This document shows positions 1-64,000 of a DNA stretch of 64,000 nt, in pieces (positions within the stretch are counted from its first letter, which is position 1; each line of letters starts with the position of its first letter). The notes beneath the pieces are model-generated. The model saw only the letters and a list, made by a program, of their open reading frames with translations, made no database searches and was not told the origin of the DNA. The DNA comes from Amphiscolops sp. MND2022. Taxonomy: Eukaryota. The stretch lies in assembly GCA_964187785.1 (NCBI GenBank), contig OZ076410.1, positions 42,966,001 through 43,030,000 of the forward strand, in the 5' to 3' direction. The translations under genes were made by a program, and so were the position numbers.

Positions 1-378
1 AATATTTTTCATAAACTGCGATTATCGCAGCACATTGCAACACGGTAGAGAAAAGGCTAGCGTTAGGAATATAGTGCAAATTTGGTCGAAAGACTGGCTT
101 AGAAGCATTTCAATCTGCGAGAATGCAGCGCCAATGATTATTGACAAAAAGTGAGCAATGGGAATGTGAGGATATTTACCCCTTTGGCTGCCGGTCGCAA
201 AGTGGAAAGAGAAATGTAAATAATGGGGAAATAAGAGGAGAAAAGCTGAATATTTGTCATGAGGATGGGGACACAGAAGGGACAAGAAGAAAGAGGAGAG
301 AGCCACAAGTTGTTTAATCTCATCTTATGTTCATATAAGGAACTGTGTCCATCATCGCTATACTTATTCGTATCTAAG

Positions 379-399
379 GTAGTAGTAGTAGTAGTAGTA
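379..399 (+). repeat. (GTA)7 microsatellite
   Basis: Perfect gtagtagtagtagtagtagta run read directly. Confidence 0.9.
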
Positions 400-1032
400 T
401 TTAAAGGTATTAGCAGTCGATGGTAAGATAGCATGACACCGAGTCACCGTAGCAGAAGCAACCCGGACGGAGAACAAACGAGACAGGGCAGAAGTCAGTT
501 GGCCAAGTCAGTTAGTGGCATGTTGCAGGAGCGAAGACCAGCCGGTGACGCTTTCTTCCGCCAGTAGCCGGAGGTGTGCGAGCTTATGGCTACAGTCATC
601 GTGTTGTGGACAACGTCATAATGAGTTAATTAACTAGCTTCTTCTTTTACGCCCATTTGCTCCCATTTTCCAATATCGGCAGCTAAATGCAAAGCAACAT
701 TCCCGCCATCTTCCCAATTCTGTTCTCCATCCGGTCTTTGTTGCTCCTACGGTGAGAGTCCTACTAAACGGAATAATCTCTGCCCCCTACTCTGTATCCC
801 TTATAACCTACCCAAGGAGGCTGTGCTGTGTCATCAAGCATGTTTGTCTTAGTTATACCTACTAACCAGCCATAGTCACGTGAGGTTAGTGCTGAGATAT
901 GATGAAAGATAATTGCATGTTCAACTCCAACTACAACATTGCATTTGTACTCTTGAGGTGATCCGTCCACAAGTGGCAACTAATCAACAGGCAAATTGGA
1001 ACACCTCAGTCAGCCACCCAAAATCTTATCCG

Positions 1033-1467
1033 CTGGGGTGTGGGATTTTCAGACCGTGGACCGAAACCCGTAGTGCCAAAGCGTAACCCGTAGACCGTAG
1101 TTGTGAGAAAAGCGAACCGTACACATTTCTGAGAAATACGAGCGAGTTGTTTTATACTTTAAACAGCAGTGTTTCTAAGAAAAATTTCACCATCACTTGC
1201 CGAGGATTTCGATAATCACAACCTGAACTTGTCTATTCTCAAATAAAAGCGTCCTTATTAGGCTATATTTGCAGAGGGCGTTCCTTCAATTGCCATTTTG
1301 GGGCAAGGAAGATGGGTGCTTTGATAAAATAACCAAAACTTTGATGAAGAAGTTTGGATATTTCTGGAGCAAACGTGTTTTTTCAAACCGTACCCTGAAA
1401 CCGTAAACCGTAGACGATAACCCGTAAACCGTACTTTCAATTCAACCCGTACGGTTCCACAACCCAA
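1033..1467. mobile_element. Non-autonomous hAT-like MITE (435 bp)
   Basis: Imperfect 13-bp TIRs (CTGGGGTGTGGGA / rc TTGGGTTGTGGAA, 10/13). 8-bp TSD CTTATCCG (1025-1032) / CTTATCTG (1468-1475). Clustered subterminal (A/C)CCGTA motifs at both ends. An 8-bp TSD is characteristic of hAT. Confidence 0.7.
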
Positions 1468-3726
1468 CTTATCTGCTGTAAATCACCGCCAAAAATAGTT
1501 GTATTCGTCAATAAACCCAAGTACATTTGTATGAAACATTCAGTTCACTACCACTCATGAAGTTACTGAATGTTAATGAATGATGTATCAAAACACAGAA
1601 AGTTCGGCAACTTAGGGTTTAGTTTCAAGGTTATTTAGAAAATGAGTTTTTAGGACAGCAAATTATTACCAGACAAACGATAGATACCGCGCCCGTCTAA
1701 AATTTACCATCACTCTTGACTTGAATTGTTCCGACACTGTCTAGTGTTATACAGTACAACTTTTTCTAACAATTATGATCCTGGAAACCTAATAAATACG
1801 AAAAACGGTCAAGACCCTTTACTTCAGCTGTGATGAAAGTGAATCGTGAACAACTACATGTAGTGTAGGAAATGAGTGTTAGATGTTTTATGAAGAAATA
1901 GTTTCACTGGAGTTAAATCTTGGAGTTTGTTTTAATAACCTTTTGATTGAAGTTCCGCTCTGGAAAAAGATAACACATGATTTTCTTCCTCGCATGATAA
2001 ATGTTTGTTCAAAGCCACGCTTTTTTCGAAACAAATCATTCACAATATCTGGATTACGACATGCATTAACTGTTTGGTTGGATTTCATAGAACAGTCATG
2101 CCCTAGAGTGGACTACCCCCTCTCAATTCGACATAAAAATTCAAGAAAGGACATTCATTTGAGAAAAAATTTCGGGGAAGTCTCGATAATGATTGGAATC
2201 AAAATTTTCTGTATCAAAATTTATTCTGGCACTGCTTTTTGTCGCAATCTACGCTTCAAGATTTCTCTAATTGCTTACAGCCCAGCAGCAATGCAATCTA
2301 GGTTACGATTACAAACCGAAAAAGCACAGAAATGAATAGTCGAATGTTCTGGAGATCCTTCGAAAAACTCTGTCTGGATCTCCAAAACTGCCAATTTTCA
2401 GCTTAGGCTGCGTTAATTGAGCAATCAACCTTCACAGATCATTAATGAAAAATGACTTTTATTTTGTTATTGTTTGACTAAAACAGCCAAAACATGATTC
2501 TGTTTTGTAGCCACTATAATGGAATCAGCTCTCCGACCATGTCAGTCAACTTGATTGAAGTTTTAGTTTGAAAAATCGAAAATTTCACTGACGCACTGTA
2601 ACGTCAAGCTAACAACGTACATTCTAGAGCTGGGACAGTGCCTAGATGGCTTATACAAGAGACCATGGTCTTACTACAAGCCTGGACACTCTCAAATCCG
2701 GACACGTCCCACGAGCCTGTAAAAACAAATCCAAAGGTTCCTTGTGTGTGTTCCTGCGACTTCCTACCTACTCCCGAAGTCCATAAAGGCAATGAGCTGG
2801 AATACAGTTTATTGACCAGATATACTAAAAGTACAGGTTCTAACATATCATACATTTCCAAATACCTGAAAAATTGCTCTCTTGACAAACTTACTGACAG
2901 CAGTCGTCACTTTTGGGTTCTTCAGGGTTGTCACTGTGTGAATACCGTTCTTTCAACATCTAATTTAACCATTCAGTTCTTAGATTATTTGTTTCTTTTA
3001 CTGCCAAATGTTTCCAATAATTATATGCAAGGTGCTATCAAGGTGTGATACATACTTAACGTTGATTTACCTCCAAAATGATGATATCCATTGCTAGTAT
3101 TCAGTTGCCCAAAGTTTTTTCTACATTAATTGACAAGAATGATTATTACAAACATCTTTTCGGTGCATAACCTATAAGGTTATGTGGCCCAGAACGATTC
3201 CACTGGATTCTGTGGTCCCAAGTGATTGAATGGGACATTATAGGAGCAACATTTCCTGCGAGAAAAGTTGACGATTTCAAAGAAAAAGTTGTAATTTGAA
3301 AAACAAAGAGTCTGCGGACAGTTGAAGAGAAAGTTCCACAATTGGATTTCACAACTTTATGAAATGTTTTGAACCCAGGAAAACCTAATGAAGAATTGAA
3401 AAAAAACTTGTTCATTAATTAGTGCTAGATCCCTTCCCATATAAGAAATTCCCCTTTGAACAAAAAGAAGCGTTCTGTTTTGAAAACAAATTGCGTTCAT
3501 TTTCAACTTTGTTTTGTTAAACAGCAGTGAATTAAATTCATTTATTCTTGGTCAGGAGAATAGCGGCAGCGGAATTAAAGTTGTCAGCAGTTCGAAATAA
3601 AAAAACGATGATTGCCTAATTTTATAAATGTATAAAAAATTTAAATATACAAAAATTTTATACCTAATTCGACAAAAACGTTTTGATATCTGAGTGTTTG
3701 TAGTGAGTAGTGCATGTTTGATTGTC

Positions 3727-4569
3727 ATGGCTGTGATTGTTGGAGAGACTCAAGTTTTCGGGGAGAGAGGATGACTTTGTCATGTTTTGTGATCAGTTTG
3801 AGGCTAGATTGTGTTTGTTGAGACTGCATTTGTGTGCTGAAGGGGAGTGAAGGTGTATAGTCTTATAGACTGAAAGCAAGGAGTAGTTCTTCCAGAGGAG
3901 AAAGACAGGAAGCTAACGAAAAAGCAGCGGAAGTTTTTGCTGACAAAAAGTATAAGATCTTGTGCGAATTTGTACAATGCTTGGAGTCTCTGTTGTTCGT
4001 GAGAAGTCACAACGGTGATGGTCGAGCTTCGTGGAAAGCTTTATGTGACCGTTTTAAGAGCTTTGGGCGTCCACAGCTGCAGCAGCTGACTGAGAAACTG
4101 ACCTCACTTAGAAAGGATCAAAATGAAACCATTGTTACATTACAAGAGCTGAAAAACTTACAGTACAATTTGAGTCAAGTGGACGAAGCGCTTAGCGAGC
4201 AAATGTTCAAATCAACCTTGTTCAAAGGTCTTCCCAAGGAATTCCAGACATTTTGTGCCCTCGTAAGATTTACCAAGGAAACTAAAAGCTTGGATGGGAG
4301 GACCGGGTCACAACTCATTCGAGTGTACACAAAAAGAACGAGCAGAGACCAATCAAAGCAAGAGTTTAGGACAACCTCGCGTCTGTTTCAGATGCAGTAA
4401 ACCAGGACATTTAGCAAAAGATTGTCGATCCCAAGTTACTTCCCGCGATGGTAACCATCGAATGCCGGAAAGATTTTGTAACCACTGCAAGCGAAGTGGA
4501 CACGCCTTAAGTGCCTGTTTCAAATTGAGAGGAAACCAAAGCAACCAAGAGACCGATGAGGCAAGATAA
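3727..4569 (+). pseudogene. gag: Copia gag remnant with CCHC zinc knuckles
   Basis: FSGREDDFVMFCDQFEARL; DGRASWKALCDRF; LFKGLPKEFQTF; knuckles CFRCSKPGHLAKDC and CNHCKRSGHALSAC, plus a partial GGPGHNSFEC. Confidence 0.85.
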
Positions 4570-4572
4570 GCC

Positions 4573-6915
4573 GTGCAACAGAATGCTTCAGGTGAAAATG
4601 AGGAGTTCCAATTTTCTTTATTTGCAAATGAAAATATTGAAGTGAGCAATAATGACTTGGTTGTGGATAGTGGTTGCACGAACCGCATGATCAAAGACAG
4701 GAAACTGTTCCCCGGACTGAATGAGGAGATAGAAGGAGTAGTTGGATGTGCTAAGAAGACGGAGTCGAAACTATGCGGAAGAGGCCGTGCTGTCTTCTGT
4801 GTAAAGAACAGCGACGGTAACGCGCAAAGAGTGGAGTTGCGGGATGCTCTGTACGTGCCGGCGTTCAACATAAACCTGTGTAGCGCGATTCAAAAAAGTT
4901 GGGGTGGAGATTCGTTTCAAAAAAGACAACTTCTTAACAACGTCTGGAAGGAACCAAGTTTCACATTCACACAGAGCAAAAAAAATCTTTTATTCGTTTG
5001 GAAAACAATCCCCCTTACCTGAGAGCACCCACGCGAGACGTCCCTCCCCAGTAAACTAAGTAAACTGCATGACCGACTGGGTTAAAATAACTGAGAGGAT
5101 TGGAAAAATTTTAAGGAGTCTGTTGTTGGAAAGTAAGTGACTGAATATGACGTTTTCGTGTTTGAAGTGTGTGAGGATAACAAAGCCAAAAGAACACATA
5201 TACCCAATGCCTGCTTTCCACGGGCCAAACAGACATTGGACTACGTCCATGGTGACGTTCTAGGCCCTGTCGCACCTGTTTAGGTGGATGGTCATAAGTA
5301 CGCCATCTGATTCCAAGATAGTTACAAACGCTATGGTGAGGTTTACTTCATGAAAAACCGTGAAGAAGTAGCAGCAAAATTTGAGCTGCACTGTGCAGGT
5401 ACAGTGAACGAAGAGTTATTGTAACTGACTGTGCGATGGAGTTCGTTGGCGGCGACATGAAGACTTTTTTAAAGGAACAAAGGCTTCAGACAAGACAAAT
5501 CCGCTCCGCATCGTATACACAAGGGGAAACCGGGAAAAATGAGAGAGTCTGGGGAACTATTTGTAGAATGGCGAGGTGTATGATCCATCGACGAAATATG
5601 GACAAAGAAAATTGGAGACACGCACTGAACTATTCAATTTACATCATAAACGTGCTCCTACACTCAGTAACCAAGCAAACACCATATGAGAAGATGTACG
5701 GTGAAAAGCCAAAATTGAGTTTCATCAAAGTGTTTGGATGCAAAGTGAACAGTTTTGTGGAGGTGCAATTGAGAGGAAAAATCTATGCAAGAGCAAAATG
5801 GGAGTCTCTCAAGCTTTTGCAAAGAACAGCAAAACGTACATAGTTGGATTAGAGGAAAACAGCGCAACCAAGACGATCAAGACAAGAAGTGTGAGGTTCA
5901 ATGACGACGAGTTTTACTTTGGAACCAAGGAAGGTCATCCAAGTGTGAACAACGTGCCATACAATCAAGATCATGACACAGTCATTAATTCTTGGTTAGG
6001 AGAATAGCCGCAGCGGAAATAAAGATTTGTAGTCCTTAGGTTGTCTGTCGTATTTATATAGCAACCTTGTTTGGATATTAGAGGAACTACCTAAAGGAAC
6101 TAAGCCGCTGAAAGGAAAATGGCGCTTCACAATGAAAAACAACGAAGACGGAAGCTTCAAGAAATGCAAAGCGAGATTTGTTGCGAAAGCCGACTACGAG
6201 AATGTCCACAAACGGGTTATGTTGAAACTCGCAGCGCATTATAGAGTGCAACCAAGACAGATCGACATCAAAACAGCATGTTTGAATGCAGGCATAGACG
6301 AAGACATCTACATCGAACAATCGAATGTTCCTCAAGGAAGGCTTTGACGTGACAAGTAAAGAAGGCAACAAAGAGTACTGTAAGTTGCGGAAGAGTTTAT
6401 ACGGACTTAAACAGTCTGGTCGCATTTGGTAATTGACACTGGAGATGTTCCTGGAGCAATTTGGTTTCCAGACATGTAAAAATAACAAGTGCTTGTTTGT
6501 GAGAGGAACTGGTGTTGATCTGTGTTGTAGGTGTGTGTGATTGTGTGAGTTGGACGAGTAAGTTGCAAGCTAGTGTTGCTCTGTCACCAGCCGAAGCTGA
6601 AGTCAATGCTTGCACTGCTGCTGTCCAAGTGTTGGCGTATGTTTGTGGCGTGTTGATTGAGCTTGGAGTTGTTGTGTCTGAACCTGTTAGCGTGTTTGTT
6701 GACAATCAAGCATGCATAGCTCTACGCAAACACTCAATCAATCATAACAACACAGAACAATTTGTCAGAAAAACTTGCTTCCTTCAGGAAAAAAAGGAAA
6801 AAGGCGAAAATTTACTAGAACTTCAACTACCGATAGAATGCCAGCAGATCTGCTAAGAAAACTTTTAGGGAAAATGAAAACAGCACTTCTCACTAAACGT
6901 TTGCTGTGCCCTTGA
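4573..6915 (+). pseudogene. pol: Copia pol remnant (protease, integrase, partial RT, RNase H)
   Basis: PR VVDSGCTNRM; IN VHGDVLGP, GKNERVWGTI, PYEKMYGEKPKLSFIKVFGC; RT KWRFTMK..KARFVAK, QIDIKTACLN, LRKSLYGLKQSGRIW; RH SWTSKLQASVALSPAEAEV, FVDNQACI. The RT YVDD segment is deleted. Confidence 0.9.
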
Positions 6916-8219
6916 TATAGCACCGAAAAAGGTTGAGTTTCAACATAAAATTCATTCACTTATATAATGTGTAAGAGTCCGTTAACTTTTTCTTTCTGAT
7001 ATTTTGCAACAGAATGGATATTAAAAAACTCCAAAGGTTCCCATCGTTTATATTTTTCGGCACAAGGAGGCTGTTTAAAATTCTCATTTTGTTTCTGATC
7101 TTAGGTTTCTCAATGTATACCCAGCAATAATTTGTTTCGAAACTATCCAAATTTTTGAAGTAAGATCCGGAGTAAAGTGCTAAATCCGAATATTTGACGT
7201 TATACCCGAACTATACTGCGTTTTACTAAGGATGAGGCAGAGGTTCAAACACAAGCGGTCCCATTTATCCCAGCTCGCTATATCAGAACTTTTGAAGCGT
7301 TTTCTAAGCGCAAAAGGAACCCTTTGGAAACTTCTTCGAAATTTTTAAAGCTATCGTTTTTAACAATATCAAGTACTTTCTGATCAGAACAGAAAGCGGT
7401 TCCAATAAGCTGTCATGCGTTGGGCTCCGCCGAACGTGGCAGATGATTATCAACTTTTTAGAAGATTTCTCGTTGAATTAGGCTGTTGATGATGGTTTTA
7501 GAAGTGTATAAAAACTTTTTCTGTAATATTTTTGGTTTTGAAGTCCCGACTAAAACATATGAGTCCGATCCAGTGGTACATAACTTGTCAACATAAGAAA
7601 AGAAACCAAGTGTTGCTTGAAAATTGGTTGCTCAACTCGTTAAATGGCGTATTTGTAGCAACGAAAGTCCGCCGAAGCTTTATTTATAATCCGTTCCTCC
7701 GTGATGTTCGTTTTAGATACATAGATAGCCACAGTCAATTTTTCAAGGTATCGCTTCCACGTGACTCAAGCTGGTTTCGCATCCTCCCAGGGTATCTTGC
7801 AATTGCACACAGCCGATAATCCAGGAGTTGTTTTCCTTCCTCGACCACTCAAACTTGCCTCTCACATTTGTTGATTACGGCCCGTTGACAAGCACAGCTT
7901 TTGATTTGATGGGAGGAAATATCATGATATTAATTGAAAATTATCACCTTTCTCTGCAGAGAACTCATTCAATGGTTCGTGTTTTAGACTTTGATACAAT
8001 CTTTTTGGTTGGATATCTCGTACCGTTACACATGGAACCCGGCAGTTGTTGTCCATAATTTGATCGTATTTTTGGAGGGTCTCTAGTTATCTCGAGCGGA
8101 TCTTCGATTTATATATTGAACGATCGCACAATCTTCGATTCATGAATTGAATATTCACATAACTGGAAGTTTTATTCTAGCTTTGGGACTTCAGAAATTA
8201 TCAATAAAAACAATTTGTG

Positions 8220-8590
8220 AATTCTAACTTGTTACCCTTATTTGAACTGTTTGAACTTTTTGCATGTACTTTAATGTTGCCAGCAACTTTTTTCATGATT
8301 TTCTAAAATTCTTACGGAAACTTTCATGCGGAAATATTTCGCTGTTGCGTCCTATTTGAGAAGCGGCGATCAAATCAGATAAGTAGTTGAGAAAACAAGG
8401 TGTTAATACAGAGTGATCGTGTCGGTAATGAAGTGGAATTTATTTCCAAATTTAATAGCAGTAGTGGAAAATGCAGTGTAATTCTACATGATTTACCATC
8501 CGAATTTCACTGAACTTTCGAGGGTTTATAAATAATTACCCTGCGTGCAGGCTTCCAGCATGTAAAAAGTTCCTGCAGTTTCAACTAGGG
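8220..8590 (-). repeat. Unclassified degenerate, probably coding, interspersed repeat (copy 1, no LTR-element insertion)
   Basis: Aligns by eye to 38960-39343+50383-50570 and 52545-52970+63852-63962. The minus-strand peptide (L/Q)VE.A.TFYML.A(C/S)..G is conserved in all three copies. Confidence 0.7.
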
Positions 8591-9499
8591 TATATAACCA
8601 AATGCGAAGCCCGGGTTCACCTGACACTGAGCTCGTATAAGGTTTCTAATTATCGAAACAAGTTATTCAAAACAATTATGAAAAACGAAACAAGATGATA
8701 ATTATGTTTCTATAGAAAAACCTGAGGTTTGCATGAAAAAAAGTGTAGTTAAAAAATGTCAGAATTATTCTTAAGTTGTTGAATTTTAAGGCACGTTTTG
8801 AAAAATTTTCGGAATCTATTCTTTGAAATAGGTGATGGCGTAAAAAGACCGCTGCTCAACTGACGTATTGTTTCTGATAGAGTTGAGCTTCCCTACTCCC
8901 ACTTGCCCCCTAAACGCCCTCCGACGGTAATCACGTTTTTCATTTGTCTGGGCCCATATATATGGACGCAATTGTATTCTTTTCAAAAATTTCCCGAAAT
9001 TTAACATACAAAATTGAGCTGCTCATAGTCTGCCATACTGAATGCACTATGTTTCCATCTGATCAGAGTCCGTCATCAAAAATATGTACTCCTGAGTCGA
9101 ACCTGCTGAGAAGTTATTGATGGTGCTTCTTTGCATGAAAGGTTAGATTTCCACAACATGGAAAATTCCGGGAGCCTTCTTGGAAAAATTTTGTGGAATT
9201 ATAATGCAGCTTCCACTATTTCAATTCAACTAGAAAATTTTCCATGAACAGTCATGGTCAAAATGATTCGGCACCTTCAAATAAAAACTTTTTTCAAAGG
9301 AATACTATTTTTTCAGGGTTAATGAACTAAAACAATTTTGACCAACAAAACAGTTTCGACAAATTTAGTATCATGTAGGGTCTCCCCTTGTTATTATAAC
9401 AGGTTTAATTCTATCGGGGATTGTTTTATATAAATCAGCAAATTTTCGATCTGGAATGGCATAGAAATCTTTCTGTACCTTTGCCCTTAACTGATCCAT

Positions 9500-10050
9500 A
9501 TTGTCAAAATCGAGTCAAAGGGCGTCCTTGAGGACTTTCCATATGTGTTCAATAATTTTCAGGTCTGACGACCTCGCTTGTCATTCAGGAAGTAAGGGTA
9601 TGCCCAGGTCCTCCATTACCTCTCTTGTCTGGTTGGAACGATGGAAGGGGTGTGTTTTTTGTGTTTTTTGCACCACTCAATTCTGGCAGCTTTGTTGGTC
9701 TTGGATAAAATGGGTTTTTTGGCAGCTACTCGTCCGTTAAGCCCCATTTTTGTAAAAATCTACAAACAGTACGCAAGGTGTGGAAACCTCGTGACCTTGG
9801 CTCCACTCATTTTTGAATCGTTTCGAGGTTAAAAATTAACATGCATCTGAAAGTCGCCTTAGCAAACGTGTGGAATAAATGGAGACTTTGGGTGGTCTGC
9901 CACTGCTAACAGAGGGTGTCACGTGTCCATCTTTCTTGTAGTTTGGTATAATATCACCCACTGTTGATCTAGGAATGCCCGTATCTTTAGAAATTTCCAC
10001 CTGCGAAAAAATTTTGCTTGTCCAACCGGAACACCATTTCCCGGGAAAAA
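9500..10050 (-). pseudogene. Internally deleted Tc1-family transposase remnant
   Basis: HTH EISKDTGIPRSTVGDII...SGRPPKVS; MGLNGRVAAKKPILSKTNKAARIEWCKKH; degenerate WPxxSPDLNPIE motif (QARSSDLKIIEHIWKVLK). Most of the DD core is missing. TIRs not located. Confidence 0.85.
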
Positions 10051-10409
10051 ATGAGCGAGCGCTTTCCCATAATTTTACCAACACTAACAAAAATGTTTAG
10101 TCAAGTGTGAGCTAAACAAGAAGATAAGTTAGGCGAGTCGATGTTTTATGTCAAAAAACGGCGAACGTAATTATTAAAAGTCAACAAAAACCTGCCCAAC
10201 GCAAATCACCCAATAAAAATTTAGCTGCCGAATCAATTCGACCATGACTGAATTTCTGCGTCTCGATCACTTTTTCACTTATGTAATCACCCTTGGTCAA
10301 TTTGCACGCTGAATATGACGCTACTTTGAAAATTACAACTTTGTTGAAGTTTATGTGCTTTCAAATGGCGGAAAAGCAGATAAAGTCTGAGCTAATTCAG
10401 AAAAAGAAC

Positions 10410-10967
10410 TGTACGTTCTCTGGTTTTCGGCTTCTCCGGATTTTTCTATATTGTCTAGATATATAGTTCTATATAGTGCCAGATAAAGTTTGGAAGAAAC
10501 AGTTCTTCAATTTAACAATGTATTAAGCTTCCTGTTTCTACGCGTTGGATTCAATTGATGTTGTAGAAGTTTTTGTCGAGAAACAAACGTGTTGATTTGA
10601 TGAACTTCTTCGGAATTTATTTTACGGCAAATACAACTTCCAACAGATGTTATTTTCAACTTACCGCAAGCAATTCTCTCTGTCGTTGTGATGGTCTCTT
10701 TTGCTTCTTGGGTCTATAATTTGGGCAACTTCCTGCTTCCTGTTTGCTTGAAGGAAGGGGCAATCAAACTTTAAAAGCAGACCGCACCAAAAATGGAAAA
10801 ACGTGATTCTTATTATAGTTATAAAAGAGTTTAAATTTTTGATGATTGGTATTTAACTAATAAACTGCTGTCAAAATCAATATCTTTTTGGTGATAAATT
10901 TTTCTTGTTGGGTATATTCCATCAACGATGTCCTTTTTCAGGTCAATGGTAACATGGATATGTTACA
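10410..10967 (-). repeat. 3' LTR of gypsy A
   Basis: Minus-strand TGTAACA...TACA termini; colinear but diverged match to 31683-32275. Confidence 0.85.
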
Positions 10968-11264
10968 ATACCCAACTTCAGAAGCTTTTGAAAAATTGAC
11001 CGGTTGGTATTGTGAAGAAGCCAATTCCCGATTACAGGTGATGGTTGCGTAGCATGAACAACCGGGGAAGGCGATCCACACGCAGAAGTCCAGGTTAAGG
11101 AGAAGGGAGAAAATGAAGAGTCACATGATATACAATTCAAAAAGGATGATATACAGCTAAACAGTCATTGTTTATGATTTTTCAATTTCAGTGGATACAT
11201 GATTACACATTCGTTACCCTTGATTTATGTAAGAAAAGCTCTTTAAAGTGTTTTTTTTCTTTAA

Positions 11265-13620
11265 GAGGGGCAGGAAATGTATAATATGCAAAAGGCTAGC
11301 GTGTCTCTAGAGGAGCCACGTCGTCTAATAATGGTTGTGTCTGTCTCTCGTTGTTCAATGTCTGTGCTTGCGTTCGTGCCAGCGTTCAACATGTTGACAG
11401 CGCCAGCGTTCGTGCCAGCGTTTAGCATGTGGTTAGGGGCATATTTTTGGCATGTTTTGCATTTATGTTAGAAGAACATGAAAATGAAATGAAGTATCAT
11501 TGATCCGAAAATTGAAACGATGCTCATTCCAATTGATTTTCCAAGTCGATTACGAACTGAGTTCATCCTGCAGGATTGATCGTAACGTTCTCATTTTGCT
11601 CGTGATTGGTTTTGCTATTTCCATTAGTTTATCCGTTGTTTCTAGCTTCGGGCTCGTAAGAAGTTTTTGCTGAATTTCTGTCAGCATTTGAACTCCTGCA
11701 GCCGACCTTGTTGGAAAAGATGGCAATTTGTGTACTGGTGAAACTTCGCTCGAAAAGTGTTTTGGTGGGTCAGGCAACTTAACATGAATTTTCATCGCTA
11801 GTAAACTTTTACATGTTTGTAGGTCAGATCGAATTGTTATATGTGGTCCCGTGAGTTGTTTTCCACATGCTATTGTAATTATGCAAAAATTTCAACCTGG
11901 TTAATTGATCAAGCCTGTTGCCGTGTTTGAGTCTGAAGTAGTCGTATACAACGTGTAGGCGCTTTCGTTGCCGATGTCACTAACCAGACTCCATAGCCAA
12001 GGTTTTCTGCTTTTTCCTTAGGCGGCATTTCAATCACTTCTGTTTCGCATTGATTGTAGAATTGATTCTAACGTTCCTTTGAAGAACAATGTTGCCAAAC
12101 ACGATCCTTGACGATCCGTGTTCAGTGGCAATTGAACAATGACAGATTTGATAGGTTGCTGATCCAATGCAGCTCGCCAAATCGTATTCGATCAAAAGAG
12201 CTGTTTCTAAATTGTCTTCCGAGATATCGAGGAAGAGTTTCTGTTTTCCATTTCATAGCCAGTGTTGGTTCTGGTTGCGGCATTGGAATCGGTGTTGCTC
12301 TATAAACTGTAAGTGATGTTTGTATTGATGCCATTGGTTTTGATAAAGTCATTAGGACCTTCTTTCAGTGTTTTGACATCTGTCAAAAATTTTGCTTCGA
12401 AGTACGCTAGATTTTTTTTTGGTGTAATGGCCAATGTTAAACGATCGTCAGCTTGAACTTGTTCGATAATGACCTCTTCCAACATCTTCAGTAGTGATTG
12501 CCGCGGCACTAGTGACGTTGGTGTAAATTGTCCCAATATTGTTGGTATCGCATTCATAATGTTCAATTGGTAGGCGTACAATGCGCTACGGTAAGCCTTA
12601 ATGTTTGTATGTGTCATTGTTAGCAGAGATGTCACAGTATCATAACAAAAGTTCATTTGCTGTCGCGAAAATAGAAGTTTTGTACAGTCTCGTAACACAT
12701 GAATGTTGTTTTGAAACACAGCAAATTGATCTTCAATTTTCTTCCTGTAGTTGTCTTGTGTTTCAGCTAGTTAGTTTTGTATTTGATGTAACGTAGAGAC
12801 TTCATTCGCCAGCATGTAGAATTTTTCGTTAGATTGGGATCGTAATTAGTAAACATTCTCAGCGATGTTTTCGGAAAAGCGGGCCAGTCGAACTATGTTG
12901 TTTGCATTTTCCTTCTCTTTGTCTTGACATGAGCCGAAAACTCCTCTAAATCCACCGCCTTCACTACTGTTTAGTAGAATCCCACTTCCGAATAAACCAA
13001 CTTAAGCTAGAACAGCAAATACTGAAAGTGCTGCTCTCTACTCGACTTTGTCTTCCAAAATGTTCTTCGTTAGGATACAATAGTATTGCAATTCCGTAAC
13101 GTAAGGTCTGGAGATCGGTCGAAGCCAATTGTGATTCATTTTGCACGTGATGTAAAATCCAACCAAGGTCAAATACTGAGTCATTTGTTGCGAAATTCCC
13201 GGGAGTTTCAAGTCACAAAATGTAGTCTGTTCCTTCCAAAGTTGCTGCAAGGTCTGAACTGATTGATTGAGATGTTCGTGCAATTGTATATCCAAGTTCG
13301 GAAATGGTACCAAATGAATTTTATGGATGTATGAACTTTTCCGCTAGTAGGATTTTTGTCTCATGATTGAATATGATACCATTTTCCACAAGAGCATTTG
13401 CATCCGGATCAGGGATAATGTCTGATTCCCAATTTGCAGATTGTGCATAACTTGACAACAGGAGGACATCAGTACATACTGAAACGAAATATAATTGTCG
13501 ACGTTGTTCGGATTTGTGAAGTAGTTGTTGTATCTTATGTTAGAAGAAAATTGCACAAGAAGGTCATGGTAATTCAGATCCCTTGTTTTTGTTGTGAAAA
13601 GCAGGATGTCAGGTTGTCTC
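11265..13620 (-). pseudogene. env: env-like class I fusion glycoprotein remnant of gypsy A
   Basis: Basic cleavage-like site then a hydrophobic fusion peptide AALSVFAVLA*VGLFGSGILL (~12970-13035), heptad-rich region, NAIPTILGQFTPTSLVPRQSL, YRATPIPMP, Cys-containing CLATLF/CETEV/FCIITIAC, C-terminal TM IGMSIVSIFGSMILHFIFMFF (~11470-11545). Many stops and frameshifts. Confidence 0.75.
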
Positions 13621-14506
13621 AAGCTTACGAATAATCTACAGTGTTGTCAAAACCTATTGTGCGTCACTCAGGATACCGCGATTGTGTCGTGCGTCAAGGG
13701 ACGGCAAGAATGTGACACTTCCACAGTTGGAATGACAGCAACGGTTGGGGATCACTCTTGGGTGATACTATTTTTGCTGACAGGGCTCTTCGTGTTATTG
13801 GCTGTCGTTGCGAAAATATCTCGACGCTGATGGCCCTATTGAGAAATTTGACAAGATAGGAGATGTGATTCCAAGAGAAATAGCTGCAGCCGCCTGCAGA
13901 GCAGATGGAGCTTGTTTTTGTGTTTAATTTATGTGAATTATACTATTGAGATTTGTAAATGGAAGATTTGTATTTTCAAGATAGATAAATGTACATTGAT
14001 ATACACAATTTGAAATGGATGCATTTGCCTTTCTTGATGATGGAATTTGTAATGAAGGTGGAAAAAGGAATGTTGCTAGAAGGGTTCATTTTTTTTGGTT
14101 TCGTTGTGATTTTTTGTCGATGGATTGAAGTTAAAGGTTTAGGCCTCAAGGTTATTGCCTTGAAACTAGCTTAATCGAGCGCTGTCAGAATTGCCAAGCC
14201 TTTGCTTGATTGCCTTTCAAGCGGAAAATTCACTGTTGTGATGTTGATAAAAAATGTGTGACTCGAACGATTGATCGATTCAGTGAAAAATTGAGTTCGC
14301 TCTATAGCTGAAAGCCAAGGTATCTAAATTGTTCAAAAAGTATAATTCTTTAATGTATGTAGAGGGTTTACTCGATAGCGATTTCAGCCCAACTTTGCTG
14401 TCAGTAAAAAAAAATCAAGTTGTAAATGCTGGTTCGCTTTTGTTGTGATCGATGCTTTGAAAGAGTGACGCAGGAATGTTTCATGGGCATGCCCAATTAT
14501 GATAGC

Positions 14507-16093
14507 TGTCGCATATATTAATCTGAATAAATTTCAAAATGATTCCCCAAAAAAGTAAAAAGCTATATCGAATTCGTTTGCAGACCACGAGTTGTGTAAT
14601 TTGAAACAACATCAAGTGTTGTACTTTGTATATTTTTAAAGCTTGAAAGCGCTCCTCACCTCATGAAAACCTGGACCGTCTTTTCCCGCTACTTCTTCCC
14701 CGCGAACCCGGCTGTCTTATCGCACGCCTCACTCCTTGAGGCTGATATTGCGCACCCAGGTGCTGAACGCGCTCTTCCTCGAGCTCCTCGACCTTCAGTG
14801 TGGTGGTCATCAAAGCCGCTGGCCCTGGTCCCGTCAGTACACAGTGTGCAGTCAAGGAGGAAAACAGGACCACATCACCGGGCTCCTGGATGCAGTACGC
14901 TATATGTTCCTGGATTTGCAGCGAGTCATCCCGGAGCGTACTAGGCAGGGAACGATGCCTTTCCAACGGAGGCACGATGCGTTTCCTGCAGAGGGTCTTC
15001 ACCTCGCGTGTGCGAGTGGTGAAGAACCACAACTTCCTCCCCCTTTCCAGCTGGCTGACAATGCTTCCTTCCGGGTTGGAGTCTATGTGTCAACCACTCC
15101 ATGCCCAACCACCACTTGCAAGGAGTGAGACGTGCTCGATGGAGTGCCCGCCAATATCTTGGACAACCTCCACATACTGTTCTTCTTGCGGGTCTGGGTA
15201 TAGGGCCTCATATCGCCAGGGAGCCTCTGGAAGACCATCGAAAGCAGCGTCCTTCATCTGTGTGCACTTGAAGGTTGCCAGAAGTTGCTTCTCACTACGG
15301 AAACAAATAGCAACTCTCCTCGCTGCTCCGTTGGTGTAACGCAGCACAGGATTGCCACGTATAATAATGGGGATGTTCTGTTTCCTCAAGAAGTCTGTTA
15401 TGCCCCCTCCCTCACCCGAGTCAAAGGAAGCTTCCCCGACTCTAACTCCATTGTCAGGCTTAATGCAGCCTCAAGCTCATTCATCTCTAAAACAGCAAAC
15501 TTTACTCTTTCTTCATGTATATTTGTGGTTGATATTGTGATTTATAACTTTTAGTTGAAAACGAATTTTTGAGTTCATACAAGCTCACTGTGACAACGCG
15601 CTGAATGCAATCTTTGTTTGATTGACCATTCCTAACCCATTCATTCTCTTTGTTTTTGCTGAACACATGTTTTACGTTGCCTATTTGTTATATAGATCGA
15701 ATTGAACAAAGTGTTTTGCCAATGCATACAACATATTTGTTAGCCAAAAAGCGTGCAGTTACATAACTCCAATTGCATCATTTTGTGTCATTTGTGTCCA
15801 TTGACTGGTACATGAATTCTAAACATCGTGCTTCATCGTCAAAAACCTCACCCACCATGAATAGAGCTGTGAACTGTTTCGAACTGCCAAAACACGCAAA
15901 ACGCAATAATCTTTTAGTTTAATAAAGCTTTAAGGCTTCAACTCAGTTTTGTTCGAGTCTCTTCAGCAAAAATCATAGTCTTACTTCCTGATAGTGGTCA
16001 GGTGGTCCGCCATTCAAGAACCAAGGGCGAGACTACTTCGCAAGCTACAAGCAAAGCATTCTCGCAAACAACAGAGGGACATCGACGCGAACA
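14507..16093 (+). repeat. 5' LTR of BEL element (1587 bp)
   Basis: Starts TGTCGCATAT, ends GCGAACA, AATAAA near 15920; direct repeat of 21556-23167. Confidence 0.95.
14661..15484 (-). pseudogene. JmjC-domain gene in the 5' LTR (disrupted copy)
   Basis: Same protein as 21806-22558. 1-nt deletion in a C-run near 15403 and TGG->TGA just before HID. Retains the basic C-terminal tail GVRRAIRQPGSRGRSSGKRRSRFS. Confidence 0.85.
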
Positions 16094-16095
16094 TT

Positions 16096-16113
16096 TGGTC
16101 CGCCGACCCGGAT
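16096..16113 (+). promoter_or_regulatory. Primer binding site of BEL element (18 nt, tRNA-Tyr-like)
   Basis: TGGTCCGCCGACCCGGAT 2 nt after the LTR CA; resembles the common BEL PBS TGGTCCTTCGAGCCGGAT. The tRNA identity is inferred. Confidence 0.8.
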
Positions 16114-17534
16114 ATGGCTGAGTCAGGAACAAACAACTGGGCGGAAGATGTTCGCAAACTAGTGTGAGGGCAGGACACAAGGCTGCTTTCACAAAATACG
16201 AGACCAGAGTTGATGACCTCGTAGCAGATCACGCAATTACCAGTGAGAAGCTCTGTGAAGCGGAGGCGCTGTTTTCTACGTTGCAGAACATGTACAAAAC
16301 AATTCTCAGATGGGACGCAGAGATCGAGCTCTATATTGAAGACGATGCCAAGCTGGCACAAGAACGGGAGGCATTCTCAGATTACGAGACTAGGATGAAC
16401 ATCGCCATGGCTCGTCTCAGTGCACTAATTGACAACATCAAGACCCAGTTGAAGGCGGGACTTACAGCAACCGCATCAACCTTATCAAGCCTGCCGACTA
16501 CAGGACACATGCGTCTGCCGAAGCTCCAAATGCCAACTTTCACTGGAGCCTATACCGATTGGGTATCTTTCAGCGATCTCTTCCAAGCAGCAATGGGCTC
16601 AAGCAGTCTTTTATCTGACTCTGAGAGACTAAATTACCTGAAAGCCTGCATAAAGGGTGATGCTGCGAAAATAATCAGCTCACTTAGAATCACAGATGCC
16701 AATTACCTCATTGCGTGGCAGCTACTAAAGGACAGATACGACAACACACGAAGTATAGTGCACGCTCATTTGCAAGCCATTTGGTCTCAGTCGTCAATGA
16801 AGGTAGAATCTGGGTCTGGCCTCAGGAAACTACACGAAACCACCAATGAGCACCTGAGGGCATTAGAAGCTTTAGGTCGACCAGTGAACCAATGGAGTGC
16901 TGTATTAGTTTTTTGCATCGCCGACAAGCTCGAAGCAGAATCACGAAAACAATGGCAGCTCAAACATCCGGGCAAAAATGTCCTTCGCTGGGACGATTTA
17001 TCCAAGTTCTTTGATGAAAGAAGCAGGGCATTAGAGAGTGGTGCAATCAAAGTGATTCCCCAAGCCAGCAAGATGAGCTATCAACGTGAGCCTCGGCATC
17101 AGCCTTATGCAGCTTCAATGGCGTGTAGTGAAAAATGTGACGTTGAACACAAACACCATGCGGGTCCAAAATTCAAGAAGATGTCAACGTCCCAGAAGTA
17201 CGACTTGGTGAAGAAGAAGAAGCGTGCTTGTTTCAATTGTTTGCAGACTGGGCACAGTGTCAGCGAATGTGTTTCTAAATTCAGCTGCAGGGAGTGCAAG
17301 GCCAAACACCACACTCTACTTTACCGACCAAAGCCTGCGACAACTTTACATGGCGGGTCAAACAAGACAATAGCGAGGGTGTCAATTTCTGTCAACACAA
17401 CAATTCAGTCTGGCGGTTCAGCAGGTCAGCAAGCCGATACTTCTGTCTTGACTGAGCATTGCGGGTCTGGATCTCCAAATGCCGGTGCTCTACTTCCAAC
17501 GGCAGTGGTACCCATCCACAATAAATCAGATTGA
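16114..17534 (+). pseudogene. gag: BEL gag (DUF1759-type capsid plus Cys/His knuckles)
   Basis: RLPKLQMPTFTGAYTDWVSFSDLF; LNYLKACIKGDAAKII; CFNCLQTGHSVSECVSKFSCRECKAKHHTLL. Frameshift near the start and a stop at 17534. Confidence 0.92.
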
Positions 17535-20500
17535 AAGGGTACATCTACGAGCCTTGTTAGATTCCGGATCACAGGTTAGCTTCATTACAGAGGCAAAAGC
17601 GAAGGCACTAATGTTGAAATTGCAAAAAAACCGTCAACCATCATAACTCTGGGTGCTTCTAGCTCACAAAAGACATGCGGCGTGTTACCAGCCACGATTT
17701 CAGGTTCGATAGACGTTAACTTTCACGTGATCCCTAAGATAACTGGTTCACTGCCTTGTGCAATTGTGGATATCTCCCAGATGCGTCACGTAGATCATCT
17801 GAAGCTGGCTGATCCCAGTTTCACTCTACCTGGCAAAATTGACATGCTTCTGGGAGCCGACATCATTGAAGATCTAATGCTGGACAATCGAATCAGGGAC
17901 AATGGTCTCATCCTTCGAGAGTCACTCCTGGGCTGGATTGTTTCGGGTTCAATTTTGGAGACGAGTGGTGTAATCTCGACTCTTCATGTGACAGTGGCAA
18001 GCGATGGGGAGTCAAATAAGTTACTAGCGAGATTCTGGGAACTAGAGAGTGTACCAGAAAAGAAGCACCGCACGATGGAAGAGGCTCATTGCGAAGAACA
18101 TTTTGATGCAACAACCACAAGAGACTCAACCGGAAGGTTCTATGTGAGGTTACCTTTCAAGGCAGACGGTCACTTGCTGGGTCAGAGCCGAGCTTCTGCA
18201 ATGAGACGATTCATCAATCTGGAAAACAAACTGAAACGTGACAACTTGCTTAAAGTCAGGTATTCTGATTTTGTTAATGAATTTTTGAAACTGGGTCATC
18301 TAGAGAAGGTACCTGATGGAGAGTTGGACAATTTAAACCACTACTACATGCCCCATCATTGTGTATTAAAAAATGCCAGTACAACGACAAAGCTGCGGGT
18401 GGTCTTTGATGCTAGTGCCAAGACAGCAACAGGTCTTTTGCTAAATGACTGCTTGATGGTGGGCCCGAAACTGCAACACGACCTATTCAGCATTTTGATA
18501 CGATTCCGATTCTTCAAGGTTGCGTTGTCGGCAGACGTTGCCAAGATGTATCGACAGGTTGGTCTAGACCCCAGAGACAGGGACTTCATGCGAGTCCTCT
18601 GGCGATTCAGTGAAGACGAGCCTGTACAGACTTTTCGTTTGACGCGTGTGATTTACGGGGTAGCAAGTTCCTCTTATCACTCAATCAGATGCTTGAGGGA
18701 AGCAGCCCAGCTTGATGGTGTACCAAAGGCAGCCAAAGAAGCAATTCTACGTGATTTTTATATGGACATCATTTTGACAGGAGCTAGTAGCATTGAGGAA
18801 GCTGAGCAGCTTCTCAATGATTTGATACAAACTCTTGAACGAGTTCAATTTGATCTGAAAAAATGGACCAGCAATGTTCCTTCTCTTGTCTTAGCACTTC
18901 CCGCAGAGTATAGTGAAGCAAATGAAAACCTCAAGTTTCTTCATCCAACTCATACCACAAAAACATTGGGCGTCACTTGGAACCCTTTTGATGATTTGTT
19001 CTCGCTTGAGGTAGCTCACATCTCTGATGACATCAATGACGATGGAATGACAAAAAGACGAATGCTTAGTGACATCGCCAAAACTTTTGATCCTCTGGGC
19101 TGGTTGTCTCCGGTGACAATGCTACTGAAGAGCATGATGCAAAGGGCCTGGCAAACAAATGTCGACTGGGATCAGAAACTGCCAACCGAGATTGATATGA
19201 GCTATCGCACCTGGCGGAAGAATCTACACAGTTTAAAAGAGATCAAGTTGCAACGCTTTGTTCTGAGCGAAGAACAGCAAGAACCTTTCGAATTACATGT
19301 CTTCTGCGATGCCTCAGAGAAGGCATATGCAGGCTGTGTATACGTGGTCTCCACCAATAATCGAGGTGAGAGGAATTCCAATCTACTTGTGGCAAAATGC
19401 AAAGTCTCTCCACTGAAAACACAATCTATTCCTCGCTTGGAATTGTGCGCCGTGCTTCTCGGATCTCGTCTGGTGTCATTAGTCATTCAGGCACTTGAGC
19501 GAATTTCTGTCAACATACGTGCAACAACGGGCTGGAGTGATTCCACAATTGTTCTCTGGCTTTCTCAAGAACCAGGTAACTGGCCAACGTTTGTGGCGAA
19601 CAGAGTTGCCGAAATACAGCGCAATGACCGTGTTCATTGGCAACACGTACCCACAAAGGACAATCCAGCTGATGCAGCGTCTCGTGGTGTTGAGCGAAGT
19701 GTACTAAAGAGCCTGGAAATTTGTTGGAAGGGACCAACTTGGTTACGTAGTGGAGTGCTAGCGTCACAACCGAAACCAAACTTCACTGAAGATGAAGCAA
19801 AAAGGCCAGAGCGACAGATCCTACACCCTAGAGCGGCTAAAAGGACTCCCTTGGCAAGAGTGGTAAGAACAGTGCCATCAGTGTCCCTTGCAGTTACAAA
19901 GGTTGACAACTATGCAGGTGACATCTTTGACCTTTCGCTGTTCAGCTCTCTGTCAAAGCTTCTCAGGGTAGTGGCGTATTTCAAACGATTTATACAACGC
20001 ATTCGTAACTGAGGCACCAAGGGATCATTAGGCACCATCTCACCTGATGAAATGACGGAAGCGATGATGATTCTTCTACGGCAAGAACAAAAGAAGGTTT
20101 ATTCCGACGAAATGAAAACCTTGGAGACCATGCCTCAGGTAAAATCGACAAGCAAAATCCTAAAATTGTACCCATTTTTATTCAAGGGAGTCCTTTGTGC
20201 TGGTGGTCGTCTTGCCCACGCCAATTTACCAGACGAGGCTAAATATCAGCGATTAGTTCCGAAGGAAAGCAGACCCGCTACGCTTGTCATTAAAAAAGCT
20301 CATCTGGATACGCTACATGGGGGCCCCAAACAAGTGATGGCTCAGATCAGATCAAATTTTTGGATACCCAACAACCGTAGTGTTGTGAGACTAGAACTTC
20401 AGCAGTGCGTGAAATGCAGCAGGTTCACAACCAAGCTGAGTGCGCCGCTTATGGGAGACCTCCCTAAGGAACGCATTGACGTCCCAACCAGAGCCTTTGA

Positions 20501-21420
20501 AAACGTGGGGCTAGACTTTGCAGGACCTTTTCTATGCAAACCAAGCAGCAAGGCCAGAAGTCAGGACAAAGCCTACATGGCTTTGTTTGTTTGTTTCGCC
20601 AGTAAAGCTGTCAACATTGAGTGTGTATCCGATATGGCCACTTTGGGGTGTATGGCAGCAATACGACGTTTTATATCTCGAAGAAGTTGTCCCAGTCAAG
20701 TATTCTCTGACAACGGAACCAACTTTGTTGGCGCAGCCAACGCGATTCAGCAATTGCAAAAGGTTCTATCCAACAAGCATGACAACTCGCTGCAATCCCA
20801 ATCTAGTGCTATTGGCATTCGATGGAACTTCATACCCCCAAGCGCTCCTCATTTCGGAGGTTTATGGGAAGCGGCAGCGAAAAGTGCGAAGAAACACTTA
20901 GGCAGAACAATGAGCAACAGTGTCCTGACATTTGAGGAGTTGACAACTCTTTTTTGTCAGATCGAGGCAGTGCTAAACTCGCGCCCAATCAGTGTAATGT
21001 CCGATGATCCCTATGAAGTTGAACCACTTACATCAGCACATCTTTCAATTGGACACAAACTAGAAGTGATACCTTGTTTTTTTATTGGACCAAACCCATG
21101 ACATGGACAATTGCAGTCCCTCAAAACGATGGTATCACATTCAGAACATTCTGTTGCATTTCTGGAACAGATGGACCAAAGAATACGTAACCACATTACA
21201 GAAAAGAAGCAAATGGAGACGAGGAACAAGCAATTTGAAAGTGGGCGTTTTAGTTTTCAACACCGATGACAATTCAGCACCTCTACAATGGCCAATTGAT
21301 TGCGTCCATTACGTCTACAGTGGACCTGATGATGCCGTCAGAGTAGTCAAGGTGAAAACTCCAACTGGAATATACAATCGGTCTGTTCACAAGTTGAAAA
21401 AACTACCTATTGATACATAA
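17535..21420 (+). pseudogene. pol: BEL pol (protease, RT, RNase H, integrase, C-terminal DUF5641-like domain)
   Basis: RALLDSGSQVSFIT; LRVVFDASAK, ADVAKMYRQV, FYMDI; LHVFCDASEKAYAGCVY; LDFAGPF, FSDNGTNFVGA, PHFGGLWE; FWNRWTKEYVTTLQKRSKW. A few stops and frameshifts. Confidence 0.95.
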
Positions 21421-21555
21421 CCTCCTCAATCTTTATTGAAACACACTGTAATCAGCTGTTTGTTAATGCCCTTTCATTGTCAACTCCTTTGATGCTATAT
21501 TTGTACGTCATGTAACTTTTTTGATTTGCGCCACGCAAAATCAAGGCGGGCGGTA

Positions 21556-23167
21556 TGTCGCATATATTAATCTGAATAAGTTTCAAAATGATTCCCCAAA
21601 AAAGTAAACAGAGTTATCGAATTCGTTTGCAGACCACGAGTTGTGTAGTTTGAAACAACATCAAGTGAAATAGTTTTGAAGAATTGTGTTTTTGTACTTT
21701 GTATATTTTTAAAGCTTGAAAGCGCTCCTCACCTCATGAAAACCTGGACTGTCTTTTCCCCCTACTTCTTCCCCGGGAACCCGGCTGTCTTATCGCACGC
21801 CTCACTCATTGAGGCTGATATTGCGCACCCAGGTGCTGAACGCGCTCTTCCCTGGCCTCCTCGACCTTCAGTGTGGTGGTCATCAAAGCTGCTGGCCCTG
21901 GTCCCGTCAATACACAGTGTGCAGTCAAGGAGGAAAACAGGACCACATCACCGGGCTCCTGGATGCAGTACGCTATATGTTCCCGGAATTGCAGCAAGTC
22001 ATCCCGGAGCGTACCAGGCAGGGAACGATGCCTTTCCAACGGAAGCACGATGCGTTTCCTGCAGAGGGTCTTCACCTCGCGTGTGCGAGTGGTGAAGAAC
22101 CACAACTTCCTCCCCCTTTCCAGCTGGCCGGCAATGCTTCCTCCCGGGTTGGAGTCTATGTGCCAACCACTCCATGCCCAACCACCACTTGCAAGGAGTG
22201 AGACGTGCTCGATGGAGTGCCCGCCAATATCTTGGACAACCTCCACATACTGTTCTCCTAGCGGGTCTGGGTATAGGGCCTCATATCGCCAGGGAGCCTC
22301 TGGAAGACCATCGAAAGCAGCATCCTTCATCCGTGTGCCCTTGAAGGCTGCAAGAAGTTGCTTCTCACTACGGAAACAAACAGCAACCCTCCTCGCTGCT
22401 CCGTTGGTGTAACGCAGCACAGGATTGCCACGTGTAAAAATGGAGATGTTCTGTTTCCTCAAGAAATCTGTTATGCCCCCCTCCCTCACCCGAGTCAAAA
22501 GAAGCCTCCCCGACTCTAACTCCATTGCCAGGCTTAATGCAGCCTCAGGCTCATTCATCTCTAAAATTGCAAACTTTACTCTTTCTTCATGTTTTTTGTG
22601 GTTGATATTGTGATTTATAACTTTTAGTTGGAAACGAATTTTTGAGTTCGTACAAGCTCACTGTGACAACGCGCTGAAAGCTATCTTTGTTTGATTGACC
22701 TTTCCCAACCCCATTCATTCTCATTGCTTTTGCTGAATACATGTTTTACGTTGCCTATTTGTTGTATAGACCGAATTGAACAAGGTGTTTTGCCAATGCA
22801 TACAACATATTTGTTAGCCGAAAAGCGTGCAGTTACATAACTCCAATTGCATCATACTGTGTCATTTGTGTCCATTGACTGGTACATGAATTCTAAACAT
22901 CGTGCTTCATTGTCAAAAACCTCACCCACCATGATGAGAGCTGTGAACAGTCTTGAACTGCAAAAACATGCAAAACGCAATAATCTTTTAGTTTAATAAA
23001 GCTTTAAGGCTTCAACTCAGTTTTGTTCGAGTCTCTTCAGCAAAAATCATAGTCTTACTTACTGATAGTGGTCAGGTGGTCCGCCATTCAAGAACGAAGG
23101 GCGAGACTACTTGGCAAGCTACAAGCAAAGCATTCTGGCAAACAACAGAGGGACATCGGCGGGAACA
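21556..23167 (+). repeat. 3' LTR of BEL element (1612 bp)
   Basis: Follows PPT AAGGCGGGCGGTA; TGTCGCATAT...GGGAACA. Confidence 0.95.
21806..22558 (-). CDS. JmjC/cupin Fe(II)-2-oxoglutarate oxygenase encoded antisense within the BEL 3' LTR (250 aa open; ~24 C-terminal codons cut by GGA->TGA)
   Basis: SGWHIDSNPGGSIAGQLERGRKLWFF (HxD at 22154-22162; GxKxW lysine) and CIQEPGDVVLFSSLTAHCVLT (distal His at 21917-21919) match the JmjC consensus. Confidence 0.85.
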   Translation of the reverse strand: MNEPEAALSLAMELESGRLLLTRVREGGITDFLRKQNISIFTRGNPVLRYTNGAARRVAVCFRSEKQLLAAFKGTRMKDAAFDGLPEAPWRYEALYPDPLGEQYVEVVQDIGGHSIEHVSLLASGGWAWSGWHIDSNPGGSIAGQLERGRKLWFFTTRTREVKTLCRKRIVLPLERHRSLPGTLRDDLLQFREHIAYCIQEPGDVVLFSSLTAHCVLTGPGPAALMTTTLKVEEAREERVQHLGAQYQPQ

Positions 23168-23409
23168 GATGCAATGGCAAGTGGAAGAAGGTTCTCCTGA
23201 AGGTGAAAGTTGTTTTTTGTGTTTTTTTTGTAACAAAGTTTTTGGAATAAAAACAGTCAATTTGCGGCAATTGGTATTTAGTGATGAAGAAAAGCCTTGA
23301 TCGATAGGTTTTTGTTTTTACTACCACTAAACTGTTTTTGTACATGTTTGGATTTTTTGACGTGTTTTTTGTGACTTATATTTTTAAGACAACGCGTGAT
23401 TTTGAGAGA

Positions 23410-24432
23410 TTCTTGGAGATGTATTGTTCAGCCGAGGGAGTGCAAGAATTGAGTTGGCAGTTGGTACCAAGAATTGATGTGGAGGGTTAGAGAACCTCTG
23501 TGAAGGTCATTGTTAGATCTGTCGTCAAACGATTCCGTAGAATGGTGAGCAAAGGTTGGTTCACGCACCCAATTGCACTCCACAATCATGCAGTGTACAA
23601 TGTTAACCAAGAGTTCCTAGATGATAATAAACGATACAAAAAGAAAGTTGTGTGGAAGTTATTTGGTAAGTTCAAGGTTAATGGAAAAAGTGGTCTGATC
23701 AAAAAACTCGACTCAACTGAATGCAAGGAGGAATCCCACGCATTGAATATGCACATGGATGATCTTGTAGAAACATCAATTCCTGAGGTTTTGAAAGGAG
23801 GTGCGAGCAGCGCGATTTTAGAGCTGGGCAAGTAGTTCACCGACGCTCACATTGAGGAGGGTGGCTACGACTCCATTTCGTACACCCCGTTCGGTCAGGA
23901 AATCTTCCTAATTGCAGATCATGGGATATAATTGAAACAATTGTAACGGTAGATGACTGCGCTCGGGTGACGCTGCAATGGCCGACGCCATTAGAAGCAA
24001 AGCATGTGAAAGTGTTTATCCCGGATGCTAAGACGCTGTTTGTGCAGCCTGGGTTATCATGCCATTCCGTTCTCACTGTTAGCGCTGGTAGGGAACACTC
24101 TTTTGTGACAGGCTGGGAGGCAAGTGATCACGAGACACCAAACGGAAAGCACGTGTCTTAAGAAATTATACCACTGGTATCTGTGCACGGAAACTGAGAA
24201 ATTTGTTGCCAGAATCGTCACTGCAAAAGTTTGCAACAGACGTCAAAAAAGAACGAAAACAAAGAAAGAGGAAGCTGCCACGCAATTGGAGCAACTAAGT
24301 AAGCGGGAGTTCCTGGAAGACCAATCACCAGTGGCTAAAGCGATGTTCACGAAAAGGCAGCGGTCGCAGAGAAATTTACCTCGTGTTTGGGCCACCATTC
24401 TGCAGAAGAAACAAAAGAATCAGTCGGTGTAG
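23410..24432 (+). pseudogene. Second, divergent JmjC gene (KDM2/KDM7-like motifs), antisense between pol and env of gypsy A
   Basis: FTDAHIEEGGYDSISYTPFGQEIFLIA (HxE at 23848-23856) and KTLFVQPGLSCHSVLT (His at 24063-24065), followed by a basic tail. Contains stops and a frameshift. Confidence 0.7.
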
Positions 24433-25229
24433 TGACAATTGCCAATGACGGTCCATGTTGCTGTTGTTTTTCCTGTTGAAAATCCATGTTGAAAAAAATT
24501 GGTATCTGTGTTGTAAATGACTGTGAAATTTTGTTTGCTATTTTACAAACTTTTGGTGAAGATCAATTTTTACTTCGTGAAAATCAATTTTTATTATAGT
24601 TGGCGCTAGTTTCTAAGGAATGACGGGTGGGAGCAGACGAGTGAGGGTTTAGTATCATGCATTACTTCAACATTGTTTTTGATGTAAGGAAGTTTGAGTG
24701 ATTCAGGTTAAAACTGGGACGTGAGCAAAAACAATTCGTTTTTGTTGCGTAATGCTCTAAAGGAGGGGCAAGTCATAGAAACGTAGTGCTCGCAGTATAC
24801 AAAAGATTTGCTCGATACCAGATTTTCTGAATTGAAGTTGAATTTTTTTTACTTTCTACATTTGGTGCTGGAATCAGCTTCACAAATACTATTATATTTT
24901 TTCGCAAACAAAGTTGAATTCTCAGATGTTATTTCTTTTTGAGGCTTGTACTATGCACTGGAGGCTTTGTAGAGCCATTATCTTGGTTTGTTCCATAGCG
25001 AATTTTTCGTGATGGTAACTAAATAGTTTATTTTCATTGTTTCAAATTCAGGAAGTTTTCTGATTTTTTGCTCGAAAAACGTTTTTGGCAAAAAAGTTTA
25101 GTTTTACTGAAATTTAGCTTGTATGGATTGAGCCCTCATTCCAATCGACTGGTAGCAGAATGAATTGCATTTGCTCGAAAGCTGATTTCAAGTATCAGTT
25201 TGTAGTAAAAAATTTTCGACGATACACTT

Positions 25230-28200
25230 TATAACTTGTACAAGAAACATTTGTTGGAAAACTCGTTTCTTGACCGAAAAAGAGTTAAGTTCTCACTTTT
25301 CTTTATTTGGAATGCAAAAACTTTTACTGTATCGTAATCTGCAATGCCTTTGATGCCTTTGCTCGATAGCGTTTCAAGCGTTTGCGTTTTTTGATTTTTT
25401 ATCTTTGTTGTTTGATCGAGGAAAATATTTGGTTTTTGCTGTTTCATCTTGAGATGTACTCTTCGTTTTTGTCGCTTTTTGTGATTTGGATCTCGTTACC
25501 GGTTGAGAATTTGTGCTCTGTTGCATTGATTGTACTGCTTGTAAGGTTATTCTATTAGCTTCCAAATGGGAAGATAAAAGTGCTCCTCGAGCAAATCTAA
25601 CTTGATCACCTCAAGTTCGCGCAATTTCGTCATTATCAGAGAACCAAGACACAGTCGCATAGAAAGTTTAGGTCGCTGTATTTCTGTTTGCACATCAGGT
25701 AGCGCAAAGAAACGTTCCAAATTATAGTCTCTTGAGTTATCTCTTGGAGCGTTTGGTTCTTTTCTAATGAGCGTCACTTCGTTTTGCAGTTCACTGTCGT
25801 TCAAGTTGAGTGTTTCAACGTTTGTGTGATGTTCATCCAACAACTGTGACAATTCACTGTCGAATAGACCCGGTTAGCTCCGGAACGGACTTAAGGATGG
25901 ATCAGGTTTGCATTCGGAAGGATCAAGTCTCGGCAAATCTTCAACGGTATTTCATGGTTTTATTGACCTAATGCGGAGTGTATGAACGCATTGAGTGAAC
26001 GGCGTTTCTACCTTTCAATGGTATAATTCGATTTCGTGAGAAACTGATTGTCTCGACAGAGAGGCAGCCACGACTGCACTGTTTTGGACATAGTGCTAGA
26101 CTGATCAGTGAGCAACGGATTCAAAAGCAAGCAGTATTCGTGTTTTCAACGGCTGAGCTTCCGCTTTTCGATCATAATAGTTTCGGTAACGATGATTTGA
26201 GTTCAAAATGCAAAGTTTTTGTTTCGCAAAACTGCTGAACAAGCGTGTGTTGCAAGTCAATCACAAAGTCGCTCGATGGTAGAGTTTACATGTTCACTGA
26301 ATCTCAAATCAATGGGTTTCATTGGTTCTCGGACATGAAATATTGAACTTGGCGTGGTACCAATTGGGACATGATAAGTTGTATTGTGTATAAATGATGC
26401 AATATCCAAAAAATTGTGACAGTTAGACCATGCGCTTGTCAAGTTTTTCTTGAAAATTCGCTTGATTAAACTATGTGCTCTCTCAACTACACCAAAAGTT
26501 TAAGCGTGTTTGCTTTAATCTAATTTCCAGCATGTTTGTCAACTCGCGCATTAGCTTGGATGTGAAACCTGTACCTAAATCTGGTAGACTAGTTTTAGGT
26601 TTGTAACTGTGTTTCAGAAATATGGAAACTAGCGCTTTTTCTACATTCTCTGTGCTGATGCGAGACAGCGGCACCGCGAACAGGTATTTCGAAAGGATGT
26701 CGGTTCCTGTTAGTGCGTGTTTGTATACCGGTGAATTGAATTGACCCACGAGATCAATCTGGATCATATCTCCTGGGAAGACTTGATCAGATGCTAACGA
26801 TTCCAGAGGTGGTCTCAACCTTTTTTGCTGAATGTTTTTGGTTTGCAAACAAGTTGAGCAGTTTTTTATATAATTTAGCAGGCTTTCGGTGAAACTTGGA
26901 AATTAAAAACGTTTGCGATAATCGTATATTGTTTTATTGATACCCAGATGAGGAGTAGTTGGGGAATTGGGTAACCTTGTTCAAAATTTCGGATCGATGA
27001 TGCTTTGGAACACAAAATTGCAAATGCGAGACAACTCCAACCTCGTCGAAAAAATTTTCTGTAGATGATACCATTTTCGAGTACCAGGCGACTGCGGTGT
27101 TTTCCGTACTTCGTGATTTCATTGGTTTCTTAGGTTGCCTCGATTTCCAAATTGTCTTCTAGCCGTTTACGAACTTTGCGCAGTACAGCGTCTTTCGACT
27201 GTAATGCTTTTAGGTTTAGGATTGTAGAAAGTTCAGAGGTATCAAAATCATTAAGTTGATCAGGTTCGTGGAGTACGTTGCTTTCTCTTCTTGTTAAACT
27301 TGTGTAACCCCAGTCGCACATGTTTTCGTTTTCGCGAATATAATTCGTAAGCTCAGAGAACTGTTCGTTTATTCCAGGGATAATTTTCTGTCAGAATACT
27401 CTCATATTCCCCTCGTGCTGAGTTTTTCTCCAAGCTTGGGTTGTTGAACTGAAGCTTGTTCATTGAGATATCTGGTGTTTTGGCTGTCATCGAAACGTTT
27501 ATCTCTCGGACTGGTATTGAATCCGTTAGTCCAAGTTGTAGTGTTGCGCCTGGTTCTGTTTCCGTGCGTGAAAGAGAGTCTTCAGCTGCATTGGCACGGC
27601 CTGGAACGTGCGCCAAATTAATGTTGTATGCTAAGACTCCATCTAGCATGTTCCACAAAGAAGCATGTATTTCTTTCGTTTCGAAGAAACATGTCAAGCT
27701 TTTGTAGTCGGTGAGCACCAATACTGGCTCCTCACAGCCCGGAATGAAATGCGAGAAAGCATCGAGAGCAGCAAGAAATTCCTTGCACTAAAAGTACAAT
27801 TTCAATTGGGATTCATTAAAGGCTTTTCATCCGGAAGAAACTGGTGCGTACGTTCTTGTTTTTGCTTCTGCCGTCTTTTCACTGTAGTCCTGTATCATGA
27901 GTAAAAAACCACCGCAATGGTAGCTATAATCGCAAAGAATAACGTACTGTTGATTTGGTTTTGCTGTTGTCGTTGCTTTTAGAAGATCAGTTTTGATTTG
28001 CTCAAAAATTTCGATATGGTCGTCTTGAATTCTGAAATCGACATCCTTTTGCAACAATTTGTGAAAGGGTAACAGATTTTCGTTTAACTTTGGAATGAAA
28101 TTTCGAAAAATTTGTGTGAAACAGAGATTGTGTTAAACTGTTTGTGGTGTTTTGACTTTGCCTAAAAACTTTTCTATTCTCTTCGTTTCCGGCGTGATTC

Positions 28201-29960
28201 CCTCAGATGTGATTGTATTGTCTGAGAAAGAAATTTGCGACATTCCAAATTGACAATTTTCCGGTGAAAGTTTGAGTCCGGATTTTTGAATTCTAGCTAA
28301 AATTTTGATCAATATTTCTTTCTTTTCCTCAATGTTTTCTGCTCCACTCCCAATGTCCATGAATTGGGTGCAGAGGTTAGCCGCGAGACACTGATCCAAG
28401 TATTTTTGTACAAAGGCATTGAATCCCGTAACTGATTTACTCAAACTTTTTGCCAAAATTTTGCGTATGTCCTGGATGCGAAATTGAATGCAAGCAATTG
28501 TACCAAGAACTGATAGGCCATTTGAACGCAGTGATACGCTTGCGAACAATCCAATTTTGTGAACATTTTTTTCCGCAAAATGGTTAACAGCGTCCGTCAT
28601 ATTGAAAATAAGAAACTTGAGGTTTGCATAATCAAGTCGCAGCAAATGATTTATTTTTCTGAGGTCATGCAAAATTCGCAATTTTCCCGACGGTTTCCGC
28701 TGAGCGAAAACTGGGCTAATGTTCTTCGAATTTGTTAGTGTTGTTATAATGCCGTAGACTTGCAAATGAGCCAAATCAAATATCATTTCGTCTCGGAGGT
28801 GTATTGGCATTGGCTGATGTTTTATGTAAACTTAATTTGAGTGTTCGGGCGTCAATTTAATTTTCATTTCGGTGTTGTAACTAACGTCGAATCTGTGTTT
28901 GGCGAAATTATATTCAAACTTAATGGGGTTTTCAAGCTCATTGATTTCTTCTGATGTCAAAACCGAATTCTTCCAATCGAATTTTGATTAAAATTGGTTC
29001 CCAATCGCTTCAGTTTAATAAGGGCTTTTTGTTCAAGTTACTGAGAATGGTGAAGTTGTTTAAAAGTTTACGCGGTATTGGTGTCAATAGTTCAGGATTA
29101 TCACACGTTTCAAGTGTGGGAAACCTTGAATTATCGTATTCAGGTTTCGGTTTTTGCGTTTGACGTACTTTAATTTTGTCTTCACCTTGGAATAGTTGGT
29201 TTATTTGCTGAAATACCTCACTTTTCATATTTTGATCAAGTGTCAAAAGTTCTGCTGGTAAAGGTAACAACGATTCAGCCTCATCGAGAGTTAAAATCTT
29301 GGACGTTGAGACTGTTTGATTTTGCGAGACAGTGATTACATGAAGCCAGAAGTTGTAGTTCATTATTAGTTGCTATTGTTGTCAGGCAAGATGGCAAGCA
29401 AAGATAATGCTTCCGGTCAAACTGTACATCAGGTAAAACTATTGCCGACATTCCTTCGACTTTTTATCGTTTCGTGAAAGTTTTAAATTCAAAACATCTT
29501 GATAATTTGGCTTTATCGTGACTTTCTGAGTTGTTTCAGCAACAATTTGCATTTTGTAGTGAATATTCCGCCTGGTTCCATCTTTTCTGCTTTTGTACAG
29601 TTGTAAAGTTATATCAGATAACTTGAGTATCTTTTCACACGGAAAAATTCCTACTTGAAATTTTGCATAAAATGGACCTTCCAAAATAACTATTCATTGT
29701 GGGGAGAATCATGAAAGTTTCTTCAAATTCGTTGTCAATAATGAAAAATTTCAAAACGATTTCGCCGAGTAATGGTAATGATTTGCCGGATAATGCCATC
29801 CGAACTATTTTGTAATTCACGGTTTTGACCAATGTTTTCACAACGTTCACTTCTGTCATCAGCTCTATGCAAAGAGACTCTGGAATCGCACTAGAGCACG
29901 CACATCCATCGACGAGTGTCGCCAAAATCTTCTGAATCAAACGTGTCTTTTAGTTCATGA
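25230..29960 (-). pseudogene. pol: Gypsy A pol remnant (PR, RT, RH, IN, low-complexity tail)
   Basis: PR LVDGCACSSAI; RT SPVFAQRKPSGKLRILHDLRKIN, CTQFMDIG, GLKLSPENCQFG; RH YVILCDYS, VLTDYKSL, HVPGRANAAEDSLSR; IN zinc-finger region and PGDMIQIDLVG. Confidence 0.9.
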
Positions 29961-30349
29961 ACAATTTTATTAGATTGCGTTAAAGGTATATCTTTTTCAC
30001 TTTTTTCTTCGTAAAATGTCTGCATTCTTCAGCAGACGAAATTAGAAGTCTTCCGAAATTTTTTTTCAGTTTTTCATCGTATTGACCTTCCTCGAATTGT
30101 TGGTCGAAATGCTTAAAAACGCCCTGTAAGGCTAAGTCTTTTGCTTTCAATAGATGTCTCAGGGAATCATTTTCTAATAATTGTTTTTGGATTTTATATT
30201 CAAGTATCCTGAATATGTTTCTGAAGAACGTTTATCTGCTAAATATGATGATGAGGATGATTTTGGAAATGACCTGTTCTTGTGTAGTGGAGGATTTAAT
30301 TTTTTTGTTCTCTTGAGAAAGGGAATTTAGCACCTCGTTGAGGTTTTGG

Positions 30350-31505
30350 ACTTGCCGCAACGCAGTTTTTTGTCATTTGGTCAGGACCACCGCATCAATG
30401 ACATATAATTTTAGTGTAGTGCATGTATTGTGATCCACCTGTGGTATTTAACGTTTCCGAATTTTCAATCTCGCCGTTAATCTGAAAAAAGTTTTGCGCT
30501 TGGTAATGTCCTTGCGCCAAACCAGCATCAATATTTTTTGGGTGCGAGAAACCGTTGTCCATATCGTGGTTAGTTAGATTGGTTTTGATAGGACGAGTAC
30601 GACCGGTTTTGATGATTTCCTCTGCCTTGTTGGTAATTCGAGCGGAATTGATTGCCTCGCGAGTGATTCTGTTGATAACTTGGCGAATAATTTTGTGCTC
30701 GAGGACAACCGCGTGAATTAGTCTGAATGGCATTGAAAGACAGACTTTCATCCTCTTTTAAATGAAATTATTCATTTTGTCCTCCATTGCACTTTGAGTT
30801 TCAGTTATTTTAGCCAAAACATTAAAATAATTTTTACTTTGTACGTTACTGACCTCGCTGAAAGCGTTTGCGTTCCAATCATCTACTTCGCAAATCTGAT
30901 TCAAATAAAGAGTACGGTACGCTAAAGTGCAAAATTCGCCTACGGGTCTTTCCTCTGGTTGTTCTAGTAGCTTTCCGTTAATGAAATTTGGCATTGCTTC
31001 TTTCAAGAATATCCGTTTTTCATTTTGCTTTTGTTGGAATTGTGAAAAGCGGAGCTTTTCAGCGTTAGCAGCAGTTTCAGATGCAACTCTCTCTCTCACA
31101 ATCTGTTTGAACTCTAGCAGCCTCTACTAGAAGAGCTTCAGCGTCTGAATAAGCAGAGTGTGCTAAATTTTGTAATTTACCCAAAAATGCTTCAGGAGTT
31201 TCTGTTTCGTGATTTTATTTCACGTTTTCAAGTTGGGTAATGTACAATTCTTCGTACGTTGGGTTACAAAAATGCGTTTTCAAAGCGTTTAGACATCTAT
31301 TCATTATTCCGCGTGGGTGAGCGTCAAGAGTATGAAAACATTGCAGAACGTTGTCTTTTAGGTGAATTTCCAAGTGGTCAACTTGATTGCCAGCGTCTAC
31401 ATTTGCTACTTGAATGATGCTGCGGAGTTGTGATTCGAAATCGCGCCAAATTTCTGATTCACTGCCAAACTGTTTTAAACTGATCGTAGTGTTCGCTGCG
31501 GTCAT
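30350..31505 (-). pseudogene. gag: Gypsy A gag remnant
   Basis: SLKQFGSESEIWRDFESQLRSII..HLKDNVLQCF..ALKTHFCNP capsid-like region directly downstream of the PBS, followed by an N/R/Q-rich region. Confidence 0.75.
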
Positions 31506-31682
31506 TTCTTTAAATTCATCTACAGTTTACTCTTCAGTTGTTTTTCGCTACGATGTTGGTTCAAGCTTATACACAGATGAATCACGGATGATAGTTGAAA
31601 CGATGAACAACTAATAGAGATGAAATCAAGTGAAAAATCACCCACAAATGATGATTCTCAATTGTCGACACAATTGTCACCA

Positions 31683-32275
31683 TGTAAGACCTCTGGTTTT
31701 CGGCTTCTTTGGATTTTTCTATATTATCAATGAAGTTTCAGATATCTTTTGGAAAAAATAGAGTTCTTTCTTTTGACAATGTATTCAGCTTCCCCTTTCT
31801 ACGCGTTTACACGCGAACAACGGGTTCGGTTGATGTTGTAGAAGCTTTTGTCACTGTTGTAGAAGCAGCTTTTTGATATTTTTCTTCAGAACAGAGAAAA
31901 AAACAGTTGAATTGATGAATTTCTTCTGACTTTAAATTATGACATATACAATTTTCAACTGATGTAATATTCAACTTATCGCAAGCAAGTCTCTCTGTCG
32001 TTGTGATGGTCTTGTTTTCTTCTTGAGTCTATAATTTGGGTAACTTCCTGCTTCCTTTTTGCTTGAAGGATGGGGCGATCAATTTTAATAAAATGCCGCA
32101 CCCAATATGGTAAACACATGAATATTAATATAGTTGTATAAGTGTTCAAACATTTGATGATTGGTAATAATTTGCTGTCAAGTTCATTAATCTTTTAGGT
32201 GATAAACTTTTATTGTTGGGTAAATTCCATCAACGATGTCCTTTTTCAGGTCAATGGTAACGTGTATATGTTACG
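31683..32275 (-). repeat. 5' LTR of gypsy A, with PBS TGGTGACA at 31675-31682
   Basis: Colinear with 10410-10967. The terminal TG is mutated to CG. On minus, LTR ..TACA abuts TGGTGACA. Confidence 0.85.
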
Positions 32276-34559
32276 AGAGCTATTTCCCAATGAAATCAGC
32301 AGATCTTTGTGGCTGCGGTCTGCCCTCAAATTTCGCATGCACCTTCAATGCCGCTTGATAAAGTTCATTTGAATCAGTGAAACTTTGTGCATGGCAGTTG
32401 AGCGTTCTATAAAATCATGACAATCTAGCTTGCTATTCTAGAACAAGTCGATAACAAGCCAAAGGTCGAAAAAGCTAGTTTTTTAAATATACTTGTGAAA
32501 ATGTTATCCACTTTACATAGCTAGAAAATACCTGAAAGGACAACCCATGATGTTAAAAACCGCTTCTCCCCAATCGCAAACGTCAAAATTCGAAATTGTT
32601 TCTAAAAACCATTCGAAGTTTTTTTCGGAGGAAGTCCTTTAATGCTGAAAAAGGAACGATGAGCTAGCTAAACGTTTGTTTTTCTGGCCAGAAACACAAA
32701 AGTGAGAAGGGTACCTTTTGACTGAACAAAGTTTCGAAACAAAGTCGCACAGTGCCCAAAAAACCCTATGTCTTTTCCAAGAATAATGAAAAAACTCTCA
32801 ATACTCACACTGGACCAAAAAATGATCAAAAAGGTTACACTTAGGATTCGGAAAAGCAATTTCCTCACGCTTTGTTTCCGCTGAAAATCAAAGGGGCACT
32901 TCAAAAAAAGTCACAGACAGCAGGAACAAAGCAAAGGGAGACCATTGGGTCTACTTTTGCAACGGTGCGAGACTACAATCCACGTATTCCTGCGTCTCGT
33001 GACACAGAAAATCAGAAGTAACTTCCATGACAGGTGGCAGTTAGACGAAACAAGTTATTATGATCCTAATGAAGTTTTTAATTTTGTCAGTTCATCGATC
33101 CTAAAGAAAAATGACTACTACAGTCTATCTTTTCCACGAACGCGTCGACTAAACGCTTGTAAAAAGTTGAAACGGTTTCAACTAGAGTGATCTTTTCTGA
33201 TTTCTTTCAAACTGGTCCGTCTTTTTCAATGAATGATCAAATAGCACGAAGTCAAATATTGCAAAGATTGATGAAACTGTTTGTACGTTTGATTTCAGAC
33301 TTTTTCACACGGATTTTCAAATTTGAAATTCATGAAGCAATTCTTCAAATGACTTCAATTAATCTGTCAAAAGTTGTAAATGATCATGCGTACATCTCTT
33401 CGATATGCGATGGATATTTCTTCTCAGTCCTTATAATAACAAATCCACTTGTGTTCCTAATCATCCCGTGTCCTGTGTTTTGATTTTGATCGACCTCTAG
33501 GTTACCCTTATGAAAAATTTCTATAATTTTAATCATAATAAAAGTTTGTCGTGCGAGTTCACCAAAACAAGGATTGGAAAACTTGGAATTGATTACCGCC
33601 ATTTCGTCCAAAAACATCAAAATAGAGTTTCACTCTTTGAGTTTGAACTCATACCTTCCACGTGATACCCTTATTACTGTCTTTTCTACTGGTTCATGGT
33701 GTTCTTAGGATATGACTCAATTAGTTGTTTGACTTGATATCCTAAACATCTCTTTGAATCCCCACAAATCTAATAAAAATACAGCTCCTAGTCCCAAAGA
33801 ATTAGCCAAAGAATTGTTGGAACAAACATGACGTACAACAGCCTCAGTCTATTCCGGACGTAAGGTTGCACCTCATGCATTTGATGATAAAATGTCATTC
33901 CCGTCTCGAAAAATCTTCGTTCTCGTAGATAACAATCTGATGTTCCCATTTTAAACGAATTTTCCAGAGTTCAATCAATACCAACATTTGATTTATCAAT
34001 ATTTTGGAGCATCAAAACATTAAAAGAGCTTTTGAAGCATAAAAACATAAAATGAAACAAACTCAAAAAATAATTAAAAATAAGTTTTCATTTTATCCTG
34101 AGAGCTGAGTTTGAAGTGATCAATCAGATGATCGCGGCCTATCCGACTCGACTTCGGGGAACAATAAATTTTTTGTTGATTGTTCTCGCTATTGCTGTAC
34201 CATTATTTGCCGTTATTCAAACGCATATAACTGAAAGTTTTCCACTGCGTCCTTACAACCACCCTCTAAAAACAAAACACTTGTCACTCATCAGCGGTTG
34301 TCACAAAGGTAGATTCAATAGATAAGAACAGAAAGAACCAAATGATGTCGGACCACTGCTTTTGACTCTTCAACTTTGTTGTTTCAAGGTGAAGCTTTGC
34401 TAAAGACATTACAAGATAGGCTTTCAACATTTCAAAAACTCGACGCAAAAATTGAATTATTGAATGAACATGAAGGTGATAAAGCTAAACAATTATAACA
34501 GCAAACGGAGTTCTATGTTTCTGATAGAGTTACTACGGCTAAGTTGTCTGCTTGATTGA

Positions 34560-37500
34560 TAACAACAAAAAAGTATGCAATCAACCTCAACGTGAACTTC
34601 CAACAGACCCTGTTCCGTCGAGTTCTGCTACAGAGAGTAGATTGAAACTTCCCAAACTTCAGAACTCATCCTTCACAGGATCATTCACAGTCTGGAAAAG
34701 GTTTTCGAACTGATCAAGTCTCCATCATTTCTAGTTCACAACTCTTCAATTAGGAAAGCCTGAAATTTTTGCCTGAAACGAGACTAATATTTCAGTCTTG
34801 ATAACAGACGCATCTTGCCGTATTGCTTTGACCTTATATAAATTATTAAAAGATCAAAAAAGAGCACCATGCAAGATCATCTACAAGCAATGTGGTCACA
34901 GCTGTTTTTGAGAACTGATCCGCTCTTGTCTTGAGAAAACGTTTGGATCACGTCAAGGAGCAGTTAGGAGAACTTGCTGAACTTGGGCAACCATTGGACG
35001 ATCAGCACTGACGTTTTGTCCGGGAATTAATTGTCAAAAGAAACCAAACTCTGACCAAAGGGATTCAGAATTATGCTATTGAAAGCTCATCGTGTGAGTG
35101 TTCCAGGAAGATCTTTTACACTTATTCACAATTCAAAAGGGTGTGTCTTGTTGATCGACATCAGTTCGTTAGTGACAAAAATATCTGTTTCAACCGCTTT
35201 CGATCTGGACATTCGCTTAGCGAGGGCCTATCTAAGTTCATTTGCTGTAGAGTGCAAAATGAAACACCAAACCTTTCTTCGTTGACCTCAGAAGATGCTC
35301 TTTCATCAGCACACCACAAAAACGCCTCATACACGCATGATTTTATCTCCCAGCAAACTGGAATTCAACAAGCAATTCACTACTGAACTTTTTAATGGTG
35401 ACAATCAAATAAATAAAGTACGTGAATTACGAATCAAGCTTCTTAGTGGAAGATGTTGAAAGTCTATACTGCCGACTCAGCGCAGTGAAATGAATGCTTC
35501 AACCAATGGTTCCCCCATTTACAAAAGACAAGGTTTATGCAGTGTCACTGTCGAACTTCATTTTGATCTCGTAAAAAAAGTCAAAAACCATTCCTTATAA
35601 AGGAATCGACGTTTCGACCATGCGCCATATGAACAACAATAACTTTCCTGATCCTATATTCACTGTTTTTCATGAAATTGATCTCTTGCTATGTGCATAT
35701 GTTATAAACGATCTTTTATTTTTCCACGGTTTGTGCATTCGCGATTCCATATTCTGTTGCGTCTTGTCGGGCCCTGTAAATTCGTCTGACAGTAACACCG
35801 TTGTGCCCCACGTGAGTATAAATTCAAATTGTAAATCTGAAAAAAACGTTGGGAAACAGACAGTGTACCTGAAACTAGGCACTTAACATTAGATGAGCGT
35901 CTCTGTGAAGAGCTTTTCGATAGCACCACGAGACAGTAAGCAGACAGCCGTTTTCTGGTCAAAATGCTGTTTAAGGATGGAACACACAACCTAGGACTCT
36001 GAAACGCAAACGCAATGAAGCGCCTCTATTCTCCGGTCAAACTCTATCGAGCGTATTCTGCTTTTATTCAAAACGTTTTTGAACTTGGACACTTGGAAAA
36101 AGTTCAATTCGGAACGATTGATAATTCTCAAAACTTTCACTTGCCTTACCATTGTTAACTGGAGAAAGATAGTACAACCACCCAGTTGCTTGTTGTGTTT
36201 GACACTAGCGCTGAATTGACTACTGGTTTTCTCTTCATGACTCTTTGCTAGTCAGCGCAAAAGTTCAAGATGATTGTTTCTCGTACAATTCCGTTTCTTA
36301 ACTTCTGCTTTTCAGCTGATGTGGCAACGATGTACCGGCCAGTTGAGCTGAACGAACATGATCGAGACTTTCATCAGAATCATCACAGTTGATGCTTCCG
36401 TTGATCCTTTAGGCAAGATCCGAGTTTCATTTGGCGGAGCTACCACATCGTATCAGGAAGGTCCATTGAGGTGAAAAGAAGTGTACTAAAATATTTTTAT
36501 GGTAATGACATCTTCACGGGAGCCAATTCGATAGACGAAGCTTGAAATCTCCAAGACCTTTTGTATAAACATTTAAACGACGAAGAGATGATCTCCGCAA
36601 GTAAACTCGATTGAGGGAAGCATCATTTTGAAACTCCGGCAAGAGTACCGCGAAGCAAATGACAATATGGAAAATTCGACAAAAGATGTTCAAAAACAAA
36701 AGTTAAAGTTTGGCAACACAGTGAATAGTACTTCGTTCATAAAATTTCTCACATCAAAGAAGATAACTTGGAGGAAAAGGTCCTGACGGAAAGACAAATG
36801 CTAACTAATATTTCAAAGAAATTTGACCATCTTTGGTGGTTATCTCCGGTAACAATTTTCTTAAAAGAGTCAGTACAAAGGGCTCGGGAAGCAAGTAAAT
36901 TTGAGGACCTGTGATTGCAACGCTTCGATTGCTTGAAGGACAAAAATGAGTTGCACCCCTTCTGTCATGCATCAAAAAGTGCTCATGTTGCTTGCATTTA
37001 TATTCTTGCCACTGATTCTCAAGGCAGGCGGAGGTCACAGTTGTTTTTTACATTACTAGTATTTTGTGCTGCTTTGCTAGTAACTGATTACTTCTGTCTG
37101 ATATTAGGTCTTTTTCTAAACGCCTGTTATTATTGTGGAAACTTTTGCTTTGATTGGTTTTTCTAGTTGGTCAATTTTCGTTTCAAATCAAAGTTTTGAA
37201 CATCAGAATGAAAGCAAGATGAATTCAAGCAACGGAGAATCCCGCTGATCCTGCATCTTGAGGAACTTGCTCCATTTTCATCAACCCTGGCAAAACAACT
37301 CAGCATTTTTTTTTCGTGGAATGAGCGTGGAAGTTTTTATTGACAAACGAATCGTTTATACTTGGTGAAACTTCTGAAAAAGCCGAAAAAGTAACAACAA
37401 GAATTACTAATCTTCATACCTCTATGGTTTTCATGGATGCAAAAAAGACACCCTTGATCGGCAAAAGGTGACCCTCTATAGAAAGTATTCCGAATAAATG

Positions 37501-37860
37501 CCCATGTTAGACGGTTTATTGACAAACTGTGGTGAAAGTGTTTGTCTTACTAAGTTACATTACTGCCCAAGTTAACAGAGTCAATCATGATTTTGATTCA
37601 GTAGAAACAAAGGAACGGATGTTTCAAAATAAAATTGAAACAATAAAAACGTCACTACAAGTGAAACCCAAGAGCCAAAGAGCAAACTAGCAAAAAAACC
37701 CTTTCGCGATATTGGTAATCTTTGTGTTCGTAGAAAATTAGTAGACGCGAAACTCCCCTGCAGACAGACAATTACACAGACACCCTGCACGCATAGCCAA
37801 TTTGATTTCTCACCAGCTGAGGGTCCATGTTGCGACAAGTCAAACAATTACACATAGCTG
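34560..37860 (+). mobile_element. Heavily decayed second BEL/Pao element (no LTRs found)
   Basis: RLKLPKLQ..FTGSF, QDHLQAMWSQ, KNICFNRFRSGHSLSE, LCEELFDSTTR, LLVVFDTSA, ADVATMYRPV, FYGNDIFTGANSIDEA, PFCHASKSAHVACIY, ENPADPAS, all colinear with the intact BEL at 16-21 kb. Confidence 0.85.
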
Positions 37861-39343
37861 AAAGTGTTTCTGCATTACCTAATGTGGATTTTTAACACTC
37901 TTTAAGTTAGAGAATTAACCTTTGAGCCAGAAGACTCATGATGTAAGAAAAATCTTGACTGAAAATATTCAGTCACAAAAAGATGGATAAAAATCAAAAT
38001 ATGGTCTCTCATTTTTGGAAACAGTTGATTGAAGAGTTTGGACTGCGAGAGAGAACTGAATGGAAACACTTCTATCCTAAAAGTGTTGGTTTTTTGAAAT
38101 AGATGATACTGATCCAATTTTGATTGGTAGTGGCTTGTGGCGAAAAGTCATGTCTACACAGCTCCAGTGATGTCTTTGAGAGTCGTTAAATATGAAACTG
38201 CTTTTGGAATCTATAATCGTCCAGTGCCTAAATTGAAGAAGATATCCGATGGTAATTTCAAGTTTGAATTTTTACGAATTTGTTTCCTAACCTTTAGTTT
38301 TCTCCAACTGAACCTTGCTTCATTGTGCAGCGTATTTGACGTTTTTGCTAATTTCTTAGTAGCCAAATCAATCCAGGCAGTGTTGGGTTTCGAATAGAAT
38401 TTCATAATTGAAACTGATGAGTCCTTGCTTCCAATGTTTTCAATTGATAAACAAAGCTTGTTGAAGATCAACATGTATATTAGATCCATATTTCTCCCCG
38501 CCCTTATGTGAATATCTTCACATAAGATTCTAGTTTTCTTGCACCCTGTGTATTTTTCACAATTTTTCCGAAAATAACAATTTTCTTTTTTTTTTCATTT
38601 TTTAGCTGATGGAGGTGCCTTGTCCGCAGTGATTTTTTATACCTATCGGTGAGACACATACTGTTGATAGATACACTGAGCGATCATTCACTTCTTTTTT
38701 TCTATGCTTTGTTCCATTTTTCCTTTCTTTAGACCATATATCCTTTTCTCCATGTTGATCATTTCATGTACTAAAAAATATTATATTGGCAATTGGATCA
38801 TATTTGGTTTGTTGATATTAAAATCATATAAGAAAAATTCTATGATATGAACGATGCCATCAGTGATCCACGAAAAATTGTCACAAGAAATTACCTCTTT
38901 CCTGCGGTCTGAGCATATTTTGAGGTATCACAGCTTTAATTGACTTTGTCGTCAAAACCTCCATTTTGTTCTTTAAAACTTTCTTTCCTTTGATGAAACT
39001 GCTTGAATTTTTTGTATGCATTTTAATGATACCAGCATGATTAACTAAAACACTCACGGAAGCCATCATGCAAACGCATAAGGCTGTTGTTTTCAACTTT
39101 TATCAAGCTGTTCGAAATTTCATCAAAGTTTTCGGCGGCAGTTTGAGCCTTGGAGTTTCGCAGGTCCAATAGAGAAATGGTTCTTACTTTAGAAGCAAAT
39201 AAAGTGCCAACTGTTTTACCGCAATTTTAATGCAAAATAACTTCGGTCGCGTGATAAACGGCAAGTTAGCTTCATGTTTAGCGTCTTATTTCAGAAGAGG
39301 TGGTGACATCAGATGAGTTCTTGAGGAAACAAAGTGTCAATAC

Positions 39344-41032
39344 TGTCGTAACCAGATTCATCGTCACTTTGTTGAGAATCAACAGAATTCTCTCTACAGT
39401 AGTTTGTTTGGTTACTTTTGATCGATATTAACCTCGGAAACTCATTCTGAGCATCCTGGGACAATTTATTAGCATTTTCTGGATGCAGTCTATTTGACCG
39501 AAAGTCCTTCTGAGAATTTTCTTGGGCTGCATTATCTTGATGCAGTCCGTCTGACCGAAGGTCCAAACTTGTATTTTTTGCTGAATTCTGTCTCCTAACA
39601 GCATTTTTGTTGCTGGGCAACACTCTAGTGTCAATTGAAGTGTTTATAACGTCCAATATCTGGGAATTTAAGCTAGATTGCATTTCTTCAAATTTCCTTG
39701 ACATCTGTGACGAAATTTCTGAGCTAATAGCTCTTCTAGTTTCAACAGTCAAACAACTATTTTCACTCAGATTAGTATTCAAGTAAGACCTGGAGTCACT
39801 CTCATTTTGATTAGCATTTTCCTCATGTCTAGTTGACCTTAAGTCAATTTCTCCTTCATCATTCTCATTTTGAGCTAGGGAGATATCTCTCTGATAACTC
39901 CCTAACATCACATCTAATTTCTCAATGTCTGACATTATGTCAGATTGTCTCGAACGCCTTTCCTTTGCTTTCTGTTTCCTAGTAGAAGGCATAATCAAGA
40001 ATTATTCAAACTGAAGAAATGAATTGACTTGACAATTTGATATATCAAACTCAATGAAATGAAATGAGATTAAACAGAGTCTAAATTTTGTAAAAAATAT
40101 AAGATCAGTTTCGACAAATAGTCAATATTCGTGATAGCAGTTTCGTTGTGGTTGGGAGGTTCGTAGTAGCATTTGTGTCCCTTGACCTTTGGTTTGCTCC
40201 TAATTATAGTCTGATTGGGGTGACAGACGAAATTGTGAGTGTCACGTTACTAAATTTAGAACAATTTGTTACTGAAAATAGCTCCATCCGGGTTTCATCA
40301 TCATGACGTATTTACCACAAAATACATCAAAGGCACGATGGTGGACCAGGCGGCACAACTGATTATCAACTTTACATCTTGGATTAGTCTAGTTTCATGT
40401 TAAAATTGAACCGCAACACTACATGTAATTGTTACATGTAATACAAAATTGGTATTTGACTTAGTGTCAACGTGACTGCATCAAGTGATTATTAATACAA
40501 GTACAACCTGAAGTGGACGTAACGTACTATTAACTGCAATAGTGTACTAATTAGGTTAGCACCCAAACTAATTGTTTATCGGATTGACAACGCGTCAGCA
40601 GGACTGCATAGTTGTACCTGTTGAACGCACTTCTAATTCAACAATTGAATGTGCAATTCATACCGACTAAATGACGACTAAGTTTATATATTGGGCAGTA
40701 CAACACTAAAGCGCAAAGATTTACCAAAATCTAGAATAATAACTAACACAATATTTCATGTAACATCACTACGGCATTAATATTAAGGTACTGGAATTTT
40801 TGGTGTGCAGTCAGTTTGACCTTGGGTCAAAGTTTGCAAATGTTGAGTTTATTCATATAGCCACTGGAGTTCAATTAAGTTTCGTACACTGGATTCAGGG
40901 CCATCAGACTAAACGTCAAATGGTCACATTAGGACTTGCATCAGACAGGTAGGACTCCGGGTGCAGATAGATGCTCGAAACCTTCCGCCATTATTTGATA
41001 CAGGTTGCCGTCACAAGCGGCAGCTTGCGACA
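39344..41032 (-). repeat. 3' LTR of gypsy B (1689 bp), contains the Gag N-terminal ORF
   Basis: Highly similar direct repeat of 48690-50377; ORF MPSTRKQKAKERRSRQSDIMSDIE...ESGYD. Confidence 0.95.
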
Positions 41033-41978
41033 CTCCCCGTGGGACTAATATGAAAGATCTAGCTTTCATACCGGCTTGAAAGGCGTCGCGTCTCGCTATC
41101 CGTTGTTCATAGGTTTCTCCCGGTATGTGGGTCTGTTCGATGTACCCAAGTGTTATCTCCTCTCTTATATCTATGAATGATTTCATACAGACCACGCATC
41201 CACTGTGGTATGTTTCGTTGGGAAGACCGCAGTTGCTGCTAATGCTAATTCCGAGGCCTGTAATATGGGGATTGTGATACCATGAGTCGACTGTACAGAT
41301 CGGGTTATGTTGACATTGGAAGTCATCAGTCGGTCCTTGTTCTTCGTGTGGAGGTGACCAGGGCGAGTCACGGATTGGGTTAAGTTGGCTACATTGGGTA
41401 ATCGGGTGGTTATTCTCGTAATGATTGCAAAAATTGTTAGAAGGACCGCCACTCAAGCAGTTCTTGGGAGGGCTCAGTGAAGGTACTAACCGAATCAATC
41501 AAATCTTCGGGTGGCAAGCTGAGGTCGTTCAGACACTGGGTCGGTTCAGACGTCATTCCGCGACCAGCTGCCAGCTGAGGAGGAAATGGGGTGCTTTCCG
41601 GATAGCAAGCCAGAACTTGGATGTCGTCATCAGAGTCATGAAAGTCTAGCCCATCTCTCACTGACATCGCGTCCACCTCCATATCCTCATCGGACGAATG
41701 GTAAGATAGACTCACTGAAGGTCGGGTATTGGTATCCATAGTGAATTGCAAGGACATTTCCTCGGAAGAGCGTTGAAGAAACAATTTTTTAGCAATCTTT
41801 GCTGTAGATTCAGGATCTGCTGGATTCGAAAAGTGGTAGTAGAAGAATGATTCGGTGCGGTTGAGCTGACCTGAGGTTTGATTATTTTTTGCGGGTAAGA
41901 ATGAGCGGGAAAGCCATCTTCAACTTCCCCTAAATTTTCCTTCTTTAGGCTTTGATTTTGCTGAGTGTTCGTCAACAA
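40941..41978 (-). pseudogene. 3' accessory ORF of gypsy B (acidic plus Cys/His-rich; frameshifted), running into the 3' LTR
   Basis: ORFs 41712-41978, 41437-41784 and 40941-41498 tile in order; the C-terminal block is homologous to the 3' ORF of gypsy C. Confidence 0.65.
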
Positions 41979-43398
41979 TTCTTATTTAATTGGTGGTGTA
42001 AGTTTATTAATAGCCACTTGAGTTGAATTTACGTTCCTCTTCAAAGGCGTCTCAGCGACATGTGAGGGGTGTTACCCGTAACGGTCTGTCAACAAACGGC
42101 TTCAAAAACCGACGGTGATTTGGACTGCAGTAATTAGTATGGCCATTCAGGTTGATTGAAGAAATGTGAAAAGGTAATGAAATGACAGGAATTACAAGAA
42201 ATGGCGAATTTGAATAAATTTGTTAACTATGAATAAATCTCATGACATGATCAGTAAATTGTGTTTGTAAATGACATGGTGAAATTGGTAAGTTTTAAAC
42301 TTTGGGCGAGTACATCACTGGCAGGTTCAGTACACTTTGCCCATAATACTTGGTAAATTGGTAGATGCTCTGGTAGTCGACTCTGAGACGACTCCTTGTC
42401 AAACCTTGTGTCCAAATGGAAACAAACGACTAGGGGTTATACAGTTGGTTTGTCGTTTGAAAATTATTTATCCGAACAATTTGACATTCCATCAAAGTGT
42501 TTAATGCTGTCGGTTATACTGGTAGTCTGCTAGAGGTGATAATCGCCCATAATTAACAAAGTAGCGACAATTTTGGAGTACGGATTACAGTCGGTAAGAC
42601 CATTGGTCAAGTAACGTTGATTACGTCATAAAGGTCAAGTGTACCATAAAGCTGTTCCCGCACTAACTGAGTACATGTATTTGATTGCGGTCAAGTGGAC
42701 GCTCAGTCAGTTTGAGTAAATATTACGTTCACACATGAATACTCTTAACTAGTCATTTCCCAATACCTGGGACGTTTAAACAAGTTGCTGTGTGTAATTG
42801 TATTTGCAGCCTTGTGCACTGTAAGTCTTTTTCATAGGTGTTTCACATCTCGCAGTATTTGTTACGATTTGATCCTCAAGTAGCATCAGTTGAGCTATAT
42901 TGATATATTCCTGTATTTCAGTATAGTCTCTCTGACCTTGGGTTCTCATCAACACCAATCACTGTTAGCCTCTATATATTTCTAAATACTGCTCGCACTT
43001 CATCAGTTCAATTATCCTTTCCAATTTAATTGTTAAATTCATAGTGTTACTCCGATCAACTAGACATCTGTGGAGGGATTTACGTGGAGCGACTGATTCT
43101 GCTAACAAAAGCCCAATATTAAATGGCTAGTTGGAAAGAAAATCAAATCGTTGGGTCAGGGGAGAACCGTGTGTTGTTTCACTTCCAAATCAGCAGGCTA
43201 TAGACTTCCGGTGGCATAATTGCAGACTTTCCGTCATGGAAAGTCCTTCAGGTTGGTTCTTCTAATTGTTAAAATCAAGCTTGATCAAGGCTTTCATTCA
43301 ACTAAATTACTTCCTCCATCGTGAAAACATCATACAGTGTGTGAACTTTTTCAAACTACTTCCGTTTTTTATTAAAAATTTTTCTTAAATGCGGCAAG

Positions 43399-46300
43399 AT
43401 GGACAAGTTTGCAGGAAGTGAACCGCGTATTTTCATTTCTTTTTGCTTAGGTAATGAATCAAGTGGCCTAACTGCCCCAGTCTGTCAATGCGGTTGATTC
43501 TACAGCTACCAAACTTGACGATTCTGAACAAGCTGAGATTTCCTCTGATGATTCTATTGAAGTGATAGAAAGTACGCTTTCCAGTCCGGAACTCGTCGAA
43601 TCAACCCCAAGTTCCCCTTGCAAAGGTGCCGTCAAACTGGAACCCGAAGAGTTTAGGTCACAACCTTTGATACAGACGCCAATTGACCTTGGTTGTACCC
43701 TCAGTAGTAGCGAATCGAGCGAGAGTGTAGGTGCATTCTTTACCCGCAAACTGGAGGCCTTCCAAGCTTTCAAACTGGAGTCTACAATTGCTAATGGTAC
43801 TGTCAAACATAGTGAGAGCGAAGGAATCACAATGTTCCCTAATTACGAGTTTGCGTCCCCTGAACCTCAGGTTCCCTGTTTCAGTGGCAGTTACAGAACC
43901 CCACAAGACACTGTCAATGAGAGCCTGGACGAGTTTACCTTTCCTTCCCCGCTCAAACACGCCTCTGCCCAAGGTTCAGCTATAAGCCGTCAGGATGACC
44001 AGATGTCCACTGATGAAGCTCCAGTTAACGTGCGTACCTGCACTCCCAGCAGTGAAGTTGAGATGGAAGTGACTAGTGACCAAGCGTCCGTTGGTCAGGC
44101 AAGATCAACTTTGGCTGACGCTATGGCCCCGCCGAAAACTAGAGTTGTGACCTATTCTACTGACGGGCTTGACAGTAGTTTGCCAGAAATGGACACAACA
44201 AATGAAAAGACTCGTGCCCCGCTCTCAATTAAGAGCCGCGACTTAATCCGCGAATACTTTGCTGAGACACGACCCATCAATTTGCCTCAGGGTCATCCTG
44301 TCATAATGTTCACCCAAAATCAGATGAGCAGTGTTTTGCTTATCGTTGCGGATGAAACCGCAACAGCCTCATAGGACATGTTAAACAGCGTCGTAGTCAG
44401 AGCAATCAGACTTAACTTAGGCCCTGGGCAGTCTAATGCTCAAACGGGGAAGCAACAAACCAAGTCTTCCCCATTTGGGTTTACTGACTCGGCGACTGAC
44501 TTAGACTCTTCTAGACCAGCTACTCCCGCTACAGTGGAACCAGCAGAGAATTGACTAGCGGAGAAGACTTTTGGGGATCTGATCGGTCCCGCGAAATTTC
44601 CAGAAGCAGAACTTCTACTGTTCACATTCACAGTCCCCCCATTCCAGGGTGCAGTCGAACCAACCAGAGGTCTATTACACTTTTGGGGGTTGACGGTAGT
44701 TCTGCCACTCAAACCCTCGCTGAGTTGAGGCAGAAAGCGATCAAAGACAAAGGCAAAAAGAAAACGAAACCCGCTGGAAGATCTAAAGTCGAGAATCCAC
44801 AGAAGGCAGTAAAGAGATTTAGTCGAATCATGAGAGAAGAGCATTTCGAGGGTATGTCCTGGACTAGGACCTTTGTTTCCGGACCTATGGACCCAAAATG
44901 GAATCGTTACAAGTTTTATTGCCAGATATGTAAGGGCAATGTTTCCATTTACGGACGGGGAGTCAAAGAAATCTTGCGTCATTACGCTACCGAGCGCCAT
45001 TTACGCAAAGACCAACGATGGCGATATGAATACATGGTCATTGAAGATCCAGTCATCAAGACCATTCGTCACCAAGTCAGAGGCAGGGATGGTAAAATTC
45101 TCTCTCCCTACGATCTGGAATTGGAATACCCCAAATTCAAAGATGCTGAGTTGGTCAACATTGGCGAGAAGTTGCCTTTTCACGAAGAGTTTATGGCAGG
45201 CAACGACCGTATGACGTCTTCATCTGATAACCGCGTTCGAGTTCAGATTTCAGTTCCTGGCCACTTCCTACCGGCATTCGGAAACATTGGGTCACTCAGG
45301 AGCTTATGGCGTGACATCGGAGTGGTGGTCAACCCAACCATCAGTCGTTGTTTGCTGATTTCAACTGGGGGAAAGAGCGTCTAACAGTAAGTATCTTTTA
45401 GATTATCTAGCCTGCTTTTGGTCTTGGTAAATGTATTTACATTGGAGAATGGGCAAATTAGGTCTCAATGTCGTAACTTCTAGTAGAGTGCCCTGGGCTT
45501 CTATAAGTTGTTTCCATCACATCGATATAGGATAACCACCGAGTAATATTTGTTGCCAGGTTTTGTTTCATCACATCTTCACCCAACTCATAGATGATCT
45601 TGGACAACATGTAGTATCCGACGGTAAATACGCAGTTGAGTTTGAGCTCCGTGGAGTCTTCCTATTCTTGCATCTGCTATTCTGGAGAGGCAAGCAGCTA
45701 TGTAGAGTCCTAATCAAGCGTACTGGACGAGTGGGCGGGCAGACTGCAGCTGAGGTTAAATTGCTGGCGAGTCTCCTTGCCGCGATTTCTTCTCGCCCGA
45801 ACCTATTGTGCAGTGGAGGATGTTCCCTTGAGCTGATCCAACTCCTCGACAATAGTTCTCTATTCCCTTTGGCAGTGCAAAGTCCGACACGATTCAGTGA
45901 CATTTCTCTTCAAAAGCTTATGCACAAGAAAAGTTATAGCGTCTTCGGTCGACTTTTTCTCCGTGCTGAAGTACATCATTGTTTCACTCGGTGGTAGCCT
46001 GGACCTTGAGTGCGTTCTCCTAGCCCCAGAACTATCAAAGGTTGGTCAACTTTTGTTTTTTCATAATCTTGTGCCCTTTGCTAGTACGGTGATTTTGTGT
46101 TATAGGCAATACGGAACTGCGAGTTGGATATGTCTAAACTCCACGTGATGTGCCAAGAACTGCTGGTCAACTGGAAGTCCATCATCGATTTCTTAACCAA
46201 GCATTGCATTCCATGTTCCAGCAAATGGAAGGGGTACTAAGACAGGTTGGATATTGCAGTCTCTCCGACATTAGGTCTATATAGCATTGTTATCTTGTTT

Positions 46301-47615
46301 CATTTGCGATTGATTTGCAGCCTCAAAACCTGGAGTGGTCTATCATTTGTGACGAACTATTCACGTGCCGGCTAGAATTCTCCCAACGATTGGTCCGCGA
46401 TTGTTAGTAGTCCCATTCCTGTATAATGAACGAGTGTTTCCAAGCAGGTTCTAATCAGCTATATGTTTAGACGCCAATAGTTTCTCCATCAGTTTGTCTG
46501 GACGTAGGGACCGAGCGTTCTACACATACCGGCAGACCTGTCAATTCCTCTTCAAGATAGCGCGACGATGCTCCAGTCCATCGGACCTCCCGTCTGACGA
46601 AAATTGGCCGAAATTCTGGACCTCGATTTAAAGACTACTTCTGCCTTGAGTGTGCCAGCTTTCCTCAACCGCATGAAATTCAATTCTAAACTTGATGTTG
46701 CCTGCAAGGTTCGAGCTGAACGCGATAAACAGGACAAGAAGAACGCTACTTTGACCTTGAATTTCCTAACGAAGATGAACCAGCATGAGTTTGGAAGGAC
46801 TGCTCGTAGCTATGTGACATTCCTTTTCAATTCCGTCCAACAGACAAAGGGTCTATCTAGTGATATCATCAAAGGCTTGGGGTGTTTTGATCTCGAGACG
46901 CTGCTGAACGGGCCCAAAGGTCACGCGATCTACTGCCATTTACAACTGTTTACCAGTTTTAGGCTGCGGAAGTTCTTCACTGATGAGGAAGAGACTATGT
47001 GTTGCGAGGAAAACGAGTCATTTTTAGAGGATCTGAGGCGCAATTATCCTGACCTTGTTCACCCGACTGTCTTCATATCTGACACAGTGACCTTTCTGAT
47101 GGAATCGCCTTCTCAACGTAATCGGCCACTGTTGTTCAAGCTCATCCGATTAGCTTGTTTGTGTTTGGACGAACCCTTTCAAAATTTACCAGCTGTCAAA
47201 TTCGGTTCCGTTGATTCTGAGGATCCTACCAGCAGTTGACGTAATTCTCCCAGTTCAATCCTATTTCCGAAACGTACCCCATGGTATTGAAGCCATGACT
47301 AGCGACAAGTCCATTGCGGCGTTTCTCCAATTAGAGCCCAATTTTGGTGGAAGTGGACTGAGTGATGTTTATTGTCCTTGGGAGAGTGTTGATTTCTTTG
47401 GGCGTGCTAAGTTCCTGGAGCAAATTGATCCCAGCAAGACGTGTCGTCAAGTTCAAGAGAATAATGCCGTTGCCGGAACTTCTACTGCCAGTAAAACTTT
47501 GAAGAGTACAAAGTCTAGTGACAAGGTATCGAAGAAGACTAGTCATTTGTTAACTCGTGCGAAGCTGTCTCAGTCAGTCAAGGGTTTTTTATTCGCTAGT
47601 GAGTCTAAATCATAA
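43399..47615 (+). pseudogene. Antisense multi-exon gene in gypsy B: S/T/E-rich N-terminus, BED-like C2H2 finger, hAT-transposase-like body
   Basis: KFYCQICKGNVSIYGRGVKEILRHYATERH (44914-45000). GT-AG intron 45387-45559 joins KERLT|VLFHHIF in frame. C-terminal helical region includes RPLLFKLIRLACLCL. Several stops and frameshifts. Confidence 0.65.
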
Positions 47616-47829
47616 TTGTACCGTATGTACAATTGTATTTTCTAGCTTGTAAATTTGTTTTGTTTATTTCTCATATTTATGTTCCTGTATTATTCGTTTG
47701 TTGTTTTATGTCAAGTTTGTCAATGATTTGTTCGGACTGAGAGTCTGATCAGGCTCCATAAAAAAACTATTCATTGAAGAAAGATCCGAGGGGCTATGAA
47801 TTCAGTTTTCTTTCTAGTAACTGTATTCG

Positions 47830-48613
47830 TCAGTAAAGTTGGGGGTGGGGTTAGGGCGTAGATTGTACCTTCCTCCCCTGGGACTTTCCTTTTCTACAAC
47901 TGAATCATCTGTTTCTTTGTCTGATAAATCGGGCACGATTGCATCCTTCCCTCTAGAGTTTGAAAAATCAGAAACTCTTTCTTCTGAGGTGTTCTCAGAG
48001 GTAGTTGTCTCAGTTTCTAAATCCGTAGTTGATTGCTGTCCTGTTGACCTATGGTCGGTGTCGGCTTCATTTTCAGTCGACTGCTCAAGCAGTTGCTCAG
48101 ACTCAGCTGAGTGAGTATCATGTTGCAGTCTAGCTGACCGACGGTCTAGTTCGTCTCCGTGCTGCTCAGCAGCAGCGTCATCAGTATTTCAGCAGCGTCA
48201 TTAGTATTTTGGTCGGGTCGCGTGGACCTGTGGTCCAAATCTGTAATTATAGTGTCAGGATGAGCAGCATCACCTGCGGAACCAGTCAAAGTATGAGGTA
48301 AATCAGAGTATGAGGGAAAAATGTCAAATTCTATCTCCCAAGATATGATATATAGATCATCCTGAGGAATAACAATTTCATCGTCAGCTTGTAATTTGCC
48401 TTCTGGACGAACGTCAGTTATTTTTGTATTCGGGGTATATTTTGGTAAACGTATGGGATGTAGAATTTGCGAGTTGAGTTTTCTGACGATGTAGTTCTCG
48501 TTCGGTAGGACCTTTTCGATGACATATGGTCCAATCCACCGGAATTCTCGGTGGCTGTAGTATAAAACAGTAGTCACCCTGTTGTAATGGAGCTGCTGTG
48601 GCTTTGCAATCAT
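47830..48613 (-). pseudogene. pol: Gypsy integrase C-terminal fragment and low-complexity tail
   Basis: EFRWIGPYVIEKVLPNENYIVRKL..QILHPIRL; the tail ends GGRYNLRPNP. Confidence 0.85.
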
Positions 48614-49344
48614 AGTACTCTTTCTACTTTAGGTACGATTGCATGATGTATCTTCGGATGCGTGGGTTCGAATCCCACTCCTGTCACCATGTCGTAACCA
48701 GATTCATTGTCACTTTGTTGAGAATCAACAGAATTCTCTCTACAGTAGTTTGTTTGGTTACTTTTGATCAATATTAACCTCGGAAACTCATTCTGAGCAT
48801 CCTGGGACAATTTATTAGCATTTTCTGGATGCAGTCTATTTGACCAAAAGTCCTGTTGAGAATTTTCTTGGGCTGCATTATCTTGATGCAGTCCGTCTGA
48901 CCGAAGGTCCAAACTTGTATTTTTTGCTGAATTCTGTCTCCTAACAGCATTTTTGATGCTGGGCAACACTCTAGTGTCAATTGCAGTGTTTAGAACGTCC
49001 AATATCTGGGAATTTAAGCTAAATTGCATTTCTTCAAATTTCCTTGACATCTGTGACGAAATTTCTGAGCTAATAGCTCTACTAGTTTCAACAGTCAAAC
49101 AACTATTTTCACTCAGATTAGTATTCAAGTAAGACCTGTAGTCACTCTCATTTTGATTTGCATTTTCCTCATGTCTAGTTGACCTTAAGTCAATTTCTCC
49201 TTCATCATTCTCATTTTGAGCTAGGGAGTTATCTCTCTGATAACTCCCTAACATCACATCTAAGTTCTCAATGTCTGACATTATGTCAGATTGTCTCGAA
49301 CGCCTTTCTTTTGCTTTCTGTTTCCTAGTAGAAGGCATAATCAA
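48610..49344 (-). CDS. gag: Gag N-terminal ORF initiating inside the 5' LTR and reading through the PBS (244 aa, truncated by the internal deletion)
   Basis: MPSTRKQKAK...ESGYD|MVTGVGFEPTHPK crosses the LTR/PBS junction in frame. Confidence 0.7.
   Translation of the reverse strand: MIMPSTRKQKAKERRSRQSDIMSDIENLDVMLGSYQRDNSLAQNENDEGEIDLRSTRHEENANQNESDYRSYLNTNLSENSCLTVETSRAISSEISSQMSRKFEEMQFSLNSQILDVLNTAIDTRVLPSIKNAVRRQNSAKNTSLDLRSDGLHQDNAAQENSQQDFWSNRLHPENANKLSQDAQNEFPRLILIKSNQTNYCRENSVDSQQSDNESGYDMVTGVGFEPTHPKIHHAIVPKVERVL
48648..48689 (+). tRNA. 42-nt 3' fragment of a tRNA-Leu including CCA, serving as an extended PBS of gypsy B (not a tRNA gene)
   Basis: GTATC-TTCG-GATGC variable-arm hairpin + GTGGGTTCGAATCCCAC T-arm + TCCTGTCA + CCA, abutting the LTR. 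No 5' half upstream. Confidence 0.8.
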
Positions 49345-50377
49345 GAATTATTCAAACTGAAGAAATGAATTGACTTGACAATTTGATATATCAAACTCAA
49401 TGAAATGAAATGAGATTAAACAGAGTCTAAATATTGTGAACAATATAAGATCAGTTTCGACAAATAGTCAAGATTCGTGATAGCAGTTTCGTTGTGGTTG
49501 TGAGGTTCGTAGTAGCATTTGTGTCCCTTGATCTTTGGTTTGCTCCTATTTATAGTCTGATTGGGGTGACAGACGAAATTGTGAGTGTCACGTTACTAAA
49601 TTTAGACCAATTTGTTACTAAAAATAGCTCCATCAGGGTTTCATCATCATGACGTATTTACCACAAAATATATCAAAGGCACGATGGTGGACCAGGCGGC
49701 ACATCTGATTATCAACTTTACATCTTGGAGTAGTCTAGTTTCATGTTAAAATTGAACAGCAACACTACTTGTAATTGTTACATGTAATACAAAATTGGTT
49801 ATTGACTTAGTGTCAACGTGACTGCATCAAGTGATTATTATTACAAGTACAACCTGAAGTGGACGTAACGTCCTATTAACTGCAATAGTGTACTAATTAG
49901 GTTAGCACCCAAACTAATTGTTTATCGGATTGACAACGCGTCAGCAGGACTGCATAGTTGTACCTGTTGAACGCACTTCTAATTCAACAATTGAATGTAC
50001 AATTCATACCGACTAAATGACGACTAAGTTTATATATTGGGCAGTACAACACTAAATCACAAAGATTTACTAACATCTACAATAATAACTAACACAATAT
50101 TTCATGTAACATCACTACGGCATTAATATTAAGGTATTTGAACTTTTGGTGTGCAGTCAGTTTGACCTTGGGTCAAAGTTTGCAAATGTTGAGTTTATTC
50201 ATATAGCCACTGAACTTCAATTAAGTTTCGTACACTAGATTCAGGGCCATCAGACTAAACGTCAAATGGTCACATTAGGACTTGCATCAGACAGGTAGGA
50301 CTCCGGGTGCAGGTAGATGCTCGTAACCTTCCGCCATTATTTGATACAGGTTGCGTCACAAGCGGCAGCTTGCGACA
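48690..50377 (-). repeat. 5' LTR of gypsy B (1688 bp)
   Basis: TGTCGCAAG...TTACGACA on minus, directly followed by TGGTGACAGGAG. Confidence 0.95.
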
Positions 50378-51399
50378 AATACTAAATAATCGTGTCGGTA
50401 ACGAAGTTGTTTTTTTTTCAATTTAATTGTTGTAGTGGAACATGCATGTAGTGTAATTGCACAAGTTTACCACCAGAATGTTGTTGAATTCTCTAAGTTT
50501 CATAAACAAATAGCCATCCATGCTGGCTTGCAGCATGTAAAAAGTTACAGCAACCTCAACTTGGGTTCTTTCACCAAGAAATCCCTTTGTGCAGAAAGAT
50601 TCTAGATGCAAATGTACGGAATTGAAAACTGCAATGTCTTCATAATTGTAAAGATATATTTTCATGGATAACTAATTCCCTTTTTCGGTATGACGCATAA
50701 CAATTTCGCAATTTGCTACCATCAAATTAATGATAATCTAACGTATTTCTTTGGCATTATCAGCTGATACATCTTTGAACGTCGCATGAACAAGTCAATG
50801 TCAGACGAAACGTTAGTATGAATTAGTACAACAGTATACTGTTATCTATAGATCTTATTGTAGAAGAAACATATTTCAATATAATCTTATAGATCAATAT
50901 TCCAGCTTTCCGTCAAGTCTGAAACTTTTAGGAGAGATTCAGCAACCGCCTTCAGCAACTTCGAAATAAACTTACTAAATAAGTTTTTGAAAATTTAAAA
51001 TTTTGTTAATAGTTCATTTTTCACGTGAAGGGAGCCAACGAAGACATTTAAAAGGAAATAATTTTTCATTGACCTTACAAATTTTCAAATTCGAAACTAA
51101 CTCTAATGGCATTTTTTTAAAATCTACACTACAAAATCTGTTCCAAGCTCTAGGTTGTTGGTTGGGATTTATTACTGCATTTATTTTTCCTTAATCGAAT
51201 TATCGTTAAAGATGAGCGGTAAAACAGTAAACCGATAATTTAACTCAAATACCAAAGGAAATGCTATTGAACGAGATCGATTTGCAATAAATTGTAAAAC
51301 ATCAATTCAAACTAGTTTCCATCGAAAACCAAGTAGATTCCGTAATTTTAATTTAAACCTCACGACCAATGGTTTTCAAGCCTCATTGGCACACAGTGC

Positions 51400-52390
51400 T
51401 GACAACTAGTGTTTTTGAATTCGTTGACTTTGTGCATATATTACAACCGAATATTCTGATTGCTATTTTGAGGGTCAATTGAGCTCTCCCTTTCATATTT
51501 CTCGGAGTTGTGCTAATTAAAGTAAGTTTTACTTCGTACTTCGGTTTTGACCGGTTTTGCGGCTAAATTCGACCTGTCTAGTCCCTTGCACTTTAGGTCC
51601 ATCTTCGCATTTGAACAATTTTCTAGGTTCTCAAGCTCTGTTGAAGCAGAGGAATTACCTGCGGCTTGTTTTCATTTCCTATAGATTTCTAGACATTTGA
51701 CTACTTGATTATTTTCTTTGAAAACCCTATTCATTTGGGTTTTCTGGCATGCTCCCACTGTTTTCAACACTATTTGAAATAACCATTGCACTAACCTCAT
51801 CATTTAGGTTTTTCTTTCTTCGAAGCACGTTGGACATAAAGTCCGCTTGAGTTTCCTTAGTTGAAGAGTTTTCATCATTTGCATTCGCTTCATAATTTCG
51901 TAACAAAGCGTTCATGTCTTCCAAGTCAAACACTCAGTCAAACTAGCGGGATCGCTTTTCTTTAGTTTCCTGTTTTCTAGCTGACGGCATTGAAAAATAT
52001 TGTTCAACGTATCAATAAATTTTTATTCATTCGTTCAACAAACAAGGACCAACAAAGGGTTACTTCTTATAACAGAAACAAAAAATAAGGCAACAATTTT
52101 GCTGCAGAATGAGCATTTTGCAGTGTTCACAGAGCAGTTCATCGCGGTTGATTGACCCTGGTATATAAACACTAACGGACATGACACATCAAATTATGTG
52201 TATCATTGAGTTTAAAAAAGTGCATTGTCATCCTCACGTCATTTTCTCTGGCTCATCAATACATATTAAACCTACGTTACCATAAAAGAGGTCGGCGTCA
52301 CACCCTACATGAAAGCAACAGGTAGAATTGATGAAATTTTAAGTGTAAAATTGACAGCTACAAGCTACATGTTCAATTACATGGTACCGT
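51400..52390 (-). repeat. Diverged truncated LTR related to the gypsy B LTR
   Basis: MPSARKQETKEKRSR..FDLEDMNALLRNY parallels MPSTRKQKAKERRSR..SDIENLDVMLGSY; weak colinear DNA similarity upstream. Boundaries are approximate. Confidence 0.6.
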
Positions 52391-52975
52391 GACAGCAGTG
52401 GATTGAATAGATTGATTGGACCTAGTGTCCGTTCCACTACAGTAATAAATCAGCATATAGGTTTGGTTTAAGTGGATTTTGGCATTGCGTCAAATGAGTT
52501 ATTACTGTGGATCATTTGAAAGTATTTCCGTTACTTCCCCTTGTTGAACTAGCTTGAACTTTTTATATATTCTTTAAAAAGTTGCCTGCATTTTTTTCAA
52601 TGATTTTGTGAATCTTTTGCGGAAACTTTATTGCGTTAATATTTCCCTGTTGTCATCAACTTTTGTCGAGCTGTTTGAAAGAATGATCAAAGTTTTGGCG
52701 GCAATTGCAAGACGTGAAGTTCTGCAAGTTTTATTATGCATCAGTTCTAAATTTAAATGCATCTGAGTACTCAAAAATTTTGCCGCCATTTCAATGCAAA
52801 TTAACTTCATTCACAATGTAAACAACAAACTAGCGTCATCTTCAGGGTCTTATTTGAGAAGCGTTGATTAAAACGGATAAGTAGTTGAAAAATTAACGTG
52901 TGAATAGAACGTGATTATGTCCGTAAAGAAGGGGAAAACATTTTCAAATTTAATTGCAGTATTGGAGAATGGTGT

Positions 52976-54513
52976 TGTGATAATCCTCTTCATCGAATTT
53001 TTCGTTCGAGAGTATAGTTACGTCTACGTCCGATTCATTTTGAAATATTGGTATAGCAGGATATTTCAATTCTTTCATTTTTGAGGATCTAAGAGGATAA
53101 TCGTCGTTTTCAGAATCTGAGTTTTCGTTATTAGATGCGCGAATTCCTATAGACTTATTTGTTTTGGATCGCGACGGCTGTGGGTCTTTGATTTCGTTGA
53201 TTTCTGGGCTTGGGTTTGTTACAGATGATGCACTTTTGTTGGACTTTATTTCCTTTAAAATTGTTTCAAGTTTATTTTTCATGACTTCTCTCATCTTTTC
53301 AATCCTATCATTATTCTTTTGTTCCATGATCTGGGTCCATCCTTGAAATTCGTTACTTATCTGACTGGGTTCAGTTAGTTGTCTTCACCTAAACTTCCTT
53401 GAACTACAGTATAAATAATAGTTAAAGTCTCATTACCTGCAATGGGCGTTCCTACTTGAATTACTTCAACATCTCTATCTGGGGAAGGAATTTCCAATCT
53501 TCTAGCTAGAACGTCTATTACGTCTGTTTCTCATATTGCTTCGAGTGAAAAATAGTTTCTGTCTGGCTTTTGGGGATAAATTTGATTTATCTTGTTTGTT
53601 CAAAAGAACAAGATTTGAGGGTATCACAATGTTACCAAAAAGTTTACAGTTGTATGAAGGAAACAACTGCACTATCTGATAGTTGAGATTTGAATGAATC
53701 TCTCTCTCAGTTTACAATAAAACAAATCCAAAAAATACCATGGATTTTTACCAATAACACTTTTTTTACCATAGTCATTGTTTGAAAAAGACAAAAATAG
53801 AATTACGTCAAGATAACGTCATATTATTTATAGCATCAACTCAATTACACCACGTTCGAAATATGCCTAAAGAAAAGACTAGAGAAACCCTAGGAATTAC
53901 CTAGAATATAGTATAGAATGTATTTGGGATGGTTTCCAAATAGCACTAGTTCACATATTCACGTTATCTAGTTGATCCTGCTGGAAACGCATAGTGACGA
54001 GTATGCGTCACTACTCATTCCGCAGGATGCCGCATAGTGTCTCTGTAAAAAGCGTATAGTGACGAGTATGCGTCACACCTTGGAACGTGTAATGCCGCAT
54101 AATGGTGTCGACAAATCCGCATGGTGACGAATATACGTCACTCCTCGATCCGCATGGTACCGCATAGTGGTACCAAGCTAAGATGCAATTTACTATATGG
54201 GGACGATTTCAAATGTATTAAAGCTTCCAAGGTGTTTCATTTGAGAATAGGGTGACTTGTTGTGTGGGTGAATAAGGGCTCTCAATGAAGTTTTAATGTC
54301 CAATAGCAACATGGGAAAAAAGTGTCATTCAAGGCAATATATCATATTTACATGACTTCTTGAAAAACTAACAGAAAAACAAAACAAAATGTTAGTTCGT
54401 TGGCTTAAAGTTTTGATTCACATTCTAGCTTAGAGAGTTTGTTGTTGCTGCCATCTTGCTTGGCTTTGGTCACTGATGCGCCACGGCGTCCACGCATCTT
54501 CTGGGTTGCGACA
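52976..54513 (-). repeat. 3' LTR of gypsy C (1538 bp)
   Basis: TGTCGCAAC...TATCACA on minus; direct repeat of 62345-63846. Confidence 0.93.
53989..54141. promoter_or_regulatory. U3 array of three GCATAGTGACGAGTATGCGTCAC-like palindromic motifs
   Basis: Each unit has GTGACG-N6-CGTCAC inverted repeats; two units remain in the 5' LTR (~63365-63455). Function is inferred. Confidence 0.6.
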
Positions 54514-55223
54514 GTCCTGCATTCTTAAAGGCAAACAGGGCAGACTCAAACCCATCGATGAACGCCTGGGACCGCTCATTTTGGTCCCTAACTGTCTCAG
54601 CATCATACGCCGTCGTCAGAAGATATTCACCAATTCGGTCTCCAAGCCGATTTGGTCATAAGTACGAGCACACCAGTTGCAAAATCATGCGATGTTCGGC
54701 ATCACGGTGGGTGACAACCTGTATAGATATCTTTCATTTGAGGGTAACAAGAGCACATTGGTGCTATGAGTAGTCTGCATGTAAAACACTGGCTGTGGCT
54801 GTGGCATTGGCTGAGCTGGAACTTCCGCGAAGCTGGGATATTTGGCGGGATCCGAGTCAACATGGGTGCAGGGTCATTAACATTGACCGTCGGCATGATC
54901 GGATTGGTGATTGGTATTCCAACTTGAGTGCTGCTGTACCCATTGTTTAAGTTATCCGCTCGTATCTCTTGCATATTATCTCCTCTTACCGTGAAATGGC
55001 TTGATTCTGTTGAAAACTCGTGCGGATAGGTTCGTATTGGGCGTAAGACCAGACCCCTACCTCGGCCTCTTCCTCTTGGGGTTGGTAAGATTGAAGCGGA
55101 AGGCCTAACATAGCTGTTTAATGAGTGGCTGTCTTCCATTTCCTGGTCATCAGGCGATCGCATCACGGGTTTTATCAACAACAGGTTATAAACAACTTCC
55201 ATAAAAGGTGTTTCACTTAACAC
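54473..55223 (-). pseudogene. 3' accessory ORF of gypsy C (P/R-rich then Cys-rich), running into the 3' LTR
   Basis: ORF 54702-55223 plus frameshifted continuation CNWCARTYDQIGLETEL/YLLTTAYDAETVRDQNERSQAFIDGFESALFAFKNAGLSQ. Confidence 0.65.
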
Positions 55224-55634
55224 TTCAACGCATCATCACTTATCATCAAAGTCTACAGCGTTTCTCCGATATTGAAATGATATATAAACAAAATTACACT
55301 TACTTCAAAGCAATTAAAGAAAAAAATATTTTCAGGGAAATATTCATTGAAACAGTTCAGAATCATTTTTTTTTAAATTTTCATGACCAAGTTTAAAGAA
55401 AAAAGAAGAAATGTCAGGGAAACATGTCTCGTTTTAGTTTTATGCTGCTTCTAACTACAGTCTATTTTTTAGAAGAGACATACAATAGTCCTAGTCATTG
55501 GTTTGAAAAATGCGAACGGGCCGGCACTTAACAAATAAGTTTCAGTTTTCTGGTGATTTCGTCCAAAGGACTTCCAAAAGGTACCACCAGTCTTAACTTC
55601 TGCAAACACATTGAGCTCAGGAACACTTAGCACT

Positions 55635-56098
55635 GTGCAAGTTCTACTGTGATATCATCTTTGAGGTTGATAGGAGTTGGCAGACTATGACTGTAAGCAG
55701 GTCTGTCATCATTCGGCGTTAGTTTCACTTTTAGTTCACGGTTTATGCCTATATTGAAACGATGTCTGGCAAAAATATCGTGGAATTCAATGAGATTCTC
55801 TTCAATTTGTTGTTGTTGGTCTGGGCTGAGCGTTGTGTCGGACCAGTCGAAGTTTGAAAGGAATTCTTTCCGGGATGTGTCGTTATCATTTGGGTTCAGT
55901 TCCTCGAGTTCTATTAGTTCGAAAAGCTCATCGTGGATACGTTGCTGAGTTTCGAATCTATATGTTGAGGGATCGCCTGGTTCTTCAAGGGTAGGGAACC
56001 AGTATGTTTCCTGCTCTGAATTTTGTGTGGTACTCTGAGAAACTCTTTTATGTAGACTTCTGTTGTATCCTCTTGTTGTATAATGAAAGATAGCAATG
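55635..56098 (-). pseudogene. pol: Third, truncated copy of the pre-RT/RT-start unit
   Basis: KLTPNDDRPAYSHSLPTPINLKDDI repeated a third time, then an abrupt switch to unrelated sequence. Confidence 0.85.
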
Positions 56099-58117
56099 TC
56101 ATAATTCTGCTCAAGGATCCTTGCGTTATCTTTAGAGTATCTTGAGCAGAAGGAGATCAGTCCTGATGTGGGTTTATGAAATTGCTGCAGCTCAGAAACA
56201 GCGTTTTCTTGGTCATTGTGTGTTTCGGTTTGTGCTTGATTCCTTATGTTTTGTTTTTCTTACTATAATTGACTATCATCAATTTCGTCATCTGGAAGAA
56301 CATGAATTTGTTCTTCCTCGACAATGCCTGATGATTGAATGTTCACTTCAATCGCTTTCGTGTGAATATCATTACGAAAGGCCATTTCCAGTTTTTCGGT
56401 TGGATCGATTTCTGTTCTAGATAAGAAGTCGGCAGCGGTGTTCATTGATCCAGCAACATGGGCGATCACGAAATTCTATTGTAGGACATAGTCGCAGGCA
56501 TTCCAGAGAGCTGGAGGGATCATTTTTGTTTGTAAGAAACGGATGACAGACCGGTTGTCTGTGAACACGATTACTGCGAAGGCGCTTCCCCACATGAGGT
56601 GCCCAATTTCAACAAATGCAAAGTATATGGAAAGAATTTCCTTTTCAAAAATTGACATTTTTGTCTGTGTTGGATTGAAAGTTTTCGAACCAAATGCTAC
56701 GAGTGCATAGGTTTTTCGTTTGGATTGAAGTTTTTGGTTCGGGTCGTCTTCAATCATGATAGCATATCCTGCTGCTGTGAAACTTGCATCGGACATTACT
56801 ATAAGTTGCTTGTTTTTTAGTGGTTTTTTTAAAACTAACTGGCAGGAATTTTCTAGGAGTTTGTTGAGGTTTGTGAAGGCTTCTACCGAATTTGTTAGTA
56901 CGTAGAATTTGGAGGTTTCTTTGAGGAGTTTGAAAAACGAAGAGAGCCGTTCTGAAAGGCGTGGTATGTAGTTTCGGTAACAGTTTAAAAATCCAATATA
57001 CCTCTGTAACGCCTTTTTTGATTTGGGAAAGCGATGTTTTGAGAGGAGGTCTTTCACTTTGTAGGCTTGAAGGGCGACTCCGTTTGGTGTTGTTGTGCGT
57101 ACCAGAAAGTCGACTTGTTTGACTCCAAAATGACATTTTGACATGGAGAGTTTTAATCCTGCCTTGCGTATGCATTCAAAGACAGTTTCGATATTTGTAC
57201 ACAATTGTTTTGTGTCAGTTGCGACTATGCCAATGTCATCGACAAATTGGAGGCATTGGTCTGCTTTAATTGCTCTGTCTAGGTACCCTCCCATAAAGCT
57301 TGAAAATGCAGAAAGTGATCTGCTGAGACCCTGAGCAAGCCGACGATAAGCAAATGTTCTACTTGCAAAGTTGAAAGCCAGCATTTGAATGGACTGGTAA
57401 TCTGCCATCTGATGGCAGTGGTAAGCCTGTGAGCAATCCAATTTGCAGGAAAGCTTTTTCCCTGCCATGTGTTGGGCTGCATCCGATATAGTGCTTACCG
57501 GGTGGTTGTTGTTTGTGTAATCTTCAGTGATGAAGTTGTTAATCTTCCGGAGGTCTACTAAAAGTCTGTGGCGCCCATTGGGTTTGCATTGTGCAAAAAT
57601 TGGGCTTGCATAATTGGAGAAAGGTACAGTTGTAATGATACCGTACTTGTGTATAAGTGCAAGTTCTACTATGATATCATCTTTGAGGTTGATAGGAGTT
57701 GGCAGACTTTGACTGTAAGCAGGTCTGTCATCATTCGGCGTTAGTTTCACTTTTAGTTCACGGTTTATGCCTATATCGAAACAATGTCTGGCAAAAATAT
57801 TGTGGAATTCAATGGGATTCTCTTCAATTTGTTGTTGTTCGTCTGGGCTGAGCGTTGTGTCGGACCAGTCGAAGTTTGAAAGGAGTTCTTTCCGGAATGT
57901 GTCGTTATCATTTGGGTTCAGTTCCTCGAGTTCTATTAGTTCGAAAAGCTCATTGTAGATACGTTGCTGAGTTTCGAATCTATATGTTGCGGGATCGCCT
58001 GGTTCTTCAAGGGTAGGGAACCAGTATGGTTCCTGCTCTGAATTTTGTGTGGTACTCTGAGAAATTCTTTTATGTAGACTTCTGTTGTATCCTCTTGTAT
58101 AATGAAAGATAGCAATG
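56099..58117 (-). pseudogene. pol: Second tandem RT-RNase H unit (~2.02 kb)
   Basis: ORF 56476-57750: YASPIFAQCKPNGRHRLLVDLRKIN, QFVDDIG, LIVMSDASFTAAG, VFTDNRSV; HVAGSMNTAADFLSR. Confidence 0.92.
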
Positions 58118-60142
58118 TCAAAATTCTGCTCAAGGCGGATCCTTGCGTTATCTTTAGAGTATCTTGAGTGAGCAGAAGGAGATCAGTCCTGATGTGGGTT
58201 TATGAAATTGTTGTAGCTCAGAAACAGCGTTTTCTTGGTCATTGTGTGTTTCGGTTTGTGCTTGATTCCTTATGTTTTGTTTTCCTTACTATAATTGACT
58301 ATCATCAATTTCATCATCTGGAAGAACATGAATTTGTTCTTCCTCGACAATGCCGGATGATTGAATGTTCACTTCAATCCCTTTCGTGTGAATATCATTA
58401 CGAAAGGCCATTTCCAGTTTTTCGGTTGGATCGACTTCCGTTCTAGATAAGAAGTCGGCAGCGGTGTTCATTGAATCAGCAACATGGGCGATCACAAAAT
58501 TCTATTGTTGGACATGGTCGCAGGCATTCCAGAGAGCTGGAGGGACCATTTTTGTTTGGAAGAAACGGATGACAGACCAATTGTCTGTGAATACGATTAC
58601 TGCGAAGGTGCTCCCCACATGAGGTGTTCAATTTCAACAAATGCAAAGTATATGGAGAAAAATTCCTTTGCAAAAATTGACATTTTTGTCTGTGTTGGAT
58701 TGAAGGTTTTCGAACCAAATGCTATGTGTGCATATGTTTTTCATTTGGATTGAAGTTTTTGGTTCGGGTCGTCTTCAATCATGAATGCATATCCTGCTGC
58801 TGTGAAACTTGCATCGGACGTTACTACAAGTTGCTTGTTTTTCAGTGGTTGTTTTAAAGCTAACTGGCAGGATTTTTCTAGGAGTTTGTTGCGGGTTCTG
58901 AAGGTTTCTACCAATTTTGTTGGTACGTACAATTTGGAGGTTTCTTTGAGGAGTTTAAAGAACGGAGAGAGCCGTTCCGAAAGGCGTGGTATGTAGTTTC
59001 GGTAACAGTTTAAAAATCCAATATACCTCTGTAACGCCTTTTTTGATTTGGGAAAGCGATGTTTTGAGAGGAGGTCTTTCACTTTGTAGGCTTGAAGGGC
59101 GACTCCGTTTGGTGTTGTTGTGCGTACCAGAAAGTCGACTTGTTTGACTCCAAAATGACATTTTGACATGGAGAGTTTTAATCCTGCCTTGCGTATGCAT
59201 TCAAAGACAGTTTCGATATTTGTACACAATTGTTTTGTGTCAGTTGCGACTATGCCAATGTCATCGACAAATTGGAGGCATTGGTCTGCTTTAATTGCTC
59301 TGTCTAGGTACCCTCCCATAAAGCTTGAAAATGCAGAAAGTGATCTGCTGAGACCCTGAGCAAGCCGACGATAAGCAAATGTTCTACTTGCAAAGTTGAA
59401 AGCCAGCATTTGAATGGACTGGTAATCTGCCATCTGATGGCAGTGGTAAGCCTGTGAGCAATCCAATTTGCAGGAAAGCTTTTTCCCTTCCATGTGTTGG
59501 GCTGCATCCGATATAGTGCTTACCGGGTGGTTGTTGTTTGTGTAATCTTCAGTGATGAAGTTGTTAATCTTCCGGAGGTCTACTAAAAGTCTGTGGCGCC
59601 CATTGGGTTTGCATTGCGCAAAAATTGGGCTTGCATAATTGGAGAAAGGTACAGTTGTAATGATACCGTACTTGTGTATAAGTGCAAGTTCTACTATGAT
59701 ATCATCTTTGAGGTTGATAGGAGTTGGCAGACTTTGACTGTAAGCAGGTCTGTCATCATTCGGCGTTAGTTTCACTTTTAGTTCACGGTTTATGCCGATA
59801 TCGAAACAATGTCTGGCAAAAGTATCGTGGAATTCAATGAGAATCTCTTCAATTTCTTGTCGTTCGTCTGGGCTGAGCGTTGTGTCGGACCAGTCGAAGT
59901 TTGAAAGGAATGCTTTTCGGGATGTGTCGTTATCATTTGGGTGCAGTTCCTCCAGTTCTATTAGTTCGAAAAGCTCATTATAGATACGTTGCTAAGTTAG
60001 AGTGTATGTTGCGGAATCGTCTGGTTCTTCAAGGGTAGGGAACCAGTATGTTTCCTGCTCTGAATTTTGTGTGGTACTTTGAGAAGTTCTTTTATGTAGA
60101 CTTCTGTTGTATCCTCATGTTGTATCAAGAAAGATAGCAATG
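58118..60142 (-). pseudogene. pol: First RT-RNase H unit (~2.02 kb)
   Basis: ORF 58741-59775, nearly identical over the RT core to 56476-57750. Confidence 0.92.
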
Positions 60143-60559
60143 CTGGGTCTACTGGTTGTATACGTTTATTTGTTCTGGGGTTAATATCTTGAAATCAGCT
60201 AAATGGGTGTCCATTGTCATTGTGTATGGTAGTTCGGAAAAATTGATAATTTGATACCCGATAGCATAGTTGTTAACAGTACTGAGTGATGCAGTGATGA
60301 AAATGCTATCATAGTTTCCATACTGTTGTGATGGGGGTAACTATTCCAGTTTCGTTATGGTCCATCAGATGTGGCATTCTGCTTACAATGGCGATAGTTT
60401 CGCCTTGTTGTGAAGTTTAAATATTTTCAGCAAACAATGGTGTTGCTTGTCGTATCGCTGTTTGGGTGTCAGGTTTGAGCTGCATTGAATAATTGGGGAA
60501 GGTTAGGATGCCTTGAGTGACATCAAAAACTGCGTTATTCCTGCGGAGGAAACACAATC

Positions 60560-60860
60560 CAATTAGCGGGTTTGGTAAAGTTTGATGATGATGAAATTTT
60601 CCCTTAACATGAAATCAGCCATTTGAAATTCTAGTAATACAGTACCAATAGGGCTTCTAGTTGTCTGTTGGCCACCATGATTTGAAAAGTCGGTGGAGGA
60701 CCAGTTTCTTTTATTGCTTCAATTGCTAGCAACTTGATCTTATTGAGGTCTTGTTCGGAGATTGCACTTGTAAGGGCTCCGGTAACAAAAAGACCATCAA
60801 GTTTGAGTTTTTTGAAGTCCATTGGAATGTAGTACATGTGGCGTTTTCACTTCAATGTCA
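60560..60860 (-). pseudogene. pol: Gypsy C aspartic protease remnant
   Basis: KLDGLFVTGALTSAISEQDL (degenerate D-T-G-A), position between gag and RT. Confidence 0.75.
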
Positions 60861-63021
60861 AGGAGGTTGAAATTGGTAGGACAAGTTTCGTTCTTTGTCA
60901 AATTGTAGGTATTCGGTGAGATCATCGTCTAGAAGGGGTTGTTTTCCATCATTGCAAGAGGTTTTTATTGTTACGTGGTGTTTTGTTGTGTGTTGGATCA
61001 CTGAGTTTGAGTCGATTTCGGGGTGGGTTGGTTCTTGTGGAAAATAGCTGTCTGATGCGTCATGTAAGAGTTCGTATAAGTCTTCGGGTTGGATTTCCAG
61101 AGTTAACTGTTTTGAGTTTTCTGTTGTTAAGTCAGTTCCACAGACTGATGTTTGTGTGGGTTTCGGGCCCAACTGATGCTGCCAGTCATCAGCTGGGTTC
61201 GGTTTTTGTGGTGATTTTGAGTAAAGGCGTGGCGTTCCTAGTTTAAATCTTTTGACGAGGATTGTTGGTGTCGTTCCATTTTTAGTCTGACTGGTTACTA
61301 TGCTTGATCGTAGAGTTCGATAATTTCCTTTTGTACTTCTGTCAAGTTCCATTTTGGCGGTCGATTATCCATTTTGGCACCAAAACAGCAATCTTCTTCA
61401 TCATGACCCGGGGTTTTGCAGTTGGGGGATTTGGGTGCATCCAAGTCTTCTTCAAGTTTTCGCTGTTTTGCTAAGTTGGGGCAGTCAGTCATCATGTGGC
61501 TGGCATCCTTGCAGTAACGGCATTGATCATTTTTGAGTATTTTATCAGGTACTGTTTTTGGAGTTTGTTTTTTGGCTTTGTCATTTTGTATTTTGTTGGA
61601 TTTTTCGGTGTTTTGTTCCTTTTTGGTAACTGTCATTTGGGTTTTGACGAGGGGTTCGTCTGCCTCGAGACCGTTAAGTTCCATCTCTCAAGATGTTTGA
61701 CTATTTGATCGTGTGTGCCGTTTTTGAGGTAGGCTTGATTAATTGACTTTTTAAAGTGGGGAGGCATTTTCGCATATCGCAATTTCTCTATCATTTGGTG
61801 GGCGTTATCCACAAATACTTTTTCAGCGCTTTCTCGAAGTTTTTCCAGAAAAACTGGAAGTTTCTGAATTTCTGGGTCAAATGAGAGTCTGTTGAATCTG
61901 TGCTTCGCTGATGCACTGGATTCCGGTTTCAAATATTTTCGTCTAAAGACATTGAGTATGTCTTCTAAAGTCGTGTTTGGGCTTCGTTGTATGTTCCTGA
62001 ATGTCTTGAGGGCCGAACCCCTGAGATGGGCGTACAAATGGTTAATTTTCATGTCCTCTGTTAGGTTTGGTTGCATTCGAAGTGTCGTGTGGAATAAGTC
62101 TTCCAAGTATTCAAATTTCTGATTTTCTCGTTTTTTCCGTTAAATGTTAATGTATTTTTCGGGTGAAAAATAGATTGTGAGGGGTTTTTGTTCGCCAGTT
62201 TTTCGATTGCTAAGGCGATTTGATTAACTGGGTCAAGTGGTTTTACTGTCGAGTTTGACGAGTTGTGGTCTGCGTGGGATCCTATTGTGTCATTTAGTTT
62301 CTGAGAGCTTTGTCTATGGATTTGTCGGTTGACTCCTGTCACCAAGTGATAATACTCTTCACCCGGTTCTTCGTTTGAGAGTATAGTTCGATTCATTTTG
62401 GATTAATGGTTTAGCAGGATGTTTCAATTCCTTCATTTTTGAGGCTCTAAGAGAATAATCGTCGTATTCAGAATCTGAGTTTTCGTTATTAGATGCGTGA
62501 ACTCCTATAGACATTTGTTTTCGATCCCGACGGCTGTGGGTCTTTGATTTCGTTGATTTCTGACCTTGGGTTTGTTAGAGTTGATGCACTTCTGTTGGAC
62601 TTTATTTCTTAAGGATTGTTTCAAGTTTATTTTGCATTTGTTCTCTCATCTTTTCAATCATATCATTTTTCTTTTGTTGCATGATCTGGGTCCATACACG
62701 AATTTCGTTACTCATCTGACTGGGTACAGTAAGTTGGTTCTTTAAGTTGTCTTCACCTAAACTTCCTTGAACTACAGTATTAGAAATAGTTAAAGTCTCA
62801 TTACCTGCAATGGGCGTTCCTACTTGAGTTACTTCTACTTCACTATCTGGGGAAGGAGTTTCCAATAGAAGGTCTATTACGTCTGTTCCCCATATTGCTT
62901 CGAGTGAAAAATAGTTTCTGGCGTTTGGGGAAGAACTTGATTGATCTTGTTTATTCAAAAGAACAAGATTTGAGGGTGACACAATGTTATCAAAACGTTT
63001 ACTGATGTATGAAGAGAACAA
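60858..63021 (-). pseudogene. gag: Gypsy C gag, beginning inside the 5' LTR
   Basis: FNGKNEK..FEDLFHTTLRMQPNLTEDMKINHLYAHLRGSALKTF; knuckles CRYCKDASHMMTDC and PNCKTPGHDEEDC; N-terminal coiled-coil encoded within the LTR. Confidence 0.88.
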
Positions 63022-63846
63022 CTGCCCTATCTGACGGTTGAGATTTGAATGAATCTCTCTCTCAGTTTACAATAAAACAAATCCAAGAAATACCATAACA
63101 CTCCTTTTTTACCATAGTCATTAATGAAAAAGACAAAAAGAATTACGTCAAGATAACGTCATATTATTTATAGCACAACTCATTTACGCAACGTTCGAAG
63201 TATGGTTAAGGAAAAGACTAGAGAAACCCTGGGAATTACCTAGAATATAGTATAGAATGTATTTGGGATGTTTCCAAATAGCACTAGTTCACGTATTCAC
63301 GTTATATAGTTGGTCCTCCTGGAAACTACTCATTCAGCAGGATGCCGCATAGTGTCTCTGTAAAAAGCGTATAGTGACCAGTATGCGTCACACCTCGAAA
63401 CGTATTATGCCGCATAATGGCGTGGACAATTCCGCATGGTGACGAATATACGTCACTCATCGATCCGCATGGTGCCCCATAGTGGTACTAGTGGTACCAT
63501 GCTAAGATGAAATTTACTATATGGGGACGATTTCAAATGTTTTAAAGCTTCCAAGTTAAATCGTTTGAGACTAGGGCGACTCGTTGTGTGGGTGAATAAG
63601 TTCTCCCAATGAAGTTTTAATGTCCAATAGCAACATTGGAAAAAAGTTTCATTCAAGGCAAACATTATATAAATATCATATTTACATGACTTCTTGAAAA
63701 ACTAACAGAAAAACAAAACAAAATGCTAGTTCGTTGGCTTAAAGGTTTGATTCACATTGTAGCTTTGAGAATTGTTGTGGCTGTCATCTTGTTTGGCTTC
63801 GGTCACTGATGCGCCACGGCTCCCACGCAACTCCTGGGTTACGACA
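62345..63846 (-). repeat. 5' LTR of gypsy C (1502 bp)
   Basis: TGTCGTAAC start on minus, end TATCACT (CA mutated), immediately followed by the PBS. Confidence 0.93.
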
Positions 63847-64000
63847 GGTGTAATTCTACAAGATTTACCACCGGATTCCTACTGAATTTTCTTCGTTTTA
63901 TAAAAAATTACCCTGCATGCAGGCGTGCAGCATGTAAAAAGTTCAAGCAGATTCAACTAGGGCCAGTTGCATTACCTTGTTGTTATCATATTGCATTGAA

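Follow-up and report, generated by a model that had tools for sequence, protein, structure and literature searches.

The window, by which we mean the whole stretch of 64,000 nt analysed here, comes from Amphiscolops sp. MND2022 (GCA_964187785.1, OZ076410.1 positions 42,966,001-43,030,000, forward strand) and contains three LTR retrotransposons, two Gypsy and one BEL (Table 1). The original prediction had placed an antisense accessory gene (hereafter cargo) in each of them: a JmjC gene between pol and env in gypsy A, a BED/hAT-like gene between the integrase end and a 3' ORF in gypsy B, and a JmjC gene in the LTR of the BEL. All three layouts were recovered.

Table 1. Features of the three LTR elements in the window.
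Feature	Position	Strand	Evidence or remark
Gypsy A 3' LTR	10410..10966	-	73% to 31683-32275
Gypsy A env-like gene, split over several frames	11550..13942	-	83% nucleotide identity to env-LTR region of the C6 relative
BEL 5' LTR; element inserted between env and JmjC of gypsy A	14507..16093	+	93.7% to 21556-23167
Antisense JmjC ORF in BEL 5' LTR	14661..15470	-	Pfam JmjC E 0.012; 1 internal stop (TGA)
BEL gag-pol-integrase, with stops	16122..21420	+	DUF1759, Peptidase_A17, RVT_1, Integrase_H2C2
BEL 3' LTR	21556..23167	+	LTR-LTR comparison
Antisense JmjC ORF in BEL 3' LTR	21806..22558	-	Pfam JmjC E 0.0044
Gypsy A antisense JmjC gene (clade A)	23395..~24430	+	tblastn 75-81% to open-frame C6 copy
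Gypsy A pol remnants, PR-RT-RH-IN	25547..29949	-	RVT_1, RT_RNaseH, rve (Pfam)
Gypsy A gag remnants	30395..31526	-	ORFs; 86% to C6 relative
Gypsy A 5' LTR	31683..32275	-	PBS TGGTGACA adjoins
Gypsy B 3' LTR	39344..41032	-	97% to 48690-50377; TSD AATAC
Gypsy B 3' ORF, sense, extends into LTR, frameshifted	40944..~41800	-	No Pfam family; acidic N-terminus, conserved Cys/His motifs
Cargo exon 1	43399..45386	+	zf-C2H2_ZN292 E 2e-4; GT donor
Cargo exon 2, predicted RNase H-like core	45560..46040	+	AlphaFold pLDDT 46
Cargo exon 3	46106..46245	+	Predicted by homology, three-frame comparison of five relatives
Cargo exon 4	46321..46402	+	Predicted by homology, three-frame comparison of five relatives
Cargo exon 5 with basic C-terminus, frameshifted	46471..47615	+	No match to the hAT dimerisation domain
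Gypsy B integrase C-terminal remnant	47817..48662	-	tblastn to open-frame pol of a relative
Gypsy B 5' LTR	48690..50377	-	gag N-terminus begins within LTR; PBS follows

Gypsy A is flanked by AGAAC/AGAGC as TSD; its pol ends at about 25547, and its JmjC gene is disrupted by stops and frameshifts. The BEL (14507-23167) is nested between env and JmjC; without it, the head-to-head gap of gypsy A would measure about 0.8 kb. The LTRs of this BEL have TG..CA ends, with a PBS after the 5' LTR and outer flanks of ATAGC versus GATGC; the JmjC ORF of the 3' LTR keeps H-x-D...K...H intact and stops short of the 293-codon frames of most copies. In gypsy B most of gag-pol is deleted, leaving the integrase end. 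Its 3' ORF combines an acidic N-terminus with conserved Cys/His motifs and belongs to no Pfam family, and its cargo is a five-exon gene on the plus strand (43399-47615) whose first exon, disrupted here, encodes a long low-complexity N-terminus followed by a C2H2/BED-like finger domain. All three cargo copies in the window are broken.

Elsewhere in the genome the cargoes are neither single-copy accidents nor nested DNA transposons, but family-wide genes under purifying selection and without TIRs or TSDs of their own. Four JmjC queries gave at least 152 (BEL-type), 137 (clade A), 104 and 135 matches, in overlapping lists whose counts are lower bounds. Of the 132 env matches, 41 have a JmjC gene no more than 4.5 kb away, in every case antisense and on the upstream side; among the 23 env matches closest to locus L161, 22 have one. 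No JmjC was detected near the remaining 91. Four JmjC-less env slots that we read contain small unrelated antisense ORFs in three cases (two membrane-protein-like) and none in the fourth, so the slot is not specific to chromatin genes and young env-gypsies persist without JmjC. The fetched loci were drawn from among the top matches, and most have long open frames: the 14 from clade A comprise 11 pol-[<-JmjC]-env gypsies, two BELs and one Maverick-like element, and seven of ten from clade C are BELs with the JmjC antisense 3' of the integrase. Further JmjC sites are BEL LTRs and LTRs belonging to a third gypsy clade; in the Maverick-like element the gene lies within the inverted repeats. The expectation of JmjC cargo in two superfamilies is borne out for Gypsy and BEL, and the cargo reaches beyond them. 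Elements with 99-100% identical LTRs have open cargo frames. The env-like ORF of a relative (750-850 aa) has two hydrophobic segments, no Pfam match, and weak PDB profile matches to fusion proteins (spike/F, E 0.4-0.95). A Macro-like domain sits at the pol end in some of the env-gypsies (E 4e-4), and large DNA transposons of the same genome carry KDM2/7-like JmjC and SET domains.

The AlphaFold model of the open-frame clade-A copy on C6 is a JmjC protein with a double-stranded beta-helix (pLDDT 90.4). It matches KDM7A (Foldseek E 6e-8; VIA Z 14.1, rmsd 4.2, 237 aligned), PHF2 (Z 13.9), JMJD5 (13.7), KDM2A (13.4), JMJD6 (13.1) and FIH (12.9), with TYW5 also about 1 Z unit from KDM7A, and shares 9-15% identity with any solved JmjC. 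KDM7A, PHF2 and KDM2A rank at the top, yet tied or nearly tied with JMJD5 and JMJD6 within 1 Z. A JmjC profile had weak PDB matches (E 0.1-0.67), four of the six rows being KDM7/PHF8; the BEL-type profile found no PDB match, nor did single-sequence searches with both JmjC types of the window. Residues H155, E157, K172 and H231 are invariant in 20 of 20 clade-A/LTR-gypsy proteins, and an alignment of the best 30 of at least 152 BEL copies reads HDKH in 29 and HEKH in one. With their metal ligands intact, these proteins are predicted Fe(II)/2-oxoglutarate (2OG) oxygenases. The Pfam JmjC domain scores above cut-off in the BEL-type copies L002 (E 2.6e-5) and L213, and dN/dS is 0.10-0.38 in 13 of 19 JmjC pairs, the other six being saturated. 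Tracts of at least 8 K/R per 20 residues occur in 13 of 15 proteins, a count made without background control. Fold, facial triad and 2OG-binding Lys position are those of KDM7A/PHF8/PHF2, KDM2A, JMJD5, JMJD6 and FIH; in contrast, the transposon JmjCs are element-borne, have a single open frame and a basic tail, and gave no Pfam match to chromatin-reader domains (PHD, CXXC) in the 280-460 aa ORFs scanned. The two JmjCs of the window had been described as alike at motif level, neither being a recent copy of the other. This holds: they give no significant pairwise BLASTP match while their profiles align (hhalign probability 96%, E 2.5e-9), and they are therefore homologous without being recent copies.

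The zinc-finger gene is antisense and adjoins the gypsy pol end in 29 of 29 fetched loci (exon 1 matches being the best 150 of 7860 candidates). Its GT-AG introns are conserved, and the AG acceptor of exon 2 is present in 30 of 30 loci. The name BED/hAT-like found no backing in Pfam, HMM or hhalign comparisons and little in structure; a C2H2 motif is present. Hermes transposase supplies the best Foldseek matches of the exon 2 model (ranks 1-6, E 6e-3, model pLDDT 46), with a VIA Z of only 5.4 among generic RNase H folds. Alignment of the cargo to hAT by hhalign gave probabilities of 0.1-2%, profiles built from exons 1, 2 and 5 had no hit among 37 ORFs taken from hAT loci of this genome, and the hAT dimerisation domain PF05699 matched none of 16 exon-5 sequences. 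PDB profile searches returned nothing meaningful, an Atlas search no usable match, and a search for longer, spliced homologues none; the matches listed for exon 5 at similar length were unnamed ENA proteins (37-99% identical). A TIR of its own with an 8-bp TSD was absent from four elements, which showed 0-3 chance 11-mer inverted pairs and at most 3 of 8 flank matches. In an approximate Hermes register, built on what we take to be its catalytic residue numbers, the first catalytic Asp becomes Glu and the second Cys, Ala or Ser. The cargo is like Hermes in having an N-terminal C2H2/BED-like finger followed by a predicted RNase H-like core; unlike Hermes it has no TIR/TSD or dimerisation-domain match, its acidic catalytic positions are apparently replaced, and it is spliced and lies antisense inside an LTR element. 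Descent from hAT is weakly supported by the model, and the protein looks catalytically dead.

Both types of cargo have been exchanged as cassettes, a feature absent from the original prediction: alleles have passed from one near-identical backbone to another, and cassettes have also crossed from Gypsy to BEL or the reverse. Among elements whose pol is 96-99% identical, silent sites of the cargo alleles are saturated. The C6 copy and L153, for example, are 96.6% identical in LTR-gag-pol and 96.8% in env-LTR, yet blastn aligns nothing across the JmjC, and L282 and L284 differ by 1% in RT, 0% in IN and 25-27% in the zinc-finger cargo. Faster neutral evolution of the cargo is rejected, since its silent sites are saturated in pairs for which dS in pol is 0.11-0.20. 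In the JmjC tree (outgroups: a JMJD4-like host row and two DNA-transposon JmjCs; KDM5-like, KDM6-like and L219 rows left out) 41 element rows form a clade with support 94/90 and long branches. A single clade of BEL-borne JmjCs is rejected (p-AU 2.5e-6), as is one of env-gypsy-borne JmjCs (p-AU 9.8e-6), both groupings having been chosen after the tree was seen. J117 and BELltr_201 were too short for the RT tree, and J220, probably from a nested element, was not used. Repeated fresh capture from host KDMs appears to fit the data less well than one old transposon-borne JmjC family that would have moved between superfamilies and been swapped as a cassette. Zinc-finger cargo type tracks neither LTR nor 3' ORF type in six comparisons (seven loci, L283 disrupted): L085 and L284 have the cargo in common (95%) and differ in 3' ORF and U3, and L085 and L279 differ in cargo (65%) and have 3' ORF and LTR in common (89%). 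Judged from LTR and 3' ORF, this cargo does not appear to co-segregate as a simple VANC-like lock-and-key would.

We give a probability of about 0.5 to the reading that the swappable antisense cassette of these elements, located downstream of pol or within an LTR, acts in the nucleus against chromatin silencing; anti-silencing is the likeliest role of the cargo. An internal promoter in the head-to-head gap, perhaps a bidirectional one, would drive transcription of the cassette, and the antisense position would let introns survive in genomic RNA. Swapping could result from reverse transcriptase switching templates between RNAs packaged together. The JmjC would be an active Fe(II)/2OG enzyme stripping repressive histone methyl marks, and the zinc-finger protein a catalytically dead, hAT-derived DNA binder. 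Many old cassette alleles may be kept because the host tracks common ones, as in an arms race over silencing. The SET and KDM2/7-like cargo of DNA transposons in the same genome counts for a chromatin role. Against it count the lack of a Pfam reader domain, which leaves targeting to the own element unexplained, the env-gypsies that do without JmjC, and the failure of the zinc-finger cargo to track LTR or 3' ORF type or to match hAT in sequence profiles; the ties with JMJD5, JMJD6 and FIH and the 9-15% identity speak against histone demethylation in particular. More tentatively, and with some doubt, transposon-specific histone demethylases, dead hAT proteins and SET/KDM transposons could together form a genome-wide counter-defence market, with modules shared by Gypsy, BEL and Maverick-like elements and alleles tracked by the host.

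The same JmjC proteins could instead be protein hydroxylases, or arginine or RNA demethylases like JMJD5, JMJD6, FIH or TYW5, acting on host defence proteins or element RNA. A small stand-alone architecture is typical of hydroxylases and is what we see here, all four of these enzymes lie within about 1 Z unit of KDM7A, and the Macro-like domain of some env-gypsies would suit a general counter-defence. Orchid gypsies, in the available text, encode an RNA m6A demethylase (PMC9289625). We nonetheless hold this rather unlikely, since the top structural and profile matches are KDM7/PHF/KDM2, the basic tails suggest nuclear import, and the SET and KDM2/7-like genes of the DNA transposons point to chromatin. 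It is more improbable still that the antisense genes are HBZ-like self-regulators or competitors, which damp or time their own element's transcription or exclude rival elements. In its favour, HTLV is known to encode regulatory proteins antisense, and such proteins are, in the text available, proposed for Retand (PMC11963269); the number of discrete alleles found on a single backbone recalls incompatibility types; and a head-to-head arrangement with env or the 3' ORF permits promoter interference. Host-directed activity, however, better fits one JmjC family spread over Gypsy, BEL and Maverick-like elements with unrelated promoters.

That the cargoes are nested insertions or host fragments carried passively, functionless for the element, seems hardly credible. 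Every window copy is broken (3/3), a hAT transposase may be the ancestor of the zinc-finger gene, and the fetched loci favour long open frames. Yet position and orientation are fixed (41/41 and 29/29), frames stay open at 28-50% protein identity with dN/dS far below 1 and conserved splice sites, copies with 99-100% identical LTRs are open, and none of the four elements checked has a TIR with 8-bp TSD. Orientation, selection, splice sites and TIR/TSD results together refute it.

By analogy, the precedents for the anti-silencing cassette are the AlkB-gypsies of orchids, the antisense ORFs of Retand and VANC, compared here from the parts of the papers available. Retand likewise has a family-wide antisense ORF downstream of pol in Ty3/gypsy and a proposed nuclear regulator, but its TRP28 domain is without known function and lineage-bound, whereas the Amphiscolops cargo is a recognisable enzyme or five-exon gene, in an animal, crossing superfamilies with swapped alleles. 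In Phalaenopsis (PMC9289625) a Gypsy element has also fixed a 2OG dioxygenase, read as counter-surveillance. That ORF is an AlkB m6A RNA demethylase, described as recently acquired, close to host genes and in one lineage, whereas ours are JmjC-class predicted enzymes, 9-15% identical to solved JmjCs, in several superfamilies. VANC of the Arabidopsis VANDAL elements (PMC5735166) is a TE-encoded, rapidly diversifying trans factor in a proposed silencing arms race; it belongs to DNA transposons, where it is paired with target repeats of its own, unlike the Amphiscolops cargo, which showed no cargo-LTR pairing in six comparisons. Oikopleura Tor4b (PMC4402516) offers animal env-bearing gypsies with an internal promoter in the pol-env spacer, and planarian Burro (PMC6431247) many accessory domains; the text available for either describes no antisense JmjC. 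Our literature search found no JmjC in LTR elements, although supplements, notably the domain screen of PMC9289625, might list some. 'JmjC' does not occur in the giant-transposon review, and a look for viral contigs found none.

In Amphiscolops, an animal, a recognisable chromatin-enzyme fold whose ligands are intact is present hundreds of times in LTR elements of several superfamilies. To our knowledge, very few transposon counter-measures to chromatin silencing are known, mostly from plants. Gypsy and BEL are usually treated as separate lineages, and cassette swapping shows accessory genes crossing between them. Near-identical elements with different or no cargo are natural matched controls, so that the arms-race idea is directly testable. 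This diverged, minimal JmjC family may also be a source of new demethylases or hydroxylases.

The three LTR elements named in the original prediction, two gypsies (gypsy A and gypsy B) and a BEL, are all present as described in the window (G000:C2:42966001-43030000 of the 1.07-Gb genome), each with its antisense accessory gene, hereafter cargo (see table). Gypsy B has lost most of gag-pol and retains the integrase end, the antisense gene and the 3' ORF. The JmjC proteins of gypsy A and the BEL had been said to share only motif-level similarity; BLASTP indeed finds no match between them, but their family profiles do match (probability 96%, E 2.5e-9). A further gypsy in the window has an RT akin to the gypsy B clade; its pol ORFs reach the LTR, and an antisense slot is not evident.

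Elements and genes discussed, with positions in the window unless a contig or a fetched locus (L) of genome G000 is named
Feature	Position	Strand	Remarks
Gypsy A LTRs	10410-10966 and 31683-32275	minus	73% identity between LTRs
Gypsy A JmjC gene, broken	23395-~24430	plus	between pol and env; 75-81% identity to open-frame copy of C6 env-gypsy
BEL	14507-23167		LTRs 94% identical; inserted between gypsy A JmjC gene and env
BEL JmjC ORFs		minus	one per LTR
Gypsy B	39344-50377		LTRs 97%; TSD AATAC
Gypsy B cargo gene	43399-47615	plus	
Gypsy B 3' ORF	40944-41800		
Further gypsy	52977-63847	minus	LTRs 85%; 2-kb pol segment in tandem copies
Copia-type gag and pol fragments	3861-5843	plus	
Short ORF	2602-3048		faint YqaJ recombinase-like match (E 0.21)
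Antisense ORFs in pol-env slot, JmjC-less env-gypsies	L337:509-976, L337:1698-2174, L338:522-1441, L339:653-1129		two are basic-tailed and resemble single-pass membrane proteins; two alike, no family
Macro-like domain, env-gypsies	L173:7541-8683, L336:2989-3498, L338:2859-3500		Pfam Macro E 4e-4 to 0.08
Gypsy B family pol	L075:2127-7304		protease and RT flank a dUTPase-like domain (Pfam E 6e-4)
L309/L310 array	G000:C3:31878600-31898599		gypsy pol, distant antisense zinc-finger homologue, clade-C JmjC into Ns, SET-domain ORFs (E 0.0015)
~19-kb transposon family 1 (L229/L187/L188/L230)	G000:C7 ~8647000-8666000		
~19-kb transposon family 2 (L231/L191/L192/L232)	G000:C1 ~26449800-26469200		
Maverick/Polinton-like element, 16 kb (L268/L159/L160)	G000:C2 ~23199400-23215600		JmjC in both repeats

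The BEL JmjC query gave 152 genome matches (150 of 555 candidates scored), many paired about 7 kb apart, as expected from two LTRs. With the gypsy A JmjC we obtained 137 matches, many with open frames and with identity down to about 30%; two more JmjC queries gave 104 and 135, in lists that partly overlap the former two. Carriers were judged from fetched 20-kb contexts. Among 14 loci of the gypsy A type (clade A), 11 are gypsies with the order pol, antisense JmjC, env, two are BELs with the JmjC antisense after the integrase, and one is a Maverick-like element with a JmjC in each inverted repeat. Seven of ten loci of a further clade (clade C) are BELs with LTRs 91-100% identical; another lies beside SET-like ORFs and a gypsy; a carrier was found for neither of the other two. 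Two env-gypsies carry a JmjC nearer the type in the window BEL, and three weaker matches belong to a distant gypsy clade, where they lie within LTRs of 3.1-3.4 kb. In that clade (L181-L186) the JmjC is antisense, the LTRs are 99-99.9% identical and env is divergent; L181 and L183 have an additional sense ORF between env and LTR. JmjC cargo is thus found in both superfamilies foreseen, Gypsy and BEL, as well as in a Maverick-like element.

Genome-wide, env has 132 matches; a listed JmjC lies within 4.5 kb of 41 of these, always antisense to and upstream of env (41/41), and the other 91 lack one. Four JmjC-less slots were read: in three there are small, unrelated antisense ORFs, and the fourth shows none. 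In several env-gypsies pol ends in, or is closely followed by, a Macro-like domain, possibly a further counter-defence domain.

The gypsy B cargo, a zinc-finger gene, gave 7860 first-look candidates, and it lies antisense, adjoining the gypsy pol end, in all 29 fetched loci (9 + 20, taken from the 150 best matches and selected largely for their long open frames). Five diverged relatives, when compared, give five exons with common intron positions. The exon-2 acceptor AG is present in 30/30 loci, and GT is found at donor 1 (24/24) and donor 2 (20/20) wherever these were located. Exons 1, 2 and 5 also have a distant homologue in another gypsy, antisense to pol. The label "BED/hAT-like" is weakly supported: a C2H2/BED-like finger closes exon 1, and the exon-2 model (pLDDT only 46) has an RNase H-like topology for which Foldseek ranks Hermes transposase chains 1-6, weakly (E 6e-3 to 3e-2). 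However, all sequence-profile tests against hAT failed, and VIA on the same model (pLDDT 46) returns generic RNase H folds only (Hermes Z 5.4). We tentatively predict a dead, hAT-derived DNA-binding protein. The gene was rejected as a hAT transposon: none of the four elements checked has TIRs with a TSD, which also speaks against the nested DNA-transposon insertions that had been considered.

The gypsy B 3' ORF and its relatives (37-58% across families) have Cys/His motifs, a fixed C-terminal PGVLP and no Pfam family; the ORF overlaps the LTR, and gag of this family starts within the LTR. The L309/L310 array, which may be one element or two, also contains an ORF with motifs that we take to be tyrosine-recombinase-like.

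Absent from the original prediction is that the antisense slot is a swappable cassette. Between the C6 env-gypsy, a relative of gypsy A, and the element at L153, identity is 96.6% in the 6.6-kb LTR-gag-pol stretch and 96.8% in env-LTR, but blastn finds no match over the JmjC block; the two JmjC proteins are 50% identical, with silent sites saturated. Many pairs of the 29 zinc-finger loci are 1-4% apart in RT yet 24-33% in cargo, which falls into discrete types (in L282/L284, RT 0.01, IN 0.00, cargo 0.25-0.27). Distance correlations are 0.65-0.87 within gag-pol and 0.22-0.55 between gag-pol and cargo. In the RT tree a BEL with a clade-A JmjC is sister to one with a clade-C JmjC (support 99), and the monophyly of BEL-borne JmjCs is rejected, as is that of env-gypsy-borne JmjCs (p-AU 2.5e-6 and 9.8e-6, respectively), both groups having been named after the JmjC tree had been inspected. 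Template switching during reverse transcription is established for LTR elements and is the likely route of exchange. Shuffling of the zinc-finger cargo is independent of that of the 3' ORF/U3 block, which argues against a simple factor-LTR lock-and-key.

The JmjC AlphaFold model (pLDDT 90.4) is closest by Foldseek to ceKDM7A, PHF8, KDM7A and PHF2 (E ~1e-7; identity 13-14%), and an Atlas feature search likewise returned JmjC clusters (0.96). W150, H155, E157, K172 and H231 are invariant in a 20-sequence alignment; the BEL ligands in the top 30 copies are HDKH in 29 and HEKH in one. By fold and ligands the protein is a true member of the JmjC oxygenases. VIA scores of the model for demethylases and hydroxylases are tied or nearly so (KDM7A 14.1, PHF2 13.9, JMJD5 13.7, KDM2A 13.4, JMJD6 13.1, FIH 12.9) and thus do not separate the two, leaving KDM status putative. 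No reader domain was detected in the JmjC proteins; 13 of 15 have a tract of at least 8 K/R per 20 residues, counted without a background control. Values of dN/dS (0.10-0.38 in 13 of 19 pairs; the other six saturated, with frame kept) indicate purifying selection. Of 24 comparisons of zinc-finger exons, 22 are saturated at silent sites, with proteins 47-88% identical. Beyond the fetched loci we found 456 clusters of JmjC relatives (E <=0.001) and, in metagenomes, six short contigs (identity 32-39%); one outside protein has its best match in the Amphiscolops genome at 42%.

Antisense ORFs 3' of pol are already known from plant Retand elements (PMC11963269), and VANC is a case of TE-encoded anti-silencing (PMC5735166); the antisense cargo here would work in the manner of such accessory systems. 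Orchid gypsies carry an AlkB-class 2OG dioxygenase, in a paper whose main text has no occurrence of "JmjC" (PMC9289625). Full-text searches, covering mainly open-access papers, turned up no report of an LTR retrotransposon with a JmjC gene.

What the cargo does must be weighed among several readings. That it is an accident, the outcome named beforehand as contrary to the prediction, is very improbable: the cargoes are family-wide, with 152 and 137 JmjC matches and the zinc-finger gene at 29/29 loci. We favour a putative role in counter-silencing through chromatin, at a probability of about 0.5. In its favour, the same genome has two ~19-kb families of DNA transposons, with copies 99.7-99.8% identical, that encode SET and BRCT domains along with a KDM2/7-like JmjC; against it, no targeting domain was detected in the cargo JmjC proteins and JmjC-less env-gypsies are common. 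A putative non-histone oxygenase is a less probable role for the JmjC, and self-regulation or competition by the antisense genes, equally putative, is rather unlikely.

About 55 of the genome's 66 Pfam JmjC matches fit the ~19-kb families in frame length. These families have TIRs, ends CATTACA and an apparent 2-bp TSD, and ORFs whose motifs look RAG1/CMC-transposase-like, with no Pfam match. The Maverick-like element has 4.6-kb inverted repeats (98.9%) beginning AGTAGT, a 6-bp TSD (GACGAA) and internal family-B polymerase motifs, from which we take it to be Maverick/Polinton-like.

We predict that an internal promoter within the head-to-head gap drives the cargo, as env is served by such a promoter in Tor4b elements (PMC4402516); antisense placement would shield introns in the genomic RNA, and the proteins would act in the nucleus. 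At L157/L158 a BEL without cargo and a JmjC-bearing BEL whose two LTRs are 100% identical are 2 kb apart, a ready-made matched control with and without JmjC.

What the first reader, a model, noticed from the sequence alone, without database searches (positions are those of the whole stretch)
21806..22558. A BEL/Pao retrotransposon carries a JmjC oxygenase (putative demethylase) gene antisense inside its LTR
Seen: a 250-aa ATG-initiated ORF on the minus strand lies wholly within the 5' half (U3 position) of the 1.6 kb BEL LTR and is present in both LTRs. It has H-I-D, G-R-K-L-W and QEPGD....AHCVLT. Known: HxD/E...H is the Fe(II) triad of JmjC 2-oxoglutarate oxygenases, and the GxKxW lysine binds 2-OG in the KDM2/KDM7/JMJD6 class. 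Inference: the element encodes its own chromatin (or RNA/protein) modifying enzyme from a divergent LTR promoter. Being in U3, the gene would be copied to both ends at every replication cycle. A basic tail in the 5' copy looks like an NLS. An eraser of repressive histone methylation would be a direct anti-silencing device, analogous in logic to VANC proteins of plant VANDAL DNA transposons. I do not know of a described JmjC-in-LTR BEL element but cannot search the literature.
Basis: partly seen in the sequence, partly recalled or inferred. Interest (0 to 1): 0.95.

Follow-up and report, generated by a model that had tools for sequence, protein, structure and literature searches.

The report
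Retrotransposon LTR carrying a JmjC oxygenase gene
A jumping gene of the BEL/Pao type carries, backwards inside its terminal repeats, a small conserved gene for a JmjC iron/2-oxoglutarate enzyme, the enzyme class that includes histone demethylases; I found no earlier report of this, so it may be a new way for mobile DNA to alter its host's chromatin or proteins.

Summary
The window has a BEL/Pao LTR retrotransposon: LTRs 14507-16093 and 21556-23167 (93.7% identical), with gag, Pao peptidase and integrase between them. The 250-aa minus-strand ORF 21806-22558 lies wholly inside the 3' LTR.

It is a real gene:
- A profile of 32 diverse relatives matches Pfam JmjC (20 of 32 members) and solved KDM7/PHF8 structures, aligning the HxD, Lys and His residues.
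- An AlphaFold model (pLDDT 87.5) hits only JmjC-fold enzymes.
- Differences between the two LTRs of one element look neutral (57 non-synonymous : 16 synonymous). Differences fixed between elements show purifying selection (15:21, omega about 0.23, p=1e-5).

The window element is a dead copy. Its 3' copy has lost the basic tail to a premature stop, and its 5' copy has a frameshift and a stop. Intact 274-aa copies exist in both LTRs of a young element (L001).

A second BEL/Pao family (Pol 57% identical, JmjC 26%) has the same layout. Gypsy-like elements in another dataset carry a related JmjC internally, also antisense.

All relatives are unnamed, and no paper describing this was found. Histone demethylation as an anti-silencing device is plausible but untested; protein hydroxylation is a serious rival.

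The parts
14507..16093 (+). 5' LTR of the BEL/Pao element (1587 bp; TG...CA ends)
   Evidence: blastn LTR pair, 93.7% identity; ends read
14661..15484 (-). Disrupted JmjC gene copy in the 5' LTR. It has a frameshift near codon 26 and an in-frame stop at codon 132, but keeps the basic C-terminal tail.
   Evidence: tblastn with P0001; translation; alignment
16096..16113 (+). Primer-binding-site-like motif starting TGG, 2 nt after the 5' LTR
   Evidence: sequence read; assignment by inference
16164..17534 (+). gag ORF (DUF1759, the BEL/Pao gag-type domain)
   Evidence: E=7e-37
17682..21420 (+). pol, broken into three ORFs (17682-20012 with the Pao peptidase/RT region; 20052-21101 with the integrase zinc domain; 21085-21420 C-terminal part)
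   Evidence: nearest named relatives are arthropod BEL/Pao pols at 37-42% identity
21537..21553 (+). Polypurine-tract-like sequence just upstream of the 3' LTR
   Evidence: sequence read; assignment by inference
21556..23167 (+). 3' LTR (1612 bp)
   Evidence: ends read
21806..22558 (-). The JmjC ORF of the finding (250 aa + stop). H133-I-D135, K151 and H214 are intact; it is truncated by a premature stop at codon 251.
21734..21805 (-). Remainder of the ancestral reading frame after the premature stop: the 23-codon basic tail plus the original stop
   Evidence: translation of 274 codons; tail conserved in relatives
22614..22619 (-). TATAAA 61 nt upstream of the JmjC ATG, the candidate antisense core promoter; kept in 5 of 6 copies of the family
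   Evidence: function inferred
22576..22590 (-). Four-codon upstream ORF in the JmjC leader, present in the related copies
22995..23000 (+). Sense-strand AATAAA 167 nt before the LTR end. It places R/U5 at the 3' end of the LTR and so places the JmjC gene in U3.
   Evidence: assignment by inference
21432..21437 (-). AATAAA on the JmjC strand, 296 nt after the ancestral stop. It lies in the spacer between pol and the 3' LTR and is a candidate poly(A) signal for the 3'-LTR copy only.
   Evidence: function inferred

Best explanation
Shown: the ORF is a gene for a small (274 aa when intact), stand-alone JmjC-fold Fe(II)/2-oxoglutarate oxygenase. It is a long-standing accessory gene of a lineage of BEL/Pao LTR retrotransposons. 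It sits antisense in the U3 part of the LTR, so reverse transcription copies it to both ends of every new insertion.

Inferred: the sense genomic RNA carries the gene only as non-coding antisense sequence. The protein must therefore be made from integrated DNA, from the gene's own TATA promoter lying back-to-back with the sense promoter. The 3'-LTR copy has a downstream AATAAA just inside the element.

Inferred, and the least secure step: the conserved basic tail takes the protein to the nucleus. There it uses Fe(II) and 2OG to remove repressive lysine methylation (KDM7/PHF8-like: H3K9me, H3K27me or H4K20me) from chromatin over copies of the element, keeping them transcribable.

The window's own copy is a dead relic. 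The stated confidence is for the whole chain including demethylase anti-silencing. For the shown part alone (a selected, retrotransposon-borne JmjC oxygenase gene) my confidence is about 0.9.
For: JmjC identity:
- 32 relatives at 20-50% identity keep H133, G149, K151, H214 and V216 nearly invariant.
- Pfam JmjC is matched by 20 of 32 members, best E=3.6e-7. One relative passes the curated cut-off.
- The family profile hits solved ceKDM7A (2.7e-6), PHF8 (8e-6) and KDM7A (8e-4), with HxD, the Lys and the second His aligned.
- The AlphaFold2 model has pLDDT 87.5 and pTM 0.84. The top 50 Foldseek PDB hits are all JmjC-fold enzymes.

Part of the element:
- A young element, L001, has LTRs 99.4% identical, an intact 1386-aa pol, and intact 274-aa ORFs in both LTRs.
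- A second BEL/Pao family, L012, has Pol 56.6% identical and JmjC 26% identical, with the same antisense-in-both-LTRs layout and an intact 1652-aa gag-pol.

Selection:
- LTR-versus-LTR differences within an element are 57 N: 16 S (omega about 1.15). Differences fixed between elements are 15 N: 21 S (omega about 0.23; binomial p=1.4e-5; Fisher p=2.4e-4).
- The fixed differences fall 4/10/22 on codon positions 1/2/3.
- Distant homologues have saturated synonymous sites with dN of 0.46-0.63.

Promoter and terminator candidates. Basic tail conserved across clades.

The best sequence relatives (KDM7/PHF8) erase repressive marks, by established knowledge of that family. The fission-yeast JmjC protein Epe1 is a known anti-silencing factor (PMC7192584).
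Against: - No enzymatic, localisation or transcript data exist. The host species is unknown.
- The protein has no PHD, chromo, CXXC or other reader domain to aim it at chromatin or at its own copies.
- The top structural matches are JmjC-only hydroxylases (JMJD6, JMJD5, FIH, JMJD7, TYW5) at the same E-values as KDM7/PHF8, with only moderate TM-scores of 0.4-0.56.
- A diffusible enzyme acts in trans. It is unclear how selection would keep it intact in each element lineage without some family-specific targeting.
- No canonical poly(A) signal lies inside the LTR after the stop in the window family.
Confidence: 0.4

Rival explanations
1. The protein is a JmjC-only protein hydroxylase, like FIH, JMJD5, JMJD6 or JMJD7. 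It would modify a host protein (for example a splicing, translation or innate-defence factor) or one of the element's own proteins (Gag or integrase) to favour the element's replication. It would not act on histone methylation.
For: The size and architecture (274 aa, JmjC only, no reader domains) fit the hydroxylase group. The best Foldseek matches are JMJD6, JMJD5, FIH, JMJD7 and TYW5. JMJD6 also appears in the sequence-profile list at E=0.07. The catalytic residues shared with this group (Thr/Ser at H-3, and Lys 15-18 residues after the first His) are present.
Against: The significant sequence-profile matches are to KDM7/PHF8 demethylases, not hydroxylases. The conserved basic tail suggests a nuclear or nucleic-acid-bound location, though JMJD6 is also nuclear.
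Confidence: 0.3
2. The enzyme acts on nucleic acid. It would oxidise a modified base in RNA or DNA, as the JmjC enzyme TYW5 does on tRNA: for instance on the element's RNA or cDNA, on the primer tRNA, or on host small RNAs.
For: TYW5 is among the structural matches. The Arg/Lys-rich tail conserved across clades could bind nucleic acid. Other retroelements have captured nucleic-acid modifiers such as DNMTs (PMC5890265).
Against: There is no specific sequence similarity to TYW5 (E=0.53). Most nucleic-acid oxidising 2OG enzymes are AlkB or TET/JBP, not JmjC.
Confidence: 0.1
3. The protein works without catalysis, as a scaffold that blocks heterochromatin proteins, as proposed for the JmjC protein Epe1.
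For: Epe1 opposes heterochromatin non-enzymatically (PMC7192584).
Against: The metal and 2OG ligands are the most conserved columns of the whole family across 20-50% identity. That argues for retained catalysis.
Confidence: 0.07
4. The ORF is a passively captured fragment of a host gene, or a chance ORF, with no function for the element.
For: Most copies, including both in the window, are damaged. The window copy alone is below Pfam's cut-off (18.1 versus 24 bits).
Against: Purifying selection acts in the replicating lineage. The same gene sits in the same position in a BEL/Pao family whose Pol is only 57% identical. Relatives occur in Gypsy-like elements. No long host protein appears among 73 representative hits.
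Confidence: 0.03

Closest known systems
KDM7/PHF8/PHF2 (JHDM1-type) JmjC histone demethylases
   Same: They are the best sequence-profile matches among solved structures. HxD, the 2OG lysine in a G-x-K-(I/L)-(F/W) strand, and the distal His in a (A/G)-H-x-V-L-(T/S) strand all align. They share the JmjC double-stranded beta-helix fold.
   Different: The matches are weak (E about 1e-6, roughly 12-14% identity in structure alignments). The TE protein has no PHD finger or other reader and is a third to a quarter of their size. Its substrate is unknown.
JmjC-only hydroxylases (JMJD6, JMJD5/KDM8, FIH, JMJD7, TYW5)
   Same: Stand-alone JmjC proteins of similar size. They are the top Foldseek matches, at E about 1e-7.
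   Different: Sequence-profile similarity is not significant (JMJD6 E=0.07). These are host housekeeping genes, not carried by mobile elements.
Retrotransposons that captured epigenetic-machinery domains: DNMT-carrying retrotransposons of dinoflagellates and charophytes (PMC5890265); MBD-carrying Copia elements of arthropods (PMC6673714)
   Same: A retroelement carries a chromatin or DNA-methylation-related module, kept under purifying selection across copies.
   Different: There the domain is fused in frame into Pol or Gag, in the sense orientation. Here it is a separate antisense gene with its own promoter, inside the LTR, and it belongs to a different enzyme class (JmjC oxygenase).
VANC anti-silencing proteins of Arabidopsis VANDAL DNA transposons (PMC5735166, PMC10398659)
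   Same: An accessory, transposon-encoded protein thought to counteract epigenetic silencing of its own family. This is the same logic as the proposed mechanism.
   Different: VANC is a sequence-specific DNA-binding protein of a DNA transposon, not an enzyme. There is no homology, and anti-silencing is demonstrated there but only inferred here.
Retroviral genes in or read from the 3' LTR: MMTV sag (ORF in U3), HTLV-1 HBZ (antisense transcript started in the 3' LTR); cited from general knowledge, not checked here
   Same: These are precedents for a protein-coding gene lying in U3, and for antisense transcription from a 3' LTR giving an accessory protein.
   Different: sag is in the sense orientation. 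HBZ's coding sequence lies outside the LTR. Neither is an enzyme, and neither is in a BEL/Pao element.
TET/JBP 2OG dioxygenase genes linked to Kyakuja-Dileera-Zisupton DNA transposons in fungi (general knowledge, Iyer et al. 2014; not checked here); JmjC proteins of giant viruses and of Leptopilina boulardi filamentous virus
   Same: Fe(II)/2OG dioxygenases carried by mobile or viral genomes.
   Different: A different dioxygenase family (TET/JBP) or a different kind of carrier (DNA transposons, large DNA viruses). None is a retroelement.

Membership tests
JmjC-domain Fe(II)/2OG oxygenases (Pfam PF02373, cupin/DSBH fold) | HxD/E...H metal-binding triad | tested here: met
   H133-I-D135 and H214 are present in the window ORF. 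H133 and H214 are at least 90% conserved across 32 relatives at 20-50% identity; one copy has HxE. They align to the triad of PHF8 and ceKDM7A.
JmjC-domain Fe(II)/2OG oxygenases (Pfam PF02373, cupin/DSBH fold) | 2-oxoglutarate-binding residues (Lys on the strand after the HxD, Thr/Ser three residues before the first His) | tested here: met
   K151 is nearly invariant. Ser or Thr sits at H-3 (W-S/T-G-W-H). Both align with the T...K of PHF8.
JmjC-domain Fe(II)/2OG oxygenases (Pfam PF02373, cupin/DSBH fold) | Profile match at the curated threshold | tested here: inconclusive
   The window ORF scores 18.1 bits against a cut-off of 24 (E=0.004). At E<=0.01, 20 of 32 family members match, best 3.6e-7. 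The L007 relative scores 25.1 bits and passes.
JmjC-domain Fe(II)/2OG oxygenases (Pfam PF02373, cupin/DSBH fold) | Double-stranded beta-helix fold of JmjC type | tested here: met
   AF2 model with pLDDT 87.5 and pTM 0.84. All of the top 50 PDB matches are JmjC-fold enzymes, E 1e-7 to 2e-6, TM 0.39-0.56.
JmjC-domain Fe(II)/2OG oxygenases (Pfam PF02373, cupin/DSBH fold) | Fe(II)/2OG-dependent oxidation activity | not testable with these tools
   Needs recombinant protein and assays.
KDM2/KDM7 (JHDM1/PHF2/PHF8) histone lysine demethylases | Closest sequence relatives are within this subfamily | tested here: inconclusive
   These are the best PDB profile hits (2.7e-6 to 8e-4). No phylogeny with all JmjC subfamilies was made, and the structure search does not prefer them.
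KDM2/KDM7 (JHDM1/PHF2/PHF8) histone lysine demethylases | Accompanying reader or targeting domains (PHD, CXXC, F-box/LRR) | tested here: not met
   Only a JmjC match was found in 274 aa. The rest is an N-terminal extension of the fold and a basic tail.
KDM2/KDM7 (JHDM1/PHF2/PHF8) histone lysine demethylases | Demethylation of H3K9/K27/K36 or H4K20 methyl-lysine | not testable with these tools
   Biochemical assay required.
JmjC-only protein/tRNA hydroxylases (FIH, JMJD5, JMJD6, JMJD7, TYW5) | Stand-alone JmjC domain protein of about 230-350 aa; closest structural neighbours | tested here: met
   274 aa with JmjC only. Ranks 1-23 of the Foldseek list are from this group. Their sequence-profile similarity is not significant.
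BEL/Pao LTR retrotransposons | LTR pair flanking gag (DUF1759) and pol with the Pao-type peptidase/RT region and integrase, plus PBS and PPT | tested here: met
   Intact relatives are L001 and L012. The probable target-site duplication is imperfect (GATAGC versus GATGC).
BEL/Pao LTR retrotransposons | Usual architecture: LTRs of 0.2-1.2 kb and only gag-pol (rarely env) as coding content (PMC3118150) | tested here: not met
   The LTRs are 1.6 kb (window, L001) and 1.9 kb (L012) because they contain an 0.8-kb gene.
Transposon-encoded anti-silencing factors (VANC type) | Demonstrated loss of repressive marks on the encoding family when the protein is expressed | not testable with these tools
   This is an analogy of logic only. 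There is no homology and no experiment.

The most novel reading that the evidence does not exclude
LTR retrotransposons of at least two superfamilies carry their own JmjC enzyme: BEL/Pao elements in U3, and Gypsy-like elements internally. This enzyme family is absent from the named-protein sources searched here (NCBI, UniRef). On the most novel reading it erases repressive histone methylation over the elements, which would make it the first enzymatic 'eraser' counter-defence known to be encoded by a retroelement in animals.
Probability: 0.35. Interest if true: 0.95.

Novelty: new variant of a known kind. Interest (0 to 1): 0.85.

Why it matters
Hosts silence retrotransposons largely through repressive chromatin, using piRNA- or KRAB-guided H3K9 methylation. 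Known counter-measures encoded by transposons are few: VANC in plants, and captured DNMT or MBD domains.

An oxygenase of the histone-demethylase superfamily carried by retrotransposons would add a new class of weapon to the transposon-host arms race. It is kept by selection, duplicated with every LTR, and recurs in two superfamilies.

It also makes the question directly testable, because the protein is small and soluble-sized and has obvious catalytic-dead controls.

Even if the substrate proves not to be a histone, this is a new, unnamed JmjC family and an unusual example of a full protein gene living inside a U3 region. It also shows that long LTRs deserve to be scanned for genes, since repeat masking hides them from annotation.

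Tried and rejected
- A single-sequence search of PDB sequences found nothing. A profile of only close copies gave chance hits to DOCK proteins.
- The first AlphaFold run, on the shallow alignment A1, was useless (pLDDT 33). It became informative only with the diverse alignment A2.
- An Rfam scan of the window found nothing.
- Identifying the host failed. All JmjC relatives come from unnamed ENA/Logan assemblies. Sample accessions appear in no paper. The nearest named Pol proteins are arthropod BEL/Pao at only 37-42% identity.
- The short Logan and ENA contigs (L002, L005, L006, L008, L011) were inspected for poly(A) tails as a sign of mRNA. None was seen, and L002 starts with sequencing-adapter sequence, so they say nothing about transcription.
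- L003 (a relative 27% identical, from the same sample) has no LTR and no recognisable neighbours, so its context is unresolved.
- L009 at first looked like the same LTR attached to a Gypsy pol. The junction shows it is a lone (solo or truncated) LTR next to an unrelated element.
- The long + strand ORFs overlapping the gene (179, 139 and 130 aa) were rejected as genes. The between-element substitutions fall on third positions of the minus-strand frame.
- Simple pairwise dN/dS among close copies (0.3-1.3) mixes selection with post-insertion decay. It was replaced by the within-element versus between-element partition.
- The second LTR-like repeat pair in the window (39344-41032 / 48690-50377) carries a minus-strand ORF, but that ORF has no JmjC similarity.
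Full report
**Observation**

The ORF at 21806..22558 on the minus strand (250 aa, ATG start) is exactly as described. blastn of the two flanking regions gives a single long direct repeat, 14507-16093 and 21556-23167, with 1615 aligned columns at 93.7% identity.

Between the repeats, on the + strand, lie:
- a gag ORF with DUF1759 (E=7e-37);
- an ORF with the Pao retrotransposon peptidase domain (E=2e-51);
- an ORF with the integrase zinc domain.

The repeats start TG and end CA. A TGG-initiated primer-binding-like motif follows the 5' repeat, and a purine-rich tract precedes the 3' repeat. The probable 5-bp target duplication is imperfect (GATAGC versus GATGC). This is a BEL/Pao LTR retrotransposon, and the ORF occupies positions 251-1003 of the 1612-bp 3' LTR.

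The element is old and dead. Its LTRs differ by 6.3% and pol is split into three ORFs. The 5'-LTR copy of the ORF has a frameshift near codon 26 and a stop at codon 132. The 3'-LTR copy ends at a premature stop that removes a 24-residue basic tail.

**Is it a JmjC protein?**

On its own the window ORF matches Pfam JmjC only weakly: 18.1 bits, E=0.004, below the cut-off of 24. It finds nothing in the PDB by sequence.

The large databases hold 28 close relatives. A profile search over 1.8 billion representatives gives 73 hits, all short (49-324 aa) and none a long host demethylase.

An alignment of 32 diverse members (20-50% identity, A2) has only a handful of nearly invariant columns: H133, G149, K151, H214 and V216. 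These are the HxD histidine, the lysine of G-x-K-L-W, and the distal histidine.

- Scanned one by one, 20 of the 32 match Pfam JmjC, best 3.6e-7. One relative passes the curated threshold.
- The family profile hits solved structures of C. elegans KDM7A (2.7e-6), human PHF8 (8e-6) and KDM7A (8e-4), then JMJD6 (0.07). The metal and 2OG ligands are aligned.
- With A2 as input, AlphaFold2 gives a confident model (pLDDT 87.5, pTM 0.84). The shallow alignment had given pLDDT 33.
- Foldseek against the PDB returns JmjC-fold enzymes in all top 50 places: JMJD6, JMJD5, FIH, JMJD7, TYW5, KDM7A, PHF8 and PHF2 (E about 1e-7 to 2e-6, TM 0.39-0.56).

So the fold, and membership in the JmjC superfamily, are established. 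The subfamily, and with it the substrate, is not. Sequence leans to KDM7/PHF8, while structure and architecture lean equally to the JmjC-only hydroxylases.

**Does it belong to the element?**

- Locus L001 (ENA ERZ25074608) is a young copy of the same family. Its LTRs are 99.4% identical, it has an intact 1386-aa pol and a gag, and both LTRs hold an intact 274-aa ORF.
- L009 is a lone LTR that still carries an intact ORF.
- L010 has two more copies.
- L012, from the same sample, is a different BEL/Pao family. Its gag-pol (1652 aa, intact) is 56.6% identical in Pol, and its LTRs are 1879 bp and 99.3% identical. Each LTR carries, antisense and at the same relative position, a JmjC gene only 26% identical to the window family's.

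The arrangement is therefore old and conserved, not a one-off capture.

In a second dataset (ERZ26859043), three loci of two families (L007; L013 and L014) are Gypsy-like elements of 11.8-12.8 kb. They have a zinc-knuckle gag, aspartic protease, RT and Gypsy-type RNase H, and short LTRs. Each carries a single related JmjC gene internally, again antisense, just downstream of pol.

In a maximum-likelihood tree the Gypsy-borne proteins form one clade (support 100/99). The two BEL-borne groups fall in two other well-supported clades.

**Selection**

Pairwise dN/dS among close copies ranges from 0.3 to 1.3, because it mixes evolution of the active lineage with decay after insertion. I separated the two.

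| Class of difference | Non-synonymous : synonymous | Omega | Codon positions 1/2/3 |
|---|---|---|---|
| Between the two LTRs of one element (arisen after insertion) | 57 : 16 | about 1.15 | 30/22/21 |
| Both LTRs of one element agree, and differ from both LTRs of another (arisen in the replicating lineage) | 15 : 21 | about 0.23 | 4/10/22 |

The between-element figure departs from neutrality (binomial p=1.4e-5) and differs from the within-element class (Fisher p=2.4e-4). The codon-position counts are; the third-position excess identifies the minus-strand frame as the selected one.

Against the 45-52%-identical homologues from other datasets, synonymous sites are saturated while dN is 0.46-0.63.

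**Anatomy of expression (inferred)**

- On the sense strand an AATAAA lies at 22995-23000, 167 nt before the LTR end. R/U5 is therefore the last part of the LTR, and the ORF lies in U3.
- On the JmjC strand a TATAAA lies 61 nt upstream of the ATG. It is kept in five of six copies of the family. A four-codon upstream ORF follows it.
- No canonical poly(A) signal follows the stop inside the LTR in this family. The first AATAAA lies just beyond the LTR edge, in the spacer between pol and the 3' LTR, in both the window and L001.
- This suggests the 3'-LTR copy is the properly terminated transcription unit, while the 5'-LTR copy would read out into host DNA.

Because U3 is copied from the 3' end of the genomic RNA to both ends of the cDNA, the gene is inherited without lengthening the internal region. 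The genomic RNA contains it only as antisense sequence. An Arg/Lys-rich C-terminal tail is conserved in several clades, which fits nuclear import or nucleic-acid binding.

**Mechanism**

My best reading, at about 0.4 for the whole chain, is a nuclear Fe(II)/2OG enzyme that removes repressive lysine methylation from chromatin over copies of the element.

The main rival (0.3) is a protein hydroxylase acting on host or element proteins. Lesser rivals are nucleic-acid oxidation, a non-catalytic Epe1-like role, and a functionless capture. The last is largely excluded by the selection and conservation data.

One open problem applies to any trans-acting model: how selection keeps the gene intact in each lineage when there is no visible targeting domain.

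**Comparison with what is known, and novelty**

- The BEL/Pao survey (PMC3118150) describes LTRs of 0.2-1.2 kb and gag-pol, rarely env, as coding content. It does not mention JmjC.
- Full-text searches combining JmjC with retrotransposon terms found no description of such an element. Nor do the papers on accessory domains (PMC6338049) or on DNMT capture (PMC5890265).
- The nearest precedents are retrotransposons that fused DNMT or MBD domains into their polyproteins (PMC5890265, PMC6673714), VANC anti-silencing proteins of plant DNA transposons (PMC5735166), and JmjC proteins of giant viruses and an insect filamentous virus.
- From general knowledge, further precedents are MMTV sag in U3, HTLV-1 HBZ read antisense from the 3' LTR, and TET/JBP genes linked to fungal KDZ transposons.
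- Every relative of the protein in the databases is unnamed, and none comes from NCBI or UniRef.

I rate this a new variant of a known kind: mobile elements carrying epigenetic-machinery genes. The limits of that judgement are that Repbase and subscription journals could not be searched, the host is unidentified, and there is no expression or biochemical evidence.

Noticed in passing
L009:1-4629: Two and a bit tandem copies (2.19-kb unit, 99.8% identical) of a circovirus-like unit, with gene calls hitting Circo_capsid and the RNA_helicase domain of Rep. They lie 2 kb from the lone JmjC-bearing LTR at the start of a 55-kb contig. This is either an integrated CRESS-DNA virus concatemer or an assembly join.
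   Followed up: no
L007:5589-18390; L014:5275-17089; L013:4971-18060: Gypsy-like elements of 11.8-12.8 kb in another dataset carry a related JmjC gene internally and antisense. It lies between pol and a 4-kb 3' region with ORFs on the pol strand that match no Pfam family (possibly env-like or another accessory module).
   Followed up: partly
window 22559-22570; L012:9985-10000; L014:9985-10000; L002:215-233: In several divergent families the JmjC ATG is preceded within a few bases by a pyrimidine-rich stretch ending in AG. This looks like a splice acceptor, so the mRNA may have a 5'-UTR intron and a leader exon further upstream.
   Followed up: no
window 39344-41032 and 48690-50377: A second long direct repeat pair (1689 bp, 97.1% identical). 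Each copy holds a 229-244-aa minus-strand ORF rich in Ser/Asn/Gln with no Pfam match and no similarity to the JmjC family. The 7.6 kb between them has ORFs without recognisable retroelement domains apart from a weak zinc-finger hit.
   Followed up: partly
window 55635-60142: A tandem duplication of about 2.0-2.5 kb (95.6% identity) gives two copies of a Gypsy-type RT/RNase H ORF (56476-57750 and 58741-59775, minus strand). This RT is 46% identical to the pol of the JmjC-bearing Gypsy-like element in L007. The region 56-62 kb also has unusually strong GC skew (0.18-0.24).
   Followed up: no
window 53028-54514 and 62386-63847: Another direct repeat pair (about 1.5 kb, 86% identity) brackets the duplicated Gypsy-type RT region. 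These may be the old LTRs of that element.
   Followed up: no
L010:2733-13833: Two LTRs with the JmjC gene, each followed by the same stretch of internal BEL/Pao sequence (95.6% identity). This is an LTR-internal-LTR-internal tandem array, as produced by unequal recombination between elements. One JmjC copy is intact; the other has lost a codon and gained a late stop.
   Followed up: partly
L003:7218-8108: A JmjC relative (27% identical; P0049 clade) from the same sample as the window family sits in a 9.6-kb contig with no LTR pair and no retroelement domains nearby. It could be a decayed element, a different carrier, or a domesticated host copy.
   Followed up: partly
L002:1-22: The Logan contig holding the 45%-identical homologue begins with Illumina adapter sequence, so its 5' end is a library artefact and should not be read as a transcript start.
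   Followed up: yes
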